Of a stretch of 64,000 nt of DNA, positions 1 through 64,000 are shown piece by piece (positions within the stretch are counted from its first letter, which is position 1; each line of letters opens with the position of its first letter). A program made the translations under genes and the position numbers. The notes under the pieces were generated by a model. That model was not told the DNA's origin and searched no databases. It saw nothing but the letters and a program-made list of their open reading frames with translations. The stretch covers positions 287,770-351,769 of the forward strand of contig JBEKNE010000001.1 in the NCBI GenBank assembly GCA_049523135.1, written 5' to 3'. The stretch comes from Candidatus Microgenomates bacterium. Its GTDB lineage: Bacteria; Patescibacteriota; Microgenomatia; UBA8517.

Positions 1-1
1 G

Positions 2-967
2 TCAGTCTTTTGGCAGTCGATGCGCGAATTTCTGATTGAAAAAGGGTTTTTGGAAGTTGAAACTCCTGTTTTGGAAAATACCGCAGGCGGAGCAGATGCC
101 AATCCTTTTATAACACATCATAATGCACTGGATATTGATCTTTATCTTCGTATTTCTACAGGTGAGCTTTGGCAGAAGAGGCTAATGGTTGGAGGTTTTG
201 ATAAAACCTTTGAAATCGGCAGACAGTTCAGAAACGAAGGAATAGATCGCGAGCATCTTCAGGATTATACCCAGATGGAATTTTATTGGGCTTATGCAAA
301 TTATGAAGATACTATGAAGCTGGTTGAAGAAATGTATAAATATGTGGCGGAAAAGACGTTTGGAACTTTGAAGTTTGAGATAGGAGGACATAAGGTTGAC
401 TTGGGAAGTGAATGGAAAAAAATTAATTATCGGGAGACCTTGCTTAAGGAAACCGATATAGATATCTCTAAAGCAACAGGAGAGGAACTTAAAAACGAAT
501 TAAAGAAAAGAAAAATTGAGTACGAAGAAAACGGCGAAAAAGGAAGACTTATAGACTCTCTTTGGAAGTCCGTGAGAAAAAATATTGCCGGTCCGGTCTT
601 TTTGGTTGGACATCCGGTTGAGGTTTCCCCGCTTGCAAAGAGGATGGAGAAAAGCCCCGAATTTGTTGAAAGGTATCAGATAATTATTGCAGGAAGCGAA
701 CTTGGCAATGGTTACTCCGAGCTTAACGACCCGATTGATCAGGCAAAGCGTTTTGGTGAACAGGAAAGAATGCGCAAGAAGGGAGACCTTGAAGCCCAAA
801 TGGAGGATAGTGATTTTGTAAGAGCGCTGGAATATGGAATGCCGCCGGTTTCAGGATTTGGAGTATCCGAACGGCTTTTTTCCTACTTGGCAGGAAAGTC
901 AATTCGTGAGACAGTACTATTCCCTCTCTTAAGACCGGAGGATGGAAAGAAGGTGATTATGAAATGA
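2..967 (+). CDS. lysS: Lysyl-tRNA synthetase (class II), catalytic domain; 5' end lies outside the window
   Basis: The ORF reads open to the window edge. The class II aaRS motifs and lysS-like sequence (FRNEGID, GYSELNDP, GMPPVSGFG) are recognisable in the translation. Confidence 0.9.
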   Translation, partial: SVFWQSMREFLIEKGFLEVETPVLENTAGGADANPFITHHNALDIDLYLRISTGELWQKRLMVGGFDKTFEIGRQFRNEGIDREHLQDYTQMEFYWAYANYEDTMKLVEEMYKYVAEKTFGTLKFEIGGHKVDLGSEWKKINYRETLLKETDIDISKATGEELKNELKKRKIEYEENGEKGRLIDSLWKSVRKNIAGPVFLVGHPVEVSPLAKRMEKSPEFVERYQIIIAGSELGNGYSELNDPIDQAKRFGEQERMRKKGDLEAQMEDSDFVRALEYGMPPVSGFGVSERLFSYLAGKSIRETVLFPLLRPEDGKKVIMK

Positions 968-1257
968 AAGAAGAAATGATGTGGAAAAGAATAAAGTGGA
1001 TGAAGAAAAGTGTAGCTCTTGATTTCCTCTTGAGCTTGTCATTTTCATTTTTTGGATTGCTTTTAATTTTCGGACTGGGTTTTGTATTCCCGACAATTGA
1101 TCCTTATGTTGTAATCAAATGGATTATTATCGTCTGTGCTGTTGTTTTTGTCTATTCATTTGTTAGTTTCTTGGTAATGAAGATTATGGTTATTAAGGCA
1201 AAGATGGCAACCGGAGTTTGGAAATTTGCAAAGAGTAAAAAAACTTCCAAGAAATAA
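964..1257 (+). CDS. Small predicted 2-TM membrane protein (hypothetical)
   Basis: 97-aa ORF whose ATG overlaps the lysS stop (ATGA). Two hydrophobic helices and a Lys-rich tail; no recognisable family. Confidence 0.35.
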   Translation: MKEEMMWKRIKWMKKSVALDFLLSLSFSFFGLLLIFGLGFVFPTIDPYVVIKWIIIVCAVVFVYSFVSFLVMKIMVIKAKMATGVWKFAKSKKTSKK

Positions 1258-1262
1258 TAGTA

Positions 1263-1817
1263 ATGACTAAGGAAAAAGCACTTAAGCTTTTGCGTTTAAA
1301 AATACAATCGCAAAATCTGCAGAGGCATTGTTATAGTGTTGGTGCTGTTATGTGTGCTTTGGCTGAATATTTTGGAGAAGATAAGGATTTGTGGGAAGTG
1401 GCCGGTCTTGTTCATGACATTGACTACGAAAAATATCCTGATACTCACCCCCTTAAGGGGTTAGAAATTCTTCGGAAGGAAGGTTATCCAACGGAAATTA
1501 TTGATGCAGTTGCGACCCATGCTTGGGGTTACAATGACAAATCTCCCAAGCCCAAAAACAAAATGGAGTGGTCACTATACTGTTGCGATGAACTCACAGG
1601 GCTAATTGTTGCGTGCACCCTTATCCGGCCAAGTAAAAAGATTGCAGATGTTACGGTTGATAATATTTTAAGCAAGTGGAAGTCAAAATCTTTTGCGGCA
1701 GGTGTAGACAGGAGCCAAATTGAGAAATGCGAGAAAGAACTGGGAATTCCCTTGAATGAATTTATTAGTATTTCATTAAAGGCTATGCAGGAAATCCATG
1801 AGGATTTAGGATTATAA
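1263..1817 (+). CDS. HD-domain phosphohydrolase (HDIG-like)
   Basis: HD motif (VHDIDYEKY) and a later metal-binding His-Asp region; ~180 aa, typical of stand-alone HD hydrolases. Confidence 0.65.
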   Translation: MTKEKALKLLRLKIQSQNLQRHCYSVGAVMCALAEYFGEDKDLWEVAGLVHDIDYEKYPDTHPLKGLEILRKEGYPTEIIDAVATHAWGYNDKSPKPKNKMEWSLYCCDELTGLIVACTLIRPSKKIADVTVDNILSKWKSKSFAAGVDRSQIEKCEKELGIPLNEFISISLKAMQEIHEDLGL

Positions 1818-1824
1818 TTTAAAT

Positions 1825-3069
1825 ATGCTGGATATTAATTTCATCCGCGAAAATAAGGATTTGGTGAAAAAAGGAGTTGCCGATAAACAGTTTTATCCTG
1901 GCTTGGTTGATAAGGTTTTGGATCTTGATACAGGTAGGAGAAAGTTAATTCTTGAAATAGAACAGCTTCGGGCAAAGCGCAATAAAATTGCCGAGGAGAA
2001 AAAGCCCTCCGAAGAAGGTAAGAAAATTAAGGAAGAACTGAAAGATAAAGAACCGGAGCTTGTGAAAATAACAGAGCAATATTTGGAAACTTTACAAAAA
2101 ATTCCCAATTTGCCTTCATCAAAATCCCCAATAGGTAAAAGCGACAAGGAAAATATTGAAGTCAGAAAATGGGGAACACCTACCAAATTTAATTTCAAAC
2201 CGAAAGATCATCTTGAACTTGGAAAAACGTTGGGAATACTGGACTTTGAAACGGGGGCAAAAGTTACAGGATCACAGTTTTTCTTTCTTTATGGTGACGG
2301 AGCTCTTCTCGAGCTTGCCCTGACTCACTACGTTTTTGATAAACTTGGTAAACTCGGATTTTTACCCGTAATTACGCCCGATCTTGCCAAAAGCCGATAC
2401 TACCTCGGAACCGGTTATGCACCAAAAGGCAACGAGGCTCAAACTTACACAATTGAGGGCACTGATTTGGGATTAATTGCGACGGCTGAGGTAACACTTG
2501 CCGGAGCTCATTCCGATGAAGTAATCCCTGAAGATAAACTACCTTTAAAATATGTAGGTTACTCGCACTGTTTTAGACAGGAAGCCGGAGCTTACGGAAA
2601 ATATTCAAAGGGTTTTTACAGAGTTCATCAATTTGGTAAGACGGAGATGTTTATTTACTGCAAGCCCGAGGAATCGGAAAAATTTCATGAATTAATACTG
2701 AAAATGGAGGAAGAAATTTATCAGGAACTGGGACTTCCTTATCGGGTGGTTGAAATGTGCACGGGAGATCTTGGAGCGCAGGCCTCAAGAAAATTTGATA
2801 TAGAAGTTTGGATGCCCGGAAGGGATGATTATGGGGAAGTTACCTCAACTTCTAATTGTACTGATTATCAGGCAAGAAATCTGAATATCAAATTCAGAAG
2901 GCACACTGGTGAAACAGAATATGTTCATATGCTAAATGGTACCGCGATTGTAATGTCACGTGTTCCTCTGGCAATTCTGGAAAATTTTCAACAAAAAGAC
3001 GGAAGCATTAAAATCCCCGAAGTTCTTCAAAAGTGGATGGGGAAGGAAAAGATTGAAGTTAGGAAATAA
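1825..3069 (+). CDS. serS: Seryl-tRNA synthetase
   Basis: N-terminal coiled-coil arm followed by class II catalytic motifs (GYSHCFRQEAG, FEKTEMF-like, TSTSNCTDYQARNL). Length 414 aa. Confidence 0.9.
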   Translation: MLDINFIRENKDLVKKGVADKQFYPGLVDKVLDLDTGRRKLILEIEQLRAKRNKIAEEKKPSEEGKKIKEELKDKEPELVKITEQYLETLQKIPNLPSSKSPIGKSDKENIEVRKWGTPTKFNFKPKDHLELGKTLGILDFETGAKVTGSQFFFLYGDGALLELALTHYVFDKLGKLGFLPVITPDLAKSRYYLGTGYAPKGNEAQTYTIEGTDLGLIATAEVTLAGAHSDEVIPEDKLPLKYVGYSHCFRQEAGAYGKYSKGFYRVHQFGKTEMFIYCKPEESEKFHELILKMEEEIYQELGLPYRVVEMCTGDLGAQASRKFDIEVWMPGRDDYGEVTSTSNCTDYQARNLNIKFRRHTGETEYVHMLNGTAIVMSRVPLAILENFQQKDGSIKIPEVLQKWMGKEKIEVRK

Positions 3070-3282
3070 TTATTTTCTACCGTCGCGTTTTATATGTTTT
3101 TTACAATTTTCTGCGATTCTTAGGGTTTCTGCCGGTTTTGATCCGTTTTCTCTAGGTGTTTCGCATGGCACAATTGGAGAATGTTTTTCAGACTCTTGTG
3201 GAGGTGGATTTAAATTTGGCTTTCTTTCCATGTGACAATAAATAAAGGATAATCGGAATAGATTAAATTTCAATAAGTAGAT

Positions 3283-4461
3283 TTAGCTTTCAAATTTTTT
3301 GAAATATTTTTTCCCTTGGAGTTTTTCGGGTAGATGGCTTTGGGTGTCATATTTTTCATAACCCTCTCCATAGCCAACATCTTTCATCAATTTTGTAACG
3401 GGATTTCGGATTTTGAGAGGAACCGGAAGATTGCCGAATTTATTAACATCAGCTAGAGCTTCCATGTATGCATTATAAGCACTGCGGTCTTTTTTGGCGT
3501 TTGCTAGGTAGGTAACTCCTGCTGCCAGATTTTCCTGACACTCTGGATAACCGATCTCGTTACAGGCTTGAAAAACCGCATTGGCCACAACCAGTGCAGT
3601 TGGAGAGGCAACGTCCTCTGAAGCGAATACAACCATCCTGCGGGCAATGTAGAGAGGATCCTGACCTGCAGCAACCATTCTGGCCAGATAGTAAAGAGCT
3701 GCATCGGTATCGCTTGCGCGCATTGATTTTATGAATGCCGAAATGACATTGTAAAAATCCTCTCCGCGCTTATCGAAAGTGTATTGACGTCTTTGAAGTG
3801 CGGTTTCGAGATCGGGAATTTTTATAGTGGGGGTTTTAACAAGGCTTGATGCAATTTCCAAAACATTAAGCATTACGCGGGCGTCCCCATTACTGGCTTC
3901 CAACAAAAACTTTTCTGCTTCTTTTCCTAATTTTTTCTTAACCTGTTTGAGGGCTCTGTCCAAAATTTTTAATAAATCTTTTTCTGAGAGCTGCTCTAAA
4001 ATTAAAACACGGCACCTGGAAAGAAGCGGTCCGATTACTTCAAAAGAAGGATTTTCTGTTGTGGCCCCTATCAAAATTATGTCGCCGTGTTCAACATGAG
4101 GGAGAAGCTTATCCTGCTGGGCTTTATTAAATCTGTGGATTTCATCCAAGAATATAATTGGAGAATTTGTTAATTTAAGCTGTTTTTGATCCTGAATTAA
4201 AGATTCAATGTCTTTGACTTTTGTGTTAACTGCAGAAAATTCAAAGAATTCCCGTTTTAAAGTTGCAGCGATTATTCTTGCCAGTGTTGTTTTTCCCGAG
4301 CCGGGCGGACCCCAAAAAATCAGCGACGGGAAAAAATTTGATGTTTTTGCGTTGACAAAAAGCTTGGAAATTATTCCGTCTTTTCCAACCAAGTCTTCCT
4401 GTCCGACAAAATCTTTTAAAGTTTTTGGGCGTAATTTTTCTGGGAGGGGAATATTGTTCAT
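3283..4461 (-). CDS. rarA: Replication-associated recombination protein A (AAA+ ATPase RarA/MgsA)
   Basis: Walker A GPPGSGKTT and Walker B/sensor region FLDEIHRFNKAQQD. The conserved MgsA C-terminal domain is present. Start moved to the internal ATG (MNNIPLPEKLRP...), which matches the conserved RarA N-terminus. Confidence 0.85.
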   Translation of the reverse strand: MNNIPLPEKLRPKTLKDFVGQEDLVGKDGIISKLFVNAKTSNFFPSLIFWGPPGSGKTTLARIIAATLKREFFEFSAVNTKVKDIESLIQDQKQLKLTNSPIIFLDEIHRFNKAQQDKLLPHVEHGDIILIGATTENPSFEVIGPLLSRCRVLILEQLSEKDLLKILDRALKQVKKKLGKEAEKFLLEASNGDARVMLNVLEIASSLVKTPTIKIPDLETALQRRQYTFDKRGEDFYNVISAFIKSMRASDTDAALYYLARMVAAGQDPLYIARRMVVFASEDVASPTALVVANAVFQACNEIGYPECQENLAAGVTYLANAKKDRSAYNAYMEALADVNKFGNLPVPLKIRNPVTKLMKDVGYGEGYEKYDTQSHLPEKLQGKKYFKKFES

Positions 4462-4529
4462 TGAGTATTTTATATCACCAAACAAAATCCGAAACAAGTA
4501 TGCACTTCAGCTTGCGCTATAATCAAATT

Positions 4530-5156
4530 ATGTTGGGAACGAGGGTCTTGGAAGAAAGAGAATCAAAATACAACGGCAATCTGCGCGTGATTAATACTTT
4601 TGGAATGGGAACTTATATCCAAGCGGATGGGCTTACACAGTCAGGGGGAATAGTGGAAACAATTTGGAGACAAACTATCAAGAAAGTTAAAAGTAAAAAA
4701 CCGAAAGCTAAAAATTGTCTAATCTTGGGGCTTGGTGGCGGAACTGTGGCAAAATTAATTAAAAAAAACTGGCCGGAAGTTAGAATTGCAGGAATCGAAA
4801 TAGATCCGATTATGATAGAACTCGGGAAAAAATATTTAGGACTGGATCAGTTAGAGGTTGAAACAAAAATTGGAGACGCGTTTCAAGTAAATCAAAAATT
4901 AAAAAATGAAAAGTTTGATTTAATTATTGTCGATTTATATAACGGCGATAAATTTCCCGAAAAATTTGGAACGGAAAACTATATACGGTTTATGAGGACA
5001 ATTCTTACAAGTGGGGGAATTGTCGTTTTCAATCGTTTATATTATGGAGACAAAAGGCCGGAGACGGTAAAGTTTGGAGATAAACTCAAAAAAATCTTTT
5101 CGGAAGTTGAATGGTTTTATCCTGAGGCTAATTTGATGTTTCTTTGTTCAGGGTAG
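4530..5156 (+). CDS. Spermidine-synthase-like class I SAM-dependent methyltransferase-fold protein (short form)
   Basis: Gly-rich SAM/dcSAM loop LILGLGGGTVA and an IVDLYNGD acidic motif resembling aminopropyltransferases. Start placed at the ATG 6 nt downstream of a TATAAT (4518-4523). The upstream in-frame ATG at 4500 is the alternative. Confidence 0.5.
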   Translation: MLGTRVLEERESKYNGNLRVINTFGMGTYIQADGLTQSGGIVETIWRQTIKKVKSKKPKAKNCLILGLGGGTVAKLIKKNWPEVRIAGIEIDPIMIELGKKYLGLDQLEVETKIGDAFQVNQKLKNEKFDLIIVDLYNGDKFPEKFGTENYIRFMRTILTSGGIVVFNRLYYGDKRPETVKFGDKLKKIFSEVEWFYPEANLMFLCSG

Positions 5157-5182
5157 CTTCAAACCTGCTACAATATATAGCG

Positions 5183-7900
5183 ATGCTTAATATATTTTCT
5201 AGAATTTTGGATCTTAACGCCCGCGAAATTGACAGAGTCGGAAGAATTGTTGAGGAAATTAATTCATTTGAACCGAAAGTTAAAAAACTTAAGGATAAAG
5301 ATTTTGCCAAAAAAACCGAGGAGTTCAAAGAGAGAATCTCAAAAGGCGAATCTTTGGAAAAAATTCTTCCCGAGGCTTATGCACTTGTCCGCGAAGCTTC
5401 TTATAGAATCCTCGGAATGCGGCATTACGACGTTCAGCTTATGGCTGCAGTAGCGCTTTTCGAAGGCAAAGTTGCGGAACAAAAGACCGGAGAAGGAAAA
5501 ACTTTATCGGCTGTTCCCGCACTTTATCTCCATGCTTTAACGGGACGTGGTGCCCATCTTGTTACTGTAAATGATTATCTTGCCAGAAGGGATGCCGGCT
5601 GGAATGCACCTGTTTTTAATCTTTTGGGAATGAGTGTGGGTTCGATTATTCAGGAAAATAAATCATTTGTTTATGATCCTGAATTTACCGATTCAAGTCA
5701 TGGGGATGAAAGACTTGCCCACCTTAAACCTGCAGAAAGAAAACTGGCTTACCAAAGCGATATTTTATACGGAACCAATAATGAATTTGGTTTTGATTAC
5801 CTTAGAGATAACATGGTTTCCTCATTACCTGAAATGGTCCAGCGCGGGCACTATTTTGCAATAGTTGATGAGGTGGATTCCATTTTGATTGATGAAGCCA
5901 GAACCCCGCTTATTATTTCCGCTCCTGATACGGAACCGACGGATAAATATTATAAATTTGCTTCCATGGTTGATAAGTTAAATCCGGATACGGATTATAC
6001 AATTGATGAAAAAGCCAAAAGCGCGAGCCTAACGGAAACAGGAATTACTCGAGTAGAAAAAATACTCGGAGTGGACAACCTTTATGAAAAGGACTTCGAA
6101 TCAATTCATCATATTGAAAATGCTCTCCGGGCAAGAACTTTGTATCTCCGGGATAAAGATTATGTGGTTAAAGATAATCAAGTCATAATTGTTGACGAAT
6201 TTACGGGACGTCTTATGGTCGGCCGCCGCTGGAGTGACGGACTTCATCAGGCGGTTGAAGCAAAAGAGGGTGTGACGATTCAGCAGGAAAGCAAAACCTT
6301 GGCAACAATTTCTTTTCAAAATTACTTCAGAATGTATGAGCATCTTAGCGGAATGACGGGTACCGCCGCAACCGAGGCGGAGGAATTCAGAAAAATTTAT
6401 AAGTTGGAAGTTATTGTTGTTCCGACTAATAAACCAATGATCAGGCGCGACCTGCCTGACGTGATTTATAAGACCTTGAGAGGAAAGTATGGTGCAATTG
6501 TTAATGAAATTGGGGAGTGTTATAAAAAAGGGCAACCTGTGCTTGTAGGTACAACCTCAATTGAGAAGAATGAAATAATTTCGGAATATCTTAAAAGAAA
6601 GAAAATTCCTCATAATGTTCTAAACGCCAAAAATCACGAAAAAGAGGCGGAAATTATTGCTGAAGCCGGAAAACCGAGCGCGGTAACTGTTGCCACCAAC
6701 ATGGCCGGCCGTGGAGTTGATATAGTTCTCGGCGGTGCGGCTCCCGATAGATTGCCAGGGGTTAGTAATGAAAAATTCGAGTCGTTACCGGCTTATAAGG
6801 AGTGGAAGAAAGTTCATGAAAAAGTTGTAAAAGCAGGTGGTCTTCATGTAATTGGAACTGAACGTCATGAGGCACGTCGTGTAGATAATCAGCTTAGAGG
6901 AAGAAGCGGTCGTCAGGGAGATCCCGGAAGTTCCCGTTTTTACCTTTCAATGGAAGACGATCTTATGAGAATTTTCGGAGGGGAACAAATCGGGGGAATC
7001 ATGGGCAGGCTAAATCTTCCCGAAGACCAACCGATTGAAAATTCGTTAATCAGTCGTGCTATTGAGCAGGCACAGGTAAAAGTTGAAGGATTCCATTTTG
7101 ATATCAGAAAACGTCTTGTTGAATTTGATGATGTTGCAAACCAGCAAAGAGATATTATTTATAAACTAAGGAGGAGAATTCTTGACTCGAGTGACGTTAA
7201 AAGGGAGGTTCAGGAAAAACTCCATCAGCAAATAGAAAATACCGTACTTTTGAGCAAATCCGCAACAGATGAAAAATTTGATTATGAAAGGTTAGCGGTA
7301 GGACTTGCTGATATTATTCCTTTTGATGACGCTTCTTTAAAAAGAATCAAATCTCAACTCTCAAATATTGGGTCTCAAGAAGAAATTCAAAAATTTCTTG
7401 ATACTGTTTTGATGGATGTCTACGAGAAAAGGGAAAAAGATTTGAGTGCCAAAGTAATGAGAGAAGTTGAAAAGTTTGCCTATCTAGGTTCAATTGATCA
7501 TCTTTGGATGGATCACATTGATCATATTGATGATCTCCGCGAAGGCGTAACTCTCAGGGCCTACGGGCAGAGAGATCCTTTAGTTGAATTTAAAAATGAA
7601 GCCTACAATTTGTTTGAAAATTTAGTTAATAGAATTGATGAGGAGCTATCCCACAGAATCTTCAGAATTGGAGTTGCAATGCCGCAACCTGAAATTCCTT
7701 TGAATTTGGCAAGAGAAAATATAGATAGAAGTGATATGGAGGGTTTAGCCGGTAATGCGGAGCAGACAGCCAAATCCGGTGAGCCTGCTTTTGCCAAGTC
7801 AAATGTGGTGCATAAAAAAATCGGAAGAAATGATCCCTGCTGGTGTGGAAGCGGAAAAAAGTGGAAGCATTGCCACTATCCCCAATTGCCACCGAATTAA
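5183..7900 (+). CDS. secA: Preprotein translocase ATPase SecA
   Basis: Full-length SecA with its DEAD-like motor and a C-terminal zinc-binding tail CWCGSGKKWKHCH. Start chosen at MLNIFSRILD, which aligns to canonical SecA N-termini. Confidence 0.95.
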   Translation: MLNIFSRILDLNAREIDRVGRIVEEINSFEPKVKKLKDKDFAKKTEEFKERISKGESLEKILPEAYALVREASYRILGMRHYDVQLMAAVALFEGKVAEQKTGEGKTLSAVPALYLHALTGRGAHLVTVNDYLARRDAGWNAPVFNLLGMSVGSIIQENKSFVYDPEFTDSSHGDERLAHLKPAERKLAYQSDILYGTNNEFGFDYLRDNMVSSLPEMVQRGHYFAIVDEVDSILIDEARTPLIISAPDTEPTDKYYKFASMVDKLNPDTDYTIDEKAKSASLTETGITRVEKILGVDNLYEKDFESIHHIENALRARTLYLRDKDYVVKDNQVIIVDEFTGRLMVGRRWSDGLHQAVEAKEGVTIQQESKTLATISFQNYFRMYEHLSGMTGTAATEAEEFRKIYKLEVIVVPTNKPMIRRDLPDVIYKTLRGKYGAIVNEIGECYKKGQPVLVGTTSIEKNEIISEYLKRKKIPHNVLNAKNHEKEAEIIAEAGKPSAVTVATNMAGRGVDIVLGGAAPDRLPGVSNEKFESLPAYKEWKKVHEKVVKAGGLHVIGTERHEARRVDNQLRGRSGRQGDPGSSRFYLSMEDDLMRIFGGEQIGGIMGRLNLPEDQPIENSLISRAIEQAQVKVEGFHFDIRKRLVEFDDVANQQRDIIYKLRRRILDSSDVKREVQEKLHQQIENTVLLSKSATDEKFDYERLAVGLADIIPFDDASLKRIKSQLSNIGSQEEIQKFLDTVLMDVYEKREKDLSAKVMREVEKFAYLGSIDHLWMDHIDHIDDLREGVTLRAYGQRDPLVEFKNEAYNLFENLVNRIDEELSHRIFRIGVAMPQPEIPLNLARENIDRSDMEGLAGNAEQTAKSGEPAFAKSNVVHKKIGRNDPCWCGSGKKWKHCHYPQLPPN

Positions 7901-7911
7901 TTTGTTATAAT
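7886..7911 (+). promoter_or_regulatory. Possible promoter (TTGCCA - 14 nt - TATAAT) 7 nt upstream of the FKBP ATG
   Basis: TATAAT at 7906-7911 with the ATG at 7919. The -35 spacing is suboptimal. Confidence 0.3.
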
Positions 7912-7918
7912 AACTTCC

Positions 7919-8431
7919 ATGAATAAGCAATATTTATTTGTTACGATTTTTCTTATTGTTTTAATCATTGGTGGTGTAATTTTTACCTTTTCTGGGAAAA
8001 AGGAAGAAAAGCAAGTATTACAAACCCCAACTCCTTCTGCTACTATTACTCCTGAGGCATCAGAGACGCCGGCGGCAACAGAGTCTGCTAAAATACAAAC
8101 CATGGAAGACGGATTACAAATTCAAGATGAAGTAGTGGGAACAGGGGTAGAAGCAGTAAGTGGGAAAAGCGTAACGGTAAATTATGTCGGAACTCTTACC
8201 GACGGGACAAAATTTGACAGCTCTTATGACAGAAACCAACCCTTTACCTTTACACTTGGCGCCGGTGAAGTTATTCAGGGATGGGATCAGGGAGTTGCCG
8301 GAATGAAGGTTGGAGGAAAAAGAAAATTAACAATTCCTTCGTCTCTCGGATACGGTGCGACAGGAGCCGGTGGGGCAATTCCTCCCAATGCGACTTTAAT
8401 TTTTGAAGTAGAACTTCTTAAGGTTGAATAA
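7919..8431 (+). CDS. Membrane-anchored FKBP-type peptidyl-prolyl cis-trans isomerase
   Basis: N-terminal TM helix, then a Thr/Pro/Ala-rich linker, then an FKBP domain (VTVNYVGTLTDGTKFDSSYDRNQPFTFTLGAGEVIQGWDQG...LIFEVELL). Confidence 0.8.
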   Translation: MNKQYLFVTIFLIVLIIGGVIFTFSGKKEEKQVLQTPTPSATITPEASETPAATESAKIQTMEDGLQIQDEVVGTGVEAVSGKSVTVNYVGTLTDGTKFDSSYDRNQPFTFTLGAGEVIQGWDQGVAGMKVGGKRKLTIPSSLGYGATGAGGAIPPNATLIFEVELLKVE

Positions 8432-9534
8432 TGGCAAGAAAGTTTTTTAAGTCTAGAAGTAGCAATATTCCTCTGCCGATATTTTTTCCGGATGCAACAC
8501 GGGCAGTTGTAAGGTCGATCGATACATCTGATCTTGAATCTTCAAAAACTCCGGGCGTTTTAGTAAATACTTTTCATCTTTGGCAGGAGCTTAATGAGAG
8601 CACTTTAAAAAAATTTGACGGAATCGCAAAATTCATGGGTTTTAAGGGTGGAATAATCTCTGATTCCGGGGGATTCCAAGTAATGTCTGTGATTAAATCC
8701 GGAAATGTTAAAGGAAGAATTACGGACGAAGGTGTTGTTTTTTATCCAACCAGAAAAACCAAAAAAATTTTAACTCCGGAAAAATCAATTGATTTTCAGA
8801 TTGAGTTGAAAAGCGATATGGTTATCGTACTGGATGATTTTACGAATCCGAAATCTTCATATAAAGAAGCTAGAGAGTCGGTTGAGCGGACTATCTTTTG
8901 GGCAAAGCGCAGTAAAGATGAATTTATCAAAGTTTGTGATCGGGAGAAACTTGGTGAGGCCGAAAGACCCTACATTTTGGGTGTAGTGCAAGGCGGGAAG
9001 TACCAAGATCTTAGAAAATATTGTGCGGAAGAACTGACAAAGATTGGTTTTGATGGCTTGGGTTTCGGTGGTTGGCCGATTGATGATAAAGGAAATTTTG
9101 ATCTTGATTCGGCAAAGACAATTGTCGAAAACACACCCGAAAATTATTTTTTGTACGGACTCGGAGTCGGAAAACCGGAGGATATTATTAAATGCGTCAA
9201 ATTGGGATTTAATATTTTTGATTGTGTTTTACCGACACGTGACGCGCGGCACGAGCGGCTCTATATTTACAACGCCGGATCGATTGATGAAATTAATATA
9301 ATGAAGCCCGATTTTTATTCTTTTTATAGACCCGATAGGGAAAAATGTTTAGATGATGGCTCCCCAGTAAGCCTTGCTTGTGATTGTCTTCTTTGTAAAA
9401 AATACTCAAAAGCTTATCTTGCACACCTTTTTAAAATTAACGACTTTACCGCCGGTAGGCTTGCGACGATTCATAATTTGAGATTTTATTCCATATTTAT
9501 GGAAAAACTTCGGGAAACTCTTGACAGGAAGTAG
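8431..9534 (+). CDS. tgt: tRNA-guanine transglycosylase family (queuine tRNA-ribosyltransferase-like)
   Basis: Catalytic DSGGFQ and FDCV motifs and a C-terminal zinc site CDCLLC...H. The N-terminus is shorter and more divergent than classical bacterial Tgt. Confidence 0.8.
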   Translation: MARKFFKSRSSNIPLPIFFPDATRAVVRSIDTSDLESSKTPGVLVNTFHLWQELNESTLKKFDGIAKFMGFKGGIISDSGGFQVMSVIKSGNVKGRITDEGVVFYPTRKTKKILTPEKSIDFQIELKSDMVIVLDDFTNPKSSYKEARESVERTIFWAKRSKDEFIKVCDREKLGEAERPYILGVVQGGKYQDLRKYCAEELTKIGFDGLGFGGWPIDDKGNFDLDSAKTIVENTPENYFLYGLGVGKPEDIIKCVKLGFNIFDCVLPTRDARHERLYIYNAGSIDEINIMKPDFYSFYRPDREKCLDDGSPVSLACDCLLCKKYSKAYLAHLFKINDFTAGRLATIHNLRFYSIFMEKLRETLDRK

Positions 9535-9550
9535 TGTAAGTGTTTATACT
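9521..9550 (+). promoter_or_regulatory. Sigma70-like promoter (TTGACA - 18 nt - TATACT) ~11 nt upstream of the 9562 start codon
   Basis: Perfect -35 hexamer TTGACA at 9521-9526 and TATACT at 9545-9550. No Shine-Dalgarno between the -10 and the ATG. Confidence 0.45.
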
Positions 9551-9561
9551 GCTACGCAAAT

Positions 9562-10215
9562 ATGGAAGACGAACAAAATTCGCAAAGTCAGACACAGGAA
9601 AGTCCTCAAGTTTCCAGTCCAACACAGGGAAACGGGGTTTCTTTCCCGACAGTAGGTGAACCAAAGAAAAGCGGGGGAGCAAAAACCTTGTTGATTATTG
9701 GAATTCTTATATTAGTCGGAATACTTGGATTTGTGATTTATAAAAATGCTTCTAAAGGAAGTGAGACAACTTTAACTCAGCCAACACCTTATGACAATTT
9801 AACAACTTCGGATCAGAATCAAGCTACTACGGTAGCTACGGCAACACCGGCAGCTTTCGATAGAAGTAAAATTAAAGTCCAAATTCAAAACGGAACAGGT
9901 ATTGCAGGAGAAGCAGCATATCTCCAAACTCAGTTAAAGGGATTGGGATATACAAGTGTTTCAGTTGCGAATTCCGCTCAGCAAAATTTAACCACTGCAC
10001 AGGTTAGTTTCTCGAGTTCGCTTTCACAAAGTGCGGTTGATGAGCTGACTAATGAACTTAATTCAATTTATCAAAATGTTACCAGTACGAATTCCGCGAG
10101 CCCCACTTATGATGTTGTTATCATAACAGGACTCAGAAAAGGAGCGACAGCTAAGCCTTCGGCTACACCAACTTCGACTCCGGCCGCTACGCCGACAGCT
10201 TCACCTACTCCGTAA
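9562..10215 (+). CDS. Membrane-anchored LytR_C-like domain protein with Pro/Thr/Ala-rich termini
   Basis: TM helix, a LytR_C-like core (KVQIQNGTGIAGEAAYLQTQLKGLGY) and a low-complexity C-terminal tail ATAKPSATPTSTPAATPTASPTP. Confidence 0.5.
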   Translation: MEDEQNSQSQTQESPQVSSPTQGNGVSFPTVGEPKKSGGAKTLLIIGILILVGILGFVIYKNASKGSETTLTQPTPYDNLTTSDQNQATTVATATPAAFDRSKIKVQIQNGTGIAGEAAYLQTQLKGLGYTSVSVANSAQQNLTTAQVSFSSSLSQSAVDELTNELNSIYQNVTSTNSASPTYDVVIITGLRKGATAKPSATPTSTPAATPTASPTP

Positions 10216-10237
10216 TTCTTCTGTGTTAAAATAAATT

Positions 10238-10699
10238 GTGGCAAGTATAGCTAAACTTATCGTCGGCAGTTTTACTTTAAACTTGGGAAAGTTTTCTCTC
10301 CCCGTTACCTATATTCAGGCAATTGCAGTTCTTGCCCTTATTTTTTTTCTTGTCTTAATTCTTGCGCAGTTTAGGAGGCACTATGTCAACTGGTCTTTTA
10401 AAGGAGCCCTGTTTGGAATTGTTATCGGTTTTTTATTGGCTTTAGCTCTTGAAGGATTCTTACTTGTTGGTGGGAAAACCGTACTGATAAGTGTTTTGGG
10501 CTGGAAAAACCCGCCCGCTCCAATCTCAAATGCACTTGATGCAGGAAGAAGTAAATTGCTTCAGGTTTTGGGAACGGAAACTCAGGTTTCACCGACTCTT
10601 ATACAGGATGAAGTTACTGTAACCAATGCAATTGAACTTTTTCAAAGTTTAAACCCGACTGATATAAAAAAGGTAAAGTCGATTATTTGCCAACCTTGA
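10238..10699 (+). CDS. Hypothetical polytopic membrane protein
   Basis: GTG start; 3 predicted hydrophobic helices; no family recognised. Confidence 0.4.
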   Translation: MASIAKLIVGSFTLNLGKFSLPVTYIQAIAVLALIFFLVLILAQFRRHYVNWSFKGALFGIVIGFLLALALEGFLLVGGKTVLISVLGWKNPPAPISNALDAGRSKLLQVLGTETQVSPTLIQDEVTVTNAIELFQSLNPTDIKKVKSIICQP

Positions 10700-10756
10700 T
10701 TTTTGTTCCCGCCCTTTACTTTTAACTTTTGCCTTCTTTGGATATACTTCAGATAT

Positions 10757-11806
10757 ATGCAAGATATTGATGGAAAGGTTGATCAAATGACCTCCCGTTT
10801 GAATAAATTAATTGAGGTGGTGGATATTCCGAGTAAAAAGAAGAAAATAGAGGAACTTGAGGCTAAAGCGGCTGAGCCTTCTCTTTGGAACGATCCTCAA
10901 AGTGCCCGCGGGGTTACGCAGGAGCTTTCCGACCTGAAAAAGGAGGTGGAGGAAATTACCGATCTTTCGGATACGTTGGAAATTCTGAAGGAAGTGCCGG
11001 ATGAAGCCGAGGCCAGAAAGGCCGAGAAAGCTCTCGGGAAGCTTGAGCTAATATCTTATTTATCGGGTGAATATGATGCTAAAAACGCCCTAATTTCAAT
11101 CCATGCCGGCCAGGGAGGGACTGAAGCGATGGATTGGACAAATATGCTTTACCGCATGTATCTCAGGTTCTGCGAGCGTCAGGGATGGCCTACAGAGACT
11201 CTGGATTACACGGCTGGGGAAGAAGCCGGAGTCAAAAGTGTAACTTTTAAGGTTACGGGGCACTTCGCCTATGGCTACCTTAAGGGTGAGGCAGGAACCC
11301 ACAGGCTTGTCAGACAGTCTCCATTCAATGCGGATAAGCTTAGGCAAACTTCATTCGCCTTGGTTGAAGTGATGCCTGAGCTTGCCGATACCGATCTTAA
11401 GGATATTGAGATCAAGGATACCGACCTGGATTGGCAGTTCATTCACGCAGGAGGACATGGGGGTCAGAATGTAAATAAGGTGGCGACAGCAGTCCGGCTT
11501 ACCCACGTCCCGACAGGGATTGTAATTACGGCTTCAACCGAACGTTTTCAGGAACAAAATAGAAAAGCAGCCCTGGAACTACTGCGTGCCAAGCTTTGGA
11601 TTAGGCAGCAGGAAGTTGAGAAAGGTTTGAAAAAGGAGATTAAGGGTGACTATCGTCCGGCTTCATGGGGAACTCAAATCCGAAGCTATGTTCTTCATCC
11701 ATATAAGATGGTTAAAGATCTTCGTACGGATGTGGAAATCGGAAATACTGAGGCCGTTCTTGATGGAGGAATTGATGAATTTATAGATGCTGAGTTAAAA
11801 CTCTAA
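10757..11806 (+). CDS. prfB: Peptide chain release factor 2 (contiguous ORF, no programmed +1 frameshift)
   Basis: SPF tripeptide (RQSPFNA) and GGQ motif (HAGGHGGQNVNK); aligns along its length with RF2. Start at MQDIDGKVDQ, by homology with RF2 N-termini. Confidence 0.9.
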   Translation: MQDIDGKVDQMTSRLNKLIEVVDIPSKKKKIEELEAKAAEPSLWNDPQSARGVTQELSDLKKEVEEITDLSDTLEILKEVPDEAEARKAEKALGKLELISYLSGEYDAKNALISIHAGQGGTEAMDWTNMLYRMYLRFCERQGWPTETLDYTAGEEAGVKSVTFKVTGHFAYGYLKGEAGTHRLVRQSPFNADKLRQTSFALVEVMPELADTDLKDIEIKDTDLDWQFIHAGGHGGQNVNKVATAVRLTHVPTGIVITASTERFQEQNRKAALELLRAKLWIRQQEVEKGLKKEIKGDYRPASWGTQIRSYVLHPYKMVKDLRTDVEIGNTEAVLDGGIDEFIDAELKL

Positions 11807-11854
11807 TTTGGATTTGCTTTTTTGAGTTTTTAGGTGTTATATTGAGGTTAACCT

Positions 11855-12286
11855 ATGGAACCTCAAAATAAAAATATTTTCTCCAGGATTGATTTCAAAA
11901 AAAACTGGCCGTTTATTGCAATAGGATTGGCAATTATTCTTATCGGAGTCGGAACCTCATGGTTTATTTCTACAAGGTTAATAAATCAAACCAGCAGTGG
12001 TGAAGCTGCTCCTGGAGTAAAAGTTACTTCAACTGAAGCCGGAGTGCTGGATCCAAGCGTTAAGTATGATACTGCACAGGGGGTTGTGCAGGAGGGCGGA
12101 CTAAATGGTGAGGGTACTTTTCACCTTGTTCGTGACGGCGGACCATCCGACTATGTTTATTTAACTTCAAGTGTTCTTGATCTGAGTAATTTTGTTAATA
12201 AAAAAGTACAGATTTGGGGAGAAACTCTTGCTTCCAAAAAAGTCGGCTGGCTAATGGACGTAGCCAAGGTCCAGGTAACCCAGTAA
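11855..12286 (+). CDS. Hypothetical membrane-anchored exported protein
   Basis: N-terminal TM anchor followed by a Ser/Thr/Gly-rich linker and a small beta-rich domain. Confidence 0.4.
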   Translation: MEPQNKNIFSRIDFKKNWPFIAIGLAIILIGVGTSWFISTRLINQTSSGEAAPGVKVTSTEAGVLDPSVKYDTAQGVVQEGGLNGEGTFHLVRDGGPSDYVYLTSSVLDLSNFVNKKVQIWGETLASKKVGWLMDVAKVQVTQ

Positions 12287-12341
12287 ACTTTTAACACTGG
12301 CTTTATGCCTTTTCACTTGATACCCTAAAGTATCTTGTATT

Positions 12342-13013
12342 ATGTCTCAGGAAGAAAATAATTTGATAGTTTTTAAAGATGTTACGAAAGTATTCGGTCC
12401 GCTGACTGCGCTGGACAAAGTTTCCTTTGAAGTTAAAAATGGGGAATTTGTGTTTATCACGGGTCCTTCAGGTGCGGGCAAGACTACGATCTTAAAATTA
12501 ATATTGGGTGAGCTTATTCCGGATTCGGGAGGGGTAGTTGTGGACGGATCCGATGTTGCAAAGCTGACGGAAAAAGATTTACCTTCTTACCGCCAGAAAA
12601 TAGGAACGGTTTTCCAGGATTTTAAAGTTCTTTCTGAGAGAACTGTTTTTGAAAATACTGCGGTAGCGCTTGCCGTAATTGGACTTCCCGAAAGCGAATG
12701 GGACCTAAGAGTTCAACATGTTTTAAAATTAGTTGGGCTTTCCAGAAATTCCGATCATTTTCCGTCCCAGCTTTCCGGAGGAGAACTTCAGAGAGTTTCA
12801 CTTGCGCGTGCTTTGGTAGTCAATCCTAAAATAATTTTGGCAGATGAACCGACCGGAAACTTGGATTGGGAAACTTCCGACAATCTTATGCAGCTTTTTG
12901 AGAAAATAAACAAAGAGGGTAAAACCATTATTATGGCTACGCATAATATGGAAATAGTTAAAAAATACAAAAAAAGAATTATTAATATTGTGGGTGGTAA
13001 AATAAATAAATGA
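12342..13013 (+). CDS. ftsE: Cell-division ABC transporter ATP-binding protein FtsE
   Basis: Walker A GPSGAGKTT, ABC signature LSGGELQR and Walker B ILADEPTGNLD; ~220 aa, the typical FtsE length. Immediately followed by ftsX. Confidence 0.9.
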   Translation: MSQEENNLIVFKDVTKVFGPLTALDKVSFEVKNGEFVFITGPSGAGKTTILKLILGELIPDSGGVVVDGSDVAKLTEKDLPSYRQKIGTVFQDFKVLSERTVFENTAVALAVIGLPESEWDLRVQHVLKLVGLSRNSDHFPSQLSGGELQRVSLARALVVNPKIILADEPTGNLDWETSDNLMQLFEKINKEGKTIIMATHNMEIVKKYKKRIINIVGGKINK

Positions 13014-13924
13014 ATATTCATTTTAAAACTGCTTGGGGATATATCAGACGTTCTCCATTTCAGGCGCTTGCCGTATCATTTGTTCTTACTTTAACCTTTT
13101 TTGTGGCAACTTTGGTTTCTACCCTTGTTTATTCATCCTCAAAACTTATTAATTATTTTGAAACAAGACCTCAGGTAATTGCATTCTTAAAAAGTGATGC
13201 ACAGGATTCCGATATAGCGGATCTGCAGCATAAACTTGAAGATAATCCCCACATTAAAGACGTTAAGTATGTCAGCAAAGAGGAAGCGCTTTCAATTTAT
13301 AAAAATGCCACAAGCGACAATCCGCTATTAGGACAGCTTGTTGACCCGTCGATTTTCCCGGCATCACTTGAATTTTCCGTAACGGATTTATCTTTTGCTC
13401 AAAACATAATTGATCAGGTAAAAACCGAAAATATAGTAGATTCTGTTGGTTTTACTGCAGCTCTTGGGGGTGAATCCAGTTTAAATAGTGTTATTCAGAG
13501 ACTGAAAACAATTACAACTTACGTAAGAATTGGAGGAGCGGTTTTTGTGGGACTTTTGGCCGTAACCTCGCTTGTTGTTCTTCTTGTGATTACCAGTATG
13601 AGGGTTGTAGGAAGGAGAGAGGAAGTTGACATTTTGAATCTTATCGGGGCAACAAAAGGGTTTATTAGAAGCCCGATTGTTATTGAAGCTTTTATTTATA
13701 CTATTTTCGGAGTGGTCTTGGGTTGGGCAATTGCCTTTATTGCAGTCTTGTATTCTGCACCGACTATTGTTTCTTATTTCGGAGAAATTCCCATCCTTCC
13801 CAAAGATGTCTTGGGAATTCTTGAACTTTTTGGAGTAATACTTGCAATTGAACTTTTTGTCGGTGCGGCCCTTGCACTTTCCGGAAGTTTATTGGCAGTT
13901 TCGAGGGTTAAGAAAGTAAGATGA
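13010..13924 (+). CDS. ftsX: Cell-division permease-like protein FtsX
   Basis: N-terminal TM, a large extracytoplasmic loop, and the C-terminal FtsX 3-TM bundle. Start overlaps the ftsE stop. Confidence 0.85.
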   Translation: MNIHFKTAWGYIRRSPFQALAVSFVLTLTFFVATLVSTLVYSSSKLINYFETRPQVIAFLKSDAQDSDIADLQHKLEDNPHIKDVKYVSKEEALSIYKNATSDNPLLGQLVDPSIFPASLEFSVTDLSFAQNIIDQVKTENIVDSVGFTAALGGESSLNSVIQRLKTITTYVRIGGAVFVGLLAVTSLVVLLVITSMRVVGRREEVDILNLIGATKGFIRSPIVIEAFIYTIFGVVLGWAIAFIAVLYSAPTIVSYFGEIPILPKDVLGILELFGVILAIELFVGAALALSGSLLAVSRVKKVR

Positions 13925-15126
13925 AATTGGGCTATGGTAAAAAAAAATTATTTCTCCTCTCTTTAGCAGTAGGATTTTTTTTCTTCTTAGTTGGTGAAGT
14001 TAAAGCACAAACTTCCTGTGATAGTATGTGTGATCCAAGTGACAAAACATGTTTGAGTAATTTGCAGAATCTTTGTCAGGCCAAGGTTACAGAACTTGGC
14101 AATCAGGCAAACACACTTTCAAATCAAATTGCCCAATTTAATGCGCAAATTAAACTTACCTCACTTAAAATTTCTCAAACTGAAGCTCAAATTGCTCTTT
14201 TGGGTGGAAGAATTGATCAACTTGGACAATCTTTGGATAGTCTAAATCAAGCTTTTTCAGCAAGAGTAGTAGAAACTTATAAACTTTCGAGATTTGAAAA
14301 TAATTTTATTTTTCTTCTTTCGGCATCAAATCTGACGGATGCAGTATCAAGAATGCATTATCTTGAGAAAATTCAGGAAGAAGATAGGGATTTGCTTAAT
14401 AGATTACAAACTGCTCAGTCGACCTATCAGGGACAAAAACAAAGTCAAGAAAATTTGCAAAAACAGTTGCAGGTACAGCAGTCAAGCTTAAATCAGCAAA
14501 AAGCAGCAAAAAATGAATTATTGGCGGCGACTCAGAATAGTGAAACAAAATATCAATCCCTTTTGTTACAAGCTCGAAAAGAATTAGCAGCATTATCTCA
14601 ATATGCTCTAGGTAGGACTTCGACTGCACCAAATCAAACAGTTTGTGATGACTGGGGTTGTTATTATGCACAAGGTGACCCTCAATGGGGAAATATGATG
14701 CTTGGTAATTCTGGTTATACGGTTACGCAAGCTGGATGTTTAATAACCTCAAGTGCAATGATAGCAACTCATTATAAAAGAAACTATAAAAGAAACTTGA
14801 CTCCAGCTGATGTAGATACCGATCCTTCAGCGGGTTGGTTGTCTAAGACCATTACTGTCAATGGGGTGACAATAACAAGAACAAGTATAGGTGCCGACCC
14901 TTCTAATGTAAGTACTACAATAAATAGTATTGATAGTGAATTGAATGCTGGTAGACCTGTGATTGTTGGTTTAAGTGGACCTCATTTTATAGTTTTGCGA
15001 AGTGGGTCCAAAGGAAATTATAAAATGAATGATCCTTTAGGCAAAGATATCGGATATGATAAAGACTTCTCTAGTCAATATAGCCTTTCTGACATAATAG
15101 ATGTTGAGAGTGTGAGTGTGAATTGA
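13921..15126 (+). CDS. FtsEX-associated coiled-coil peptidoglycan hydrolase (PcsB/EnvC-like) with C-terminal papain-like (C39-like/CHAP-like) cysteine peptidase domain
   Basis: Signal peptide; a Cys-rich stretch (CDSMCDPSDKTCLSNLQNLC); a long Q-rich coiled coil containing the EnvC/PcsB-type segment ARVVETYK...FLLSASNLTDAVSRMHYLEKI. The C-terminal domain carries Cys (QAGCLITSAM) and His (GPHFIVL) motifs. Start overlaps the ftsX stop (ATGA). Confidence 0.7.
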   Translation: MKLGYGKKKLFLLSLAVGFFFFLVGEVKAQTSCDSMCDPSDKTCLSNLQNLCQAKVTELGNQANTLSNQIAQFNAQIKLTSLKISQTEAQIALLGGRIDQLGQSLDSLNQAFSARVVETYKLSRFENNFIFLLSASNLTDAVSRMHYLEKIQEEDRDLLNRLQTAQSTYQGQKQSQENLQKQLQVQQSSLNQQKAAKNELLAATQNSETKYQSLLLQARKELAALSQYALGRTSTAPNQTVCDDWGCYYAQGDPQWGNMMLGNSGYTVTQAGCLITSSAMIATHYKRNYKRNLTPADVDTDPSAGWLSKTITVNGVTITRTSIGADPSNVSTTINSIDSELNAGRPVIVGLSGPHFIVLRSGSKGNYKMNDPLGKDIGYDKDFSSQYSLSDIIDVESVSVN

Positions 15127-15253
15127 AAAAATTTAGGTTATCCAACGATGCATTTGTAATTCCAATAGTACTAAATTTCGAAATTGTTACTGATTATAAT
15201 AATAAATATTTATATAGGTTTTATTAACTCCCTAATTTTTAGTATCATTAGGA

Positions 15254-15676
15254 ATGTCTAGAAAAATTTTGAAATTTCTTAATTTATGGCTTCCTCCGAT
15301 TTTGTGGGCAGCCCTTATTTTTAAGTTTTCATCGGGAAGTATTCCTGTAGCCTCGCAAGTTTTTTGGCAGGACTTTATTATTAAAAAAACCGGCCACGTT
15401 CTGCTCTTTGGCATGTTCGCACTTCTTTCTTACAGGGGACTTACCGGTGAGGGGCTAAGCCGTAAAAAAGCTGCAATTTGGTCTGTTGCTATAGCGTTTT
15501 TGTACGGCGCATCCGATGAATTCCACCAAATGTTTACCCAGGGACGGGAAGCGACTGTCAGGGACGTTTTTATAGATGGAATTGGGGCAGGCGTTGTGAT
15601 GTATCTTTTCTATAATTTTTTGCCAAGGTTGCCTAAAAAAGTTCGTCTGTTTTTGCTACAATTCGATATCCTATGA
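15254..15676 (+). CDS. VanZ-like family membrane protein
   Basis: About 140 aa with 4 TM helices; KTGHVLLFGMFALL and SDEFHQ motifs typical of VanZ-like proteins. Confidence 0.65.
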   Translation: MSRKILKFLNLWLPPILWAALIFKFSSGSIPVASQVFWQDFIIKKTGHVLLFGMFALLSYRGLTGEGLSRKKAAIWSVAIAFLYGASDEFHQMFTQGREATVRDVFIDGIGAGVVMYLFYNFLPRLPKKVRLFLLQFDIL

Positions 15677-16665
15677 AAAAAATATTGGTAACGGGCGGAG
15701 CCGGCTACATAGGATCGTTTATGGTCCGCGAACTTCAATTGAAGGGTTTTGAACCGGTTATTGTGGATAATCTGTCGCAAGGACACAAAGAATCAGTTAA
15801 AGATTTTAGATTGGAGACTATCGATTTGGTTACGGAAAAAGAAAAATTGGATGCTCTTTTAACTTCCGAAAAATTTGACGGTGTAATTCATATGGCAAGT
15901 TTTATTCAAATGGGTGAGTCATATGCAAATCCTGCTAAGTATTACAAAAATAATGTGATAGGGATGATGAATTTACTCGATTCCATGAGGAAAAGCGGAA
16001 CCAATAAAATTATTTTATCCAGCAGTGCCGGAGTTTACGGTAATCCCGTTAAGCTTCCGATTGAAGAGGATGATCCCAAAAATCCGCTTAACCCTTACGG
16101 GGAAACAAAATATATTATGGAGCGGATGCTTGAGGATTACGATGCGGCTTACGGAATTAAATTTATAGGTATCCGCTATTTTAATGCGGCGGGAGCGGCA
16201 CTCGACGGAAGCATTGGTGAGGACCATCCGGAAGAAAGCCATTTAATTCCCAATATTATTAAAAAAGCCCTAAAAGGTGAGGAAATTGAAATCTTCGGTC
16301 AGGATTATAAAACGCCTGACGGAACTAATGTCAGGGATTATATCCACGTAATGGACCTGACGGAAATACATTCTACCGCTATGCAAAAATTACTGGATGG
16401 AGCCGAGAGCAATTTTTATAATGCAGGAATCGGCAGGGGATATTCAAATAAGGAAGTAATCGACATGATAAAAACAGTAACAGGGTTGGATTTGAAAATA
16501 AAATATGGTGAAAGAAGAGCGGGGGATGCCGATACCCTTTATGCATCAATTGAAAAGATCGGACATGATTTTTCCTGGGCTCCTAAATACGGATTAAAGG
16601 AGATTGTTGAAACTGCCTATGCTTGGCACAAAAATCACCCCCAAGGGTATGCTAATATGGATTAA
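15673..16665 (+). CDS. galE: UDP-glucose 4-epimerase
   Basis: N-terminal Rossmann motif VTGGAGYIGS and the SSSAGVYG/YxxxK catalytic region; 330 aa. Confidence 0.85.
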   Translation: MKKILVTGGAGYIGSFMVRELQLKGFEPVIVDNLSQGHKESVKDFRLETIDLVTEKEKLDALLTSEKFDGVIHMASFIQMGESYANPAKYYKNNVIGMMNLLDSMRKSGTNKIILSSSAGVYGNPVKLPIEEDDPKNPLNPYGETKYIMERMLEDYDAAYGIKFIGIRYFNAAGAALDGSIGEDHPEESHLIPNIIKKALKGEEIEIFGQDYKTPDGTNVRDYIHVMDLTEIHSTAMQKLLDGAESNFYNAGIGRGYSNKEVIDMIKTVTGLDLKIKYGERRAGDADTLYASIEKIGHDFSWAPKYGLKEIVETAYAWHKNHPQGYANMD

Positions 16666-17570
16666 TGACCCTTTTTGAAACCCTAAGACATATATTTGTT
16701 CCTCACGAGAGTAATAACCAGAAGGCAAAGCTACTGCACCCAGAAGGTTTATTCCTAATTATTATTGGGCTTATTTTTTATCAGCTAATGTTGGGCTTTA
16801 TCCATAAGGCGTTTCCGGAAGTATTGGGGTATGCGGCCAATATTTCTCCATCCGAAGTAATCAGTTTGACAAATCAGGAGAGAGTTGAAAACGGTCTGGC
16901 TCCCCTTAACGCAAATTCCACATTGTCCCAAGCTGCGGTGGCTAAGGGTAATGATATGCTTGCCAAGGGCTATTGGGCTCATTTTGCGCCCGACGGGACT
17001 TCACCTTGGAGCTTCTTTTTGAAATTCGGGTATAAGTATGAATATGCGGGAGAAAACTTGGCTCGGGATTTCCCGGATGCCGCCTCGGCCGTTACCGCCT
17101 GGATGAATTCCCCTTCCCATAGAGAAAACATTTTAAATCCCAACTATCAGGATATCGGTATCGGAGTTGTTGAAGGAAACTTGGCGGGTGTGGATACGAC
17201 CATAATTGTTCAATTTTTTGGAACTCCACTGGGAAGTCAGGCTTCAGTACCCGTTGTGCAGGCTAAAGAAGAAACAACCGTTTTGGGTGCCAAGCCGACC
17301 TATGTGCCTTCCCCAACCGCAACTCCCGGTGCGGCAGTTGTCTATGAAGCCACTTCGGCGGCTATCGTTTCATTTATTTCACCTTTCACTTCAACTAAAA
17401 GTATTTCGCTTCTGGTTACGGGAATCTTGATTTTGGTTCTGTCTGCCGATCTCATTATTGTTAGAAGAAAAAGGATTGCCAGGATTGGAGGAAGAACCCT
17501 GGCGCATTTGGCATTTTTCGGAATGATTTTAGCGGTTATACTGATACTGAAAGCGGGGCAGGTCATATGA
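16665..17570 (+). CDS. CAP/SCP (YkwD-like) domain protein flanked by N- and C-terminal TM helices
   Basis: CAP-domain motifs (GYWAHFAPDG, AWMNSPSHRENIL). A Pro/Thr/Ala-rich linker sits before the C-terminal hydrophobic segment. Confidence 0.7.
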   Translation: MTLFETLRHIFVPHESNNQKAKLLHPEGLFLIIIGLIFYQLMLGFIHKAFPEVLGYAANISPSEVISLTNQERVENGLAPLNANSTLSQAAVAKGNDMLAKGYWAHFAPDGTSPWSFFLKFGYKYEYAGENLARDFPDAASAVTAWMNSPSHRENILNPNYQDIGIGVVEGNLAGVDTTIIVQFFGTPLGSQASVPVVQAKEETTVLGAKPTYVPSPTATPGAAVVYEATSAAIVSFISPFTSTKSISLLVTGILILVLSADLIIVRRKRIARIGGRTLAHLAFFGMILAVILILKAGQVI

Positions 17571-17827
17571 AAGAATTTATAAAAGATTTATCTCACTATT
17601 TAGTACTTTTTGGGATACTTTTGGCAGGATTTACCGGACTTATAATTTTTTCCTATGATAAGTCTTTTCAAATTGCCGTATCTTTAGCCTTGGTTGCGGC
17701 TTACGTTTCATGGGGAGTGGTACACCACTATCTTCACAAAGATCTGCATTTCGAAGTAGTTCTGGAATATCTTGTTGTTGCGGTATTGGGGTTTGTAATT
17801 ATTTTTTCAATAATAGTTAGGACGTGA
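17567..17827 (+). CDS. Small 2-3 TM membrane protein (hypothetical)
   Basis: 86-aa hydrophobic ORF whose start overlaps the upstream stop (ATGA). Confidence 0.35.
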   Translation: MKEFIKDLSHYLVLFGILLAGFTGLIIFSYDKSFQIAVSLALVAAYVSWGVVHHYLHKDLHFEVVLEYLVVAVLGFVIIFSIIVRT

Positions 17828-17866
17828 TTTACTTAATATAAGCGTGATATACTTCTATCTACAGCC

Positions 17867-18757
17867 ATGAAAAAGGTAACTAAAGCAGTAATTCCGGCGG
17901 CAGGCTTCGGTACGAGATTTTTACCCCAAACCAAGGCTATGCCCAAAGAGATGCTTCCGATCGTGGATAAACCGATAATTCAATATATTGTTGAGGAACT
18001 GGTTGATGCAGGAATAAAAGACATAATTATTGTAACAGGCTACCACAAGCGTACTATTGAGGACCATTTTGACTATCCGAATCTTGATTTGGTTGAGAAT
18101 CTTAAGATGGGTGGAGACAAGAAACGCCCGCTTTTGGAAGAGGTTGAAAAAATTGCGGATTTGGCTAATTTTATCTATGTCAGGCAAAAAGGCCCTTACG
18201 GTAACGGCACGCCACTACTCAACGTTAGGGATATAATCGGAGACGAACCTTTTATTTATACCTGGAGCGATGACTTTATCGTTGCCCATCCCTCAAGATT
18301 TAAACAGCTGATTGCAGCCTATGAAAAGTACGGATATAGCTGTCTTAGCGGTGTAAAAGCGATTAAAGATGAAGATTATGACAGATATGGTTTTGTCGGC
18401 GGAAAGAGTCTCGAGCCCGGGGTTATTGATGCCAATGTGATTATAGAAAAGCCTGGTAAAGAAAACGCCCCTTCCGATCTGGCCACTGTTTCGGGATTTT
18501 TATTCACTCCCGATATTTTTGATTGTTTGGACAGAGCTTTAGCCAGGCTTGAAGACGGTCGGGAATTTTATTATGTGGATGCCCTGAAACTTATGCTTGA
18601 GGATGGGAAGCATGTGCTTGGGGTAGAAATAAAGGACGGCAAATACTATGATACCGGCAATAAGCTTGAGTACCTAAAAACTGTAGTTGAATTTGCTCTG
18701 AAACACCCGGATATGGGTGAAAAATTTAGAGATTATCTCAAATCCCTGGAGTTTTAA
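17867..18757 (+). CDS. galU: UTP--glucose-1-phosphate uridylyltransferase
   Basis: AVIPAAGFGTRFLPQTKAMPKEMLPIVDKPIIQY, the canonical GalU N-terminus; 296 aa. Confidence 0.9.
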   Translation: MKKVTKAVIPAAGFGTRFLPQTKAMPKEMLPIVDKPIIQYIVEELVDAGIKDIIIVTGYHKRTIEDHFDYPNLDLVENLKMGGDKKRPLLEEVEKIADLANFIYVRQKGPYGNGTPLLNVRDIIGDEPFIYTWSDDFIVAHPSRFKQLIAAYEKYGYSCLSGVKAIKDEDYDRYGFVGGKSLEPGVIDANVIIEKPGKENAPSDLATVSGFLFTPDIFDCLDRALARLEDGREFYYVDALKLMLEDGKHVLGVEIKDGKYYDTGNKLEYLKTVVEFALKHPDMGEKFRDYLKSLEF

Positions 18758-18772
18758 GATTCTTCCTCAAAA

Positions 18773-18801
18773 TTGATCCGGATTGCTCCTAGCAGTATAA
18801 T
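18773..18801 (+). promoter_or_regulatory. Sigma70-like promoter (TTGATC - 17 nt - TATAAT) 10 nt upstream of the ATG at 18812
   Basis: Hexamers at 18773-18778 and 18796-18801; no SD; implies a near-leaderless transcript. Confidence 0.45.
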
Positions 18802-18811
18802 TTGAACCTAT

Positions 18812-19312
18812 ATGAATGAAAAAGACGGTCTATTTATAAGTCCCACCAAAGGTAGGATGACTTCTTCTGAGGCTATTGAGGATATATCAAAATTTATAAA
18901 TGAAATGCCTGAAAAGTTTTACCGGATCGTAATAGGTTCGGATTCTCAGGCCAAAAGGACCAACGGTAAAAGCGAAGTTGACTATGTTACGGCTTTGATA
19001 GTCCATCGGGAAGGCTGTGGAGCCAGGTATTTTTGGAGGAAGGAAAAAGTTTTTCAGACTCCAATTCTGAGGGATAAAATTTATAGAGAAACTTCAATGT
19101 CGCTTGCCACCGCCGAGGAAGTAGTTCCTCTCCTTAGGGAAGCTATTTCCCCCACAAAATATAATTTTGAGATCCATATTGATGTTGGACCCTTGGGTCC
19201 TACCCGCGATATGATAAACGAGGTAACCGGTATGGTTCAGGGAAACGGCTTCAAAGCCAAAACCAAGCCCGAGAGCTGGGGAGCTTCAACTGTTGCGGAT
19301 AAACACACCTAA
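18812..19312 (+). CDS. Hypothetical protein (possibly YkuK/DUF458-like RNase-H-like fold; assignment from memory only)
   Basis: 166-aa ORF preceded by TTGATC-17-TATAAT. No motif I can assign firmly. Confidence 0.45.
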   Translation: MNEKDGLFISPTKGRMTSSEAIEDISKFINEMPEKFYRIVIGSDSQAKRTNGKSEVDYVTALIVHREGCGARYFWRKEKVFQTPILRDKIYRETSMSLATAEEVVPLLREAISPTKYNFEIHIDVGPLGPTRDMINEVTGMVQGNGFKAKTKPESWGASTVADKHT

Positions 19313-19325
19313 ATACCCTGTAGTC

Positions 19326-19354
19326 TTGACTTTTAGATTCAGTAGTGGTAGCAT
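19326..19354 (+). promoter_or_regulatory. Possible promoter (TTGACT - 17 nt - TAGCAT) driving a ~135-nt leader for the GC-rich Nudix-like gene
   Basis: Hexamers at 19326-19331 and 19349-19354; a strong AAGGAG RBS lies downstream at ~19481-19486. Confidence 0.35.
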
Positions 19355-19422
19355 CTCTCCGTTCGTGGAATAACTCGCCCTTTCAAATCAGCTTCAAATT
19401 ACACCCTAAATTCATTTTAGAG

Positions 19423-19437
19423 GTGCCCGAACAATTT
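19423..19437. repeat. Left arm of an inverted-repeat pair flanking the GC-rich gene (GTGCCCGAACAATT)
   Basis: A perfect 12-nt reverse-complement match (GTGCCCGAACAA vs TTGTTCGGGCAC at 20183-20194), extending to 15 nt with one mismatch. GC-rich in an AT-rich background. Confidence 0.6.
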
Positions 19438-19494
19438 TGGGTAAAAAACTGTTATAAATCTATATTTTGAAAAGCCAAGAAAAGGAGAAAAGAA

Positions 19495-20181
19495 ATGGCT
19501 ACTCAGAAGTTCGTTCCTGTAAGTGAAATCGATTCCAAACTTCTTCCGAAAATTCAAAATTACCTTCCAAGGTATGAGAACGGCATTTTTGTCGGTCTCG
19601 GAAAAACCGGGAAAGATTCGTACATTCGTGGATTCGTCTGCGATGTCGAAGATGACGGAACGATCGTAAAAGTCAGGTACGATGCCCTCAAGAAATTTGA
19701 TGGGCTTGTCGGCGAAGACGGTCATGCGACTCCAAGCGCGGTTATGGTGGTTGCGGAAAGTCGTGCAGACGGCATCTATCTCTATTGTGCCCCTGAGTAT
19801 CGCGTCTTTATCTATGACCATGTTAATAATCAACTTGGTGTTACAGTAGAAGGCTTTGCGGGCGGATTTACGGAAAAAGGTAAGGAACCGGCGGAGACGG
19901 CATTGGAAGAGGTTCTTCAGGAACATGGTATTGTTGTCGGAGCCGTTTGGCCTATTGTGCGAATCGGATATGCCTCGGATAATCGAGCCATGACTGAGAC
20001 GTGCATTGAATATTATCTTGGTATGTTTGAACGCCAGGTCGGCCAAGATCTACAAGGGGATGAAGTTATCCAAAAAACCGAAGCAATTCGTGTCGATCAC
20101 TTTGTTCCCGGTCTTGACGGTATCGTCGATACGGCTTACGCTTTCTTGGTTTCGCACCTCAAGCTTGTCAAGCCAATGTAA
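19495..20181 (+). CDS. Nudix-fold protein with degenerate Nudix box; GC-rich, probably horizontally acquired
   Basis: Strong AAGGAG RBS 8 nt upstream of ATG. The segment GGFTEKGKEPAETALEEVLQEHGI aligns position-by-position with the Nudix box but has K, E and Q at three catalytic positions. GC content is clearly higher than in neighbouring genes. Confidence 0.6.
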   Translation: MATQKFVPVSEIDSKLLPKIQNYLPRYENGIFVGLGKTGKDSYIRGFVCDVEDDGTIVKVRYDALKKFDGLVGEDGHATPSAVMVVAESRADGIYLYCAPEYRVFIYDHVNNQLGVTVEGFAGGFTEKGKEPAETALEEVLQEHGIVVGAVWPIVRIGYASDNRAMTETCIEYYLGMFERQVGQDLQGDEVIQKTEAIRVDHFVPGLDGIVDTAYAFLVSHLKLVKPM

Positions 20182-20194
20182 TTTGTTCGGGCAC
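20180..20194. repeat. Right arm of the inverted-repeat pair (AATTTGTTCGGGCAC), abutting the stop codon of the Nudix-like gene
   Basis: See the left arm; the arm centres are 758 bp apart. Confidence 0.6.
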
Positions 20195-20202
20195 TTCTGG
20201 CG

Positions 20203-20261
20203 CCAGCCCCTCTTGGGAATACTGTATCAATTGCTGCTACTGATACAAAAGAGGTGGCTGG
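20203..20261 (+). other. Branched stem-loop: 12-bp GC-rich outer stem with one bulged T, enclosing a 34-nt loop that contains a nested 6-7 bp hairpin (GTATCA...TGATAC)
   Basis: CCAGCCCCTCTT (20203-20214) pairs with AAGAGG-T-GGCTGG (20249-20261). Inner stem 20224-20229/20241-20246. Confidence 0.45.
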
Positions 20262-20279
20262 TTGTCATGAAGAAGTTGC

Positions 20280-20340
20280 CTGTGCGGTTGTAAGAATTTT
20301 AATTTACAAAAATTAAAAGATCCCAACCGCACAGCAAGAA
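20280..20340 (+). terminator. Second branched stem-loop (11-bp outer stem CTGTGCGGTTG/CAACCGCACAG with a nested perfect 9-bp AT hairpin) followed by a T-rich tract; probable intrinsic terminator for the 19495..20181 transcript
   Basis: Outer stem 20280-20290/20324-20334; inner TTTTAATTT-acaa-AAATTAAAA at 20297-20318; downstream sequence ...attttcatttttta. Confidence 0.4.
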
Positions 20341-20427
20341 TAAAGTATTTTCATTTTTTATATACAAACTTCATGTTTGTTGAAGCAATTCAAGACCAAT
20401 TCCTATTTTTCGAATCTTAATTGAAGA

Positions 20428-20456
20428 TTGCATCTCGTCGTTTCTTTTGCTACTAT
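20428..20456 (+). promoter_or_regulatory. Sigma70-like promoter (TTGCAT - 17 nt - TACTAT) 7 nt upstream of the rfbF ATG (leaderless-type)
   Basis: Hexamers at 20428-20433 and 20451-20456; ATG at 20464; no SD. Confidence 0.45.
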
Positions 20457-20463
20457 TTAAGCC

Positions 20464-21255
20464 ATGCAGACAGTTATTTTGTGCGGCGGCAAGGGCACAA
20501 GAATGAAAGAAGAGACGGAATTTCGTCCCAAGCCACTGGTTGAGATAGGTGGTATACCAATCCTCTGGCATATTATGCAAATCTACATGTACTATGGTTA
20601 TAACGACTTCATCTTGGCGTTAGGATATAAGGGAAACATGATCCGCGACCTATTTAAGGAGTGGTATACAAATACGAACGATTTCTCCATTGATATGTCT
20701 ACCGGTAAGACTACGGTTTTGAGTAATAGGCAGAGAAATTTTAAAGTCACTTTGGTAGAGACCGGGGACACACCCGATAAAGAAATCTTAACCGGTGAGA
20801 GAATTTTAAGGACAGCCCCATACATTAAAGGTGATGAATTTATGCTTACCTATGGTGACGGGGTTTCCGATATCGATATAAAGAAAGTCGTAGACTTTCA
20901 TCATAAGATGGGAACTCTGGCTACTGTTTCAGGTGTCCATCCCAAATCCAGATTCGGCCTTGTCGAAAGAGATAATAAAACAGGACTGGTTACTCAGTTT
21001 AGTCAGTATCCTGTCATGCGTGAGTATATAAGTGGAGGTTTTATGGTTTTTAAAAGAAAAGCCTTGGACTATTTTACAGACGGTCAGATGGAAGAAGGTT
21101 TGGGTCATCTTGCTGAAGACAAGCAGTTATCAATGTATATTCACGAAGGATTCTGGAAGGCTGTTGATACATATAAAGAATTGGAACAACTTAATCAGCT
21201 TTGGTATGATGGCCGTCCTTGGGCCGTATGGGAGAAAAAAGATAATCAGAAATGA
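20464..21255 (+). CDS. rfbF: Glucose-1-phosphate cytidylyltransferase
   Basis: Near-collinear similarity to Salmonella RfbF/Yersinia DdhA: MQTVILCGGKGTRMKEE..RPKPLVEIGGIPILWHIM ... LTYGDGVSDIDI ... GGFMVF. Confidence 0.9.
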   Translation: MQTVILCGGKGTRMKEETEFRPKPLVEIGGIPILWHIMQIYMYYGYNDFILALGYKGNMIRDLFKEWYTNTNDFSIDMSTGKTTVLSNRQRNFKVTLVETGDTPDKEILTGERILRTAPYIKGDEFMLTYGDGVSDIDIKKVVDFHHKMGTLATVSGVHPKSRFGLVERDNKTGLVTQFSQYPVMREYISGGFMVFKRKALDYFTDGQMEEGLGHLAEDKQLSMYIHEGFWKAVDTYKELEQLNQLWYDGRPWAVWEKKDNQK

Positions 21256-22319
21256 AGGAAGACCTTGGAAAATTTTTTAAGGGTAAAAAAGTCCTTATAA
21301 CAGGTCATACCGGCTTCAAGGGAGCTTGGCTTGCCGAAGTTCTCACTCTCTGGGGAGCCAAAGTAATCGGAGTATCTCTGGAGCCATACACGGAACCCAA
21401 TCTCTACACTGTTCTTAAACTTGGTGAAAAGGTAAATAATTATTTTGCCGATATCACGGATCAAAGGAGGCTGGCGGATATTTTTGCAAAAGAACAGCCG
21501 GAAATTGTTTTTCACTTGGCAGCCCAAGCAATAGTCAAGATAAGTTATGAGGATCCTCTCCGTACATTTAGGGCAAATGTCATAGGATCTGCAAATGTAC
21601 TTCAAACAATCCGCGAGACAAAATCGGTTAAAACCGGAGTAATGATAACTTCTGACAAGGTTTACGAAAATAAAGAGTGGGTACATCCGTACCGTGAGAT
21701 AGACAGGCTTGGAGGGCACGATCCGTACAGTGCCAGTAAAGCCGCAGCGGACATTATTGATCAGTCTTTCATAAAATCTTTTTTCACTGAGGAAACTGAT
21801 CCCTTTGTCGGTATTACCCGTGCGGGAAATGTCATTGGAGGTGGGGATTGGTCGCCTTACAGAATTATTCCGGACGTGGTACGTGCAATTTACGAAAAAG
21901 GCGAAGCTGTCGTAATTCGAAACCCTCAGTCAATTAGGCCTTGGCAGTTTGTTTTGGAGCCGCTTTCCGGTTATCTTCTTCTTGCCAAAAAACTATTTGA
22001 AGGTGACAGGTCATTAATAACCACTTGGAATTTTGGTCCGCATCAGGGCAATTTTGTAACTGTTTCTGAGTTGGTTGAAGCCGGAGTTAAAATTCTCGAC
22101 AAGGGTTCATACAAAGTTGTGCCCGATAAGAGTTTTCACGAATCAACATTTTTAAAACTCGATATTTCCAAAGCCCACGATCTCCTTGGCTGGAGTCCAA
22201 AACTGGATATCAAAGAAACATTGGGATACACATACGATTGGTATAAAAATTATTATGAGCATCTGAAGTCTCCAACTGAATTTACCGATAAGCAGATAAC
22301 CGAATATTTTTCTAAATAA
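21252..22319 (+). CDS. rfbG: CDP-glucose 4,6-dehydratase
   Basis: KVLITGHTGFKGAWL Rossmann motif, YSASKAA catalytic region, RAGNVIGGGDW and IRPWQFVLEPLSGY motifs shared with RfbG/DdhB. Start overlaps the rfbF stop. Confidence 0.9.
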   Translation: MKEDLGKFFKGKKVLITGHTGFKGAWLAEVLTLWGAKVIGVSLEPYTEPNLYTVLKLGEKVNNYFADITDQRRLADIFAKEQPEIVFHLAAQAIVKISYEDPLRTFRANVIGSANVLQTIRETKSVKTGVMITSDKVYENKEWVHPYREIDRLGGHDPYSASKAAADIIDQSFIKSFFTEETDPFVGITRAGNVIGGGDWSPYRIIPDVVRAIYEKGEAVVIRNPQSIRPWQFVLEPLSGYLLLAKKLFEGDRSLITTWNFGPHQGNFVTVSELVEAGVKILDKGSYKVVPDKSFHESTFLKLDISKAHDLLGWSPKLDIKETLGYTYDWYKNYYEHLKSPTEFTDKQITEYFSK

Positions 22320-22852
22320 TGATTTTCACTCCAACAAAAATTGACGGAATGTTTGAAGTTACTCTTGAACCCCATGAAGACGAAAGAGGTTATTTCAGAC
22401 GTATGTTTGCCGAAGAGGAATTTGCAAAGGCGGGGATAACCGATTTCAAAATAGTCCAAATTAATCAAGCTTATACAAAATCTGCCGGGGTTTTGCGGGG
22501 ACTTCACTGGCAGACGGAACCAAAACTGGAAGCGAAATACTTCCAATGTTTAAATGGAGAGATCTTTGATGTTGTGGCAGATACAAGACTGGATTCAAAA
22601 ACTTATGGTGTCTGGGCGGGTTTTCATCTCAAGAGTGACGAAAAGAAACTTTTGTTTATTCCCGGAGGCGTTGCCCATGGATATGAAACATTAACAGATA
22701 ATTGCATGGTTCAATATATGGTTTCGGAATTTTATTCGCCTGAGGTAGAAAAAGGTATCAGATGGAATGACCCCACATTTAATATTGAATGGCCTCTTGA
22801 ACCCACCTTCATGTCCGAAAAAGATAAAAATCTGCCGGATTTTAAAAAATGA
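22319..22852 (+). CDS. RmlC-like cupin sugar-nucleotide 3,5-epimerase (predicted to act on the CDP-4-keto-6-deoxyhexose)
   Basis: About 177 aa; ERGYFRRMF and RGLHWQ motifs of the dTDP-4-dehydrorhamnose 3,5-epimerase family. Confidence 0.8.
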   Translation: MIFTPTKIDGMFEVTLEPHEDERGYFRRMFAEEEFAKAGITDFKIVQINQAYTKSAGVLRGLHWQTEPKLEAKYFQCLNGEIFDVVADTRLDSKTYGVWAGFHLKSDEKKLLFIPGGVAHGYETLTDNCMVQYMVSEFYSPEVEKGIRWNDPTFNIEWPLEPTFMSEKDKNLPDFKK

Positions 22853-23718
22853 AAAATAAAGTATTGATATTGGGTTCTCAGGGAACACTTGGACAATCTT
22901 TGGTTAATGAATTTCAAAAGAATGGGTATGAAGTGGTTGCATGGGATAGGGGTGACTTGGATGTCACTGCTCCCGACGCTCCAAAAAAGATTAAGGATCT
23001 CCATCCTCAAATAATAATTAATGCTATTGCCTATAATGCGGTAAATAAGATGGAGACTGATGAAAATGAGAGAAAAATTGCGTTTCTGATTAACGCTAAA
23101 GCCCCCGGAATTCTGGCAAATACAGCGAAAAGTATTGGAGCGATTTTTGTTCATTATTCCACGAGTTATGTATTTCCCGGAGATAAAAAAGAAGGGTACA
23201 GGGAAACAGACACTCCGGGCCCTGTAGATATTTATGGTGAATCTAAGCTGGAAGGCGAGAAAGCAGTAGAAAAAGTTGGAGGCAAATATTATATCTTAAG
23301 GCTTTCCCGTCTTTTTGGTGTAAAAGGTGCAAGTGAGATGAGCAAAAGAACATTCGTGGATATTATGATTACCGAGATTGACAAGAGTGAATTGGAAGTT
23401 GGCGACACGGAGGTTAGTTCACTGACCTACGCTCCCGACTTGGCGAAGGTGACAAGAAAAATTGTCGAAGAAAATAAACCTTATGGCATCTACCACTCCG
23501 CAAACGAGGGACTGTGTACCTGGTATGAATGGGCAAAAGAAATTTTCAAAGATTTGGGTAAAGGACCAAAAGTAATTCCCGCAAAACACACTCTAACACC
23601 AGGTGGAGTAAAACATCCCCAATATTCGGGTCTTATAAATACAAAACTTTCCAAGCAAAGAACATGGCAGGAAGCTTTGAAGGAGTTTATAGAAGCGGAG
23701 TATAAAAATCAAAAATGA
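22849..23718 (+). CDS. RmlD-like NAD(P)H-dependent 4-ketoreductase (dTDP-4-dehydrorhamnose reductase family)
   Basis: N-terminal Gly-rich dinucleotide-binding motif ILGSQGTLGQ, a YSTSYVF/YGESK catalytic region, and RmlD-like length. Confidence 0.8.
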   Translation: MKNKVLILGSQGTLGQSLVNEFQKNGYEVVAWDRGDLDVTAPDAPKKIKDLHPQIIINAIAYNAVNKMETDENERKIAFLINAKAPGILANTAKSIGAIFVHYSTSYVFPGDKKEGYRETDTPGPVDIYGESKLEGEKAVEKVGGKYYILRLSRLFGVKGASEMSKRTFVDIMITEIDKSELEVGDTEVSSLTYAPDLAKVTRKIVEENKPYGIYHSANEGLCTWYEWAKEIFKDLGKGPKVIPAKHTLTPGGVKHPQYSGLINTKLSKQRTWQEALKEFIEAEYKNQK

Positions 23719-24305
23719 CTGAAAAAACAAGCGGTTTTGATGATGGTGATGACCAAAAAGTTATCGACATCTTAAATAAATGGGACGGAGGGCCACTTTC
23801 CGACAAGCTTTTTACAAAGTTTGCGGAGATGGCTCCCCAGACGAGTGTAATAACGGTGGTGTTCAGGAAAGATGGAGATATGCTTGAGACACTGCTTCTG
23901 AAAAGACCTGAAACCGATCCGATTTGGCCTGGAGTTTTGAACTTGCCCGGAAAAATGTTCAGAAAAATTGATTTTGTGAGGGAGGATAACCATCCTGAGA
24001 GGGGTCCTATCGGGAGGATTGAGAAAGACGAAATAGGTTCAAATTTTACCCAAAAACCTGAATTTGCCGGAGTGGCTTTCCAGGACACAAAACGCGGTCC
24101 GACAATCGTTTTAGTTTATGTAATTAATGAAGACGTAAAACTACCGAAAGGTGGAGAATGGCACAATGTGGATGAACTTAAGAATTTACCCAATTTGATA
24201 GAAACGGAACGGGTTGCTATTGATGTGGCTCTAAAAAGTCATTTGGCAGGTTCAAACCACTTACCTTCTTTATATCCTGTGGAATTCCAGAAGAAATCGG
24301 CCTGA
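23715..24305 (+). CDS. Hypothetical protein, possible degenerate Nudix-like sugar-nucleotide hydrolase
   Basis: Last gene of the translationally coupled CDP-sugar operon. The WPGVLNLPGKMFRK segment resembles the start of a Nudix box but lacks canonical catalytic residues. Confidence 0.4.
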   Translation: MTEKTSGFDDGDDQKVIDILNKWDGGPLSDKLFTKFAEMAPQTSVITVVFRKDGDMLETLLLKRPETDPIWPGVLNLPGKMFRKIDFVREDNHPERGPIGRIEKDEIGSNFTQKPEFAGVAFQDTKRGPTIVLVYVINEDVKLPKGGEWHNVDELKNLPNLIETERVAIDVALKSHLAGSNHLPSLYPVEFQKKSA

Positions 24306-25210
24306 CTCACTTTTTTGTAGAGCCAGAGTGGAGCTCTATGGTAGCAAAGTCTGCCGAATTGATATCCCAGCCAACCAAAGGCCAGCTGGAAAAATGCAGT
24401 GGGTAACATAAGCGGTTCCTCTTTTAGTACATTGATTAGCAGATATTTGGCGTACGAAGCTCCGCGCGCCTGGTCTCCTCCTTTTCCTAAATTTAAAGTT
24501 TGGTGCCATTGTTTTCTGTACATTCCGGTATCAAAATGCCTGACAAACTCTTTTGCCGGGGAATAGTTATGTGAGTGTTCGACAACCGCATCGGCAGCGT
24601 AAGCGACTTTATAACCCTTTTTAAGCAGCATCGCTACGGCGATAGTGTCTTCTCCCGAGAGAGTCCATCTGAATCCGCCGATGTCGTCAAGAGCTCTATT
24701 AAGATAGGCGGCACAGGAGTCCGAACAAAAAATTGTATAGACACCATATTTTTTTGCATCACCTATACCTCTAATATTACTTTCTTCCGGAAAATTAAAT
24801 TTTCTTCCCAGCCTGGCAATAACATTTGCCCCCGGGTGGGCTACTTGCCTTGCATAAGAGACTGCGGCTTTCCCATCGATAATAGGTTTGACTAATTTCG
24901 AAAGCATTTCCTTATCCTTCGGGTAGGCATCAGGCGTCATCATGACGACAATATCGGTTCCCAGTTTTTTTCTGCAAAGCTCGCGGGCACTTCCATGATT
25001 CATTTCAATCCTTGGAATTACTAAAGTGTCGGCTTCCATCTTTTTTGCCAACTCAATCGTTCCGTCATTGGAACTGGAGTTAAAAACAAGAACTTTTGGT
25101 CTAAGTGGCGAATTCAAAAGCGGAGGTAAGCATTTATCAAGATGACGGATATCTTTAAATGTGATAACGGCAACTCCAATACTCATCTTTTTAGGCCGTT
25201 TTTTGTCCAT
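24239..25210 (-). CDS. GT2-family glycosyltransferase
   Basis: The N-terminal GT-A domain begins at SIGVAVITFKD and the TDIVVMMTPDAYP segment lies within it. Start set to the internal ATG (MDKKRPKK...). Confidence 0.7.
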   Translation of the reverse strand: MDKKRPKKMSIGVAVITFKDIRHLDKCLPPLLNSPLRPKVLVFNSSSNDGTIELAKKMEADTLVIPRIEMNHGSARELCRKKLGTDIVVMMTPDAYPKDKEMLSKLVKPIIDGKAAVSYARQVAHPGANVIARLGRKFNFPEESNIRGIGDAKKYGVYTIFCSDSCAAYLNRALDDIGGFRWTLSGEDTIAVAMLLKKGYKVAYAADAVVEHSHNYSPAKEFVRHFDTGMYRKQWHQTLNLGKGGDQARGASYAKYLLINVLKEEPLMLPTAFFQLAFGWLGYQFGRLCYHRAPLWLYKKVSQADFFWNSTGYKEGKWFEPAK

Positions 25211-25275
25211 AATTGTGATTAATATTATACAACGTTGCGTAGGAGGGTATCGGTAGGGTATCATTTCTCTAGCGT

Positions 25276-26226
25276 ATGAGTACGAAAAAGGTGGGTATTT
25301 CAGTCGTAATTGTCAGTTGGAACACCAAGGAAATAACAGATACATGCTTGGCTTCAATGAAGAAGGCTGTGGATTATGTTAAGGATAGGGCAAATGTCGA
25401 GGTAATTGTGGTTGAAAACGCCTCAGAAGACGGGTCTTTTGAGATGATTGCTAAAAAACACCCCTGGGTTAAGTTAAAGTCCTCGGGTGCCGACTTAGGT
25501 TATGGTAAAGGAAATAATTTTGGATATAAACTTTGCGATTCAAAAAATGAATATCTGCTTCTTCTTAATAACGACGCTTATGTAAATGAAGATACCCTGG
25601 CCAGATCGTTGGATTTTATGGCTGGTCACCCCGATTGTGGCGTACTTGGCTGCCAACTTAGATTTTTAGACGGCAGATTCCAACCCTCGGCCGGTTTCTT
25701 GCCGACCCCGGCTTCGGTTTGGTCCTGGATTTGGGGGTTAAGCCTCGTTCCGGGAGTCAAATTGTTTTTCAAACCATTTCATCCTGCCGATAAGGATTTC
25801 TTTAAAAAAGACCGTGAAGTTGGTTGGACAATGGGAGCTTTCTTGTTTATGAAAATGGAGGTCTTTAAGGATAGCAAAGGCTTTGATGAAAACTTCTTTA
25901 TGTATATGGAAGAAGTGGAATGGTGCAGACGCGCCAAAAAAGCAGGTTATAGAATCTTTTATACGCCAAGTTTCTGGGTGACCCATGTAGATAAGGCAAG
26001 TGCGATGGGTAAACCCGAAGAGCTTGCAAAGATCTTTAGGCGCGAGATTTTAGGGTTTGTTTATTACCTAAACAAAAATTACAAAAACCAATCTTGGTGG
26101 TTTATTCCGGCGATTAAGGCCGGAATTGCCTTGCGTTTATTGGCTTTTACTTTGTTAGGTAATAAAATGAGGCAAGACGCTTATAAGCAAACGCTTGAGC
26201 AATTCGGGAAAGCGCTTTCAAACTAA
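25276..26226 (+). CDS. GT2-family glycosyltransferase (rhamnosyltransferase-like)
   Basis: ISVVIVSWNT ... VVENASEDGS ... LLLNNDAY motifs, the DxD region, and a C-terminal amphipathic/TM tail. Confidence 0.8.
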   Translation: MSTKKVGISVVIVSWNTKEITDTCLASMKKAVDYVKDRANVEVIVVENASEDGSFEMIAKKHPWVKLKSSGADLGYGKGNNFGYKLCDSKNEYLLLLNNDAYVNEDTLARSLDFMAGHPDCGVLGCQLRFLDGRFQPSAGFLPTPASVWSWIWGLSLVPGVKLFFKPFHPADKDFFKKDREVGWTMGAFLFMKMEVFKDSKGFDENFFMYMEEVEWCRRAKKAGYRIFYTPSFWVTHVDKASAMGKPEELAKIFRREILGFVYYLNKNYKNQSWWFIPAIKAGIALRLLAFTLLGNKMRQDAYKQTLEQFGKALSN

Positions 26227-26235
26227 ATTTAATAT

Positions 26236-28011
26236 ATGACAGAACTTAAAAAAGTGGCACTTGTTACGGTTAACTTTGGTAAACCTGATGACACTTTGGA
26301 TCTTCTTAAAACCGTCAGAACTCTTGATACAAAGGGGTTGGATTTTAAGATGGTCGTGGTTGATAAAACTCCGGATACATGGATTGGTGACGCAATCCCC
26401 AAGGATTTTCCTGATATCGAAATAATTCAGGCCGGTTGTGATAAAGGTTTTACCGGTGGGTACAACCTCGGAATGAGATATGCTGCCGCATGGGGTGCAG
26501 ATTATATAGCTATTATCAATAACGATACACTGATTGGGGATCCTCAGATTCTCAAAAAATTTATTGAGGTGTTGGACGAAAATAGAGACGGGGTTGTGTC
26601 GCCAAAAATATATTTTGCAAAAGGCTACGAATTTAAAGACAGATATGCAAAAAAGGATTTGGGACATGTAATTTGGTATGCGGGAGGGGAATTTGATTGG
26701 GCAAATGTTCGCTCGGTTCACAAGGGAATTGATGAGGTTGATGAAGGTAAATATGACGCAGTCACAAAGACCGGTTTTGTAACCGGATGTTGTTTTATGG
26801 TGAAGCGGCATACTCTGGAAAAAGCCGGATACTTCGATGAAGACCTGTTTGCTTATTTTGATGACAACGATTGGCAACAGCGAATCTTAAAAATTGGAGG
26901 AGCTCTTTATTATCATGGCGGAACGCATATTTATCATAAAGTTTCCCAGACAATGGGGATTGGCTCCGAACAGACGGATTATTTATTAACAAGGAATAGA
27001 CTCTATTTCACTTTTAAGTATGCAAAACCCCGTGTTAAATTCGCGGTTTTTAGGGAGATGATAAGACAGCTTGTAACGGGTCGGCCTGCACAGAAAAAAG
27101 GCGTTATGGATTTTATTAAAGGAGTTAAGGGACACTCTCCTTATAAAATTCCGTCAGAAGGACTCTACCATTATCCTGTCAGGCTTTCTGTAATTGTCTC
27201 CAGTTATAAAACAAGTGCTCTTACGTCTGAGCTTCTAAAGAGCATTTATAGGGAGGGATCCGGTTTTGATCCAAAGCAGGATGAAGTTATTGTTTTGGAT
27301 AACGCAACCGATGACGACTTTTCAGTTGTTACTAAAAATTTTCCACAAGCAAGATACCTTAGGAATGTTGTTAATAAGGGTTTTGTCGGCGGAAACAATC
27401 GACTTTTTGAATACTCGCGCGGTGAGCTGGTCTTGATGTTTAATACAGATATAGAAGTAAAAGGTAACAGTATTGGGGAACTCATTAGGACTAGCCGCGA
27501 GTTTAATGATGAGGCAGTGTTAACCGGTAGACTTCTTTTCCCTGACGGAAGCCCGCAGGATTGTTGCTTTAATTTACCTACCATACGCGGTGTTCTTAAG
27601 GAATATTTATTAAAGCAAAAAGGCAGTTTCTTTATGTTTTTGCCGAAAGGAGATAATCCTGTAAGAGTTGAGGGTGGAGTAATGGCCGACTTTTTGATTC
27701 CCCGCAAGGTAATAAACAAAATTGGGGTATTGAATAGGAAGCTTTTTATGTACTTTGAAGACATTGACTATTGCAGAAGACTTAAAAAAGCTAAAATTCC
27801 GGTCTATTACATTCCAAAGGCTGAGTTTTATCATCACCACGGAGCAACAGCCAAGAAGATTGGTAAGCCGGCGATTAATACACAAATAATTGAAAGTTCA
27901 AAGATCTATCACGGTAAGTTCCGTTATGCTCTTATTACGGCCGCGTTGTGGTTTGTGCAAAAAGTAAATATTGTTACATCTCCAAAATCGAGGTGGGAAA
28001 AAGATAAATAA
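26236..28011 (+). CDS. Tandem two-domain GT2 glycosyltransferase
   Basis: Two successive GT-A modules (VALVTVNFGK...IAIINNDTL and LSVIVSSYKT...VLMFNTDIEV), each with its own DxD-like segment. Confidence 0.8.
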   Translation: MTELKKVALVTVNFGKPDDTLDLLKTVRTLDTKGLDFKMVVVDKTPDTWIGDAIPKDFPDIEIIQAGCDKGFTGGYNLGMRYAAAWGADYIAIINNDTLIGDPQILKKFIEVLDENRDGVVSPKIYFAKGYEFKDRYAKKDLGHVIWYAGGEFDWANVRSVHKGIDEVDEGKYDAVTKTGFVTGCCFMVKRHTLEKAGYFDEDLFAYFDDNDWQQRILKIGGALYYHGGTHIYHKVSQTMGIGSEQTDYLLTRNRLYFTFKYAKPRVKFAVFREMIRQLVTGRPAQKKGVMDFIKGVKGHSPYKIPSEGLYHYPVRLSVIVSSYKTSALTSELLKSIYREGSGFDPKQDEVIVLDNATDDDFSVVTKNFPQARYLRNVVNKGFVGGNNRLFEYSRGELVLMFNTDIEVKGNSIGELIRTSREFNDEAVLTGRLLFPDGSPQDCCFNLPTIRGVLKEYLLKQKGSFFMFLPKGDNPVRVEGGVMADFLIPRKVINKIGVLNRKLFMYFEDIDYCRRLKKAKIPVYYIPKAEFYHHHGATAKKIGKPAINTQIIESSKIYHGKFRYALITAALWFVQKVNIVTSPKSRWEKDK

Positions 28012-28012
28012 A

Positions 28013-37702: not shown

Positions 37703-38419
37703 ATGAATAAAGTTTCCGCAATAGTTCTTGTTGGTAGAAGTACTGATAAAAATTTGCTCGAAAAATGTCTGAACTCTCTAAGTTGGACTGATGAAATAGT
37801 TAAAATTAATACAGAGAATGTACCCGGTAATTTTGCGGACTGGAGAAATGAAGGGGCAAAAAGAGCCAAGGGTGAGTGGCTTTTTTACGTTGATACCGAC
37901 GAGGAGGTGACCCTAAAACTTAAAGAAATTATCCTTCAAGTAATCGGGTCTAATGAATTTTCAGGTTATGCAATTTCAAGACGGAATATATTTTTAGGCC
38001 ACGAAATGCATTGGGGCGGGTGGTATCCGGATTTTGTCTTAAGACTTATCAGGAAAGATAAACTAAAGGCATGGAAAGGTGAACTTCATGAACAGCCCGA
38101 AATAGTAGGTACGATTTGTCATCTGAAAGAACCTCTTATTCATAGAAGTCATAGAAGTTTAACTGAGATGGTAGAGAAAACGAACAAATGGTCTGAAATT
38201 GAAGCAAAACTTTTATACGATTCGGGACACCCAAAGATGAATATCTTCAGATTTTTTACAGCAGGTTTTCGTGAAGCATGGTATAGAGGAGTAGTGCACT
38301 TAGGTTTTTTGGACGGAACAGTAGGGGTAATAGAGATAGTTTACCAAACCTACAGCCGGCTGATTACTTATTCTAAACTTTGGGAACTACAACTTAAAAA
38401 TGCGCGCGGCAATTTATAA
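37703..38419 (+). CDS. WaaE-like GT2 paralog, diverged (nucleotide-binding D-x-S-T-D segment replaced)
   Basis: Collinear with 36806..37702 (YVDTDEEV, GWYPDFVLRLIRK). It lacks the VVDxxSTD motif and is ~60 aa shorter. Confidence 0.55.
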   Translation: MNKVSAIVLVGRSTDKNLLEKCLNSLSWTDEIVKINTENVPGNFADWRNEGAKRAKGEWLFYVDTDEEVTLKLKEIILQVIGSNEFSGYAISRRNIFLGHEMHWGGWYPDFVLRLIRKDKLKAWKGELHEQPEIVGTICHLKEPLIHRSHRSLTEMVEKTNKWSEIEAKLLYDSGHPKMNIFRFFTAGFREAWYRGVVHLGFLDGTVGVIEIVYQTYSRLITYSKLWELQLKNARGNL

Positions 38420-39428
38420 TCCATATCTAGATACGTTAGGGGGAGGGGAACGATATACTCTTTCTTTTGCAAAAGTACTTACCGACTTGGGTTGGCAGAC
38501 AGATCTAGAGTGGAAAGATTTGGGGATATTAAAAAGTCTTTCGGAGCGATTTGGAATGGATCTATCCGGAATAAACATTGTAGAGGATGTAAAAAAAGGA
38601 GATGGTTATGATCTTTGTTTTTGGGTTTCGGATGGAAGCGTTCCATTACTCCACGGCAGAAACAACATTCTCCATTTTCAGGTGCCGTTTCATAATGTGG
38701 GTGGAAAAAGTCTGCTTAATAAAATGAAATTTTTTAGGATTAATAAAATTGTCTGCAACTCGCGTTTTACAAAAGAGATAATCGATAAGGAATATGGCGT
38801 TGATAGTATAGTGATTTATCCGCCGGTAGGTATTGAAAACATAAAACCTAAGAGGAAGGAAAATATTATTCTATATGTAGGTAGATTTTCAAAAATACTT
38901 CAAAGCAAAAGACAAGATGTCCTTATTAAAGCCTTTAAGAAAATTTACAATAATGGATTTTCGGATTGGAAACTAATTCTTGCAGGTGGGGCGGAGGTTG
39001 GAAATGACGGTTGTGTTGATGAGTTAGAGAAGCTTTCTGAAAATTACCCTATTGAAATATTGGTTAGCCCAAGTTATAAGGAGCTAAAGGATTTATATGG
39101 AAAGGCGAAGTTTTTTTGGAGTGCAGCTGGTTTTGAGGAAAATGAAACAAAAAATCCGGAAAAAGTTGAGCATTTTGGAATAACTGTTGTCGAAGCAATG
39201 GCGGGTGGTGCAGTACCAGTTGTCTATAATGCGGGTGGTTATAAAGAAGTTGTTGAGAATGGGAAAACAGGGTTTCTGTGGAATAGGACTTCAGAACTAA
39301 CTAGATTTACTACTTCCTTGGCTGAAGATCCAAAATCTTTTAGAGAGATGCAAGTTCATATAAAAGAAAGAGCGAAAAAATATGACTATAACATTTTTAA
39401 AGAAAGGATTAAGGAAATTCTTAAATAA
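38400..39428 (+). CDS. GT4-family (GT-B) glycosyltransferase
   Basis: The C-terminal EX7E region EHFGITVVEAMAGGAVPVV...GKTGFL is typical of GT4. Confidence 0.8.
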   Translation: MRAAIYNPYLDTLGGGERYTLSFAKVLTDLGWQTDLEWKDLGILKSLSERFGMDLSGINIVEDVKKGDGYDLCFWVSDGSVPLLHGRNNILHFQVPFHNVGGKSLLNKMKFFRINKIVCNSRFTKEIIDKEYGVDSIVIYPPVGIENIKPKRKENIILYVGRFSKILQSKRQDVLIKAFKKIYNNGFSDWKLILAGGAEVGNDGCVDELEKLSENYPIEILVSPSYKELKDLYGKAKFFWSAAGFEENETKNPEKVEHFGITVVEAMAGGAVPVVYNAGGYKEVVENGKTGFLWNRTSELTRFTTSLAEDPKSFREMQVHIKERAKKYDYNIFKERIKEILK

Positions 39429-41766
39429 GTTTTGGCCCATATTTGCAATACTTGTTGTTGTAGCTGTATTTTTTTACCCCGTTTTTTTAAAAAAACTTGC
39501 TCCAATTCCCGGTGATTTTATAGTTGGAACTTATTTCCCTTGGTTGGATTATAAATGGGGATACTTAGTTAGGGTTCCTGTTAAAAATCCCATAACTTCC
39601 GATGTAGTCTCAATAATTTACCCCCTAAGAAGTTATGCAGTTGACATCCTTAAAACTGGGCATCTGCCTTTATGGAACCCGTTTATGTTTGCAGGAACAC
39701 CACTGCTTGGGGATTTTCAGGTAGGAGTGCTTTCTCCCACAATATTTACCTATTTTATATTGCCAAAAATTTGGGCGTGGAGTGCTCAAGTAATTTTGCA
39801 ACCAGTTCTTGCTGCCATTTTTTGTTATTTACTTTTGCGGAATTTTGGCCTGAAGAAAATTGAGTCTATTTTTGGGGGAATATTTTTTGCGTTTAGTGCA
39901 TTTAATATAATTTGGATGGAATGGAACACGAATACCTTAACGGCAGCTTTTATCCCACTAGTTATATTATTTTTGGATAAGTTTATTGATACTAACAAGT
40001 TATTTTGGGGGGTATTACTGTCATTCAGTATTGAGTTACAGGTACTTTCTGGGTATCCACAGTTGGTTATATTTACAATATTTTTTCTCGGGCTATTTCT
40101 TCTCTTTCGATTAGATAGACTTAACAAGGTTAAAGCATTTTATATTTTTATTTTTATACTTCTTGGTATTTTGCTTTCCTCAATTGTTTCAGTGCCAGCA
40201 TCTGAACTGATATTAAATTCTCAGAGAAAATATGCAATTTTAGATAAAGATTTAATATATTTTCCTTGGCAAAACTTAATTACTTTTTTGGTTCCTGACT
40301 ATTTTGGAAATTCTGCAACCTATAACTACTTCGGAGCTGGCAATTATACAATAAATACTGGTTATACAGGATTAATTGTTTTATATCTTGCAGTCATTGG
40401 GGCCTTTAAGTATTGGAGGGAAAGGAAAGTAAAATTTTTGGTTGCAACATTCTTGTTGGCTCTTCTATTTGCTTTGCCAACTCCTTTGGGTAAAGCACTT
40501 TTTAACTCACCAATTCCTGGGATTTCTCTCTCTTCGAATACAAGAATTTTGGTATTCACGAATTTTTCCTTAGCAGTTCTTGCCGCTTTGGGTATTTCAG
40601 CCCTTCTAAAGAAAGAGAAAATTCATAGCGTCTTCTTTTTTACTATGCCTTTATTAATAATTCTTTTAATTATTTTTGGCATAACCCATTTTTTTGGTGT
40701 GAACAAAAGCGTTTCTCTGAGAAATATGATTTTGCCGGTTGGTTTAGCAATATTTGCTTCATGTTTGATTTTTGTTAGGGAAAGATTGTTTAGGAGTAAT
40801 CTATTGAGACAACTGTTGGTAATAACTCTGTGTTTAGTCGCGGTATTTGAGCTTTTTAGATATGGCTGGAAGTACACTCCTTTTTCTTCACCAAATCTTG
40901 TTTTTCCAAAAACACCCGTTTTAGACTTTCTTGATAATAAGAATGGCATCTTTCGAGTATCTACTGGGAATGCAATTCCAATGAATATGTGGATTCCCTA
41001 TGGTTTTGAATCTGTTTCTGGATATGATGCTTCGTACCCTATACAGTGGGCAAGGTTTTTTGATGCAATTCGAGGTGGAAATTTAGATAAACCTTCTTAT
41101 AGCTATTATGCGCAGTTTGATCAATATTTTAGTCCTTGGTTTGATTTGTTAAATAACAAATATTTGCTTACCCTGGATCCCTCGGAAACACATGATATAT
41201 CCAACCCAGATCTTTTTTATCAGATTGAAAAAAGTCAAAAGTTTGAGAAGGTATTTCAGGACAAATCAGTTGTTATCTATCAGAATAATAGTGTCTTACC
41301 GCGAGCTTTTTTGGTCTCGGATTGGGAATATGTTTCTGAAGATCAAACTCTTTCCGTCTTAACAGATCCCGATTTTCCGGTAGAGAAGAAAATAGTTTTA
41401 AATGTACCCATACCACTTGATAAAAATCAGAAAATAACTGGCGAGGTGGCTTATGAATCTTATTCACCCGAGGATAGTGTTATCCGTGTTACAACAAATA
41501 AAGAAGCCCTTCTTTTTGTATCTGATACTTGGTATCCGGGTTGGAATGTTACCGTAGACGGAAAGAAATCTACTTTATATAAAGCAGATTATACATTTCG
41601 GGCAGTTCTTGTTCCCGTAGGATCCCATAAAGTAGAATTTTATTTTAAACCGAAGTCCGTAATGATCGGTAAGATACTATCATTTACTACTTTAATATTG
41701 TTAGTTGTGTTATTAATTTTTGAGAGACAACTTACATTAAGAATAAATAAGAACGAGAAGACATAA
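39382..41766 (+). CDS. YfhO-family GT-C membrane glycosyltransferase (long form, ~790 aa)
   Basis: About 14 TM helices, then a C-terminal extracytoplasmic domain ending in the YfhO-type module WYPGWNVTVDGKKSTLYKADYTFRAVLVPVGSHKVEFYF and a final TM helix. Confidence 0.7.
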   Translation: MTITFLKKGLRKFLNKFWPIFAILVVVAVFFYPVFLKKLAPIPGDFIVGTYFPWLDYKWGYLVRVPVKNPITSDVVSIIYPLRSYAVDILKTGHLPLWNPFMFAGTPLLGDFQVGVLSPTIFTYFILPKIWAWSAQVILQPVLAAIFCYLLLRNFGLKKIESIFGGIFFAFSAFNIIWMEWNTNTLTAAFIPLVILFLDKFIDTNKLFWGVLLSFSIELQVLSGYPQLVIFTIFFLGLFLLFRLDRLNKVKAFYIFIFILLGILLSSIVSVPASELILNSQRKYAILDKDLIYFPWQNLITFLVPDYFGNSATYNYFGAGNYTINTGYTGLIVLYLAVIGAFKYWRERKVKFLVATFLLALLFALPTPLGKALFNSPIPGISLSSNTRILVFTNFSLAVLAALGISALLKKEKIHSVFFFTMPLLIILLIIFGITHFFGVNKSVSLRNMILPVGLAIFASCLIFVRERLFRSNLLRQLLVITLCLVAVFELFRYGWKYTPFSSPNLVFPKTPVLDFLDNKNGIFRVSTGNAIPMNMWIPYGFESVSGYDASYPIQWARFFDAIRGGNLDKPSYSYYAQFDQYFSPWFDLLNNKYLLTLDPSETHDISNPDLFYQIEKSQKFEKVFQDKSVVIYQNNSVLPRAFLVSDWEYVSEDQTLSVLTDPDFPVEKKIVLNVPIPLDKNQKITGEVAYESYSPEDSVIRVTTNKEALLFVSDTWYPGWNVTVDGKKSTLYKADYTFRAVLVPVGSHKVEFYFKPKSVMIGKILSFTTLILLVVLLIFERQLTLRINKNEKT

Positions 41767-41836
41767 ATATTTACTATTTCAACCGTTGTTTGTGAGCTTG
41801 CTGGGATGTAAAATACTTCAAATATCTTGATTTAAA

Positions 41837-42733
41837 ATGGGTAAATTGAATGTTTCGATAATTATCCCGAATTATAACGGTAGCCAACTTCTTCGTAAAA
41901 ATCTGCTGGCCGTAGTTGCCGCAAGTGAGTATGCACCCAATCGAGTCTTGGAAATCATAGTAGTTGATGATGGATCTCAAGATAATAGTGTTCGTTTTTT
42001 GAAGAAGAACTATCCTGCTATTAGACTTTTTAGGCATAAGGTTAATAGAGGGTTTTCTGCAGCTGTGAATACTGGAGCAAGAGCGGCTAAGGGAGAGTTA
42101 ATAATACTTATTAATAGTGATGTAATTCCAAGTAAAGATTTTTTGGCTCCAGCCCTGAGACTTTTTGAAAATAAGAAAGTATTTGCTGTTTCACTTCATG
42201 AAAAGGGTTTTGGTTGGGCCAAGGGAAGTTTTTCCGATGGGTTTATACAGTTGGGAATGGGAGAAGAAACTCCCGAGTCCCATAGCAGTTTTTATGTGAG
42301 TGGCGACAGTGGGGTTTTTAGAAGAAAATATTGGATAGAATTGGGAGGAATGGATGAAAAGCTTCTTTCACCATTTTATTGGGAAGATATTGATCTTTGT
42401 TATAGAGCTGAAAAAAGAGGATATTTAAATCTTTGGGAGCCGGAGGCAAATGTTATCCATAATCATGAATCGACAATCAGTAAGCTTCCTAAATCTTACG
42501 TTCAAAGAATTAAGGAAAGAAATCAGTTATTGGTTATTTGGAAGAATATCCAAAGCCCCACCCTTATCCGAAAACATTTTGCCGGAGTTTTTAAAAGAGT
42601 TATACAGCACCCCGGATATTTTAGGATTGTTTTAATGGCTTTGGGAAAATTGGGGATAGTTTTGAAGGAAAGGAAAAAAGAAATTAAACTTAGTAGCATT
42701 TCGGATGAAGCGGTGTTTTCAAAATTTGGATGA
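41837..42733 (+). CDS. GT2-family glycosyltransferase
   Basis: VSIIIPNYNGSQLL ... IVVDDGSQDNS ... ILINSDV motifs. Confidence 0.8.
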   Translation: MGKLNVSIIIPNYNGSQLLRKNLLAVVAASEYAPNRVLEIIVVDDGSQDNSVRFLKKNYPAIRLFRHKVNRGFSAAVNTGARAAKGELIILINSDVIPSKDFLAPALRLFENKKVFAVSLHEKGFGWAKGSFSDGFIQLGMGEETPESHSSFYVSGDSGVFRRKYWIELGGMDEKLLSPFYWEDIDLCYRAEKRGYLNLWEPEANVIHNHESTISKLPKSYVQRIKERNQLLVIWKNIQSPTLIRKHFAGVFKRVIQHPGYFRIVLMALGKLGIVLKERKKEIKLSSISDEAVFSKFG

Positions 42734-44217
42734 ATATGAAAAAATATTTAAAGTATCTTCCAATTGTTTTAATTCTAGCATTGGCATTTTTCTTGCGGGT
42801 TTATAAAGCCAAGGAATTATTTAACTATGATCACGATAATGATTTAGCATTTTGGATTGTTAAAGATGTTTTGGTTAATCATCATTTGAGACTTATCGGG
42901 CAGCAAACTTCCGTAACGGGAGTTTTTATTGGAGCACTATTTTATTATTTACAAATACCTTTTTATCTAATCGGAAAAATGGATTCTTATCCTACAGTTT
43001 TTTTAACAGTCATCTTAGGAACTTTTTCTGTTTTTAGTTTTTATTTTGTTTTCTCCAAAATTTTTGGCAAAAAGGTTGGTTTAATCGGAGCTTTGATATA
43101 TGCAGTATCCCAACTGATAGTTTTTTCAGATAGGGAAGTGGTTCCGACAATGCCTGTAATGGTCTGGACAGTGTGGTATCTCTATGATTTGTTTTTAATT
43201 TACAAAGGAAAGCAAAAGACCGGATTTATTCTTTTTGGAATTCTTATTGCTTTAATCTGGCATATAAACCTTGCTTTATATGTAATTTCTCCATTAGCAG
43301 TTCTTGCATGGATTTTATCAAAGAAGAAAATTCAATGGAGATATTTTTTCCTGGGGATAGGATTATTGATAGTTTTAAGCGCACCGCTAATTATTTTTGA
43401 AGCTAGGCATAACTTTCAGCAAACAAAGGCAGTGATAGCCTCAGTAACAACAAACCGGAATTTAATACCACAAACGTCAACCGGCTGGGCAAAACTTGAT
43501 AGGGTAATGCAGTTAGTTGAAGAGAATACAAGGAATATTTTTCTACCATCAATTTCACAAGTTCCGGATAAGTTGGCATTTATTATGCTAGTTGGTTCAT
43601 TTTTGTTTTTAATTGCAGCTAAGAAAATTTCAAAGGAGATGGCTTTAACATTTTTCCTTTGGCAGATTTTTTATGTTAGCTTTTTTACTGCAAATTCCTT
43701 GAATTTATCTGAATACTATCTAGACGGTATGAATGTTATTTGGATTGCTGTTGCCTCACTGACCCTAGGATGTTTTTTTGAGAAACGGATTTTGAAAGCA
43801 GTGGGAGTTTTAGTATTAGCTTCTTATTCAATCTGGAATATCTATTTGGTATTGAATTCTAAAGGAAGCCAAATGGGTTATGTAGAAAGGAAAGCAATTG
43901 TCAAATATATTAATGAGGATGCGGAAGCGCACGGTTATCCGTGTATTTCCATATCATATATTACAAATCCTGGTTATAACCTTGGATATAGATACTTTTT
44001 CTATCTTGATAATATGCACGTAAATGATCCCAAAAGCGGGAGCCCTGTTTATACTATCGTTTTTCCACTTTCTCTGGTTGATAAATTTGATAAGCGTTTT
44101 GGAGTCTTGGGATTAATACTTCCTGATTATATTAAGTATAATAAGAAGGATGTGGATAAAAGCTGCCAGGGAGAAAATGCAAATCTGACTGATCCAATGT
44201 TTGGTTATACGGAATAA
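42730..44217 (+). CDS. GT-C membrane glycosyltransferase, PMT_2/ArnT-like (family A1 paralog)
   Basis: NYDHDNDLAFW loop motif and QQTSVTGVFIGALFYYL shared with 32001.. and 34506..; polytopic. Confidence 0.7.
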   Translation: MNMKKYLKYLPIVLILALAFFLRVYKAKELFNYDHDNDLAFWIVKDVLVNHHLRLIGQQTSVTGVFIGALFYYLQIPFYLIGKMDSYPTVFLTVILGTFSVFSFYFVFSKIFGKKVGLIGALIYAVSQLIVFSDREVVPTMPVMVWTVWYLYDLFLIYKGKQKTGFILFGILIALIWHINLALYVISPLAVLAWILSKKKIQWRYFFLGIGLLIVLSAPLIIFEARHNFQQTKAVIASVTTNRNLIPQTSTGWAKLDRVMQLVEENTRNIFLPSISQVPDKLAFIMLVGSFLFLIAAKKISKEMALTFFLWQIFYVSFFTANSLNLSEYYLDGMNVIWIAVASLTLGCFFEKRILKAVGVLVLASYSIWNIYLVLNSKGSQMGYVERKAIVKYINEDAEAHGYPCISISYITNPGYNLGYRYFFYLDNMHVNDPKSGSPVYTIVFPLSLVDKFDKRFGVLGLILPDYIKYNKKDVDKSCQGENANLTDPMFGYTE

Positions 44218-45720
44218 ATGATGAAATATATTAAAAATAATTGGATTTATATTTTGGGAGCAGTTCTTATATTGGCACTTTTTTCCCTAAGATTTTTCCA
44301 TTTAACAATCATTCCGGTTTTTGCGGATGAGGCAATCTATATCCGTTGGGCACAAGTGATGAAAGCGGAGGAGACTTTGAGATTTCTTCCACTTTCTGAC
44401 GGCAAAGAGCCTCTTTTTATGTGGGTAGCAATTGCATTTTTGAAATTTATCCGCGATCCATTGGTTGCGGGAAGAATTGTTTCAATTCTTTCGGGCTTTG
44501 GGACAATGATTGGAGTTTCTCTTCTGTCATATTTATTATTCAAAAACAAAAAAGTTGCTCTTGCCGCGGCATTAATTTATGCAGTTTCTCCATTTAGTTT
44601 CTTTTTTGACCGGATGGCTTTAGTTGACTCTATGCTTACAATGTTTGGAGTCTGGACATTTGTTTTTGCATACCTTTCCTTTACGGAGGAAAGATTGGAC
44701 TATGCAATGATAGCTGGTTTTACCCTAGGTGGTGCATGGCTGACCAAATCTCCTGCACTTTTCTTTGCTATCATGCTTCCAACCTTGTGGTTATTTATAA
44801 AATCTCCCAAGACATTAATTAAAGTAATTCCATTGACTTTGGTGACGCTAATAATCGGCTATGGAATGTTTAATGTACTGCGGCTTGGACCCAATTTTGA
44901 ACTTATTGCCAGCAGGAATTTGGATTATGTTTATCCGTTAAATCATTTTTTGGTAAGCCCTTTGGATCCTCTTAAACCATTTTTAATCGCATCTTGGCAA
45001 TGGCTTACCACAATGGGACCATGGTCGTTATTAATTTTGGCTTTGATTGGCTGTGTAATTAATTTTAAGAAGCATTGGAAGGAGTTAACCATTTTACTGA
45101 TTTGGTTTTTGGGTCCGATTATAGTTCAATCGGAATTTGCTAAGGTTTTGACTGCACGTTATATTCTTTTTTCAGTTCCGTTTTTAGTAATTATTTCCGC
45201 CTCTGTATTTTTGGAAAAACGCAGGAATTTAGTAAAAATTTTAGTGGTAATATTGGCATTTTTTATTGGCCAGTCGTTAATTTTTGATTATCAGCTTTTG
45301 GAAAATCCACAAAAAGCCAATTTACCTAGAAGTGAAAGATCGGGGTATTTGGAGGAATGGACTTCCGGGTATGGAATTAAGGAAACATCCGTTTATCTTA
45401 GAAATCTGCAAAATTCAAACCCTAGAGTGAAAATAGTTGCTGGAACGGAAGGGTATTTTGGAACCCTTCCTGATGGGCTTGAAATATACCTTAATGACAT
45501 GCCCCAGATAACTATTGTAGGTGTGGGATTAGGTATTGGTAAAGTTCCCGATCCTTTAAGTTCTGCAAGGAAAGCGGGAGATGAAACATTCTTGGTAATT
45601 AATCAATCGAGGCTAAATGCGGATCCCTTAAAAATTGGTTTTGATATAATTGCTTCTTATCCAAAGGCATACCGTCCTGACGGGACCCGTGACAGCCTTC
45701 TGCTTCTCAAAGTAAGATAA
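44218..45720 (+). CDS. GT-C membrane glycosyltransferase, classic ArnT/GT83-like
   Basis: FADEAIYIRWAQVM first-loop motif followed by multiple TM helices; 500 aa. Confidence 0.75.
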   Translation: MMKYIKNNWIYILGAVLILALFSLRFFHLTIIPVFADEAIYIRWAQVMKAEETLRFLPLSDGKEPLFMWVAIAFLKFIRDPLVAGRIVSILSGFGTMIGVSLLSYLLFKNKKVALAAALIYAVSPFSFFFDRMALVDSMLTMFGVWTFVFAYLSFTEERLDYAMIAGFTLGGAWLTKSPALFFAIMLPTLWLFIKSPKTLIKVIPLTLVTLIIGYGMFNVLRLGPNFELIASRNLDYVYPLNHFLVSPLDPLKPFLIASWQWLTTMGPWSLLILALIGCVINFKKHWKELTILLIWFLGPIIVQSEFAKVLTARYILFSVPFLVIISASVFLEKRRNLVKILVVILAFFIGQSLIFDYQLLENPQKANLPRSERSGYLEEWTSGYGIKETSVYLRNLQNSNPRVKIVAGTEGYFGTLPDGLEIYLNDMPQITIVGVGLGIGKVPDPLSSARKAGDETFLVINQSRLNADPLKIGFDIIASYPKAYRPDGTRDSLLLLKVR

Positions 45721-45752
45721 ATTATTACCTTCAGGCATGCTACAATTGAAGG

Positions 45753-47255
45753 GTGGAAGAAGATGCTTTTGGAGGTCATATTGATCCTACATCCGAGATA
45801 AACCTTGAGACTGTTAAAGGAAGAACAGTAAAAGGGATAGTTGCCTTAACCCAACAGTATTTTGGCGTTTATATAATCACCATAATTGCCTACTTCTTCC
45901 TGGGTAAATTTTTGAACCCTGTGCTTTTTGGGACATTTGGGGTAGTCTCGGCAATTATCAACTTTTTGGTTTACTTTTCCGATATCGGGTTAGCAGCTTC
46001 CTTAATTCAGAAAAAAGAAAAGATTACTCAAGAAGACTTGAGAACAACTTTTACAATTCAGCAAATCCTTGTATTTACCCTGGTAGCAATTGTTATCGGT
46101 GCAACTTCTCTTATAAGACGGTTTTACAACCTGGATCAGAGTTCCGTATATCTTCTTTATGCACTTTGTTTTTCTTTCATAATGTCCTCACTTAAATCAG
46201 TGCCGTCGGTAATCTTGGAGAGACATTTAAAATTCGAAATAATTGCCCTTTCAGCAGTTATAGAAACCACGGTTTACAATGTAATTTTGGTATTTTTTGC
46301 TTGGAAAGGGTTTGGAATTACCAGTTTTACTATTTCGGTAATTGCGAGAGGAATCATTGGTGTAATAGTTTTGTATTTGTTTCAGCCATGGAGACCGGTG
46401 CTCCAGATATCCAGACCGTCACTTAAAAAACTTCTTGTTTTTGGAATTCCTTATCAAATAAACACGTTTATTGCCGTTGTTAAAGATGATGGATTAACTC
46501 TAATTTTGGGTAGAGTAATAGGATTGGGACCTCTTGGAATTCTTTCCTGGGCCCAAGGATGGATTCAAATGCCCCTGAGAGTAATTCTTGATAATGTAAC
46601 CAGAGTTACTTTCCCTGCCTTTTCCAGAATGCAGGATAAAACCGATGAATTAAAAAAGAGCGTAACAAGTTCTATCTTTTTTATTACCTTTTTAGTTTTC
46701 CCTGCGGTTACCGGAATTGTTATTTTGGCCCCTATTGTTTTTCAGACGATACCTAAATTCCAGCAGTGGATGCCTGCAGTTATCCCTCTTACTTTTCTTG
46801 CGGTGAATGTTCTTTTTGCCGCGGTTACGACACAATTAACCAATCTTCTCAATGCAGTGGGTAAGATCAAAATAACTTCAGGCCTCATGATAATGTGGAC
46901 TGCTTTAACTTGGATTCTTGTTCCCTATTTAGGGGTGAAATATGGAGTAAATGGAGCCTCGTTAGGTTATGCGATTGTTGGAGCATCTTCGGTTGTGGCA
47001 ATAGCAATAGCGAAAAGATATGTTGATTTTTCTCTATCGGAAAGTACTCTTAAACCGCTTTTAGCTTCATTTGTAATGGGAGTAACCTTGTTCGTTTTGA
47101 GAAGATTTTTACCTGTTAATCTTTACTCAATATTTATATTGACTATAGTGGGAATGGTGACTTATTTTGCTTCAATTTTTGCTCTTGTCGGGATGTCGAT
47201 AGTTACAGACGTTAAGAGAGTTGTCGGATTAATAATTCACAAAAATGAAGCTTAA
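45753..47255 (+). CDS. Wzx-like MOP-superfamily polysaccharide/oligosaccharide flippase
   Basis: GTG start directly after an in-frame TGA. 12-14 TM helices with the MOP/Wzx N-terminal pattern (KG..VKG...L.....FG...). Confidence 0.7.
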   Translation: MEEDAFGGHIDPTSEINLETVKGRTVKGIVALTQQYFGVYIITIIAYFFLGKFLNPVLFGTFGVVSAIINFLVYFSDIGLAASLIQKKEKITQEDLRTTFTIQQILVFTLVAIVIGATSLIRRFYNLDQSSVYLLYALCFSFIMSSLKSVPSVILERHLKFEIIALSAVIETTVYNVILVFFAWKGFGITSFTISVIARGIIGVIVLYLFQPWRPVLQISRPSLKKLLVFGIPYQINTFIAVVKDDGLTLILGRVIGLGPLGILSWAQGWIQMPLRVILDNVTRVTFPAFSRMQDKTDELKKSVTSSIFFITFLVFPAVTGIVILAPIVFQTIPKFQQWMPAVIPLTFLAVNVLFAAVTTQLTNLLNAVGKIKITSGLMIMWTALTWILVPYLGVKYGVNGASLGYAIVGASSVVAIAIAKRYVDFSLSESTLKPLLASFVMGVTLFVLRRFLPVNLYSIFILTIVGMVTYFASIFALVGMSIVTDVKRVVGLIIHKNEA

Positions 47256-48933
47256 TTGGAAAAAGTGGCTTTTGATTTTGGTTGGGTCGATCACATGGTC
47301 TTTAACCATGGTCAGAAGTGGCTTAACTTATTCTTTTGGAATAGGCTTTTGGGGAGCAAACGGGCACGATGGAATTTGGCATATTGCACTAATTAAAAGT
47401 TTGGCTAAGGGAAATTTCCAAATGCCAATTTTTTCCGGTTGGGGAATACAAAATTACCATATCGGCTTTGATTTACTTCTTTCATATATAGTCAGGTTTA
47501 CCAAAATCTCCCCATCTTTCCTGTATTTTCAGATAGTTCCTCCACTGCTCGCTCTTTTTATAGGTTTTCTGACGTATAAATTTGTTTATCTTTGGAGAAA
47601 GTCTGAAGGTCAGTCACTTCTCGCAGTATTTTTCGTGTATTTCGGTGGAAGTTTTGGATGGCTTATCTCACTGATCAGCAATCAGGGTTGGGGAGGGGAA
47701 AGCATGTTCTGGTCTCAGCAGTCAATCTCCACCCTTATTAATCCCCCTTTTGCACTTTCTTTAATAATAATTCTTGCCGGATTAATTTATCTGAAAAAAT
47801 ATTTGGAAAAGAAATTGTTGTTAAATTTTTGTCTTACGGTTTTCTTTTTCGGCATATCGATTTTTATTAAAGTTTATGCAGGTCTTTTGGTGTTAATATC
47901 AATTTTGGTTGCTTCTATCTGGCAAGTTATCAAAAAGAAGAATTATTCTTTGCTTGGGATAACTTTAGTATCCGGGATAATATCTCTACTCTTATTTTTG
48001 CCGTTTAATAAATCGTCTGCCAATTTAATTTCCTTTAATCCTTTCTGGTTTTTACAAACAATGCTTATTGCGGCGGATCGGCTGGATTGGCAAAAGCTAT
48101 ATTCGGCAATGACAACTTATGCAAGCGGACATATTTGGATAAAAGCAGTGCTTGCTTATGGCTTGGCATTTATAATTTTTATTCTTGGTAATTTCGGTAC
48201 CAGGATTATCGCTCTAAAATCATTATTCAAAAAACCTAAAAAGTTATTATTGGCAGGCCCTATCGAAATCTTCATTTTTACTCTTATTGCGGCAGGTATA
48301 ACTGTACCCATGCTTTTTACTCAAAAAGGAACAGCATGGAATACGATCCAGTTTTTATATTACTCGCTGATTTTTGCAGGAATAGTGGCAGGGATAGAAA
48401 TAGATAGTTGGGTTAATAATTTATCTTTGTTCAAAAAGAGTTTAATAATAATTGTTTTTGTATTGATTACAATTCCGACCACTATTGCCTCAATGGATAA
48501 TTATTTCCCGGTTAAGCCTCAATCAATGCTTCCAACTAGTGAGGTTGAGGCTTTGAAATTTCTCTCGACCCAACCTGATGGAGTAGTTTTAACTTATCCG
48601 TTTGATGCGGATAAAGCTCTGGCGGCAAAACCCCCAAGACCTTTATATCTCTATACGTCCACAGCTTATGTTTCTGCTTTTTCCGGAAAGACAACCTTTT
48701 TAGAGGATCAGATAAATTTAGATATTATGCAATATCCCTGGCAGGAGAGAAGAGCTTCCGTTGAAGACTTCTTAAATATGGCAAATACTTTTACGGCCCA
48801 ATCTTTTCTCAAGGAAAACGATATATCATATGTTTACTGGATTACGGGTCAGCATGCAAAAATACCTGATGTTAATTTGAGTCTCATGCCTATATTTAAA
48901 AACAGTGATGTAACAATTTTCAAGGTAAAGTAA
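47245..48933 (+). CDS. Uncharacterised polytopic membrane protein, 'NGHDGxWH' family (family B; candidate polymerase/ligase or GT-C)
   Basis: Many TM helices plus a ~150-aa C-terminal soluble domain. Clear paralog of 54065..55903, sharing GANGHDGIWHIAL, FGGSFGW..GGESMFW and the C-terminal VVLTYPFD...AFSGKTTF motifs. Confidence 0.5.
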   Translation: MKLNWKKWLLILVGSITWSLTMVRSGLTYSFGIGFWGANGHDGIWHIALIKSLAKGNFQMPIFSGWGIQNYHIGFDLLLSYIVRFTKISPSFLYFQIVPPLLALFIGFLTYKFVYLWRKSEGQSLLAVFFVYFGGSFGWLISLISNQGWGGESMFWSQQSISTLINPPFALSLIIILAGLIYLKKYLEKKLLLNFCLTVFFFGISIFIKVYAGLLVLISILVASIWQVIKKKNYSLLGITLVSGIISLLLFLPFNKSSANLISFNPFWFLQTMLIAADRLDWQKLYSAMTTYASGHIWIKAVLAYGLAFIIFILGNFGTRIIALKSLFKKPKKLLLAGPIEIFIFTLIAAGITVPMLFTQKGTAWNTIQFLYYSLIFAGIVAGIEIDSWVNNLSLFKKSLIIIVFVLITIPTTIASMDNYFPVKPQSMLPTSEVEALKFLSTQPDGVVLTYPFDADKALAAKPPRPLYLYTSTAYVSAFSGKTTFLEDQINLDIMQYPWQERRASVEDFLNMANTFTAQSFLKENDISYVYWITGQHAKIPDVNLSLMPIFKNSDVTIFKVK

Positions 48934-48935
48934 AG

Positions 48936-50621
48936 ATGTTTAAAAATCTTATTAATAATAAAATATTTTGGGTAATCATTATTACACTCTTAACTATTCC
49001 GACATTTTGGAGCATGTGCAGAGCAGGCTACTTTCCGATGCAGGATGACCTTCAGGCTTTTAGGATTTATGAGATGGATAAATGCTGGCAGGATTTTCAA
49101 ATTCCCTGTCGTTGGGTTCCAGATGCCGGATATGAATATGGTTACCCGCAATTTAACTATTATCCTCCGAGTGTTTACTACGTGGGAGAAGCCATCCATA
49201 AAGTGGGATTTCAATTTATTGATTCAGTAAAAATACTCTTTGCATTAGGTTTTGTTCTGTCTGCACTTGCAATGTTCCTTTTGGTTAGCGATATTCTGGG
49301 GAATTTTCCAGGATTTGTGTCCGCTCTTATCTATACGTACGTTCCCTATAAAGCTGTTGATGTTTATGTAAGAGGTGACATGAGTGAATTTTGGTCAATG
49401 GTATTTTACCCGTTGGTTTTTTGGGCCGTTTATAAAATTATTAGGACAGCAAAGTGGAGGTATATAGCTTTGCTCGCCGTTTCTCTGGGACTGCTTTTTA
49501 TGACGCACCTTCTCATGTCTATGATTTTTTCTTTGTCGGCAGCCGTGTGGACTCTCTATTGGTTAATTAAAGAAAAGAAGTTCAAACGAATTTATAGAGT
49601 TATTGCCGGGGTTGCCTTGGGGTTTGGTTTTGCGGCATTTTATGTTTTACCAGTAATTCTTGAGAGGCAATATGCCCACACGGAGACACTTACTGAAGGC
49701 TATTTCGGTTATCAACAGCATTTTGTGAACCTTTATAAATTGTTTATTTCCAGAGAATGGGGGTATGGGTCTTCTGGCTTTCCTAATGAGAAGTTAAATC
49801 TTTCGACGGGGTTGATTCAGTGGATATTTGGGCTTATTACAATCGGAATTGCAAGTCTTTATATATTACTTAAGAAAAAGAAAGAGCATCTTTACCTTGT
49901 TCTCACTTTGGGTGCACTTGAGCTTTTTACTCTTTTTATGATTCATGTAAAGTCCAGTTTTATTTGGAATGCTATCCCAATTCTTTCCTGGCTGCAATTT
50001 CCGTGGCGGTTTTTGGCTATCAGTATTTTCCTTTTGGCAATTTTAGCCGGAATTGGGGTTTATCTTATACCAAAATTTAAAGTTTGGGTTGGGTTAGCAA
50101 TTATCTTAATAGCTTTCGTGCTTAACGTCGGTTATTTTATACCGAAGGCTTGGGAGAATATTACTGATGCTGACAAGTTCTCAGGAGTTTCGTGGCAAAA
50201 GGAGCTTACAATCAGCATTTTTGATTACTTGCCGATATATGCTAAACTTCCGCCGATAACCGCCGCTCCCGCTACTCCCGAGGTTCTTGAGGGAATGGCG
50301 ACGTTTTCAAATTATACAAAAGGCAGCGATTTCCAAAGGGGAATTATCAATACCGGTAAAAATGGAGCGCTAATAAGGCTTCCGCTTTTTGACTTCCCAG
50401 GGATGGTTGCAAAAATTGACGGAAATGTTGTTGCCCATGTTAACAATAATTGTCAGGGTGAGGAATTTTGCTTGGGGCTTATTACTTTTGAAGTACCTAG
50501 TGGAGAACATAAAATTGAAGTAGAATTAACAGATACGCTGGTGCGGAGGGTTGGCAATTATTTATCAATTGTTTCGTTAGTTGCCGTTGGCGGACTTTAT
50601 ATTTTTAAAAGAAAGAAATGA
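48936..50621 (+). CDS. YfhO-related short-form GT-C membrane protein (family C)
   Basis: First-loop FPMQDDLQAFRIYEMD. The C-terminal module FDFPGMVAKIDGNVV...EVPSGEHKIEVEL plus a terminal TM matches the C-terminus of the YfhO-like gene at 39382... Confidence 0.55.
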   Translation: MFKNLINNKIFWVIIITLLTIPTFWSMCRAGYFPMQDDLQAFRIYEMDKCWQDFQIPCRWVPDAGYEYGYPQFNYYPPSVYYVGEAIHKVGFQFIDSVKILFALGFVLSALAMFLLVSDILGNFPGFVSALIYTYVPYKAVDVYVRGDMSEFWSMVFYPLVFWAVYKIIRTAKWRYIALLAVSLGLLFMTHLLMSMIFSLSAAVWTLYWLIKEKKFKRIYRVIAGVALGFGFAAFYVLPVILERQYAHTETLTEGYFGYQQHFVNLYKLFISREWGYGSSGFPNEKLNLSTGLIQWIFGLITIGIASLYILLKKKKEHLYLVLTLGALELFTLFMIHVKSSFIWNAIPILSWLQFPWRFLAISIFLLAILAGIGVYLIPKFKVWVGLAIILIAFVLNVGYFIPKAWENITDADKFSGVSWQKELTISIFDYLPIYAKLPPITAAPATPEVLEGMATFSNYTKGSDFQRGIINTGKNGALIRLPLFDFPGMVAKIDGNVVAHVNNNCQGEEFCLGLITFEVPSGEHKIEVELTDTLVRRVGNYLSIVSLVAVGGLYIFKRKK

Positions 50622-52312
50622 AGAACTTTTCAAAAATTATAAAAGCTTTAAGTAAATTTTGGTGGGTTTTGATTTTGCTGTGTTTAATTCCTTCTTTCAA
50701 CAGGTTAATTCACAAAGGCTTTTTCCCGACTCAGGATTATATATATGTTGCCCGGATTTATGAGATGGATAAATCTCTCAAAGATGGGCAATTTCCGGTA
50801 AGGTGGGTTCCGGATTTTCGCTACGGTGAACCGCTTTTTAATTATTATGCGCCACTTCCTTATTATTTGGGATCTGTAATTCACACTTTCAATTTCAGTT
50901 TTCTTGATACCTCCAAGATTCTCTATGCACTGGGATTGATTCTTTCGTTTGGTACAATGTACATTCTTGGAAAAGAACTTTGGGGAAAGGCGGGGGGATT
51001 GATATCCGGCTTTGTTTATCTTTATGCTCCCTACCGGGCGGTGGATATTTTTGTTAGGGGAGATATTTCGGAGAGCTGGGTATTTGTATTTTTCCCGCTT
51101 TGTTTTTGGGCGGCTTTGAGATTGTCAAAAAAGGTTAACGGCAAAAATATTTTTCTTCTCGCAATATCTTTAGCCGGACTTTTCTTTACGCATAATGTGA
51201 TGACCATGCTTTTTGCTCCGTTTTTTGCGCTTTGGATACTTTATTTAGTTTGGGATAGAAAGAAATTTAGTCTGATTTATCCTCTGGTATTTTCTTCAGT
51301 TTTGGCCGCAGGTGTCGCAGCAAGCTTTCTTCTACCGGCATTTTTTGAAAGATCGTATATTCAGACGCAGCACTTGACGGGAGGATATTTTGATTTCAGA
51401 GGACATTTTGTGGAACTTAAGCAATTCTTTTCAACTTTCTGGGGATATGGCGCCTCGGTTTGGGGTCCGGAAGACGGCATGTCTTTCCAGGTTGGGGTAG
51501 TCCAATGGGTGACGATTGGGTTGACTCTTGTTTTTGCATTTATAAAAAGAAAGCAGATTATAAAAGATCGGACAATATATCTTCTCGTGGTGGTTTTTGC
51601 ATCATTTCTTTTCTCCCTATTTATGCAACATAACAGATCAACTTTTATTTGGCTTGCGGTACCCATGCTTCAATATGTCCAGTTTCCGTGGAGATTTCTG
51701 GCAATAACAGTTTTCTTTGTTGCGGTTTTTGCCGGAAGTTTGGCGAAATTACTACCCAAGTATAAATATGCAATATTAACTTTGGTGGTGATCTCTTGTA
51801 TTGCTTTTACTTATAACTATTTCAGACCCGAAAGTTATTATGATGATGCAACCGATGCTGGTTATATTTCCCAGCAAACCCTTTCGATTGACGATAAACT
51901 TCCCAAAGATTACTTGCCTATTTGGGTGAAAAAAATAACATCTCCAAAGATAACTCAACCGCAGATAGTCAGCGGCCAAGCGAATGCTTCGGATTATTCC
52001 GCAAGGAGCAACTCCGCAACCTTTAACATAAATGTTGAAAAGAATTCAGTAATTGATGTTCCTTTGACATATTTTCCAGGATGGGTAGCCGAACTAAACG
52101 GGAAGAAAATTTCTTTAATGGATCCGTCGGACCTTGGAATCATCAGATTTTCGGTACCGGAAGGAAATTATAAAATTTCTCTTTATTTGGGTAATACTCC
52201 GCTTAGGGAAGCAGCTAATATTATTTCCGTTATATCTATTCTGGGTTGTCTTGTCTTTGTTTTGTATAAAGGTCCATTATGTGTCTGGAGAAAAGGCGAT
52301 AAAAATAATTAA
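50618..52312 (+). CDS. YfhO-related short-form GT-C membrane protein (family C paralog)
   Basis: FPTQDYIYVARIYEMD, and the C-terminal YFPGWVAELNGKKISL...SVPEGNYKISLYL module plus terminal TM. Tandem paralog of 48936... Confidence 0.55.
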   Translation: MKNFSKIIKALSKFWWVLILLCLIPSFNRLIHKGFFPTQDYIYVARIYEMDKSLKDGQFPVRWVPDFRYGEPLFNYYAPLPYYLGSVIHTFNFSFLDTSKILYALGLILSFGTMYILGKELWGKAGGLISGFVYLYAPYRAVDIFVRGDISESWVFVFFPLCFWAALRLSKKVNGKNIFLLAISLAGLFFTHNVMTMLFAPFFALWILYLVWDRKKFSLIYPLVFSSVLAAGVAASFLLPAFFERSYIQTQHLTGGYFDFRGHFVELKQFFSTFWGYGASVWGPEDGMSFQVGVVQWVTIGLTLVFAFIKRKQIIKDRTIYLLVVVFASFLFSLFMQHNRSTFIWLAVPMLQYVQFPWRFLAITVFFVAVFAGSLAKLLPKYKYAILTLVVISCIAFTYNYFRPESYYDDATDAGYISQQTLSIDDKLPKDYLPIWVKKITSPKITQPQIVSGQANASDYSARSNSATFNINVEKNSVIDVPLTYFPGWVAELNGKKISLMDPSDLGIIRFSVPEGNYKISLYLGNTPLREAANIISVISILGCLVFVLYKGPLCVWRKGDKNN

Positions 52313-52315
52313 TCT

Positions 52316-53515
52316 GTGAAAAAATTATTAATTTTGGCAATTGTATTGCGAGTTTTGGTGGCAGCATTTTTTTTCCATCCGGATATTAAAACTTTTAACT
52401 ACCAAGCTTCATTTTTAAAACAAGGGGTTTTTAATATCTATTCTTATTTAGTTGACAATAAAGCGCGTTTGCCTCTGAAGGATAATTTCGTTTATTTTCC
52501 TCTAACATATTTTACCCTTGGTGGATATCAAGCCGCCATCTCGCCAATATTGGGTAGGGGATTTGATAGTTGGTTAGGAAATCCTGACTCCGCCACTATG
52601 GTTACCAATCCGAATATCTTCGGATATATGTTGGCCTTAAAATTGCCATATTTGGTTTTGGATATTCTGGTGGCATACATGCTTTTGAAGTTTATTGAGG
52701 ATAGGAAGAAGGCTCAAAAAGCATTTCTAATTTGGCTCTTTAATCCCATCACAATAATACTTATTTATGTTTATGGGAATATTGATATTTTTCCGGTTGT
52801 TCTTACTGTTTTTTCCCTCCTGCTTATTAAAAAAGACAAGCTGAAGTCTGCGGTAGCCATCTTGGGACTGGCTGCGGGTTTTAAGCTTTATCCTCTGCTT
52901 TTGGTGCCTTTTTTGGCTCTTGCCGGCAAAAATACTAAGGAAAAAATTTGGTTGGTGGCAATTCCCTTTTTAATATTCGGGGCAATATGTGTTCCATTTT
53001 TGTCTGGAGCTTTTGTTCAATCGGCGTTAATCTCCGGTCTTACAACAGGAACCTTTAGCCCGAGTTTTAGCGTTGGATTCGGCGAATCAATAATTGTGGG
53101 TTTGGTCGGAATGACGGTTCTTTTTTTCTATGAAATGCTGATAAATAAAAAACCCAACGTTTTAATTTATTGGATAGCGCTTTTGATGATCATCTTTTCT
53201 TTTTCCCATTTCCATATTCAGTGGCTTTTGTGGGTTGCACCGTTTATAACAATAATTTTGGCGGAGGATAGCGACCTTACCTTGTTAATTTCTTCAGTTT
53301 CAGTAATGGCAGTTGCGATCCCTCTTTTGTACGAAGATCGTTTTATGACGATGGGGCTTTTGCGTACCTTTAGTCTTTATTACGATATGTTGCCAACACC
53401 GTTTGTGGTTATACAAAGAGTGTTTGACCCTTATAATTTGCAGAGCATTTTACATTCTATGATGGCAGGTGGCACACTGGTTATGATATATAGACTATTT
53501 AAAGTAAAATCATGA
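52316..53515 (+). CDS. GT-C membrane glycosyltransferase, GT87/DUF2029-like
   Basis: GTG start; about 10 TM helices; AAGFKLYPLLLVP motif. Related to 30085..31275. Confidence 0.55.
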   Translation: MKKLLILAIVLRVLVAAFFFHPDIKTFNYQASFLKQGVFNIYSYLVDNKARLPLKDNFVYFPLTYFTLGGYQAAISPILGRGFDSWLGNPDSATMVTNPNIFGYMLALKLPYLVLDILVAYMLLKFIEDRKKAQKAFLIWLFNPITIILIYVYGNIDIFPVVLTVFSLLLIKKDKLKSAVAILGLAAGFKLYPLLLVPFLALAGKNTKEKIWLVAIPFLIFGAICVPFLSGAFVQSALISGLTTGTFSPSFSVGFGESIIVGLVGMTVLFFYEMLINKKPNVLIYWIALLMIIFSFSHFHIQWLLWVAPFITIILAEDSDLTLLISSVSVMAVAIPLLYEDRFMTMGLLRTFSLYYDMLPTPFVVIQRVFDPYNLQSILHSMMAGGTLVMIYRLFKVKS

Positions 53516-54108
53516 AAAAGCTTATTTGGTTTACCAGTATTTTTATTTTAGTTTTAATATTTATAGTCCCCGCAATTATGGTGTTAGGAATTAAGATAAT
53601 TCCTTCTGATGTTCAACCACCCCTTCAATATACACAAGATGTTTATCAGGATCTCTACATATCTCAGGAATTTACCAGTCTTTTACCAAATCTTACAGAT
53701 ATTGGTATGTCCATCAAAAACCCAAATCTTAAAGATCAAAATGATATAACTCTTTCTTTGTACGATCAGAATGGGCAGCTGGTTAGGACTTCAAAACTAA
53801 ATGGACTAAATATTGGCGATGGAGCTTTCGTTAAATTCCAATTTAGTCCTATTATAGATTCCCTGAATCAGAGATATTCGTTTACCATAATGTCTCCGTC
53901 CTCCTATCCTGAAGATTTATTTGAACTTTTTTACACGGATGACAAGCCTTCGTGGATAGGTCAGATGCAATTTAACGGTAAGAATGTGGTCGGAGGGCTT
54001 TCGTTTGTAACTTTTCACCAACCTGTAAGTAAGATTGGTTTGATTAAGAGTATCTATTCCGATTTCATTTCCAGATTTCTACATCTTCATTCTCAAAAAT
54101 CAATTTAA
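53512..54108 (+). CDS. Hypothetical membrane-anchored exported protein inside the GT-C array
   Basis: Start overlaps the upstream stop. N-terminal TM anchor followed by a beta-rich ~170-aa domain. The 3' end overlaps the convergent gene by ~44 nt. Confidence 0.4.
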   Translation: MKKLIWFTSIFILVLIFIVPAIMVLGIKIIPSDVQPPLQYTQDVYQDLYISQEFTSLLPNLTDIGMSIKNPNLKDQNDITLSLYDQNGQLVRTSKLNGLNIGDGAFVKFQFSPIIDSLNQRYSFTIMSPSSYPEDLFELFYTDDKPSWIGQMQFNGKNVVGGLSFVTFHQPVSKIGLIKSIYSDFISRFLHLHSQKSI

Positions 54109-55903
54109 GCCCTATCTTTGACGGGTCAACGACGGGTTTCATTGCTTTGGGGTAGTAAAGAATATTTGCACTGGATTTTTCAAAAGCCGATTTCACTTCA
54201 TTGATATTTTTATCCGAAAATACGGTAGTTTTTATATCCAACCTTGGTTTCCAATTATAGCCCATGATATCCACTTGTTCGTAGTCGTCCATGAAAGTTC
54301 TTCTATCCGAAAATGCGGCGAGGTAAGATGTATCAAACCAATCCCAAATATTTGGAGTATCTCCTCCGAGATTAAGATATGGATTGTATGGAGGAGTTAG
54401 TATTACCGAATTTTGTGGAGTATCTTTCTTTAAGAAATTTATTGCTTGCAGTTCCTGTGCGCTTATCATTGCGTAAGCCGGTCGGGAATAAAATTCATAA
54501 AGTAGGCCAACTTGAGTCGGAATCATTAAGAGAATGATCATAGGTATAAGTAGTTTGTATTTAGAAGTAAGCTTGGAAACTTCTATACCTGCCAGAATTC
54601 CGAAAAAGAGCAAAAAGTATTGTAAAAATTGAATGGTGTTACTAGCTATACCATTCTGCAGGAATAGGAGAGGAAAGATAATCGATAGTGCAATTGCAAC
54701 CTTAATAAATAAGTGTGTTTTCAAATACTGACGTAGCCCCAGGAATCTCATACCCAGGTTACCGAAAAAGAAAATCAAGAAGGCAATACCTTCGTACTCA
54801 ATTACTCTTAAAATAGATTTGATTCCTCCATGGGCTACGTAAAATTCCCTTCTGAGTTCCAAGTCTAGCCAATTAAGCCTAGAAGGTTCTACCACCATTG
54901 TCCGTATATACCACCAAGGTTGGAAAATTAGAAACGAGGTTGAATTGGAGGCGTTTGGAAAATATAGGAATACAGATAAAGCTCCACTTATGATGGTCAG
55001 GAATATAAGTGTTATATCCTTTTTCCTAAAAAACTTCCATAGACTATAAATGCCGAGGGAAATTAGAGCTATAATTCCGGCATAAACTTTAAAACTGACT
55101 AGGGTTCCAAAAAGGATTATACAAATTATAAATAAGATATTTCTTTTCTTTTTATCTTTTTCCCGCTCTAAACTTATCAAAAAATATAAAGCGGTAAAAA
55201 TCAGAAAATCCGATGCTATTTGAGGAGAATTTCCGCTTGCACTTTGTGGCTGGCTGGCCCAGAAAATACTTTCTCCGCCGATGGTTCTATTTTTTAGATA
55301 AGTAACGATAAATCCAAAACTTCCGGCGAAATAGGAAAAAATTGTTGACCAGATAGCAGCTGATTTTTCCCCATCAGCTTTTTTTATCAGAAAGTATGCA
55401 GATACACCAAAGAACAGAGAGTAAATAAAAGGAAATATGCGAAAATATAAATCAATGTTGTTAACCGGTGTATATTTACTTACAACCGCTGGCAATATAT
55501 CACTGAAGAAATGATAGTTGACGAGTTTTTCTCCGGCAAGAACAGGATTTTGGAAAGGCCAGCCTCTTTTTATTTCATTCATAAGGGCAATATGCCAGCT
55601 TCCGTCGTGTCCATTAGAACTCCAAAAAAGTAAGTCTCCTGCTTTATCAAAAGTTCCACTTGGGGAAATCACCGCTAATTGTCCCGCAATACCAACAACA
55701 AAGACCAAAATTGTAATGATGGCGGTTAAATCAAATTTGACCCTAATAGATTTAACTATTTTAATGAATGACTTTGCTGCCAGTATTACCCCGATAATTA
55801 CAATTGGGATAATAAGATATAATCCGTGAATTAATATTAAAAGATAGGAGATAAGTGTTAATGTGGCAAATGCAGCAATTCCACTCATTAGTATTTCTTC
55901 CAT
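54065..55903 (-). CDS. Uncharacterised polytopic membrane protein, 'NGHDGxWH' family (family B paralog)
   Basis: SSNGHDGSWHIAL, FAGSFGF...GGESIFW and a C-terminal VILTPPYN...AFSDRRTF domain, collinear with 47245... Start set at the internal ATG (MEEILMSG...); the longest ORF begins with TTG at 55936. Confidence 0.5.
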   Translation of the reverse strand: MEEILMSGIAAFATLTLISYLLILIHGLYLIIPIVIIGVILAAKSFIKIVKSIRVKFDLTAIITILVFVVGIAGQLAVISPSGTFDKAGDLLFWSSNGHDGSWHIALMNEIKRGWPFQNPVLAGEKLVNYHFFSDILPAVVSKYTPVNNIDLYFRIFPFIYSLFFGVSAYFLIKKADGEKSAAIWSTIFSYFAGSFGFIVTYLKNRTIGGESIFWASQPQSASGNSPQIASDFLIFTALYFLISLEREKDKKKRNILFIICIILFGTLVSFKVYAGIIALISLGIYSLWKFFRKKDITLIFLTIISGALSVFLYFPNASNSTSFLIFQPWWYIRTMVVEPSRLNWLDLELRREFYVAHGGIKSILRVIEYEGIAFLIFFFGNLGMRFLGLRQYLKTHLFIKVAIALSIIFPLLFLQNGIASNTIQFLQYFLLFFGILAGIEVSKLTSKYKLLIPMIILLMIPTQVGLLYEFYSRPAYAMISAQELQAINFLKKDTPQNSVILTPPYNPYLNLGGDTPNIWDWFDTSYLAAFSDRRTFMDDYEQVDIMGYNWKPRLDIKTTVFSDKNINEVKSAFEKSSANILYYPKAMKPVVDPSKIGLKLIFENEDVEIWK

Positions 55904-55929
55904 ATATAAATTATATATAATAGTAGCAT

Positions 55930-57345
55930 ATGGCAAAGAAGTTGTGGCTAATTCTTCTCGGAATTGTAACTCTGGGGTTTGTTATAAGGGTTTACAAAAT
56001 TCAATCCCTTCCTATGTATGGTGACGAGTTGACGATGGTTTATGATGAATACTCCATTCTTAAAACCGGAATGGATGCAACAGGTCAAAAATTTCCCTTA
56101 ACTTTCAAGATGGGAGCAGGACGACCTGGTGGGTATATTTATTTTTCTGTTCCATTTGTTGCAGTTTTCGGACCCACGCTTTGGGGAGAAAGAACACTAT
56201 CCCTACTTTCAGGTCTTGGGATTATAGTCCTGATGTATTTCTTGGGTAAAAAACTTTTTAACGAAAAAGTTGGGATAATAGCATCTCTTCTTACTGCTGT
56301 TTGTCCTTGGGACATTTATCTAAGTCGGGCCGGTTTTGAGGCGCATTTTGCTTTATTTTTGGCGCTTTTGGGAGTAGTATTTTTTCTTGATAAAAAATAT
56401 ATTGGGTGGGCAATTGCATGGGGACTCACCATTTTTACGTATCCAACCTTTAAATTAACTCTTCCTTTAATGTTAATTTTTCTAGTTTTTTGGAAAGGAA
56501 TTAAAGATATTGTTAAGGATAAAATTTTTTGGATAGGAATTGTTGTTCTTGCAGTTTTCGGATTAATAATCGGTTATCAAACGTTTTTTGCGGGAAGCGA
56601 GCAAAGATTTTTCTCACTAAATATTTTTTCTGATGAAACCATAAAAAACAACATTATTCAGACTGTTGACAATGACAGGAATTTTGCGACATTGCCAATA
56701 GTTTTTAAGGATATATTTATAAATAGAGAAATTGAATATGGAAGGCTTCTTCTTGATAATTATGTAGCCAATCTTTCTCCGGATTTTCTATTTTTGAGGG
56801 GTGATGGACAACCACGCGACAATCCGGGAGAAATGGGAATGCTTTATTTAATTGATTTTCCGCTCTTGATTGCAGGTTTGGTTCTTCTTTGGAAAGATGA
56901 AAGAAAAAAATTTACTCTTCTTTTGGCTTGGATTTTAATTACCCCTTTAGCAACAATGTTTTTTATGAATCCGCATGCACTGAGAAATGATTTGATGATA
57001 CCACCACTGCTTGTAATTATTTCCTACGCTTTTACAAAGATATCAAGAAAGTTTACTTATGTTGCAATCGCTCTTATTGCAATTCAACTAATTTATATAT
57101 TAGTACATATTTACAATATTGCCCCTGCAAAGTTTGTATCGTTTTGGTCGGCGGATGCGGAATCGGTTGCTTTGAAAGCTATCCAGGCTCAAAAATCGGG
57201 ACAAAAAGTAACCTTAAATGTAACAAAAGTAGATAATATTGAATATGCATATGAAGTTTATGCGAAACTAGATCCGCGGGAAGTTATTGCCCAGTCGGGC
57301 AAATTTCCTAAAGTTTATGGCAATGTTACAATTACTGACAAATAA
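55930..57345 (+). CDS. GT-C membrane glycosyltransferase, ArnT/PMT-like (family A2)
   Basis: First-loop YGDELTMVYDEYSIL motif; polytopic; 471 aa. Confidence 0.7.
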   Translation: MAKKLWLILLGIVTLGFVIRVYKIQSLPMYGDELTMVYDEYSILKTGMDATGQKFPLTFKMGAGRPGGYIYFSVPFVAVFGPTLWGERTLSLLSGLGIIVLMYFLGKKLFNEKVGIIASLLTAVCPWDIYLSRAGFEAHFALFLALLGVVFFLDKKYIGWAIAWGLTIFTYPTFKLTLPLMLIFLVFWKGIKDIVKDKIFWIGIVVLAVFGLIIGYQTFFAGSEQRFFSLNIFSDETIKNNIIQTVDNDRNFATLPIVFKDIFINREIEYGRLLLDNYVANLSPDFLFLRGDGQPRDNPGEMGMLYLIDFPLLIAGLVLLWKDERKKFTLLLAWILITPLATMFFMNPHALRNDLMIPPLLVIISYAFTKISRKFTYVAIALIAIQLIYILVHIYNIAPAKFVSFWSADAESVALKAIQAQKSGQKVTLNVTKVDNIEYAYEVYAKLDPREVIAQSGKFPKVYGNVTITDK

Positions 57346-58849
57346 TCTCAAAAAATTGAAGATATTTGTAAAATCAAAATGGTTTAAAATTTTTGTATTT
57401 GCGTTGGTCTTTGTCTTTACTTTTATCCTTCGTGCTCATAATTATGAAAGAACACCAACTTCTAACCATCTCGATGAACAGTTATATGCACTTTCCGGGA
57501 TTTATTTGGTAGAAACCGGGACACCGGTTTCCTGGTCAACCTTAAATTATCCCAAAAGTGCTGAAGTCTTTTCTGGACTTTTAACTTATAAAGGAGGACA
57601 ACCATCAGCTTACGTGACACTTTTCAGACCCTGGCTTGATGAGCCACCTCTGTTCTCTCTTTTGGTAGGGGAGTCAGCGCATATATTCCATGTAGACAGA
57701 ACCGGTTGGATACCCTCTTCATATATCAGATTTCCGATAGTTATAATTTCTGCTTTTACCTCAATACTGATTTTTTTGATAGCCATGGAAGTTAGCGGAT
57801 TTTGGACGGGTATTTTGACAATGCTTATCTACGGAACTGAACCAATTATGGTTTTTGCATCACGTACGGCAATGCCCGAGACTCTTATCGCATTTTTCTT
57901 TTGCTTAATGATCTATTTGCTTCTGAAGTTTATGAAGAATAAAAGTTTTTGGTATATTGTTCCTATCCCAGTTTTTGCAGGACTTTCTGGACTTTCCAAA
58001 CCAACTGGTTATTTTATTTTAGGTCTTGCAATCTATGTTGTTTTTTCAGAGTTTTATAAACTGAAACCTATTAAATGGGACAAGGTAGTTAAATATTTAT
58101 TATATTTGGTGCTAGCTACTGTTCCATTTGTTTTGATATACATTTGGTATGGGAATCACTTCAATTCTGAAATATTCAAGAGTATAGTCTTAACTCAGGG
58201 TTTTAGACCTGCTGGTTTTAATAGTCTTGCTTGGTTTTTCATAACTCCCAGTGCAGATACAACAATTCTTAGAAGTGCTTGGTATGTTTTTTGTCTTGTA
58301 TCAGCTGCTTTCTTTATCTTTCAGCCAAAAGAAAAAGTAAAGCAGCTTATTAGTCTCAGCTTTATCTATTGGGTGGTGGTTGTAATGCTTTCAGGGGGTG
58401 AAAATGATCTGCTTTCTTGGTATAGATTTCCTGCTTTTCCATTCCTTGCAATACTCGGGGCATGGGGGGTTGAATATATTTATGAAAAAGCTGACTTTTT
58501 TGCATCTTTCTTTGGCGTAGGATTTTTGCTGGGTAGCAGAATGCTTTTAGTAAATGCTTTTAGGCCAAATGTGTCTGCTGATACCTTTCGCTTTTCTTTT
58601 TCGATGCTTTTAGCACCGTCTTTACTTAACACAATCTTTAATAGGAGGTGGCTTAAGTTTCTGAGTCGGATTGTTATCGTTGGAGTGGTAGTTGTAGGAA
58701 TGTGGTGGAATGTTAAATATATTTACAATGCTTACGAACTTGATTGTGAGAGTCAGACTTGTCCCATGGTACCCTCAACAATTCTTTCCAGCCTGCATTA
58801 TCCTGTTATCTGGCGCTTCTTTGTACTTGGAGATTCGGTTCTGCACTAA
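57317..58849 (+). CDS. GT-C membrane glycosyltransferase, ArnT/PMT-like (family A2)
   Basis: HLDEQLYALSGIYL loop motif and multiple TM helices. Start at the internal ATG; it overlaps the upstream gene by ~29 nt. Confidence 0.65.
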   Translation: MAMLQLLTNNLKKLKIFVKSKWFKIFVFALVFVFTFILRAHNYERTPTSNHLDEQLYALSGIYLVETGTPVSWSTLNYPKSAEVFSGLLTYKGGQPSAYVTLFRPWLDEPPLFSLLVGESAHIFHVDRTGWIPSSYIRFPIVIISAFTSILIFLIAMEVSGFWTGILTMLIYGTEPIMVFASRTAMPETLIAFFFCLMIYLLLKFMKNKSFWYIVPIPVFAGLSGLSKPTGYFILGLAIYVVFSEFYKLKPIKWDKVVKYLLYLVLATVPFVLIYIWYGNHFNSEIFKSIVLTQGFRPAGFNSLAWFFITPSADTTILRSAWYVFCLVSAAFFIFQPKEKVKQLISLSFIYWVVVVMLSGGENDLLSWYRFPAFPFLAILGAWGVEYIYEKADFFASFFGVGFLLGSRMLLVNAFRPNVSADTFRFSFSMLLAPSLLNTIFNRRWLKFLSRIVIVGVVVVGMWWNVKYIYNAYELDCESQTCPMVPSTILSSLHYPVIWRFFVLGDSVLH

Positions 58850-58895
58850 TTTGTCGGAAAAATTTTACTTGCAGTTTTGAAGCTGGTACCATTGA

Positions 58896-60554
58896 ATGAG
58901 AATGAAAAAAGTCATTTACCCCGCGCTTTTAAGTTTGGTTTTGGTCTTAGCTTTCTTTTTGAGGTTCTACAAACTCACCAGCGATCCGCCATCTCTGAAT
59001 TGGGATGAGGTTGCAATCGGATACAATGCCTATTCAATCCTGAAAACAGGGAAAGATGAGTGGGGAGTAAAGCTTCCTTTAAATTTTGAATCATATAGCG
59101 AATATAAACTTCCTACCCAGATCTATGCCTCAATACCGGCGATTGCTATATTTGGGCTTAATGACTTTTCGGTGAGAATAACTCCTGTGATTTATGGTGT
59201 ACTAACGGTTCTGTCTGTATATTTTTTGACTTACGCCCTTTTTAAGAAAAAAAGCGTTGCTCTACTTACCGCTTTTTTGGTTGCAACTTCAGCTTGGCAT
59301 ATTCAGCTCACACGTGCGTCTTTCGAATCTTCATTTTCGGTTCTTTGGGTAGTTCTTGGACTTTGGCTCTTAATTTTGGGATTTAAAAAACCCAAGTATT
59401 GGATAGTTTCTGCCATTCCATTTGCGATTTCTGTTTATACATATAATAGTGCTAGGGTTTTTACTCCACTTTTCCTTCTTGCGATTCTATTGATTTACAG
59501 AAAAGAATTTCTTAAAAACGTCAAGTATGCTGTCGCTGCCACCATTTTACTTTTTGTTTTGGTTGCACCTCTGATACCAATTATTCTTAATGGTCAGGCA
59601 ACCGATCGGTACAAGCTAGTTAGTATTACCAACGACCCAGGTCTTATTCCGCGAATTGATCAGGCCAGGAATAACTCAAAATTACCACCTCTTTTGACTA
59701 AACTTGTCTATAACAGAGTAACTTATGTAAGTATCTATTTTACCGAAAATTACTTGGCCCATTTTACGCCAAACTTTCTTTTTATTAGTGGTGCTGGGCA
59801 TAAGCAGCATAATGTTCAGGGAATGGGGGAACTCTACCTTTTTCAAGCGCCGTTTATTCTCGTAGGACTATATTTTCTTTTCAAAAAGAAAGTGCCTTTC
59901 AGGTGGCTTCTACTAAGTTGGCTCTTGATTGCTTTTATTCCTGTTGCCACAACCGATGATAGTATTCCCAATGCTTTGCGAACTATTATTGCTGAACCCT
60001 TTTACGAACTTATAACTGCATATGGAATTTATGAGGTGTACTTGTGGGCTAAAGATAAAAAAATAACAAGTTATGTTCTCTGGGGGGCAACAATAATTCT
60101 TGCTTCTTACAATTTTTATCATTACCTTTATCTTTTTTATGACGTCTATCCATATAAATATTCTGAAGATTGGCAATATGGATATGAACAGGCGGTTTCA
60201 TATATTCAAAAAAATTACAGTAAGTATGATTTGATTGTTTTTACCCGAACTTATGGTGAGCCATATATGTTTACTCTTTTTTATCTCAAATATGATCCTG
60301 CTGAATTTCAAAATAATCCGAACTTGGACCGTTTTATAGCCAACAATTGGGAATGGGTTTTGAAGTTTGATAAGTTTTATTTTCCCGATTTGGGAGATCC
60401 CGGAACGCACTATCAGGATATAGTTAAAGCAAATCCTGGCAAAAAGATTCTTTTTATAGGTAAACCTGGGGACTTTCCGGCGGGTACTCCGATTTTGGAA
60501 CAAATAAATTTCTTGGATGGAAAAGGTGACTTCCAGATTACAGATATAAAATGA
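58896..60554 (+). CDS. GT-C membrane glycosyltransferase, ArnT/PMT-like (family A2, tandem paralog 1 of 3)
   Basis: LNWDEVAIGYNAYSIL loop motif. Conserved C-terminal segment DWQYGYEQAVSYI...GEPYMFTLFYLKYDP shared with the next two genes. Confidence 0.7.
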   Translation: MRMKKVIYPALLSLVLVLAFFLRFYKLTSDPPSLNWDEVAIGYNAYSILKTGKDEWGVKLPLNFESYSEYKLPTQIYASIPAIAIFGLNDFSVRITPVIYGVLTVLSVYFLTYALFKKKSVALLTAFLVATSAWHIQLTRASFESSFSVLWVVLGLWLLILGFKKPKYWIVSAIPFAISVYTYNSARVFTPLFLLAILLIYRKEFLKNVKYAVAATILLFVLVAPLIPIILNGQATDRYKLVSITNDPGLIPRIDQARNNSKLPPLLTKLVYNRVTYVSIYFTENYLAHFTPNFLFISGAGHKQHNVQGMGELYLFQAPFILVGLYFLFKKKVPFRWLLLSWLLIAFIPVATTDDSIPNALRTIIAEPFYELITAYGIYEVYLWAKDKKITSYVLWGATIILASYNFYHYLYLFYDVYPYKYSEDWQYGYEQAVSYIQKNYSKYDLIVFTRTYGEPYMFTLFYLKYDPAEFQNNPNLDRFIANNWEWVLKFDKFYFPDLGDPGTHYQDIVKANPGKKILFIGKPGDFPAGTPILEQINFLDGKGDFQITDIK

Positions 60555-62122
60555 AAAGAATAGAAATTATTTTTTTGTCGGTTATCGTAGTTATTGCAGC
60601 CGTTATACGTTTTATCGCAATAACCAGTATTCCTCCTTCATTGGATTGGGATGAGGCCTCAGTTGGATACGATGCTTATTCGATTTTACAAACCGGCAAA
60701 GACCAGTGGGGAAAGATTTTTCCTATTGTTTTTCAATCTTTCGGTGAATTTAAATACCCTATCCATATTTATTTTACGGCTTTGACTACGTGGATATTCG
60801 GATATGGCACTTTTTCGGTTAGAGTCGGGTCGGCATTTTTTGGAGTTATAAATATTGTACTGTTATTTTTCCTCGTTTGGATTTTGACGAAGAGTAAAAC
60901 GGTTGCATTTACGGCAAGTTTACTTATGGCATTTTCCCCTTGGGCGATTCAATTCTCCAGAGTTAATTGGGAAACAAATTTTGGGCTTTTCTTTTTCTTT
61001 TTGGGGATAATTTATTTCTTTAAAGGTTTGGAAAAGAAAAGATGGTTTATCCCTCTTTCTTTTCTGCTTTTTGGGATCGACCTTTTTACTTATAATGCTG
61101 CAAAGGTTTTTATACCTTTATTTGTTTTTGCTTTGGTAGTTATTTATTGGAAAGATCTACTTCAGAATAAATTTTATTCAATAATAGGTGCCTTGATATT
61201 TTTTGGCTTTATCTTAGTTAATGTTTTTCAGCCCGACTTATCTGGCATTGGTCGTTTGGGTCAAGTAGTTTTTCCGGACAGTGAGATTAAGTCCACATAC
61301 CTATATAAATTGACAAAGCACGAAAAAGTAGGCATGCTTCAGCTTGTCGCTCAAAATTATTTATTCCACTTTACACCTCAATTCCTTTTTATTTCGGGTG
61401 ATTCCAACCCAAGACATTCAATACAAACAGTAGGGGAACTTTACTGGTTTGATGCCATATTATTGCCTATTGGTTTCTATTACATAATTAGAAATAACAA
61501 GAAATGGTCATGGCTTTTACTTGTCTGGTTTTTTCTGGCTCCAATTCCGGCATCAATAGCGACGGAAGCTCCACATGCATCGCGTACAATGTTTGCAATT
61601 GGAGGGTGGCAGGTTGTTTCGACATTGGGTTTTTGCTGGTTGTTGGACTTAGCTAAAAAGCTTAAATTCCAATTGTGGTTTGTTACAATTTCAACTTTAG
61701 TGTTTTTACTCTTTACCGAAAATTATCTTTTTAAATATTTTGGGGCTTATTCCGTAAACTATTCGAGTGATTGGCAATATGGTTATATGAAAATATTTAC
61801 GGGCTATAAAAATGATTTTGGCAGATACAACCACATCGTTGTCTCCGATCAAGATGGACAGCCATATATTTTTGCCCTTTTTTACCTTAAATATAACCCT
61901 GATTTGTTCAGGGAAACCGTTGTCTATAACCCGGAAAACGATTGGGGAGCCTCGACCGTAAAAAGTTTTGATAAGTTTGTATTTAAAAAGGTTGAAAATT
62001 CTGATTTACAAAAAAATACTTTAATTTTTGCTACGCCTATGGATATGATTACAAATGCGACACCATTGGGAGTTATTAGGAATTTGGACGGAAGCGTAGC
62101 TTTTTGGGTTTATTCTAAATGA
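60551..62122 (+). CDS. GT-C membrane glycosyltransferase, ArnT/PMT-like (family A2, tandem paralog 2 of 3)
   Basis: LDWDEASVGYDAYSIL and DWQYGYMKIF...GQPYIFALFYLKYNP motifs; ATGA overlap with the upstream gene. Confidence 0.7.
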   Translation: MKRIEIIFLSVIVVIAAVIRFIAITSIPPSLDWDEASVGYDAYSILQTGKDQWGKIFPIVFQSFGEFKYPIHIYFTALTTWIFGYGTFSVRVGSAFFGVINIVLLFFLVWILTKSKTVAFTASLLMAFSPWAIQFSRVNWETNFGLFFFFLGIIYFFKGLEKKRWFIPLSFLLFGIDLFTYNAAKVFIPLFVFALVVIYWKDLLQNKFYSIIGALIFFGFILVNVFQPDLSGIGRLGQVVFPDSEIKSTYLYKLTKHEKVGMLQLVAQNYLFHFTPQFLFISGDSNPRHSIQTVGELYWFDAILLPIGFYYIIRNNKKWSWLLLVWFFLAPIPASIATEAPHASRTMFAIGGWQVVSTLGFCWLLDLAKKLKFQLWFVTISTLVFLLFTENYLFKYFGAYSVNYSSDWQYGYMKIFTGYKNDFGRYNHIVVSDQDGQPYIFALFYLKYNPDLFRETVVYNPENDWGASTVKSFDKFVFKKVENSDLQKNTLIFATPMDMITNATPLGVIRNLDGSVAFWVYSK

Positions 62123-63720
62123 AAAATTATATTAAATATCTACTACTGACATTAATAGTAATTGGGGCTGCTTTTTTAAGGATCTATAAACTTACTCAAG
62201 TGCCTTCATCTCTTAACTGGGATGAAGTAGCAGCAGGGTATAATGCTTTCACAATTGCCAATTGGGGTGAGGATGAGTATGGCAACAAATTTCCTCTTGT
62301 TTTTAGATCATTTGGGGACGATAAACATCCAGTCCATATTTATATAACTGCATTTTTCGTAAAGATTTTTGGTTTGAATGAATTTACAACAAGATTTCCC
62401 AGTGCTCTTTTTGGAACTTTGACAGTGGTTGCAATTTATTTTCTTATAAAATTGATGTTTAAAAACGAACTTGCTGGTATTCTCTCTGCTCTTTTTCTGG
62501 CAATTTCACCTTATCACTTGCAATTTTCCAGAGGCCTTTGGGAGATTACATTTGCTGTATTTTTTTATATTTTAGCTCTACTACTTTTCTATCTAGGAAT
62601 TAAAAAGAAATCTTGGCTTCTGCCCCTGTCTTGTTTCAGTTTTGGGATTTCATTTTTCTCTTATCACTCATCAAAAGTTATGGTGCCTCCGACAATTCTT
62701 CTTTTGTCCGTTTTATATTTTAAAGACATAATTAAAAACAAAACAGCACTTATTTTCAGCGGTTTGGTAATACTTCTTTTTACAGGCTTAACTATCCATG
62801 ACCCAAGGATTTTAGGTTTTGCCAGGATCGAGCAAAATCAAATACCCCAAAGTGAACTTGATGCAACCGTTCTGTACAAAAAAACTCACAATCAGTATTT
62901 GGCTATGGTGGAGGTTACTCTGAATCATTATAAAACATATTTCTACCCAAGTTATTTGTTTGTCACGGGGGATAGTAATCCTAGGAATGCCGTGCAGAAC
63001 TTTGGAGAGTTTTATAAAGTTGATGCATTTTTAGTTTTGGCTGGAATTGTGTATCTTATTTGGAAGAGGCCAAGAGAAGGATTGGTTTTGGCATTATGGC
63101 TTGTCTTGGCTCCTATTGCGGCTGCTTTTGCAGGTGGTCCACAAAATGCAATTAGAGCCGGTTTTATGATGGGTGGTGTTAATATCCTTGCTGCTTTAGG
63201 GGCAAGTGGTTTTATTAGTTTTATTAAGAATAAAATTTGGTATGTTGTTGCTGGTCTTATTATTTTAGTTCCTCTTTTTACGGAATTTGGAATGTATTTG
63301 AAATATTACTATACGGAATACTCGAATAAATATGCGATCGAATGGCAGTATGGCATGAAACAGATTGTTGAATATTTAAAAGCTAACCCAAATTACATTC
63401 AAGTGTATATGGATAATATTAGACAGCAGCCGTATATCTTTTTCTTGTACTACTTTAAGACACCTCTTCCGGATTTGCTCAATACAGTACATTATGACGA
63501 CAGCCGGTCAAAAAGTTATAACACAGTAGTATCCTTTGGAGAATATCAGTTCGGTGGAAACTGGAATATAATAGATAGCTATCCAAACGATGATGTTTTG
63601 TACATAATGACACCAAGCTATTATGGGGGACTGAGGTATATCAGTCAATTTGATGTTAAAGATTTGATTAAATATCCAAACGATGCTAACGCGTTTTATA
63701 TTGTAGAAGCAAAACAATGA
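62119..63720 (+). CDS. GT-C membrane glycosyltransferase, ArnT/PMT-like (family A2, tandem paralog 3 of 3)
   Basis: LNWDEVAAGYNAFTI and EWQYGMKQIV...QQPYIFFLYYFKTP motifs; ATGA overlap with the upstream gene. Confidence 0.7.
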   Translation: MKNYIKYLLLTLIVIGAAFLRIYKLTQVPSSLNWDEVAAGYNAFTIANWGEDEYGNKFPLVFRSFGDDKHPVHIYITAFFVKIFGLNEFTTRFPSALFGTLTVVAIYFLIKLMFKNELAGILSALFLAISPYHLQFSRGLWEITFAVFFYILALLLFYLGIKKKSWLLPLSCFSFGISFFSYHSSKVMVPPTILLLSVLYFKDIIKNKTALIFSGLVILLFTGLTIHDPRILGFARIEQNQIPQSELDATVLYKKTHNQYLAMVEVTLNHYKTYFYPSYLFVTGDSNPRNAVQNFGEFYKVDAFLVLAGIVYLIWKRPREGLVLALWLVLAPIAAAFAGGPQNAIRAGFMMGGVNILAALGASGFISFIKNKIWYVVAGLIILVPLFTEFGMYLKYYYTEYSNKYAIEWQYGMKQIVEYLKANPNYIQVYMDNIRQQPYIFFLYYFKTPLPDLLNTVHYDDSRSKSYNTVVSFGEYQFGGNWNIIDSYPNDDVLYIMTPSYYGGLRYISQFDVKDLIKYPNDANAFYIVEAKQ

Positions 63721-64000
63721 TTAAACTCTCAGTTATTCTGGCTACGAGGAATGAAGAAGAAAATATTGGCAGGTGTTTAGAGTCTGTCAAAAATATTGTC
63801 GATGAGATAATTGTGGTTGATGAAAATTCAACTGATAAAACCCGCGAAATTGCCGAAAAAAATGGAGCGAAAGTATTTTTGGAACCCCATCATGATATTT
63901 TTCATATAACTAAAGAAAAGGCTTTGGAAAAAGCGACAGGGGATTGGATACTTCAACTTGATGCGGATGAGGTTGTAACCTCTGAACTGTCGAAAGAAAT
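63717..64000 (+). CDS. GT2 glycosyltransferase, WaaE/KdtX-like; 3' end outside window
   Basis: MIKLSVILATRNEEENIGRCLESV...DEIIVVDENSTDKTREIAEKNGAKVF...ILQLDADEVV; paralog of 36806... ATGA overlap with the upstream stop. Confidence 0.7.
   Translation, partial: MIKLSVILATRNEEENIGRCLESVKNIVDEIIVVDENSTDKTREIAEKNGAKVFLEPHHDIFHITKEKALEKATGDWILQLDADEVVTSELSKE

Follow-up and report, generated by a model that had tools for sequence, protein, structure and literature searches.

Extended and solitary -10 elements close to start codons suggest mostly leaderless first genes in a Woesebacteria-like Microgenomates bacterium

Extended -10 promoters of the sigma-70 family (TGnTATAAT) are well known in E. coli and are common in Firmicutes, and mycobacteria use a TANNNT-type -10 element without a conserved -35 element and accept GUG as well at leaderless starts. 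A general signature of leaderless expression in bacteria has been described as group C of GeneMarkS-2, in which first-in-operon genes have a Pribnow box 6-8 nt from their starts and 25-50% of the units are leaderless, the mapped examples cited being Mycobacterium tuberculosis, M. smegmatis, Corynebacterium glutamicum, Streptomyces coelicolor and Deinococcus deserti (Lomsadze et al. 2018, PMC6028130). In group B of the same scheme, the motifs precede leading and internal genes alike and therefore cannot be promoters (PMC6028130). For the Candidate Phyla Radiation (CPR), loss of the anti-Shine-Dalgarno (anti-SD) motif has been reported in a Parcubacteria subgroup, to which low anti-SD detection was restricted, together with a short bS1 in a reduced ribosome that is also without bL9 and uL30; leaderless mRNAs are not mentioned in that work (Tsurumaki et al. 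2022, PMC9297842). Our literature search found no description of leaderless expression for the Woesebacteria-like group of the CPR, and the signature found here is the known group C signature in a lineage for which no earlier report came up in that search.

The window analysed here, a stretch of 64,000 nt, belongs to the genome of a Woesebacteria-like Microgenomates bacterium (CPR, Patescibacteria), a small-genome inhabitant of groundwater. Its SecA product (905 aa) is 100% identical to an NCBI protein named SecA from Candidatus Microgenomates, and among the nearest relatives are proteins named as Woesebacteria; the genome is low in GC (38%) and smaller than about 1 Mb. In roughly two thirds of the genes heading a transcription unit, a -10 box stands 5-11 nt ahead of the start codon and a ribosome-binding site is missing, and the mRNAs of the boxed genes probably begin at the AUG or within a few bases of it. 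As a whole, these features are likely to be best explained by -10-abutted starts, with mostly leaderless unit-first genes and coupled internal genes. As in group C, a Pribnow box is found 6-8 nt before first genes without an SD, and the predicted leaderless share is of the same order. However, group C has a clear SD model, whereas the internal genes here have little SD, and the TGn extension is frequent here, unlike in the group C examples. The known leaderless examples are high-GC Actinobacteria and Deinococcus-Thermus rather than low-GC, small-genome CPR bacteria, and their start sites were mapped, whereas those discussed here are predicted from sequence.

A first-pass annotation had counted at least seven such genes, and all seven hexamers that it listed are in place, with gaps to the ATG of 6, 6, 7, 11, 10, 7 and 8 nt; the list was an understatement, as about 21-24 starts in the window are boxed, including those of secA, prfA, trmD and several glycosyltransferase genes. 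When starts were assigned by a motif-blind rule (the first in-frame ATG of each long ORF, 58 genes in the window), TANNNT starting at -14 to -12, and thus ending 6-8 nt before the start, was present in 23 of 58 genes, compared with 96 of the 1682 other ATGs (5.7%; p = 3e-14) and with 6.3% when the register was shifted within these upstream regions. A+T makes up 70% of the 24 nt that precede the starts. In 2000 dinucleotide-preserving shuffles of these 24 nt, the mean count was 7.6 (sd 2.4) and none of the shuffles exceeded 17 (z = 6.5), so that the AT-richness does not account for the excess. The extended form TGnTANNNT at -17 to -15 was enriched as well (10/58 genes, 0.32 expected from the shuffles, z = 17.6), and the positional profile has a sharp peak at gaps of 6-8 nt without spread. 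Third-party gene calls gave an excess as well (27/82 with a box, compared with 8/82 at a control offset), as did starts taken from the longest ORFs (17/58 and 4/58). Among 24 curated boxes, the gaps were 5 nt (3 boxes), 6 nt (7), 7 nt (6), 8 nt (3), 10 nt (2) and 11 nt (3), and the start codon was ATG in 22 cases and GTG in 2.

The same register was analysed in relatives, i.e. Woesebacteria-like genomes whose SecA is 79-88% identical, with about 22 kb per relative. In these loci, which lie outside the window, a box precedes 55 of 155 genes as opposed to 13 of 155 at the control offset, counts that are pooled over phylogenetically related orthologous loci and are not independent events. Box and spacing are conserved in orthologous loci while the flanks diverge, and the box is kept upstream of serS (4/4), the LytR_C gene (8/8) and the FKBP isomerase gene (7/7). 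Other CPR-labelled loci have a weaker excess (17/84 genes, compared with 5/84 at the control offset). With the same pipeline, TANNNT occupied this register in 3-8% of genes in non-CPR loci (3% in Bacillota, Pseudomonadota and Chloroflexota) and in 0-19% in AT-rich non-CPR loci (GC 0.29-0.40), so that genomes of similar GC that do use the SD lack the pattern. On about 22 kb per relative, the property appears to be genome-wide and clade-wide and not local.

The promoter signal beyond the hexamer is TGn, an independent, promoter-specific feature in the correct register. An unsupervised EM motif search returned TGCTACAAT in the window (the TGnTAnAAT form) and TGATATAAT in the relatives, and 13 of the 24 curated boxes have TG one base before the hexamer. 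The annotation had also credited several genes with good -35 hexamers, which did not hold beyond 9562 (TTGACA, 18-nt spacer) and 18812 (TTGATC, 17-nt spacer). Over the 24 boxes, the mean best -35 match was 2.58/6, compared with 2.50/6 at random positions, and a match of at least 4/6 was found only at 9562 (6/6), 18812 (4/6) and 28666 (4/6), so that the canonical two-element sigma-70 arrangement, with a -35 at 16-18 nt from the -10, is not a general feature. Since -35 elements are not enriched, the promoters would be of the -10 or extended -10 type, whose strength would rest on that element only. This resembles the mycobacterial TANNNT-type -10 without a conserved -35, as does the use of GUG as well as AUG starts, and it resembles classical extended -10 promoters in the TG one base upstream of the hexamer and in the dispensable -35; the latter, however, drive leadered mRNAs, whereas here the start codon is the expected transcription start. 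The exception is the LytR_C gene, whose full promoter is conserved in 8 genomes (9521-9564, + strand; TTGACA 9521-9526, 18-nt spacer, TATACT 9545-9550, 11-nt spacer, ATG 9562, predicted leader 3-5 nt). This promoter was the best match of a two-hexamer scan (11/12), and TTGACA, TTATACT and ATGGAA are invariant in all of these genomes, with a spacer of variable sequence and fixed length.

The other boxed starts, on the + strand unless stated, are distributed along the window. At serS (1813-1827), TATAAT at 1813-1818 is followed by a 6-nt spacer and ATG 1825, and the stop codon of the preceding HD-domain gene falls in the box; TATAAT-N6-ATG is present in every orthologous locus, including L088, in which the upstream gap is 93 nt. 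The mgsA-like AAA ATPase gene (4461-4474, - strand, TGATATAAAAT) has either TAAAAT at 4467-4472 (gap 5) or TATAAA at 4469-4474 (gap 7) before ATG 4461, which is also the third-party start, and its orthologues have TAAAAT, TAGAAT or TATAAG, then N6 and ATG. For the spermine-synthase-like methyltransferase gene (4518-4532; TATAAT 4518-4523, 6-nt spacer), ATG 4530 is confirmed by the orthologue N-termini M[LI]GTK[VI]LEER, and the database call at TTG 4548 is too short. The secA gene (5166-5185) has the extended -10 TGCTACAAT (hexamer 5169-5174, 8-nt spacer, ATG 5183), and TGnTACAAT or TAAAAT is kept in most of 8 orthologous loci. The FKBP isomerase gene (7903-7921) has the extended -10 TGTTATAAT (hexamer 7906-7911, 7-nt spacer, ATG 7919), and when its 7 orthologous upstream regions were aligned, the invariant columns were chiefly TG-TAT--T and the TG of the start codon. 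A gene for a 153-aa hypothetical protein (10224-10240) has TGTTAAAAT (hexamer 10227-10232) 5 nt before GTG 10238, with TGCTAAAAT-N8-ATG, TGGTACAAT-N8-GTG and TGCTATGAT-N8-ATG in its orthologues, and prfA (10743-10759) has TATACT at 10743-10748, an 8-nt spacer and ATG 10757, with TATACT, N6-8 (N12 in one locus) and ATG in 6/6 orthologous loci. The start of a gene for a 143-aa hypothetical protein (11835-11857; TGTTATATT, hexamer 11838-11843, ATG 11855) is ambiguous, since its 11-nt spacer contains GAGG and it could have a short leader with a weak SD or be of the leaderless type; TG[TG]TATA[TG]T is kept in 6 loci, 6 or 11 nt from the start codon. The YkuK/RNaseH-like gene (18773-18814) has TTGATC at 18773-18778, a 17-nt spacer, TATAAT at 18796-18801 and a 10-nt spacer before ATG 18812 (predicted leader 3-4 nt), GTATAATTTGA.CCT..ATG is kept in 4/4 loci, and most homologues have 166 aa, the product length from this ATG.

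Boxes are also found before further genes and between divergent genes. The rfbF-like nucleotidyltransferase gene (20448-20466) has TGCTACTAT (hexamer 20451-20456, 7-nt spacer, ATG 20464), a GT2 glycosyltransferase gene (36790-36808) has TGCTACAAT (hexamer 36793-36798, 7-nt spacer, ATG 36806), and a polysaccharide-biosynthesis flippase-like gene (45738-45755) has TGCTACAAT (hexamer 45741-45746, 6-nt spacer, GTG 45753); another GT2 gene (25259-25278; TATCAT 25259-25264, 11-nt spacer, ATG 25276) has moderate support as a boxed start. Three divergent pairs have back-to-back boxes. The start codons of trmD (ATG 28642, - strand) and a GT2-GtrA gene (ATG 28666, + strand) are 23 nt apart (28640-28668), and the trmD box TGATACAAT (hexamer 28649-28654, - strand, gap 6) overlaps the GT2-GtrA box TATCAT (28653-28658, + strand, gap 7); TGATACAAT-N6-ATGAAAATTGA is kept in L092 and L093, and TGGTAGAAT-N6 is found in L091. 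Start codons 48 nt apart (31243-31296) at ATG 31245 (- strand) and ATG 31294 (+ strand) are preceded by TGCTAATAT-N7-ATG (hexamer 31253-31258, - strand) and TGCTAGACT-N7-ATG (hexamer 31281-31286, + strand), and those 26 nt apart (55901-55932) at ATG 55903 (- strand) and ATG 55930 (+ strand, a PMT_2-family gene) by TATAAT-N6-ATG (hexamer 55910-55915, - strand) and TATAAT-N8-ATG (hexamer 55916-55921, + strand). Start codons this close leave no space for leaders of the conventional kind. The starts of serS, rfbF, secA, trmD and the four GT2 genes are correct, because canonical N-termini or Pfam domains lie within the first 1-10 residues and orthologue N-termini are conserved: Seryl_tRNA_N begins at residue 1 of SerS, NTP_transferase at residue 3 of the rfbF-like product, TrmD has its canonical N-terminus MKIDILTLFP, and the GT2 domain begins at residues 9, 6, 9 and 5 of the products starting at 25276, 28666, 31294 and 36806, respectively.

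The annotation had called the boxed genes operon-leading. The box does track separated or divergent genes, as a strong box precedes 20 of 30 of these and only 3 of 28 genes that overlap a neighbor (Fisher p = 1.3e-5), although unit-leading status is itself something that we infer, and no more than 7 nt separate serS from the gene before it, which has the same orientation. The gene TGT provides a natural experiment, in which the box is present only where the gene is separated from its upstream neighbor: it stands at N6-7 in 5 genomes in which the gene lies 16-47 nt from the neighbor and is missing in 3 in which the two overlap. Three boxes precede neighbor-overlapping genes (13010, 15673 and 16665) and are located within the coding sequence of the upstream gene, so that their conservation might be due to constraint on its codons. 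The ftsX box (12995-13012; TGGTAAAAT, hexamer 12998-13003, 6-nt spacer, ATG 13010) lies within the 3' end of ftsE and is a candidate internal promoter; an extended box is found in 5/6 orthologous loci, for which ftsE coding constraint is a possible alternative cause. The CAP-domain gene box (16650-16667; TGCTAATAT, hexamer 16653-16658, 6-nt spacer, ATG 16665), within the 3' end of the epimerase gene, has counterparts in L085 (TGTTAATAT-N6-ATG) and in L092 and L093 (GATATAAT) and overlaps conserved C-terminal codons of that gene. The epimerase box itself (15654-15675; TGCTACAAT, hexamer 15657-15662, 10-nt spacer, ATG 15673), within the upstream vanZ-like gene, is the weakest member of the set, as it is not conserved in L085, L092 or L093. 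What is observed directly is the pattern in the sequence, together with its statistics, the logic of its placement and its conservation.

The annotation's statement that these genes have no SD was borne out. The mean duplex energy with ACCUCCUUA was -1.86 kcal/mol at gene starts and -1.94 kcal/mol at random positions, and among the seven genes first listed only serS reaches -4.0 kcal/mol. A duplex of -5.4 kcal/mol or better was found for 2 of 30 separated genes and for 7 of 28 internal genes, compared with about 12% at random positions. In this clade, 8-11% of genes have an SD of -6 kcal/mol or better, as opposed to 23-45% in non-CPR loci.

Bacterial RNA polymerase starts 6-9 nt past the -10 hexamer with a preference for purines, and at sigma-70 promoters a gap of 6-7 nt makes the A of the ATG the first transcribed base. 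Most transcription units would thus open with a sigma-70-type promoter that consists of the -10 element alone. This element ends 5-8 nt before the start codon and has the extended TGn form in about half of the cases; a recognisable -35 is usually missing. Given the polymerase start distance and purine preference, the transcript should begin at the A of the ATG (or the G of the GTG), and such a leaderless mRNA would be translated without SD:anti-SD interaction. In a smaller class, the gap is 10-13 nt and a canonical -35 is sometimes present; the leaders would then be about 3-7 nt long, still without an SD. In downstream genes of a unit, the start codon mostly shares bases with the stop codon of the preceding gene (ATGA or TAATG): among the 28 internal genes, 19 are of this kind, 16 with a 4-nt and 3 with a 1-nt overlap. 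As an SD-like sequence is present in only about a quarter of them, the internal genes are probably translated by termination-reinitiation coupling. Where transcription starts, and how translation is initiated, we infer from sequence, chiefly from the -10-to-ATG distance. The proposal that a sigma-70-type -10 almost abuts the start, without an SD and with transcription beginning at the ATG or a few nt from it, agreed with every sequence test that was run; however, 9562 and 18812, with gaps of 11 and 10 nt, are predicted to have leaders of 3-5 nt and would not be strictly leaderless.

It is quite unlikely, but less so than the other alternatives, that the boxes are real promoters of leadered mRNAs, with the true start codons further downstream, or with transcripts coming from other upstream promoters and the boxes giving only weak internal transcription. 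Third-party callers do often mis-call gene starts in this lineage, but the N-termini and domain starts described above fix several of the starts concerned, and orthologue N-termini align from residue 1. Some boxes do lie at 13-24 nt (the GalU-like gene at 17867; Lon in L081, at 21 nt), but the gap distribution is sharply peaked at 6-8 nt. Intrinsic terminators were not enriched within positions 1-20000, which makes read-through likely, so that read-through polycistronic transcripts may coexist with short ones; divergent start codons 23-26 nt apart, however, leave no space for leaders.

A slightly smaller chance may be given to the AT-rich hexamer being a non-SD translation-initiation signal on leadered mRNA, such as an S1-binding or unstructured enhancer of the GeneMarkS-2 group B kind. 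A/U-rich sequence near starts is generally favorable, and a genome that hardly uses the SD needs another initiation aid; low SD usage genome-wide and AT-rich sequence before starts are indeed shared with Bacteroidota and other group B genomes. However, the motif here has promoter-specific features and marks unit-first genes: its conserved positions are those of sigma-70 contacts (TG at -15/-14 and the T, A and final T of the hexamer), and the full TTGACA-N18-TATACT is invariant in 8 genomes. Three boxes do precede neighbor-overlapping genes, but the distribution of 20/30 and 3/28 given above differs from that of group B motifs, which precede all genes (PMC6028130), and TGT has a box only where it heads a unit. 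That the boxes are a functionless by-product of AT-rich, very short spacers with stop codons (TAA/TAG) adjoining the starts, as the A+T content and the upstream stop codon within the serS box might suggest, is already disfavored and hardly credible, given the shuffles (7.6 +/- 2.4 against 23 observed; 0.3 against 10 for the TG-extended form), the low frequencies in AT-rich non-CPR loci and the retention of the serS box in L088 despite a distance of 93 nt from the end of the upstream gene.

A broader reading can be offered tentatively, at slightly less than even odds: leaderless expression may be the main mode for unit-first genes in Woesebacteria and other Microgenomates, and weaker across other CPR, with internal genes stop-start coupled and the SD nearly abandoned though the anti-SD is retained. 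If this is true, the reduced CPR ribosome (short bS1, no bL9 or uL30; PMC9297842) would be tied to SD-independent, possibly ancestral initiation, and gene starts in thousands of CPR genomes would be mis-called by callers without a leaderless model. Both that work and ours concern the same radiation and point to relaxed SD dependence in CPR; it dealt with rRNA and ribosomal-protein features, however, and the anti-SD is apparently retained here.

Ten of the 30 separated genes have no strong box in register, including ftsE, the GalU-like gene at 17867, whose box is at 13 nt (at 24 nt in L093, with an SD-like AAAGGA), and the gene at 19495. The annotation had taken the contrast with the last gene, as an SD-bearing foreign cassette, to support its reading; the composition of 19495 does not show foreignness, and the contrast lends weak support because native internal genes also have conserved SD-like sequences. 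For instance, the internal 97-aa ORF at 964 has a conserved SD-like AAGGTGAT, and the full AAGGAGGTGAT before its orthologue in L085 argues that the anti-SD is retained in this clade.

All seven -10-like hexamers (TANNNT type, called boxes here) that the first-pass annotation had reported next to start codons were found exactly in place, with 6, 6, 7, 11, 10, 7, and 8 nt between hexamer and ATG, and the observation as a whole was confirmed and extended. When the first in-frame ATG of every long ORF was taken as the start, a rule that is blind to the motif, TANNNT began at -14 to -12 (a gap of 6-8 nt) in 23 of 58 genes of the window, versus 5.7% of the 1682 other ATGs at the same register and 6.3% at shifted offsets within the same upstream regions. 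The positional profile rises sharply at gaps of 6-8 nt above a flat background, and the enrichment persists with longest-ORF starts as well as with third-party gene calls (27/82 versus 8/82). Chance or AT-richness as the source of the boxes, the possibility on which the first-pass annotation had made its claim chiefly depend, was rejected, since shuffling the 24 nt before each start (70% A+T) with dinucleotides preserved gave 7.6 +/- 2.4 boxes and at most 17 in 2000 shuffles, versus the 23 observed.

Five lines of evidence for the identity of the box as a promoter exceed AT-richness. Ten of 58 genes have the extended -10 signature, a TG one base 5' of the hexamer, in register, versus 0.3 expected (z = 17.6), and 13 of the 24 curated boxes carry it. 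When the 30-nt regions 5' of all gene starts were searched for motifs by unsupervised EM, TGCTACAAT was returned for the window and TGATATAAT for related genomes. Furthermore, of the 30 genes separated from their upstream neighbor or divergent to it, 20 have a strong box, versus 3 of the 28 internal genes, which overlap or abut theirs (Fisher p = 1.3e-5). The gaps of the curated boxes are 5 nt (3 boxes), 6 nt (7), 7 nt (6), 8 nt (3), 10 nt (2), and 11 nt (3). Bacterial RNA polymerase starts transcription 6-9 nt past the -10 element and favors a purine, so that transcripts of the main gap class would be expected to begin on the A of the ATG. In addition, three divergent pairs, trmD/GT2-GtrA, 55903/55930, and 31245/31294 (numbers name genes by start codon position), have start codons only 23, 26, and 48 nt apart, respectively, and each pair has back-to-back boxes 6-8 nt from its own ATGs, which leaves no space for conventional leaders.

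Some parts of the first-pass annotation required correction. Good -35 hexamers, which it had claimed for several of the genes, were not borne out: the mean best match was 2.58 of 6 positions versus 2.50 of 6 at random positions, and good hexamers were found at 9562 and 18812 only. A scan for two-hexamer promoters was unspecific in the window (65 matches versus 42 expected), and only the LytR_C and 18812 promoters were confirmed. Transcription starting on the A of the ATG is expected for the main gap class, whereas 9562 and 18812, with gaps of 10-11 nt, more likely have leaders of 3-5 nt than strictly leaderless transcripts. The description of the boxed genes as operon-leading is presumptive; serS lies 7 nt past a co-directional gene, and its box contains the stop codon of that gene. 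Terminator-like hairpins were not enriched and therefore could not be used for delimiting transcription units. Three boxes, those of 13010, 15673, and 16665, are located inside upstream coding sequence, and their conservation may be due in part to codon constraint.

The arrangement is conserved in related genomes. Seven of these (SecA 79-88% identical) were compared over about 22 kb of sequence surrounding secA, and three further ones over 10-12 kb surrounding the YkuK-like gene (18812). With the same blind pipeline, TANNNT was in register in 55 of 155 genes of the relatives, versus 13 of 155 at a control offset, and TGnTANNNT in 22 of 155. For serS, TATAAT-N6-ATG was present in all four orthologous loci, including one with a 93-nt upstream gap. 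For LytR_C, TTGACA-N18-TATACT-N11-ATG was found in 8 of 8 loci, with the hexamers and the ATG invariant and a spacer that is variable in sequence and fixed in length. When seven upstream regions of the FKBP gene were aligned, few columns were invariant beyond TG-TAT--T and the start codon's TG. The arrangement is also conserved for secA, prfA, trmD, the YkuK-like gene, and two hypothetical genes. The TGT gene is a natural experiment linking the box to separation from the upstream gene: a box at N6-7 is found in the five genomes in which 16-47 nt separate TGT from its neighbor, and none in the three, the window included, in which the two genes overlap.

Other upstream elements were seen in the same loci (numbered L081 to L093). 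Upstream of lon (L081 1340-1395, L087 1225-1282), a conserved full promoter, TTGACA-N17-TAGACT, is followed by GCTAAAAC and a leader of 12-21 nt without a Shine-Dalgarno (SD) sequence, which shows that the leaderless type exists alongside canonical two-element promoters that have short leaders. The ftsE gene has no -10 box at 6-8 nt; a block, CTGGCTTT-N6-8-TTTTCACTTG[CA]TAC[CT]CT, lies 25-45 nt upstream of it and is conserved in six genomes (about 12295-12325 in the window, with the ATG at 12342, and the same position in L084, L085, L087, L088, and L090). This block may act as a leadered promoter or have a regulatory role. Directly 5' of greA, a terminator-like GC-stem hairpin with a T-run is found in several genomes (about 7135-7186 in L081, equivalent positions in L084, L085, L087, and L090); greA has no box in register, and an SD-like GAGG is present in L084.

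The lack of SD sequences was upheld. The duplex energy of the 18 nt upstream of starts with ACCUCCUUA averaged -1.86 kcal/mol, no better than the -1.94 kcal/mol at random positions, and duplexes of -6 kcal/mol or better were found at 8 of 58 starts versus 7.6% of random positions, and at 8% of starts in the relatives. SD-like sequences precede 2 of the 30 separated genes and 7 of the 28 internal genes. Clear conservation is seen for a few, for instance AAGGTGAT at the ORF at 964 and AAGGAGGTGAT at its L085 orthologue, which argues that the anti-SD has probably been retained in this lineage. Such retention agrees with a published survey in which low anti-SD detection was confined to a Parcubacteria subgroup (PMC9297842). 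Among the internal genes, 19 of 28 overlap the upstream stop codon, 16 by 4 nt and 3 by 1 nt, and termination-reinitiation coupling is likely for them.

The first-pass annotation had also contrasted the boxed genes with an SD-bearing gene of a supposed foreign cassette, 19495. This gene does have the best SD of the window (AAGGAG, -8.7 kcal/mol), but native genes have SD-like sequences too, and the contrast is weak. Its foreign status is favored only by its absence from that position in three relatives, where the rml genes directly follow the YkuK-like gene, but there is no clear compositional anomaly, GC included. The gene (19495-20181, + strand, in region 19313-20463) is a 228-aa orphan without a Pfam or NCBIfam match; the two intergenic gaps beside it, of 182 and 282 nt, are the longest, and an antisense ORF of 209 aa (19417-20046) overlaps it.

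Loci of other phyla, fetched with SecA at 55% identity or less, served as negative controls rather than as relatives. TANNNT was in register in 3% of genes in Bacillota, Pseudomonadota, and Chloroflexota and in 8% in Acidobacteriota/Nitrospirota, figures that include AT-rich loci (GC 0.29-0.40), and an SD of -6 kcal/mol or better was found in 23-45%. Other loci labeled as Candidate Phyla Radiation (CPR) were intermediate (17/84 versus 5/84), and this small sample suggests that the trait is wider within the radiation.

Ample documentation exists for leaderless mRNAs in Actinobacteria, Deinococcus-Thermus, and archaea, and leaderless initiation is often discussed as an ancestral translation start. 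The signature in the window fits the published definition of frequent leaderless transcription in GeneMarkS-2 group C, in which the Pribnow box of first-in-operon genes is 6-8 nt from the start and which is dominated by Actinobacteria and Deinococcus-Thermus (PMC6028130). In contrast to that group, the present lineage is a low-GC, reduced-genome member of the CPR, has frequent TGn extensions, nearly lacks SD sequences even at internal genes, and has transcription starts that are predicted from sequence. With the corrections made here to the -35 elements, the leaders, the operon-leading status, and gene 19495, the first-pass interpretation is supported, and it is quite probable that the boxed genes are expressed without a leader or nearly so. 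Searches of open-access full texts turned up no paper that describes leaderless mRNAs for CPR, Patescibacteria, Microgenomates, Woesebacteria, or Saccharibacteria; the mechanism itself is known. The leaderless signature is extended to a large, deep branch of ultra-small, uncultivated bacteria with reduced ribosomes, for which, as organisms without genetics, promoters and start sites are now listed concretely enough to be tested. It also accounts for the expression of genes whose starts lie 23-26 nt apart or 7 nt past a neighbor.

Several start codons agree with protein evidence. The Pfam N-terminal domain of serS begins at residue 1, the domain of the rfbF-like nucleotidyltransferase at residue 3, and the GT2 domains of four glycosyltransferases at residues 5-9; TrmD has the canonical N-terminus MKIDILTLFP, SecA agrees in length with its homologues, and most YkuK-like homologues have 166 aa, the length of the product from ATG 18812. 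The methyltransferase start proposed earlier, ATG 4530, was borne out by orthologue N-termini M[LI]GTK[VI]LEER, and both the database call (TTG 4548) and the blind rule (ATG 4500) were wrong. At least ten third-party calls in the loci examined have starts misplaced around boxes (window 4530/4548; L088 10001, 13404; L085 15540; L086 10001; L087 9293, 16296; L092 10938; L093 10862, 10875), which suggests that CPR annotations carry systematic start errors; leaderless-aware gene finding should therefore improve CPR proteomes. The misplaced starts are TTG or GTG codons upstream or downstream of the true ATG, or ATGs inside or abutting the box, and orthologue N-termini at these calls start 6-8 nt past the box. 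For the minus-strand GT2 gene (24239-25264), the region 25210-25276 is of note: the long form has its GT2 domain starting as late as residue 31 and would leave divergent start codons only 11 nt apart, and a TATAAT is present 13 nt upstream of ATG 25210. This gene probably starts at ATG 25210 and not at 25264.

The SecA product from ATG 5183 matches at 100% identity a protein listed by NCBI under Candidatus Microgenomates bacterium and has more than 100 relatives at 78-89% identity, several of them named Woesebacteria, and the lineage is on this similarity judged to be a Woesebacteria-like member of the CPR (Patescibacteria). A 41-mer of secA had no exact match among GTDB representative genomes, and neither tRNA genes nor Rfam families were detected in the window. 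The window has a GC content of 38%. Of its 59 long ORFs, 52 are on the + strand, and every 4-kb bin from 1 to 64000 has a positive GC skew; a strand composition disparity is mentioned in a report on a complete Microgenomates genome (PMC7143001). At 42730-63720, about ten ORFs of 470-565 aa, mostly co-directional and many with 4-nt overlaps, form a run resembling an array of paralogous membrane glycosyltransferase genes, and the one ORF tested (55930) matched the PMT_2 glycosyltransferase family.

Follow-up and report, generated by a model that had tools for sequence, protein, structure and literature searches.

The window, the whole stretch of 64,000 nucleotides that was analysed, encodes Thr/Pro-rich segments in three membrane-anchored envelope proteins: an FKBP, a LytR_C-domain protein and a CAP-domain protein. 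A sequence-only reading had described T/P/A-rich linkers in three exported proteins, and all three of the quoted sequences are present. Its domain calls were confirmed by Pfam, and the CAP linker, which it had given as 17285-17345, is there with an exact span of 17292-17363. The genes and their features are as follows.

7919..8431, plus strand: membrane-anchored FKBP-type peptidyl-prolyl isomerase, 170 aa (Pfam FKBP_C, E 4e-39)
7934..7990, plus strand: N-terminal TM helix or signal anchor of the FKBP, aa 6-24 (hydropathy scan)
8021..8086, plus strand: Thr/Pro/Ser/Ala linker of the FKBP, QTPTPSATITPEASETPAATES, aa 35-56 (T+P 10/20, T+P+S+A 16/20)
9562..10215, plus strand: TM and LytR_C-domain protein, 217 aa (Pfam LytR_C, 34 bits against a cut-off of 22.2, E 5.8e-08)
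9742..9867, plus strand: T-rich juxtamembrane extracytoplasmic disordered linker of the LytR_C protein, aa 61-102 (AF2 coil, pLDDT 53-61)
10144..10212, plus strand: free C-terminal Thr/Pro/Ser/Ala tail of the LytR_C protein, ATAKPSATPTSTPAATPTASPTP, aa 195-217 (T+P 12/20, T+P+S+A 19/20)
16665..17570, plus strand: CAP/YkwD-like protein, 301 aa, with TM1, CAP domain, linker and C-terminal TM hairpin (Pfam CAP, E 4.9e-18)
17292..17363, plus strand: Pro/Thr/Ala linker of the CAP protein, KPTYVPSPTATPGAAVVYEATSAA, aa 210-233, just before TM2 (T+P 9/20)
17400..17558, plus strand: TM2, basic loop RRKRIARIGGR and TM3 at the C-terminus of the CAP protein (the loop that follows TM2 has 6 K/R)

The FKBP gene starts 19 nt downstream of secA and has orthologues in 15 related loci. 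The top NCBIfam matches of its product are FkpA/FklB/BamJ-type FKBPs, all under cut-off. The linker reaches p = 0.006 in a within-protein shuffle and belongs to a low-complexity stretch that, in a wider sense, covers 7991-8104. Approximately 20 single-domain orthologues retain a linker of 34-40 aa in which the motif T(S/A)xPSATI is semi-conserved, and in more distant orthologues the linker turns acidic or is absent.

The LytR_C protein has a Cei-like architecture with a weak NCBIfam match to Cei (E 4e-4, under cut-off). In the AF2 model a TM helix (40-64) precedes a domain (101-195) with pLDDT >95, and both the linker and the tail are coil, the tail being without secondary structure. The topology is N-in and the disordered segments are outside the membrane. 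The segments had been described as adjacent to a TM anchor, which does not hold for the tail, as it is a free C-terminal tail approximately 135 residues beyond the TM helix. The tail peptide is GATAKPSATPTSTPAATPTASPTP. The T/P-rich stretch at aa 61-102, directly after the TM helix, had been missed. The tail was found in 13/13 syntenic orthologues and in 133 of the 145 full-length representatives of 50%-identity clusters (92%), and it is kept in family representatives as low as ~30% identity; it is a hallmark across the whole family. The tail contains no DNA tandem repeats and its codons are varied, and therefore it does not result from recent slippage. The Thr content of the disordered regions on the two sides of the membrane was compared in 124 family representatives. 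The cytoplasmic N-terminus contains 5.8% T, the outer juxtamembrane linker averages 14.6% T and 16.3% P, and the tail contains 25.1% T, 22.5% P and 16.5% S (Wilcoxon p = 3e-22). This internal control shows that Thr enrichment is specific to the outer disordered regions of the family.

The ATG of the CAP gene overlaps the stop codon of a GalE-like gene by one base, and the protein matches YkwD (124 bits) and DalA (67 bits) in NCBIfam, both under cut-off. Taken alone its segment, which lies in a wider stretch at 17232-17399, is marginal: 19% of the pooled shuffles attain T+P 9, and p within the protein is 0.01-0.02. The segment is rescued by its orthologues, because 9/9 carry stronger P/T-rich linkers of variable length at the same place (for example, PTPSPTPTPTP). 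The TM2-loop-TM3 sequence is nearly invariant among orthologues, and the linker is placed on the outside because the basic loop with its 6 K/R follows TM2. The extracytoplasmic side that had been predicted for all three segments is thus borne out by topology for the CAP and LytR_C proteins. By analogy the FKBP linker may also lie outside, but the charge rule leaves its orientation ambiguous because there is one K/R before the TM helix and there are three K and two E after it.

When 57 proteins of the window were scanned, the maximum T+P in a 20-aa window was 10 for the FKBP, 12 for the LytR_C protein and 9 for the CAP protein, and at most 7 for the other 54. Residues were pooled over the 57 proteins and shuffled 1000 times. 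At least three proteins reached T+P 9 in 0.3% of these shuffles and one or more reached 10 in 2%; a T+P of 12 in any protein and a T+P+S+A of at least 16 each occurred in 0/1000. A wider scan took in 378 kb of Woesebacteria DNA with 409 ORFs. It returned T/P-rich windows in 41/142 proteins that combine a soluble domain with 1-3 TM helices and in 0/207 proteins without a TM helix. The T/P-rich segments are non-random and confined to exported proteins. Across syntenic orthologues of the three proteins the composition of the segments is kept and their sequence and length vary, and position and composition persist in orthologues at loci where the adjacent FtsX shows 53-84% identity. These data show that composition is under selection.

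More than ten PMT/ArnT-like enzymes had been reported downstream. This count holds, and Pfam assigns 13 GT-C enzymes of the window to families: nine PMT_2-type, three YfhO/PTPS_related and one GT87. These and two GT2 genes are listed below.

28666..29814, plus strand: GT2 fused to a GtrA/DPMS TM domain, candidate polyprenyl-phosphate-sugar synthase for donor supply (Pfam Glycos_transf_2 E 9e-27, GtrA_DPMS_TM E 9.8e-13)
31264..32004, plus strand: ArnC/GtrB-like GT2 overlapping the start of a PMT_2 GT-C gene (Pfam GT2 E 2.7e-31)
31986..36008, plus strand: two PMT_2-type GT-C genes (31986-33542, 34506-36008; PMT_2 45.4 and 28.8 bits) around a DHH-family gene (DHH/DHHA1)
39382..41766, plus strand: YfhO-family GT-C of 794 aa, a candidate glycosyltransferase for proteins or glycopolymers (Pfam YfhO, 76.6 bits with a cut-off of 28.5)
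42730..45720, plus strand: two PMT_2-type GT-C genes (42730-44217, 44218-45720; PMT_2 25.8, just under cut-off, and 47.6 bits)
48936..53515, plus strand: two YfhO/PTPS_related GT-C paralogues that share 40% identity, followed in this list by a GT87-like GT-C
55930..63720, plus strand: five tandem PMT_2-type GT-C genes (Pfam PMT_2 35.8-66.4 bits)

Eight of the nine PMT_2-type proteins are above the Pfam cut-off (the one at 42730 scores 25.8 versus 26.1), and the one at 44218 has an additional PF02366 PMT match of 35.7 bits. The loop-1 Asp is invariant in the PMT_2 enzymes and a DE pair is found in 7/9, including 5/5 of the tandem genes at 55930-63720. Three more polytopic proteins have no Pfam family, and the one on the minus strand (30085-31275) matches an NCBIfam family of cell-surface glycopolymer formation, far under cut-off. 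The 16 polytopic paralogues are divergent (16-40% identity). The top NCBIfam match of the GT2 at 28666-29814 is PgfS (70 bits, far under cut-off) and that of the GT2 at 31264-32004 is an ArnC-type undecaprenyl-phosphate sugar transferase (71.7 bits, under cut-off). The C-terminus of the YfhO enzyme weakly resembles PgfM1/PgfM2 (E ~1e-8, far under the cut-offs), and none of the GT-C enzymes reaches an NCBIfam cut-off. The enzyme classes for lipid-linked sugar transfer are present in the window.

An assignment of the GT-C enzymes as GT39 Pmt orthologues was rejected. Pfam found no PMT_4TMC domain in any GT-C enzyme of the window, and none has a sequence match in the PDB, solved Pmt and ArnT chains included. 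An AF2 model of 62119-63720 (pTM 0.75) has a GT-C_A fold nearest to ArnT and oligosaccharyltransferases, and true PMTs rank 22nd or lower in the fold search, with partial alignments. The actinobacterial frame in which PMT targets had been proposed also falls, as the host is a Candidatus Woesebacteria (Patescibacteria/CPR). What stands of that proposal is the conserved segments, the outside location of the CAP and LytR_C segments and the presence of the enzyme classes.

We tentatively favor, at slightly less than an even chance, O-glycosylation of the segments by a GT2 and GT-C lipid-linked sugar route. In this reading the segments are intrinsically disordered and extended, rich in Thr/Pro(Ser/Ala), and lie outside the cytoplasm on membrane-anchored envelope proteins of a monoderm-type Woesebacteria cell. 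The acceptors would be the FKBP, as a foldase that works after translocation, together with the Cei-like LytR_C protein and the CAP/YkwD-like protein. A GT2 at the cytoplasmic face (candidates 28666-29814 and 31264-32004) would put a monosaccharide on polyprenyl phosphate, the lipid-linked sugar would be flipped across the membrane, and a GT-C with an outward acidic loop-1 motif (the YfhO-type enzyme at 39382-41766 or a PMT_2 paralogue) would transfer the sugar onto Thr/Ser hydroxyls. Such glycans would make the segments stiffer and protect them against proteolysis. We infer from sequence that glycans are attached, and likewise the enzyme that would be responsible and the sugar that would be used.

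It is also quite possible, at a probability that we place somewhat below even, that the segments are unglycosylated spacers or "entropic bristles", extended polyproline-II-like stretches that would keep domains at a distance from the membrane, reach through the wall or maintain the solubility of the protein. The only task of the GT-C array would then be to build or decorate a glycopolymer of the wall or membrane, for instance a polysaccharide containing rhamnose or a polymer resembling teichoic acid. YfhO and ArnT-like enzymes do have known non-protein acceptors: teichoic acids, lipid A and polysaccharides (PMC12041528). The GT-C genes sit in a large wall-glycan island together with at least ten GT2/GT4 genes, GalU, a GalE-like epimerase, an rml-like operon (20464-23718) and a Wzx-like flippase (45753-47255), and wall-polysaccharide assembly fits equally well; no GDP-mannose or Ppm1 gene was seen in the window. 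The proximity of acceptor and GT-C genes is weak evidence because they are 14-46 kb apart and the island also fits wall-polysaccharide synthesis; the related loci compared end short of any GT-C gene. The acceptor of the GT-C enzymes, protein or glycopolymer, is not assignable from these data, and the divergent polytopic paralogues are closer to mycobacterial arabinan/mannan machinery than to a protein glycosylation system. A spacer role also suits the very long PT linkers, similar to wall-spanning regions, that relatives have ahead of C-terminal anchors, and the acidic sequence that can replace the FKBP linker in distant orthologues. Unglycosylated proline-rich spacers are found in other bacteria in TonB, the OmpA hinge and E2 lipoyl linkers, and these are typically Ala-, Glu- or Lys-rich rather than Thr-rich. 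However, the LytR_C tail is the best conserved of the three segments, and as its end is free it can have no spacer role, which indicates modification, shielding or binding. The 4-5-fold Thr enrichment of the outer disordered regions, absent from the cytoplasmic one of the same proteins, is unexplained by a spacer because Pro, Ala or Gly alone would do. Comparable PPIase and LytR segments are, moreover, glycosylated wherever tested.

O-glycosylation by a route encoded outside the window is unlikely. Such a route would use a PglL/Wzy_C-type oligosaccharyltransferase acting en bloc, with a flipped Und-PP-oligosaccharide as donor, or a glycosyltransferase that modifies the proteins in the cytoplasm, ahead of export. 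The window is ~6% of a ~1 Mb genome, the Wzx-like flippase is of a kind that serves Und-PP-linked oligosaccharides, and in Neisseria an en bloc O-oligosaccharyltransferase acts on many lipoproteins and TM proteins, the FKBP Mip included (PMC11130364). Against this, scans of the proteins of the window turned up no Wzy_C/PglL-like family, even with E values up to 5 for the three polytopic proteins that lack an assignment. Genes of the accessory Sec or GtfA/B type were not seen in the window, and GT2 and GT-C components for monosaccharide-lipid transfer are abundant. Functionless low-complexity drift or replication slippage tolerated in linkers is very improbable: segment sequence and length do differ between orthologues and the CAP segment alone is marginal, but the lack of tandem repeats, the varied codons, the compartment-specific bias, the 0/207 non-membrane proteins, and above all the conservation of position and composition (at 53-84% FtsX identity, and in family representatives to ~30%) largely refute it.

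Segments of this kind on PPIase foldases and LytR/LCP proteins are proven O-glycosylation sites in streptococci, Streptomyces and Neisseria, and an extension to CPR bacteria is plausible and unproven. In Neisseria the FKBP lipoprotein Mip belongs to the O-glycoproteins (PMC11130364), the Pmt-dependent glycoproteome of S. coelicolor includes two LCP proteins (PMC6593405), and C. bescii CelA has Thr/Pro linkers that require a GT39 enzyme (PMC6151902). Of the analogues shown by experiment, the nearest comes from streptococci, where GtrB/PgfS and a YfhO-type GT-C O-glycosylate extracytoplasmic Ser/Thr-rich disordered regions; those of PrsA and LytR are glycosylated by GtrB/PgtC2 or PgfS/PgfM1 (PMC12041528). 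The streptococcal segments form poly-Ser/Thr tracks, whereas in the three segments described here T alternates with P/A.

The peptides in which the sequence-only reading had seen possible acceptors of PMT/ArnT-like O-glycosyltransferases are present in the predicted proteins. They occupy residues 35-56 of an anchored FKBP (nt 8021-8086), residues 195-217 of a protein with a TM helix and a LytR_C domain (nt 10144-10212) and residues 210-233 of a CAP/YkwD-like protein (nt 17292-17363), and they include GATAKPSATPTSTPAATPTASPTP, QTPTPSATITPEASETPAATESAK and PTYVPSPTATPGAAVVYEATSAA. The CAP linker of the window contains 'TVLGAKPTYVPSP'. The + strand carries nearly all genes of the window (G+C ~38-40%), and the genes around the three segments are as follows.

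5144-7900, secA
7919-8431, anchored FKBP, 19 nt after secA
8431-9534, tgt
9562-10215, TM helix plus LytR_C protein
10238-10699, small membrane protein
10703-11806, peptide chain release factor gene (PCRF and RF-1 domains)
11855-12286, bitopic protein
12342-13924, ftsE and ftsX
13921-15126, PcsB-coiled-coil / C39-like protein
15254-15676, VanZ
15673-16665, GalE-like epimerase
16665-17570, CAP/YkwD-like protein
17567-17827, DUF5656-like protein
17867-18757, GalU-like nucleotidyltransferase

A scan with the FtsX protein of the window returned 17 syntenic loci (53-84% identity) in MAGs named Candidatus Woesebacteria, Microgenomates or Patescibacteria, and the exact LytR_C protein was found again on 12 metagenome contigs, with peat among the metagenome sources. 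The host is therefore a CPR bacterium and not an actinobacterium. The VanZ, GalE-like epimerase, CAP and DUF5656-like genes, followed by GalU, are arranged like an operon, with stops that overlap starts (15254-18757), and sugar-nucleotide genes surround the exported CAP protein. The GalE stop and the CAP start have one base in common (TAATG), a junction that is kept in four of the related loci (L008, L009, L011 and L013). In most relatives an additional gene separates the PcsB-like gene from VanZ (L007:7833-8738, L008:9459-10289, L009:12206-13318, L013:12245-13054, L023:12043-12882 and others); this gene is missing from L011 and from the window, where the equivalent position is the gap 15127-15253. 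Its product combines a signal peptide with a lamin-tail-like domain ('AQVVINE'), a PT linker of great length (up to PTPTPTPTPTPTPTATPTPT), a C-terminal TM helix that is preceded at ~25-35 residues by a conserved 'VLG' motif, and a KK tail.

The three segments stand out in composition. Against a background of 5.0% T and 4.2% P, the maximum T+P count per 20 residues is 10 in the FKBP, 12 in the LytR_C protein and 9 in the CAP protein, and it is at most 7 in each of the other 54 proteins. In pooled shuffles at least three proteins reached 9 in 0.3% of trials, a score of 10 occurred in 2% and a score of 12 in 0 of 1000. The CAP segment taken alone is statistically marginal; in nine CAP orthologues the linker at this position is richer in P/T. 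Thr, Pro and Ala are encoded by mixed codons in the three segments, and Tandem Repeats Finder detected no tandem DNA repeats under the linkers (7900-17600), so that slippage was rejected as their origin.

The composition is also kept in relatives, most strictly in the LytR_C tail, which is found as '...TGLRKGATAKPSATPTP...SPTPTP' with varying length in 13 of 13 syntenic orthologues. An exhaustive HMMER search with the LytR_C protein returned 1795 cluster representatives at E <=1e-3. Among the 145 full-length proteins from the best 150 of these, the last 20 residues contain at least 13 T, P, S or A in 133 and at least 8 T or P in 119. The CAP linker is P/T-rich in 9 of 9 syntenic orthologues. 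The FKBP linker is semi-conserved as 'TPxPSATI' in close relatives and is acidic or missing in the most distant orthologues; in each of the ~20 single-domain orthologues returned by a homologue search (167-184 aa), a T/S/A/P linker of 34-40 residues follows a TM helix. In many anchored double-FKBP proteins of other phyla (P0157, P0164, P0167, P0204 and P0221; some named Anaerolineae or Bdellovibrionota) an A/P/T/Q-rich low-complexity linker directly follows the N-terminal hydrophobic segment. Downstream of the CAP linker (17364-17558) a conserved 'SPF(x)(S/T)TK' motif lies right before TM2, after which come an RRKRIARIGGR loop and a last helix, 'LAHLAFFGMILAVILILKAGQII', that hardly varies. 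This region is far more conserved than an ordinary anchor, which suggests that it may have a specific partner or a sorting function; an NCBIfam scan of the CAP protein returned only YkwD and DalA and thus no known C-terminal sorting-signal family for the linker/TM region.

Topology was judged by the K/R charge rule applied to the residues flanking the TM helices. The sequence-only reading had placed all three segments on the extracytoplasmic side, and this holds best for the CAP protein, whose loop after TM2 (RRKRIARIGGR) has six K/R, so that the linker and the CAP domain are assigned to the outside. In the LytR_C protein, three K/R before the helix and two after it place the tail outside with weak support from charge, and the LytR_C domain belongs to a type known as extracytoplasmic, which favors the same placement. 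The FKBP is ambiguous: a single K precedes the helix and three K plus two E follow it, which makes the charge rule uninformative. Its conserved K/R at positions 2-4, its best NCBIfam matches (FkpA/FklB/BamJ-type, below cut-offs) and its position 19 nt after secA point to the outside, and we infer that it may be an outside foldase by analogy with PrsA or PpiD. It had also been proposed that each segment adjoins a TM anchor; the LytR_C tail does not, although in that protein a further T/P-rich linker (aa 61-102) does come directly after the helix.

In an AF2 model of the LytR_C protein (67-sequence alignment), the TM helix spans residues 40-64 and is followed by coil at 65-100 (pLDDT 53-61), the domain at 101-195 (pLDDT >95) and a tail at 196-217 that is coil with no secondary structure and a pLDDT of 81 falling to 69. 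The model thus contains stretches of at least 10 residues that lack secondary structure, are modeled with low confidence and adjoin a folded domain. The FKBP and CAP segments were judged to be low-complexity by composition. Taken together, the segments are very probably selected, extracytoplasmic, disordered Thr/Pro-rich regions. At its cytoplasmic N-terminus (9565-9687) the LytR_C protein has another disordered region, of ~40 residues, whose composition, rich in Q, E, S, K and P, is kept across the LytR_C family and differs from that of the outside disordered regions.

The compositions of these regions were compared in 124 representatives of the LytR_C family.

Cytoplasmic N-terminus: T 5.8%, P 10.1%, S 10.1%, Q 11%, E 10.8%
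Outside juxtamembrane linker: T 14.6%, P 16.3%, S 13.3%
C-terminal tail: T 25.1%, P 22.5%, S 16.5%, A 11.7%, D+E 4.4%

The tail and the N-terminus differ with p = 3e-22 (Wilcoxon), and S+T make up 41% of the tails, interleaved with P and A and not in homopolymeric tracks. Threonine is not demanded by disorder alone, and the enrichment in hydroxy amino acids is therefore specific to the outside compartment. A wider survey used 409 ORFs called greedily from the window and 17 related loci (378 kb), with a T/P-rich window defined as at least 9 of 20 residues including at least three T and at least three P. Such windows were found in none of the 207 proteins that lack a TM helix, in 41 of the 142 with one to three TM helices and a soluble domain, and in 3 of the 60 scored as polytopic, all three of which are CAP orthologues; the counts are inflated by orthology, and at least five families are involved nonetheless. 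Two borderline windows (9/20) lie N-terminal to a TM helix on the predicted cytoplasmic side, in orthologues of the 11855 protein from the related loci L018 and L021, and hinge on the use of the most upstream start codon.

From composition, sidedness, the available enzyme classes and precedent, the segments may well be O-glycosylated by a lipid-phosphate-sugar/GT-C route, although we hold this at slightly below an even chance. The strongest in silico argument for a modification-site or shielding role is the outside-specific enrichment combined with a free C-terminal tail that is unfit as a spacer. A serious alternative, which we also consider quite possible, is that the segments are plain spacers or bristles and that the GT-C array serves wall glycopolymers. 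The make-up of the glycan island favors this alternative, as do the very long PT linkers ahead of C-terminal anchors in relatives. That the tails are covalent anchoring points of the wall glycopolymer itself, as in a proteoglycan, is highly improbable.

The enzymes that could act on these segments are encoded in one large envelope-glycan island that extends from 17.8 kb to the window end and includes GalU, at least ten GT2/GT4 genes (the two GT2 genes below among them), 16 polytopic proteins and the following.

20464-23718, rml-like four-gene operon (nucleotidyltransferase, 4,6-dehydratase, 3,5-epimerase, reductase)
28666-29814, GT2 with a GtrA/DPMS TM domain
31264-32004, ArnC-like GT2 overlapping a GT-C gene
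45753-47255, Wzx-type flippase

The rml-like operon implies that the envelope glycans contain a 6-deoxyhexose such as rhamnose. No mannose-activation genes (GDP-mannose pathway, Ppm1) are recognizable in the window, in which GalU, the GalE-like epimerase and the rml-like operon are present. Nine of the 16 polytopic proteins are PMT_2-type, three are YfhO/PTPS-related, one is GT87-like and three have no Pfam family. Within the GT-C proteins of 31986-63720, named by start coordinate, the PMT_2 paralogues fall into two old subfamilies (31986/34506/42730 and 55930/58896/60551/62119) and two singletons (44218 and 57287); the other groups are the YfhO/PTPS proteins 39382 and 48936/50618 (the latter pair 40% identical) and the GT87-like 52316. 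Two polytopic proteins of 562 and 623 aa, 47245-48933 (+) and 54065-55936 (-), are 33% identical to each other over ~540 residues and belong to no Pfam or NCBIfam family; in the GT-C array the latter is the sole gene on the minus strand. The protein 30085-31275 (-) has weak similarity to the AZOBR_p60025 cell-surface glycopolymer family. In relaxed Pfam scans (E up to 5), neither Wzy_C/PglL nor any other family matched 47245, 54065(-), 30085(-) or the small exported proteins, and Wzy_C matched no polytopic protein of the window.

The PMT_2 paralogues are 16-37% identical to each other. Three residues are the same in all of them: two Arg, and an Asp that directly follows TM1 and belongs to a DE pair in 7 of 9. 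The PMT N-terminal module (PF02366) scores above cut-off in 44218 (35.7), 57287 (30.0), 58896 (31.6) and 60551 (27.2), and the PMT_2 match is always stronger. NCBIfam scans of 20 window proteins returned nothing at equivalog cut-off, and the matches to Agl23, ArnT, PgfS, PgfM1/M2, Cei, YkwD and DalA, all below cut-off, serve as leads only. A phmmer comparison of two PMT_2 paralogues with all PDB chains gave no GT-C match, so that sequence does not allow them to be assigned to Pmt or ArnT. An AF2 model of 62119-63720, built with the nine paralogues as alignment (pLDDT 70.9, pTM 0.75), has the GT-C_A fold with the invariant D35 after TM1, and Foldseek matched it to 19 PDB GT-C structures at E up to 1e-3. 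The best E-values were to AglB, STT3 and PglB and the best mutual TM-score to ArnT (0.52-0.53). Yeast Pmt1/2/4 appeared only from rank 22 on with partial alignments (Pmt1 at rank 22: E 4.6e-3, 265 columns, TM 0.31). No GT-C protein matched the C-terminal PMT_4TMC domain (PF16192) at E up to 0.01, and together with the missing PDB sequence match and the low-ranking Pmt fold matches this rules out a GT39 Pmt identity. An ArnT (GT83) equivalog is ruled out by NCBIfam scores of 18-22 bits against a cut-off of 567 (PRK13279), though the fold is similar. The conserved residues and the GT-C_A fold indicate that the paralogues are true GT-C transferases, which depend on lipid-phosphate sugars and have a catalytic loop facing outward, and that they are not GT39 orthologues. 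The fold matches span acceptor types (OST, ArnT, DPY19, ALG9, Pmt, AftD and Emb all match) and do not discriminate among them, and the acceptors of the GT-C proteins are not readable from sequence or fold. That one of the window GT-Cs is the responsible enzyme is somewhat doubtful.

Of the proposal that the segments are glycosyltransferase acceptors, the segments themselves stand, and enzyme classes and precedents exist; the enzymes are not GT39 Pmt and the host is not an actinobacterium. We tentatively suggest a general extracytoplasmic protein O-glycosylation in Patescibacteria (CPR), in which Thr/Pro-rich linkers and tails of envelope-biogenesis proteins would be the acceptor modules and at least one of the expanded, divergent GT-Cs the transferase. 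The family-wide tail of the Cei-like LytR_C proteins is the clearest case of a candidate acceptor module. CPR/Patescibacteria are mostly uncultured organisms with small genomes that are crowded with unassigned membrane glycosyltransferases, and their cell surfaces mediate host dependence. If the tails are acceptor sites, they would be the first concrete substrate class for these enzymes, and no protein glycosylation system would have been described for the CPR radiation before this one; if the tails are unmodified, they are ordinary low-complexity spacers. A literature search for protein glycosylation, YfhO or GT-C enzymes in CPR, Patescibacteria, Microgenomates or Woesebacteria found nothing relevant.

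Several known systems resemble parts of this arrangement. The LytR_C protein has the architecture of Cei (Rv2700), a mycobacterial envelope-integrity protein in which an N-terminal TM helix is followed by a LytR_C domain (PF13399 at 34 bits against a cut-off of 22.2 in the window protein); the NCBIfam match to Cei is weak (E 4e-4), at 20 bits against a cut-off of 150. ArnT is the best mutual structural match to the modeled paralogue, belongs to the common PMT_2 family and has a parallel in the ArnC-like GT2 directly upstream of one paralogue. CPR bacteria are not known to make lipid A, so the window ArnT-like enzymes would have another acceptor. In Neisseria, PglL/PglO O-glycosylates lipoproteins and TM-anchored periplasmic proteins, among them the FKBP-type PPIase lipoprotein Mip (PMC11130364), but it transfers en bloc from an Und-PP-oligosaccharide through a Wzy_C-type oligosaccharyltransferase, none of which was detected in the window.

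The actinobacterial Ppm1/Pmt GT39 system of M. tuberculosis and S. coelicolor also has Sec-exported or membrane-anchored acceptors modified on Thr/Ser in Ala/Pro/Gly-rich stretches, a polyprenyl-phosphate-sugar donor and a GT-C enzyme, and two LCP proteins belong to the Pmt-dependent glycoproteome of S. coelicolor, in which the sites have an Ala/Pro/Gly-rich context (PMC6593405). The window paralogues have the PMT_2/PMT N-terminal module and the loop-1 DE motif in common with it but are nine divergent proteins instead of a single Pmt, with no PMT_4TMC and no mannose-activation gene seen in the window. The closest match in linker composition is Caldicellulosiruptor bescii CelA, whose alternating Thr-Pro linkers need a GT39 enzyme (Cbes_1864) and are guarded against proteolysis by glycosylation (PMC6151902), in a non-actinobacterial monoderm with a PMT-family enzyme. 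There the acceptors are inter-domain linkers of secreted multidomain cellulases with the GT39 gene in the substrate's own locus, whereas the window acceptors would be small envelope-biogenesis proteins that are not tightly linked to a GT-C gene.

The best-matched experimental precedent is streptococcal and not the actinobacterial Pmt that had been taken as the model. Rahman et al. (2025, PMC12041528) determined that in PrsA (a PPIase foldase), LytR/BrpA, PBP1a, PknB and FtsQ, Ser/Thr-rich disordered regions outside the membrane, in many cases at the C-terminus, are O-glycosylated by a GT-A Und-P-sugar synthase and a YfhO-family GT-C (GtrB and PgtC2 in S. pyogenes and S. pneumoniae; PgfS and PgfM1, with PgfE and PgfM2, in S. 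mutans), and that the glycans shield these regions against proteolysis. The window differs in that its host belongs to another phylum (CPR), its foldase is FKBP-type with an N-terminal linker instead of a parvulin-type PrsA with a C-terminal disordered region, its LytR_C protein has no LCP catalytic domain, and its segments alternate Thr/Pro/Ala instead of poly-Ser/Thr tracks. PgfM1/PgfM2 are distant from the YfhO homologue of the window (31-33 bits against cut-offs of 1400-1500), and PgfS, PgfM1 and PgfM2 as a set score 31-70 bits against cut-offs of 500-1500, which does not indicate orthology. The candidate acceptors are of the same classes as the streptococcal ones (a membrane-tethered PPIase foldase and a LytR-type envelope protein), and the predicted placement of the disordered regions, outside and often C-terminal beside a folded domain, is alike. 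The enzyme classes are alike as well: the streptococcal GT-A synthase, YfhO-family GT-C and Pgf-operon epimerase correspond to the GtrA/DPMS GT2 (28666-29814), the YfhO-family GT-C (39382-41766; 76.6 bits against a cut-off of 28.5) and the GalE-like epimerase of the window. The finding is plausible as a known kind of glycosylation extended to an unexplored phylum, and if true, disordered-region glycosylation of envelope-biogenesis proteins would reach a third, deeply divergent monoderm-type lineage beyond Firmicutes and Actinobacteria.

Follow-up and report, generated by a model that had tools for sequence, protein, structure and literature searches.

A candidate FtsEX-controlled cell wall hydrolase with a predicted C39-type papain-fold domain in Microgenomates bacteria

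Gene organization of the ftsEX locus

The window analyzed here, a 64-kb stretch of DNA from a Candidatus Microgenomates bacterium, contains ftsE and ftsX together with a third gene for a predicted secreted protein and a gene for a small conserved protein, arranged as follows.

11855..12286, + strand: conserved 143-aa membrane-anchored protein, directly upstream of ftsE; about 70 of 84 loci have a homolog in this position
12342..13013, + strand: ftsE, ATP-binding subunit, 223 aa (ORF; NCBIfam TIGR02673; Pfam ABC_tran)
13010..13924, + strand: ftsX, membrane subunit with extracytoplasmic domain, 304 aa (Pfam FtsX_ECD and FtsX permease domain)
13921..15126, + strand: gene for a predicted secreted coiled-coil protein with a C39-like cysteine peptidase domain, 401 aa (ORF)

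The last three of these ORFs lie where the original prediction placed them, which had read ftsE and ftsX followed by a PcsB/EnvC-like coiled-coil protein from the DNA alone. FtsE scored 268 bits against the NCBIfam FtsE equivalog TIGR02673, above its cut-off of 264.85, and matched Pfam ABC_tran with an E-value of 5e-37. For FtsX, the Pfam FtsX_ECD domain was found at residues 55-146 (E 7e-15) and the Pfam FtsX permease domain at residues 178-290 (E 2e-11), and the scores of 133 and 109 bits against the NCBIfam FtsX models lie under the equivalog cut-offs. The TGA stop codon of ftsE overlaps the ATG of ftsX in an ATGA sequence, a second ATGA stop/start overlap joins ftsX to the third gene, and all three are thereby linked in a single translationally coupled unit. 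Operon boundaries could not be drawn from a promoter and terminator scan of positions 10600-15700 because its signal was no higher than the shuffled expectation. The neighbors of the locus in the window include prfB, vanZ, an epimerase gene and a CAP-domain gene.

The 143-aa protein encoded upstream of ftsE carries an invariant WLMDV motif at its C terminus and returned no Pfam or PDB sequence match. It is tentatively considered an extra member of the gene cluster.

The product of the third gene, referred to below as the candidate hydrolase, is 100% identical to a protein from a Candidatus Microgenomates MAG (P0001). Homologs numbered 842 at E<=1e-3, and 352 matches were found among GTDB species representatives. 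Gene order was compared in the best 80 of these 352 matches and in four further loci obtained by look-ups. All of the best 80 of the 352 share the Microgenomates-type gene order. In 75 of 77 related loci, the gene immediately upstream of the hydrolase gene, in the same orientation, is ftsX, and in 24 of the related loci the two overlap by 4 nt. A search for paralogs within the 64-kb window identified none, and the gene is single-copy there. Automatic database labels for the family read 'hypothetical', 'C39 family peptidase' or 'CwlO-like', the last being the JGI label on many members.

Signal peptide and cysteine residues of the candidate hydrolase

The following features were assigned within the 401-residue protein.

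13921..14007, + strand: predicted Sec signal peptide, residues 1-29 (KKK, hydrophobic core, VKA/Q), read from the sequence
14017..14076, + strand: cysteine-rich N-terminal stretch, Cys33, Cys37, Cys44 and Cys52 (positions checked)
14044..14610, + strand: coiled-coil region of two long antiparallel helices and a short tip (helices 42-61, 66-124, 128-133, 138-204 and 208-230; AF2 secondary structure)
14212..14418, + strand: hairpin tip, Pfam CC_PcsB match, residues 98-166, presumed FtsX-binding site
14641..15123, + strand: C-terminal Peptidase_C39_2-type papain-fold domain, residues 241-401
14644..14661, + strand: Cys242/Cys247 pair in CDDWGC, before the catalytic core (positions checked)
14671..14673, + strand: Gln251, predicted oxyanion-hole residue, in 223 of 223 relatives
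14737..14739, + strand: Cys273, predicted nucleophile, GC motif at helix start, in 223 of 223 relatives
14983..14985, + strand: His355, predicted general base on the HFIV strand, in 221 of 223 relatives
15031..15036, + strand: Asp371-Pro372, predicted third triad member, in 220 of 223 relatives

The AF2 model shows a helix at residues 7-23 in the signal region and then has low confidence at 22-30. Cys33 was dismissed as a lipoprotein anchor, as the preceding Q-T-S, judged by eye, is no lipobox.

The protein has seven cysteines in total (33, 37, 44, 52, 242, 247 and the catalytic 273). Four of them (33, 37, 44 and 52) fall within the N-terminal stretch CDSMCDPSDKTCLSNLQNLC, one fewer than the five originally counted there and suggested to form disulfides or to bind metal. 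The number of N-terminal cysteines is mostly 2 or 4 in relatives, with spacing that varies by subgroup; distant relatives have none, and the residues are dispensable in them. The mostly even counts favor the first part of that suggestion, and the N-terminal cysteines probably form one or two disulfides. Metal binding is less likely, given the even counts, the variable spacing and the absence of these residues in distant members.

Cys242 and Cys247 are both placed in a small β-hairpin in the model of the C-terminal domain, and we infer a disulfide between them. A cysteine pair within the 45 residues before the catalytic cysteine is present in 148 of 223 relatives, and some subgroups without a Cys242/Cys247-type pair have a cysteine pair in a nearby insertion instead.

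A candidate PcsB-like coiled coil with a conserved hairpin tip

The window protein matched Pfam CC_PcsB over model positions 1-69 of 75 with 25.9 bits, against a cut-off of 27. The model was matched by 38 of 42 homologs (best E 9.8e-8); unrelated coiled-coil families match as well, and compositional bias readily affects matches of this kind. The segment ARVVETYK...HYLEKI, which had drawn attention to the coiled coil in the first place, corresponds to residues 114-151 and thus lies within the CC_PcsB match at 98-166. Conservation within the coiled coil is dense at this hairpin tip, where R115, E118, Y120, L148 and D155 are invariant. By analogy with the structures of EnvC and FtsX (PMC11627006), it would bind FtsX. 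The CC_PcsB matches and the position of ftsX directly upstream support the connection to FtsEX made in the original prediction.

An NCBIfam PcsB model aligned residues 44-224 to its positions 43-211 with an E-value of 5.6e-4, far under the equivalog cut-off. PDB sequence searches with the full-length protein, both single-sequence and profile, returned only chance matches or generic coiled coils such as tropomyosin and GCN4, and comparing the hydrolase family alignment with E. coli EnvC by hhalign yielded a probability of 11.7%, that is, no detectable relationship. The full-length AF2 model has a pTM of 0.49, and its interdomain arrangement is uncertain. Its helix pattern agrees with a long antiparallel coiled coil of the PcsB/EnvC type. 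A Foldseek search with this model gave weak matches to EnvC of the FtsEX-EnvC complex (8tzl_E) and to PcsB (4cgk), with E-values of 0.03-0.08 and TM scores of 0.2-0.3. Because the p85 iSH2 coiled coil dominated this search, the C-terminal domain was modeled and searched alone.

The C-terminal domain resembles C39-type papain-fold peptidases

Scores of the window protein lie just under the gathering cut-offs for both Peptidase_C39_2 (PF13529; 22 bits against 24) and Peptidase_C39 (PF03412; 21.5 bits against 22), so that the Pfam assignment is borderline for the single sequence. All 42 homologs, however, matched Peptidase_C39_2 at E<=0.01 (best E 9.6e-13), distant representatives scored over the cut-off with 24.6-45 bits, and at the level of the family this sequence-based assignment is firm. 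A Pfam search of the window protein at E<=1 gave no CHAP, NlpC/P60 or M23 domain. The search of PHROGs returned an insignificant endolysin match (E 0.084) and otherwise tape-measure coiled coils.

The domain is predicted to adopt a papain-like fold, with the cysteine on an N-terminal helix, the histidine on a β-strand and the catalytic residues in the order Gln-Cys-His-Asp. The predicted fold is nearest to PeiR, a C39-type wall-lysing enzyme, and to C39 or C39-like domains, and showed no match to CHAP, NlpC/P60 or M23. Its structural relatives also include 9jdd, a T6SS effector that contains a C39-like domain, and lysins of phages and archaeal viruses. Profile searches and structure prediction therefore both uphold the earlier description of the domain as C39-like rather than CHAP or LytM. 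In the distant relatives P0180, P0254 and P0267 (36-37% identity where measured), the domain is fused to two LysM peptidoglycan-binding modules.

A cysteine, a histidine and a downstream Asn/Asp had been pointed out in this region, and these could be located as Cys273 within TQAGCLITSSAM, His355 within GPHFIVL and Asp371 within MNDP. The Cys/His pair is indeed conserved, with Gly272-Cys273 present in all 223 relatives and His355 missing from two. Cys273 aligned to Cys27 of the LahT C39 protease (6mpz) and to the GC of 3erv, His355 to NHFVV in LahT and DHFIV in 9jdd, and Asp371-Pro372 to the DP found in both LahT and 3erv. The C-terminal domain is accordingly described as a predicted, catalytically competent C39_2-type papain-fold cysteine peptidase with the set Gln251/Cys273/His355/Asp371.

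Comparison with characterized systems

The characterized partners of FtsEX are all coiled-coil proteins, acting as peptidoglycan hydrolases or as activators of such hydrolases (PMC11627006). PcsB of S. pneumoniae (4CGK) resembles the candidate hydrolase in being secreted and in joining long N-terminal coiled-coil helices with short connectors to a C-terminal papain-fold cysteine hydrolase, and both are presumed to be under FtsEX control. However, PcsB carries a CHAP domain, which belongs to cluster II of the papain superfamily, whereas C39_2 belongs to cluster I (PMC10318531); the candidate hydrolase has no CHAP match, its gene lies within the ftsEX operon and its cysteine-rich N-terminal stretch is extra. 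It is not a PcsB ortholog, because it scored only 19.2 bits against the NCBIfam PcsB equivalog NF046104, which has a cut-off of 450.

RipC of Mycobacterium and Corynebacterium and CwlO of B. subtilis are likewise coiled-coil hydrolases, under direct FtsEX activation (PMC11627006), and JGI calls the window family 'CwlO-like'. Both differ in having NlpC/P60 (C40) domains, none of which was detected here. EnvC, from the FtsEX-EnvC-amidase systems of E. coli, Vibrio and Pseudomonas, shares a long antiparallel coiled coil, which in EnvC binds the extracytoplasmic domains of FtsX, but it ends in a degenerate, non-catalytic LytM domain and serves only as an amidase activator (PMC11627006), whereas the candidate hydrolase has a complete catalytic set. 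Its score against the NCBIfam EnvC equivalog NF008644 was 9.8 bits (E 0.34), below the cut-off of 270.

C39-type domains offer precedents for activity on cell walls. The C39 domain of PeiR lyses methanogen walls (PMC6189367), the N5 domain of mycobacteriophage LysA resembles 3erv (PMC3314691) and Peptidase_C39_2 is among the enzymatically active domains of lysins (PMC8223927). The pseudomurein endoisopeptidase PeiR (8Z4H) and the C39_2 phage lysins nevertheless have wall-binding repeats, act from without or at lysis, and are not coupled to FtsEX via a coiled coil; the B. anthracis C39-like protein 3ERV is annotated only as a putative peptidase. Sequence identity of the window domain to PeiR, the phage lysins and 3ERV is only 15-18%. 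The C39 domains of ComA, PCAT1 and LahT differ further in their cytoplasmic location at the N terminus of ABC exporters and in cutting double-glycine leaders. In contrast to such classical C39 domains (PF03412), the window domain would be extracytoplasmic, is C-terminal to both the signal peptide and the coiled coil, and resides on a polypeptide separate from FtsE and FtsX.

Discussion

The candidate hydrolase is probably an FtsEX-controlled peptidoglycan hydrolase that serves cell separation in Microgenomates. We infer FtsX binding, ATP regulation, a peptidoglycan substrate and the bond that is cut, as follows. The protein would be exported by its Sec signal peptide, and, by analogy with EnvC and RipC, two FtsX extracytoplasmic domains would hold the hairpin tip (residues about 115-155) between them. 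In the cytoplasm, FtsE would bind and hydrolyze ATP, and FtsX would pass these events on to the coiled coil, releasing or positioning the C-terminal domain, which would most likely then cut a peptide or amide bond in a peptidoglycan stem or cross-link. This cut would allow the daughter cells of the Microgenomates bacterium to separate. Peptidoglycan as substrate is indicated indirectly by the LysM-fused relatives and suggested by analogy with PeiR, LysA and the lysin domains.

A related reading, in which the same FtsEX-coupled hydrolase would serve wall expansion or turnover during growth rather than septum splitting, as in B. subtilis FtsEX-CwlO, differs from the cell-separation function only in cellular timing. 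We regard it as unlikely. FtsEX is reported to drive the elongation-associated CwlO in B. subtilis (PMC6705773), many family members are labeled 'CwlO-like' by JGI, and the neighbors in the window (prfB, vanZ, the epimerase and the CAP-domain gene) provide no tie to divisome genes, but most characterized FtsEX systems act at division (PMC11627006).

Somewhat more doubtful is a role as a protein- or peptide-processing protease, through which FtsEX would govern how a surface or secreted protein, such as a pilin, S-layer protein or adhesin, matures or is shed. Classical C39 domains are such proteases, and one classification assigns C39_2 to transporter-associated peptidases rather than wall hydrolases (PMC10318531). 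The domain here would nevertheless be extracellular, carried by a putative PcsB-type coiled coil instead of forming the cytoplasmic N terminus of an exporter, each characterized FtsEX partner acts on peptidoglycan (PMC11627006), relatives of the domain bear LysM modules and the top structural match is a wall-lytic enzyme.

An attached life on hosts is presumed for many CPR bacteria, and with a T6SS effector (9jdd) and phage and archaeal-virus lysins among the structural relatives, an episymbiont's enzyme that attacks the walls of host or neighboring cells, with FtsEX as power unit, could be imagined; this is very improbable for a gene that is single-copy in the window, has no evident immunity gene, and lies in a strictly conserved housekeeping neighborhood translationally coupled to ftsEX (75 of 77 loci). 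Least credible of all is a degenerate, non-catalytic activator of a separate hydrolase, for which the dead fold of EnvC on an FtsEX coiled-coil partner is a precedent (PMC11627006), since 220-223 of 223 relatives retain the complete Gln/Cys/His/Asp set, which is the pattern of an active enzyme.

A more speculative extension of the peptidoglycan hydrolase reading, which we consider possible but doubtful, is that Microgenomates use a four-part division-hydrolase module that departs from characterized FtsEX systems in two ways. The cutting domain would come from the C39/papain cluster instead of NlpC/P60-CHAP or M23, maybe with another bond specificity, for example that of a PeiR-like cross-link endopeptidase, and the 143-aa WLMDV protein would be a lineage-specific cofactor with a role like that of SweC/SweD for FtsEX-CwlO.

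FtsEX-controlled wall hydrolysis is a central and structurally well-studied step of bacterial division, and to our knowledge the characterized FtsEX partners all have CHAP, NlpC/P60 or degenerate LytM domains. A search of open-access papers and bioRxiv, which does not prove absence, found no paper on an FtsEX-associated C39-type hydrolase or on division hydrolases of CPR bacteria. The combination of FtsEX, coiled coil and C39-type domain is an undescribed but modest variation on a well-known wall-splitting machine, in a family that already carries automatic labels. It overturns no concept; its practical value lies in a defined target for biochemistry and in better annotation of a family labeled 'hypothetical', 'C39 family peptidase' or 'CwlO-like'. 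That a whole class of CPR bacteria appears to combine such a coiled-coil adaptor with a papain domain of the C39 type suggests that the adaptor-plus-ATPase logic is independent of the catalytic fold, and the protein offers a concrete candidate for wall splitting in the tiny, mostly uncultivated cells of Microgenomates.

Gene organization and synteny

Where the original prediction had placed ftsE and ftsX followed by a coiled-coil protein, at 12342-15126, the window indeed carries three consecutive open reading frames (ORFs):

12342-13013, + strand: ORF 1, ftsE (223 aa)
13010-13924, + strand: ORF 2, ftsX (304 aa)
13921-15126, + strand: ORF 3, hydrolase gene (401 aa)

The ftsE product scored 268 bits against the NCBIfam FtsE model, above its equivalog cut-off of 264.85, and in the ftsX product Pfam recognized both FtsX_ECD (E 7e-15) and the permease domain of FtsX (E 2e-11). 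The sequence reads as an ATGA stop/start overlap at both the ftsE/ftsX and ftsX/hydrolase junctions, and since overlaps of this kind usually indicate translational coupling, the three genes form a coupled unit.

One genome per GTDB species was scanned, yielding 352 encoded relatives of the hydrolase, and the best 80 loci were retained. Among the 77 loci with sufficient upstream DNA, ftsX lies immediately 5' of the hydrolase gene on the same strand in 75, and 24 of those 75 share the 4-nt overlap found in the window. The wider conserved order is tgt, a LytR_C gene, a hypothetical gene, prfB, a 143-aa gene, ftsE, ftsX, hydrolase, vanZ, an epimerase gene and a CAP-domain gene. Lineage-naming titles among the best 80 of the 352 are Microgenomates, Woesebacteria, Roizmanbacteria, Levyibacteria, Shapirobacteria, Gottesmanbacteria or "Patescibacteria group"; the labels of about half of these 80 loci are clearly not reliable (for example "uncultured Gammaproteobacteria" or Pseudomonadales), and a single locus is given as Saccharibacteria.

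The conserved block spans about 8431-18757 of the window and is found in loci L001-L084 of Microgenomates-type genomes; past vanZ it runs on with an NAD-dependent epimerase, a CAP/SCP-domain protein, an 86-aa membrane protein and a sugar-nucleotidyltransferase. The two exceptions among the 77 loci are L045, with about 1.8 kb inserted (ftsX ends at 1688, the hydrolase gene starts at 3501), and L052, with no ftsX nearby upstream, whose hydrolase gene may be an unlinked paralogue. Many of the public MAG records with this Microgenomates-type locus and synteny bear the titles "uncultured Gammaproteobacteria," "Pseudomonadales," "Alphaproteobacteria," "Eisenbacteria" or "Methylomirabilota" (L009, L010, L012, L013, L019, L020, L023-L026, L037, L061 and others), which look like mislabeled taxonomy or contaminated bins.

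Two neighboring genes and one gap were also examined:

10703-11806, + strand: prfB (RF2 homologue), a single uninterrupted ORF
11855-12286, + strand: 143-aa ORF between prfB and ftsE
15127-15253: hydrolase-vanZ gap, only 128 bp

The 143-aa protein is anchored in the membrane at its N-terminus, and its extracytoplasmic domain, about 85 aa long, has an invariant WLMDV motif at the C-terminal end. Of 84 related loci, about 70 have a homologue directly before ftsE. The protein gave no Pfam or PDB sequence match and may be an uncharacterized cofactor of the FtsEX-hydrolase module. The prfB gene apparently does without programmed +1 frameshifting, because the ORF is uninterrupted and no in-frame stop occurs near SLWNDP, the surroundings of which align by eye just past the E. 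coli RF2 frameshift site; translation probably begins at the ATG at about 10757 and not at the TTG at 10703. Between hydrolase gene and vanZ, three relatives (L001 6307-7155, L003 6306-7097 and L004 6295-7407) have an additional gene, which encodes a 282-aa hypothetical protein or an LTD (lamin-tail) domain protein of 263-370 aa; given the 128-bp gap, this gene is absent from the window genome.

Architecture of the hydrolase

The hydrolase is 100% identical to P0001, a protein of a Candidatus Microgenomates MAG, which places the window in a CPR/Patescibacteria genome. By eye, residues 1-29 resemble a Sec signal peptide (KKK, hydrophobic core, VKA|Q). The AF2 model (mean pLDDT 77) predicts helices at 42-61, 66-124, 128-133, 138-204 and 208-230, arranged as a pair of long antiparallel helices with a short connecting tip and flanking helices, a layout like that described for PcsB and EnvC (PMC11627006). 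Residues 98-166 aligned with Pfam CC_PcsB over positions 1-69 of the 75 in the model, and the score of 25.9 bits lies just under the cut-off of 27. Among 42 homologues with 50-78% identity, taken from 842 at E<=1e-3 and aligned, CC_PcsB was matched in 38 (best 9.8e-8), and R115, E118, Y120, L148 and D155 in the hairpin-tip region are invariant.

An almost invariant LLGGRI motif lies in QIALLGGRI (residues 89-97, window 14185-14211), mid-way along the predicted helix 66-124 and about 25 residues from the tip; in the same alignment L94, G96 and R97 are invariant and G95 is kept in at least 90%. Gly-Gly is unusual inside a coiled coil, and the motif may mark a hinge or the place where the catalytic domain docks.

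The C-terminal domain and its catalytic residues

The C-terminal 160 residues scored 21.5 against 22 bits for Peptidase_C39 and 22 against 24 bits for Peptidase_C39_2, so that the Pfam scores of this sequence, taken alone, are borderline. Across the 42 homologues, Peptidase_C39_2 was matched in all 42 (best E 9.6e-13) and Peptidase_C39 in 34. CHAP, NlpC/P60 and M23 gave no Pfam match on the window hydrolase at E<=1 and were absent from the 25 families with most member matches among the 42. At E<=1e-3, an exhaustive HMMER search with the domain alone returned 383 clusters defined at 50% identity, the best 150 of which are mostly proteins of about 400 aa with the domain at the C-terminus.

The predicted domain matched papain-fold structures:

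Structural matches to the predicted domain, with scores
PeiR pseudomurein endoisopeptidase, 8z4h: 9.4
UfSP2: 9.2
C39-like domain (3b79), PCAT1, ComA: 8.8
3erv: 8.7
T6SS effector annotated C39-like, 9jdd: 8.3

Numerous further papain-fold proteases ranked below these, and no CHAP, NlpC/P60 or M23 structure was in the top 60. Foldseek gave the same ranking with weak scores (top match ComA 3k8u, E 4e-3, TM 0.45-0.54). In a published classification, C39 and C39_2 belong to the papain/cathepsin cluster, and the CHAP and NlpC/P60 domains found in PcsB, CwlO and RipC to another cluster of the superfamily (PMC10318531); the original call was therefore right in naming a papain-like or C39-like domain and not CHAP or LytM.

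The catalytic set is intact, including the Cys/His pair whose conservation had been proposed as a check.

Conservation among 223 family members of 330-470 aa
Gln251: 223/223
Gly272-Cys273: 223/223
His355: 221/223
Asp371: 220/223
Pro372: 220/223

The domain profile aligns these catalytic residues with Cys27, NHFVV and INDP of the C39 protease LahT (6mpz) and with GC...H...DP of the Bacillus anthracis C39-like protein 3erv.

Besides the catalytic Cys273, the hydrolase has cysteines at 33, 37, 44, 52, 242 and 247; the N-terminal stretch thus holds four (residues 33-52), not the five first reported. Relatives with a locatable coiled-coil start mostly have two (72 proteins) or four (32 proteins) N-terminal cysteines, and more distant members have none. 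Of 223 relatives, 148 have a pair ahead of the catalytic cysteine, and some subgroups lacking it have a pair in a nearby insertion instead. Of the two possible roles, structural disulfides or metal binding, the former is favored for the non-catalytic cysteines because of their even numbers, variable spacing and dispensability.

Likely substrate and proposed mechanism

Peptidoglycan is the likely substrate, as suggested by four lines of evidence. More distant relatives of the same C39_2 domain (P0180, P0254 and P0267; 36-37% identity to the query domain for the two with a recorded value) are fused to a pair of peptidoglycan-binding LysM modules. All characterized FtsEX partners are coiled-coil proteins that cut peptidoglycan or activate a cutter (PMC11627006). 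The C39 domain of PeiR, the best structural match, lyses methanogen walls experimentally (PMC6189367), and phage lysins use C39-like domains as catalytic modules (PMC3314691; PMC8223927). The LysM-LysM-C39_2 proteins are about 450 aa long, and the domain also occurs in the large proteins P0234 (978 aa) and P0236 (1090 aa), one named "parallel beta-helix repeat protein" by JGI; it looks like a mobile module directed at the wall.

We propose that FtsE ATPase cycles would act through FtsX on the tip of the coiled-coil hairpin, that this signal would release the C39-type domain from autoinhibition or position it, and that the domain would then cleave wall peptides at the division site. The coupled genes, the domain identities, the intact catalytic set, the fold and the synteny are results of the analysis; contact with FtsX, control by ATP, autoinhibition, the substrate and a septal role are inferred. 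A growth-associated role like that of CwlO, rather than a septal one, is unlikely, and a protein-processing protease is slightly less likely still. A host-directed lysin is highly improbable given the housekeeping synteny and the lack of an evident immunity gene. Least probable of all is a dead activator domain as in EnvC, since the catalytic set is conserved.

Relation to known FtsEX partners

Members already carry the automatic labels "C39 family peptidase" (NCBI) and "peptidoglycan hydrolase CwlO-like protein" (JGI), many with precomputed C39_2 and CC_PcsB matches, and the domains themselves are therefore no discovery. Searches of the open-access and bioRxiv literature turned up no paper on a C39-type hydrolase coupled to FtsEX or on division hydrolases of CPR members, and the hydrolases treated in a 2024 review of FtsEX partners are all of the LytM, CHAP or NlpC/P60 domain types (PMC11627006). 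With a C39-type domain where PcsB, CwlO and RipC have CHAP or NlpC/P60, the hydrolase presented here is a tidy domain swap within a well-understood machine, so far confined to an uncultivated lineage.

Follow-up and report, generated by a model that had tools for sequence, protein, structure and literature searches.

The gene at positions 19495 to 20181 of the window (the whole 64-kb stretch of DNA that was analyzed) is enclosed by a perfect 12-nt inverted repeat. The first arm, GTGCCCGAACAA, occupies positions 19423 to 19434, and its exact reverse complement, at positions 20183 to 20194, begins 2 nt past the TAA stop codon (20179 to 20181). When one G·U pair is admitted, the repeat grows to 16 contiguous pairs between AGAGGUGCCCGAACAA (19419 to 19434) and UUGUUCGGGCACUUCU (20183 to 20198), and a repeat finder returned 19-nt arms with 89% complementarity. 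The features of the locus are as follows:

19301 to 20344, plus strand: the entire conserved module, comprising promoter, leader, ORF, and structured 3' UTR, delimited by blastn against the locus L001 (88% identity)
19303 to 19325, plus strand: a conserved element directly upstream of the −35 box, ATACCCTGTAGTC, with the family pattern TAYCCYRTAR, recognized by eye in most homologous loci
19326 to 19354, plus strand: a sigma-70-type promoter from a promoter scan, TTGACT, 17 nt, and TG-n-TAGCAT (extended −10)
19362 to 19494, plus strand: the predicted 5' leader of about 133 nt, its transcription start inferred from the promoter and its sequence conserved across loci
19402 to 19425, plus strand: a local leader hairpin, CACCCUAAA / UUUAG(A)GGUG, identified by pair conservation, with its 3' half overlapping the 5' arm
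19419 to 19434, plus strand: the 5' arm of the predicted long-range helix, with its perfect core at 19423 to 19434
19482 to 19487, plus strand: the Shine-Dalgarno sequence AAGGAG, 7 nt ahead of the ATG
19495 to 20181, plus strand: the ORF, encoding a 228-aa Nudix-fold protein with a degenerate Nudix box
20183 to 20198, plus strand: the 3' arm of the predicted long-range helix, with its perfect core at 20183 to 20194
20199 to 20266, plus strand: 3' UTR hairpin 1, from the whole-mRNA minimum free energy (MFE) structure, its fold kept across loci and its sequence variable
20276 to 20337, plus strand: 3' UTR hairpin 2, UUGCCUGUGCGGUUG ... CAACCGCACAGCAA, from RNAalifold (columns 297 to 307 with 356 to 365) and the MFE structure

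The module was compared with homologous loci from Patescibacteria metagenomes, of which 17 are distinct. TTGAC followed by an extended −10 box is found at the corresponding position in 13 of 14 homologous loci, the leader HMM aligns the promoter as well, and the Shine-Dalgarno sequence has a counterpart ahead of the start codon in the homologous loci, either AAGGAG itself or a motif that differs by one base. The 5' arm follows the conserved promoter at a distance of about 65 nt and the predicted 5' end at about 57 nt; the 3' arm lies about 150 nt from the 3' end of the module and has hairpins or terminators downstream of it. In the local leader hairpin, 95% of cells are paired, compared with 35 to 41% in slid controls; one A-U pair has become U-A in three of the sequences, U·G variants occur as well, and the L027 version is CGCC/GGCG. 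The equivalent of hairpin 1 is built from different sequences in L005, L006, L008, L018, and L020, and hairpin 2 is conserved in 9 of 10 clade-A loci. The MFE structure also pairs the leader stretch CAGCUUC (19389 to 19395) with GAAGUUG (20272 to 20278), a pairing of patchy conservation that conflicts with the RNAalifold result, where the same stretch pairs instead with the 3' side of hairpin 1. A kissing contact of the loop of hairpin 1 (GCAAUUGC) with the leader (UCAAAUUG) was rejected, as no consistent covariation was seen by eye, and a small 3' UTR ORF (ATGAAGAAG at 20268) was dropped because its ATG is missing in L010, L017, L018, L020, and L021. The promoter scan retrieved no promoter-like site on the minus strand inside the module. 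Rfam 15 gave no match at gathering score anywhere in the window and, with the limit relaxed to an E of 10, only noise (E from 0.16 upward) in 19300 to 20470, and no tRNA or tmRNA was found in the window.

The leader distinguishes this gene from its surroundings. Most operon-leading genes of the window have a −10-like box only 6 to 12 nt ahead of the ATG, which suggests that they give rise to leaderless mRNAs. By contrast, the gene in question has the predicted leader of about 133 nt and the only canonical AAGGAG Shine-Dalgarno sequence among 57 window genes, in agreement with a preliminary description of this DNA, which had noted a long leader and a strong Shine-Dalgarno sequence unlike those of the neighbors. 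The same description had pointed to high GC and unusual codon choices, and this holds in part. At 0.469, the GC content of the gene exceeds the gene mean of 0.387 (standard deviation, 0.033) and is the joint highest in the window together with a release-factor-2-like gene; codon usage is moderately atypical (Karlin B of 0.41, rank 4 of 57), with CGN, GTC, ACG, TCG, CTC, GGC, and GCG as preferred codons. However, GC at the third codon position (0.437 versus 0.345; standard deviation, 0.05) is raised but not extreme, and much of the excess comes from the first codon position (GC of 0.624), because the protein is enriched in valine, glycine, glutamate, and aspartate. Since a core gene, that for release factor 2, has equal GC, the composition by itself is no proof of foreign origin. 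Selection for RNA structure within the ORF was rejected as a source of the GC, as the fold gave a z of −1.0 against synonymous-codon shuffles, like the controls (10 genes computed).

Taken alone, the repeat is less exceptional than the preliminary description, which considered it very unlikely by chance, had supposed. The perfect 12-bp repeat is present, with its 5' arm 2 nt away from the 19425 to 19436 given there, but six separated perfect inverted repeats of at least 12 bp within 1 kb occur across the 64-kb window. On extension, that of the Nudix-like gene is the longest separated pair in the window. Moreover, when the 200 nt upstream of each gene were compared with 43 nt around and after its stop codon, only this one among 56 window genes reached 12 or more Watson-Crick pairs (18 when G·U is counted), the runner-up genes reaching 10 and 14 pairs. 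The 12-mer with up to one mismatch matches only the two arms in 64 kb. It is the conservation of the repeat in other genomes that shows that it is not due to chance.

The duplex between 5' UTR and 3' UTR is kept in 14 of the 17 distinct homologous loci. It is undetectable in L012, L019, and L022 and must therefore be dispensable. In 10 of 11 clade-A-type loci the conserved 3' arm motif starts 0 to 7 nt past the stop codon, with L017, at 16 nt, as the exception. The helix measures 16 to 21 bp across loci and 10 to 12 bp in the L027 and clade-B versions. It is present in both the MFE and the centroid structure of the whole mRNA (989 nt), and RNAalifold finds it de novo on fused UTRs, with a G-C to A-U change in three sequences of the alignment and a C-G to U-A change that has a U·G intermediate. 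Across 11 sequences, 91% of helix cells are paired, compared with 37 to 56% when the partner is slid, and five pairs are changed on both sides. The covariation score exceeds 500 of 500 shuffles, although such controls overstate significance for related sequences; the set comprises about 11 alignable sequences from few lineages, and the double-sided changes may stem from only two or three events. In the helix core, departures from Watson-Crick pairing are confined to G·U and U·G, apart from one U·C in L018; A·C does not occur. Distant clades retain a 5'-3' helix with other partners, CCUUGAACAAA/UUUGUUCAAGG and UGGGCACCUUGA/UCAAGGUGCCCA. Because of the compensatory changes, the G·U and U·G pairs, and the lack of A·C in the core, the repeat is read as an RNA helix: this pattern fits the signature of a helix in the plus-strand transcript and not that of DNA termini. 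Compensatory change alone is equally expected for DNA repeats homogenized by recombination, which likewise preserves the complementarity of the arms; the arguments specific to RNA are only the G·U asymmetry, the rewiring in distant clades, and the overlap with the local hairpin.

The boundaries of the module bear on whether the repeat acts in DNA. Compared with the closest relative, L001, the module is 88% identical at the nucleotide level over 19301 to 20344, with sharp edges and unrelated flanks (blastn). The homology passes the arms by 118 nt upstream and 146 nt downstream, and the arms are thus not the ends of an element. In relatives, the module occupies one of two alternative slots, either upstream of a CDP-sugar operon or between the genes for sortase and rho; the rho slot of the window genome is occupied and not empty. 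The description of the locus as a discrete cassette is therefore apt insofar as the unit stands by itself, equipped with a promoter, leader, Shine-Dalgarno sequence, and 3' hairpins of its own, and has sharp homology edges and two slots. It does not extend to the proposed element bounded by terminal inverted repeats or module flanked by recombination sites, given that the arms lie inside the homology edges and that neither a target-site duplication nor a recombinase was seen. Neither the arms nor the ends of the module are bordered by a direct repeat, the sole flanking one (19080 to 19096 and 20357 to 20373) being off both boundaries. No recombinase or transposase was found among the neighbors examined; those in the window code for nucleotide-sugar enzymes and for an RNase H-like protein.

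A search for recurrence of the arms, suggested by the preliminary description, retrieved none elsewhere in the 64 kb, whereas the leader HMM found, besides the single copy in the window, one diverged copy elsewhere in the genome. This second scaffold has a homologous leader (nhmmer E of 4e-16) around an unrelated 120-aa ORF, with a 10-bp helix, GCGCCCAAAC/GUUUGGGCGC, directly after the TGA. In L027 the homologous arms enclose an unrelated ORF, and the stretches from arm to ORF, compared by eye, are unlike those of the Nudix modules. The 120-aa protein has no homologue except itself and a 45-aa fragment; a further candidate, P0160, was rejected as an artefactual translation of a tandem repeat, and a single-sequence AlphaFold model was poor (pLDDT of 58). 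Neither cargo protein gave matches in PADLOC or PHROGs. Cassette exchange between the near-identical genomes L013 and L026, considered because Rho is 99% and the Nudix-like protein 79% identical, was rejected: the neighboring DNA is equally diverged (83 to 89% at the nucleotide level), and the contrast arises because Rho is very conserved.

The Nudix fold with a degenerate box, proposed earlier from the sequence, is borne out by fold matches and box alignment. Pfam NUDIX (PF00293) scores 17.8 bits, under the gathering score of 21.1, and precomputed PF00293 matches exist in several relatives. The AlphaFold model (pLDDT of 80.5) has 357 Foldseek matches in the PDB at an E of ≤0.001, with 5c7q, NudF, NUDT5, and YffH at the top (TM-scores of 0.55 to 0.72; best E of 6e-8 over about 200 aligned columns). 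The predicted fold is of the ADP-ribose/NDP-sugar hydrolase type and matches this subfamily (Bd3179 5c7q, NudF, NUDT5, and YffH) over its full length, with N-terminal beta and Nudix domains. The protein differs from the subfamily in having only 10 to 15% sequence identity, the sub-threshold Pfam score, and the degenerate box. In the register given by profile alignment to the ADP-ribose pyrophosphatase/activator chain 8zr8_A, the box reads G-FTEKG-K-EPAETAL-E-E-V-L-Q-E-H-G-I against the Nudix box GX5EX7REUXEEXGU and has lost three signature residues (E to K, R to E, and E to Q). All members of the family, which is rare and patchy (37 protein clusters), retain E139, E143, and G145, and clade B keeps R-E-L-x-A-E. 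A protein resembling ADP-ribose/NDP-sugar hydrolases fits the recurrent placement of the gene, which often adjoins nucleotide-sugar genes.

The reading that we favor, with a probability of roughly 0.6, is that the arms pair with each other as RNA within one monocistronic mRNA, forming a helical clamp that would most likely set the lifetime and yield of that mRNA. Transcription from the extended −10 promoter (19326 to 19354) would produce the leader of about 133 nt, which would first fold the local hairpin (19402 to 19425) during transcription; the stretch AGAGGUG belongs both to this hairpin and to the 5' arm. When transcription has passed the 3' arm, the longer helix could displace the local hairpin or stack on a shortened version of it, as in the L027 fold. 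Pairing of the arms would enclose the Shine-Dalgarno sequence and the ORF in a loop of about 750 nt, followed by the two 3' hairpins. Every ribosome that terminates would be expected to unwind the helix partly, given that its 3' strand lies right beside the stop codon, and the clamp would thus be closed on idle mRNA and open on translated mRNA. By analogy with known systems, its most likely role would be to protect the long leader from ribonucleases and so determine how long the mRNA lasts and how much it yields, which would be of consequence in a bacterium with otherwise mostly leaderless mRNAs, as seems to be the case here; whether the effect is stabilizing or destabilizing could be drawn only from pure analogy.

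The same helix could instead be a substrate of RNase III, cleavage of which would either mature the mRNA by removing leader and 3' UTR and leaving its ends paired, in the manner of the processing stalks of rRNA and T7 transcripts, or trigger the decay of untranslated mRNA, as in icaR. The 16- to 21-bp helix found across loci is within the size range accepted by RNase III, and a helix that closes only without terminating ribosomes would target idle mRNA. However, the helices of L027 and clade B, at 10 to 12 bp, are short for this enzyme. In Staphylococcus aureus icaR, where the 3' UTR also pairs with the 5' UTR of its own mRNA, as is predicted here, that pairing masks the Shine-Dalgarno sequence and promotes RNase III cleavage (PMC3868564); in the window, unlike in icaR, the 5' arm lies 47 to 60 nt upstream of the Shine-Dalgarno sequence and leaves it free. 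On balance, we regard an RNase III substrate as unlikely. The hold of the 5' arm on the 3' arm might also decide whether a terminator acts, and so tune read-through into rho or the CDP-sugar operon. A U-run after the equivalent of hairpin 1 in L005, L022, and L027, resembling an intrinsic terminator, and the constant co-orientation of the module with the downstream gene would suit such a switch, which is nevertheless improbable: the downstream genes have promoters of their own (TTGACA...TATACT before rho and a −10-like box just before the ATG at 20464), neither window hairpin directly precedes a U-run, and one module is found ahead of two unrelated operons.

Very improbable, finally, is a DNA-level element whose arms would be recombination sites or terminal inverted repeats, be it a mobile cassette or a segment whose inversion turns the ORF around with respect to its promoter. 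The two chromosomal slots in close relatives, the unrelated ORF between homologous arms in L027, and a Nudix-like gene that is GC-richer than the host locus in 17 of 17 genomes would all be expected of such an element. Against it stand not only the homology beyond the arms, the lack of A·C in the core, and the missing duplications and recombinases described above, but also the orientation of the gene, which matches that of its neighbors wherever flanking genes were recovered, and the motif itself, which is not multicopy in the window or the loci. Searches of viral contigs with 18-mer and 15-mer patterns gave only chance-level matches that disagree with the rest of the leader HMM. An integron attC site is likewise disfavored, since the arm GTTCGGG has C at the first R of the core GTTRRRY and no integrase is found among the flanking genes examined.

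The nearest analogue of the clamp is the hbs mRNA of Bacillus subtilis. This monocistronic mRNA has a long structured leader and a strong Shine-Dalgarno sequence, and a helix of about 14 bp between its 5' and 3' UTRs, around the ORF, affects how RNase Y cleaves the leader (Braun, Durand and Condon 2017, PMC5737220). An mRNA with the same set of features is predicted here. Unlike that of hbs, the predicted helix described here is 16 to 21 bp long, usually has its 3' strand starting 0 to 7 nt past the stop codon, covaries across Patescibacteria lineages, overlaps a local leader hairpin, and belongs to a host that is otherwise largely leaderless. The hok-type type I toxin mRNAs also have a long-range 5'-3' helix with phylogenetic covariation and local hairpins that compete with it and are the first to form as the mRNA is transcribed; their fbi/tac fold-back, however, pairs the extreme ends and works with an antisense RNA (background in PMC9841398), whereas here the arms are internal, the encoded proteins are 228 and 120 aa long, and an antisense partner was not seen.

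The known principle of 5'/3'-UTR pairing thus appears conserved and covarying in uncultivated bacteria of the candidate phyla radiation, in an unusual setting. The position of the 3' strand against the stop codon would couple the structure to translation termination, the clamp sits on the sole gene in 64 kb with a long leader and a canonical Shine-Dalgarno sequence in a genome that otherwise seems largely leaderless, and the same scaffold surrounds an unrelated ORF elsewhere in that genome. A bolder and rather doubtful extension is that the module is a portable Patescibacteria expression scaffold, with interchangeable cargo ORFs, few fixed slots, the stop-adjacent arm as a sensor of translation termination, and flanks that possibly act as homology arms for cargo swapping. 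If true, this would be a gene-cassette and expression system of a new kind, in bacteria whose mRNAs are otherwise leaderless. For genome scanning, the locus teaches that an inverted repeat flanking a gene is not necessarily mobile DNA, and the clamp is a new candidate for RNA-family curation. If confirmed, it would provide a mutable handle on the control of mRNA stability and on the use of Shine-Dalgarno sequences in Patescibacteria.

The inverted repeat of the module at 19301-20344 is most likely an RNA helix rather than the terminus of an element. Comparative sequence analysis shows that the leader of the Nudix-like open reading frame (ORF; 19495-20181) forms a conserved, covarying predicted helix with the very start of the 3' UTR, within a unit that has a conserved promoter and 3' hairpins. 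The 12-bp repeat of the preliminary description exists, but its 5' arm had been placed 2 nt off: GTGCCCGAACAA occupies 19423-19434, matched by the reverse complement at 20183-20194, which starts 2 nt past the TAA. As RNA, AGAGGUGCCCGAACAA (19419-19434) and UUGUUCGGGCACUUCU (20183-20198) form an uninterrupted helix of 16 base pairs that includes a single G·U. Contrary to what had been supposed, the repeat alone is not improbable by chance: the window holds six separated perfect pairs of at least 12 bp less than 1 kb apart. When the upstream 200 nt of 56 genes were compared with the 43 nt around and after the stop codon, this gene alone reached 12 or more Watson-Crick pairs (18 when G·U is counted), the runners-up in leader-to-stop-region complementarity reaching 10 and 14. 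The helix is present in both the MFE and the centroid folds of the entire 989-nt predicted mRNA. A local leader hairpin (19402-19425) is conserved and 95% paired; it has AGAGGUG in common with the 5' arm, so that hairpin and helix would compete or stack. The whole-mRNA MFE fold also contains a second long-range pairing, CAGCUUC/GAAGUUG (19389-19395 with 20272-20278). RNAalifold disagrees, joining this part of the leader to the 3' strand of hairpin 1, and conservation of the second pairing is patchy.

Among 17 distinct homologous loci recovered, 14 present the 5'UTR/3'UTR duplex, and the clamp formed by the joined arms was not detectable in L012, L019, and L022. In the 11 clade A-type loci, the conserved 3' arm motif starts 0 to 7 nt past the stop codon in 10 and 16 nt past it in L017. 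The arms covary (GAAUAA/UUAUUC in L001; CCCAAAC/GUUUGGG in L018, L020, and L021), and U·G pairs occur in L005, L006, L008, L010, and L017. Unguided RNAalifold on the fused UTRs predicted this 5'-3' helix as the main feature. In the 11-sequence alignment, 91% of the cells are paired, versus 37 to 56% for slid partners; both sides have changed in five pairs, and the covariation score exceeds those of all 500 shuffles. Apart from one U·C (L018), the non-Watson-Crick cells of the helix core are G·U or U·G, with no A·C cell in the aligned loci, a pattern of plus-strand RNA that is unexpected for DNA repeats. Distant clades keep the 5'-3' helix with re-wired partners, namely, CCUUGAACAAA/UUUGUUCAAGG in L013, L015, and L026 and UGGGCACCUUGA/UCAAGGUGCCCA in L024. 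In the leaders of these loci, GAGGUGCC has a local partner, GGCACCUU, and the adjoining CCUUGAACAAA partners the 3' UTR; in L024 the polarity is swapped, GGUGCCC and GGGCACC being exchanged between the arms. No Rfam family matched.

The earlier contrast between this leader, with its Shine-Dalgarno sequence, and the neighboring genes holds strongly. Of 57 genes, this one alone has a canonical AAGGAG at Shine-Dalgarno distance. Most operon-leading genes of the window carry a -10-like box (TATAAT, TACAAT, or TATACT) 6 to 12 nt before the ATG, without a Shine-Dalgarno sequence, which suggests that mRNAs in the window are predominantly leaderless. Examples of such start-proximal boxes lie upstream of 7919, 5183, 18812, 28666, and 36806. 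The promoter of the module and a further scaffold from this genome are located as follows:

19326-19354: module promoter from a promoter scan, TTGACT-17-TAGCAT with an upstream TG
L027 7294-7860: second scaffold, between sortase and rho, with a 120-amino-acid ORF

This promoter gives a predicted leader of about 133 nt. A conserved TAYCCYRTAR adjoins the -35 box on its upstream side (19303-19325 in the window; present in most loci) and might act as a regulator site or UP-like element.

In L027/L028, assigned by locus tag to the same MAG as the window and representing its own rho locus, the promoter and leader of the 120-amino-acid ORF are homologous to those of the module (nhmmer E=4e-16). The Shine-Dalgarno sequence is AAGAGGAGG, and a 10-bp clamp, GCGCCCAAAC/GUUUGGGCGC, has its 3' strand immediately past the TGA, after which comes a terminator-like hairpin. 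The 120-amino-acid ORF bears no relation to the Nudix family, and a search of 1.84 billion representatives retrieved only its own fragment and one repeat artifact. The latter, protein P0160 (675 amino acids), consists of near-perfect 64-amino-acid tandem repeats and looks like a translated DNA tandem repeat, making the match meaningless. The leader and stop-adjacent arm of L027 indicate that the scaffold, in particular the arm placement, is kept around unrelated cargo.

The Nudix-like family is rare and patchy: a collection of 5.8 billion sequences contains only 37 related protein clusters, and scanning 185,579 species genomes by pattern gave a single locus. The window protein, which matches exactly a hypothetical protein from a Candidatus Microgenomates MAG (Patescibacteria), scores under the Pfam NUDIX threshold. 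Its AlphaFold model (pLDDT, 80.5) aligns over about 200 columns with ADP-ribose pyrophosphatases and nucleoside-diphosphate-sugar hydrolases, and its structural matches include Bd3179, NudF, NUDT5, and YffH. The Nudix box is degenerate, as first described, reading G-x5-K-x7-E-E-V-x-Q-E-x-G-I in the register set by profile alignment, with three signature residues replaced; the glycine and two glutamates are invariant in the family. The gene has the maximum GC content of the window (0.469 versus a gene mean of 0.387; standard deviation [SD], 0.033), but this is tied with a release-factor-2-like gene (10757-11806; SPF and GGQ motifs; GC, 0.468; GC3, 0.454), so that high GC here is not limited to foreign genes. 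A large share of the excess falls at codon position 1 (0.624), reflecting the abundance of V, G, E, and D in the protein, and GC3 is elevated, not extreme (0.437 versus 0.345; SD, 0.05). The different codon choices noted earlier proved moderately atypical (Karlin B, 0.41; rank 4 of 57), with CGN, GTC, ACG, TCG, and CTC preferred and no AGA. The gene exceeds its host locus in GC by 3 to 18 points in 17 of 17 genomes. Examples are L005 (0.555 versus 0.423) and L019 (0.597 versus 0.418), and gene GC3 reaches 0.74. Added ORF structure does not account for the excess.

The preliminary description read the arms as pointing to a horizontally acquired cassette bounded by terminal inverted repeats (TIR) or recombination sites, and this holds only in part. 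The unit is indeed discrete, relocatable, and compositionally odd: homology to L001 reaches 88% identity across 19301-20344 and is nil beyond, the GC excess recurs throughout, and two chromosomal contexts are recurrent. In one slot the module precedes a G1P-cytidylyltransferase/dehydratase/RmlC/RmlD operon (window, L018, L020, and L021), with the L008 and L019 modules nearby in sugar clusters; the other lies between sortase and rho (L005, L006, and L010), and the L001, L013, L017, and L026 modules are also immediately upstream of rho. The window module occupies the sugar slot despite having rho-slot modules as its nearest kin. The arms, however, lie far inside the conserved unit, their motif is not multicopy, and the orientation equals that of the neighbors wherever flanking genes were recovered. 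No target-site duplication was found, nor any transposase or recombinase at the loci examined, and viral contigs gave only chance matches to the motif.

Around these slots, an RNaseH_like (PF04308) gene (18812-19312) separates a GalU-like gene from the window module, and an MFS transporter gene is immediately upstream in L018, L021, and probably L020. Additional genes between module and rho encode a 271-amino-acid product without a Pfam family (L017 4817-5632) and a 287-amino-acid inositol-monophosphatase-like protein (L026 4832-5695); the rho slot seems to accept insertions.

As an mRNA clamp, the helix would enclose the ORF in a loop and would have to be opened at its stop-proximal part by a terminating ribosome, and the closed form would alter how ribonucleases reach the long leader. 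[quoted passage not shown] The opposite outcome occurs in icaR through RNase III and Shine-Dalgarno masking (PMC3868564), whereas the Shine-Dalgarno sequence of the module is unmasked. By analogy, we tentatively favor a protective, translation-sensitive clamp. We rate the module as a new form of a known sort of mRNA architecture; less probable is that it exemplifies a portable expression scaffold of Patescibacteria, akin to a cassette.
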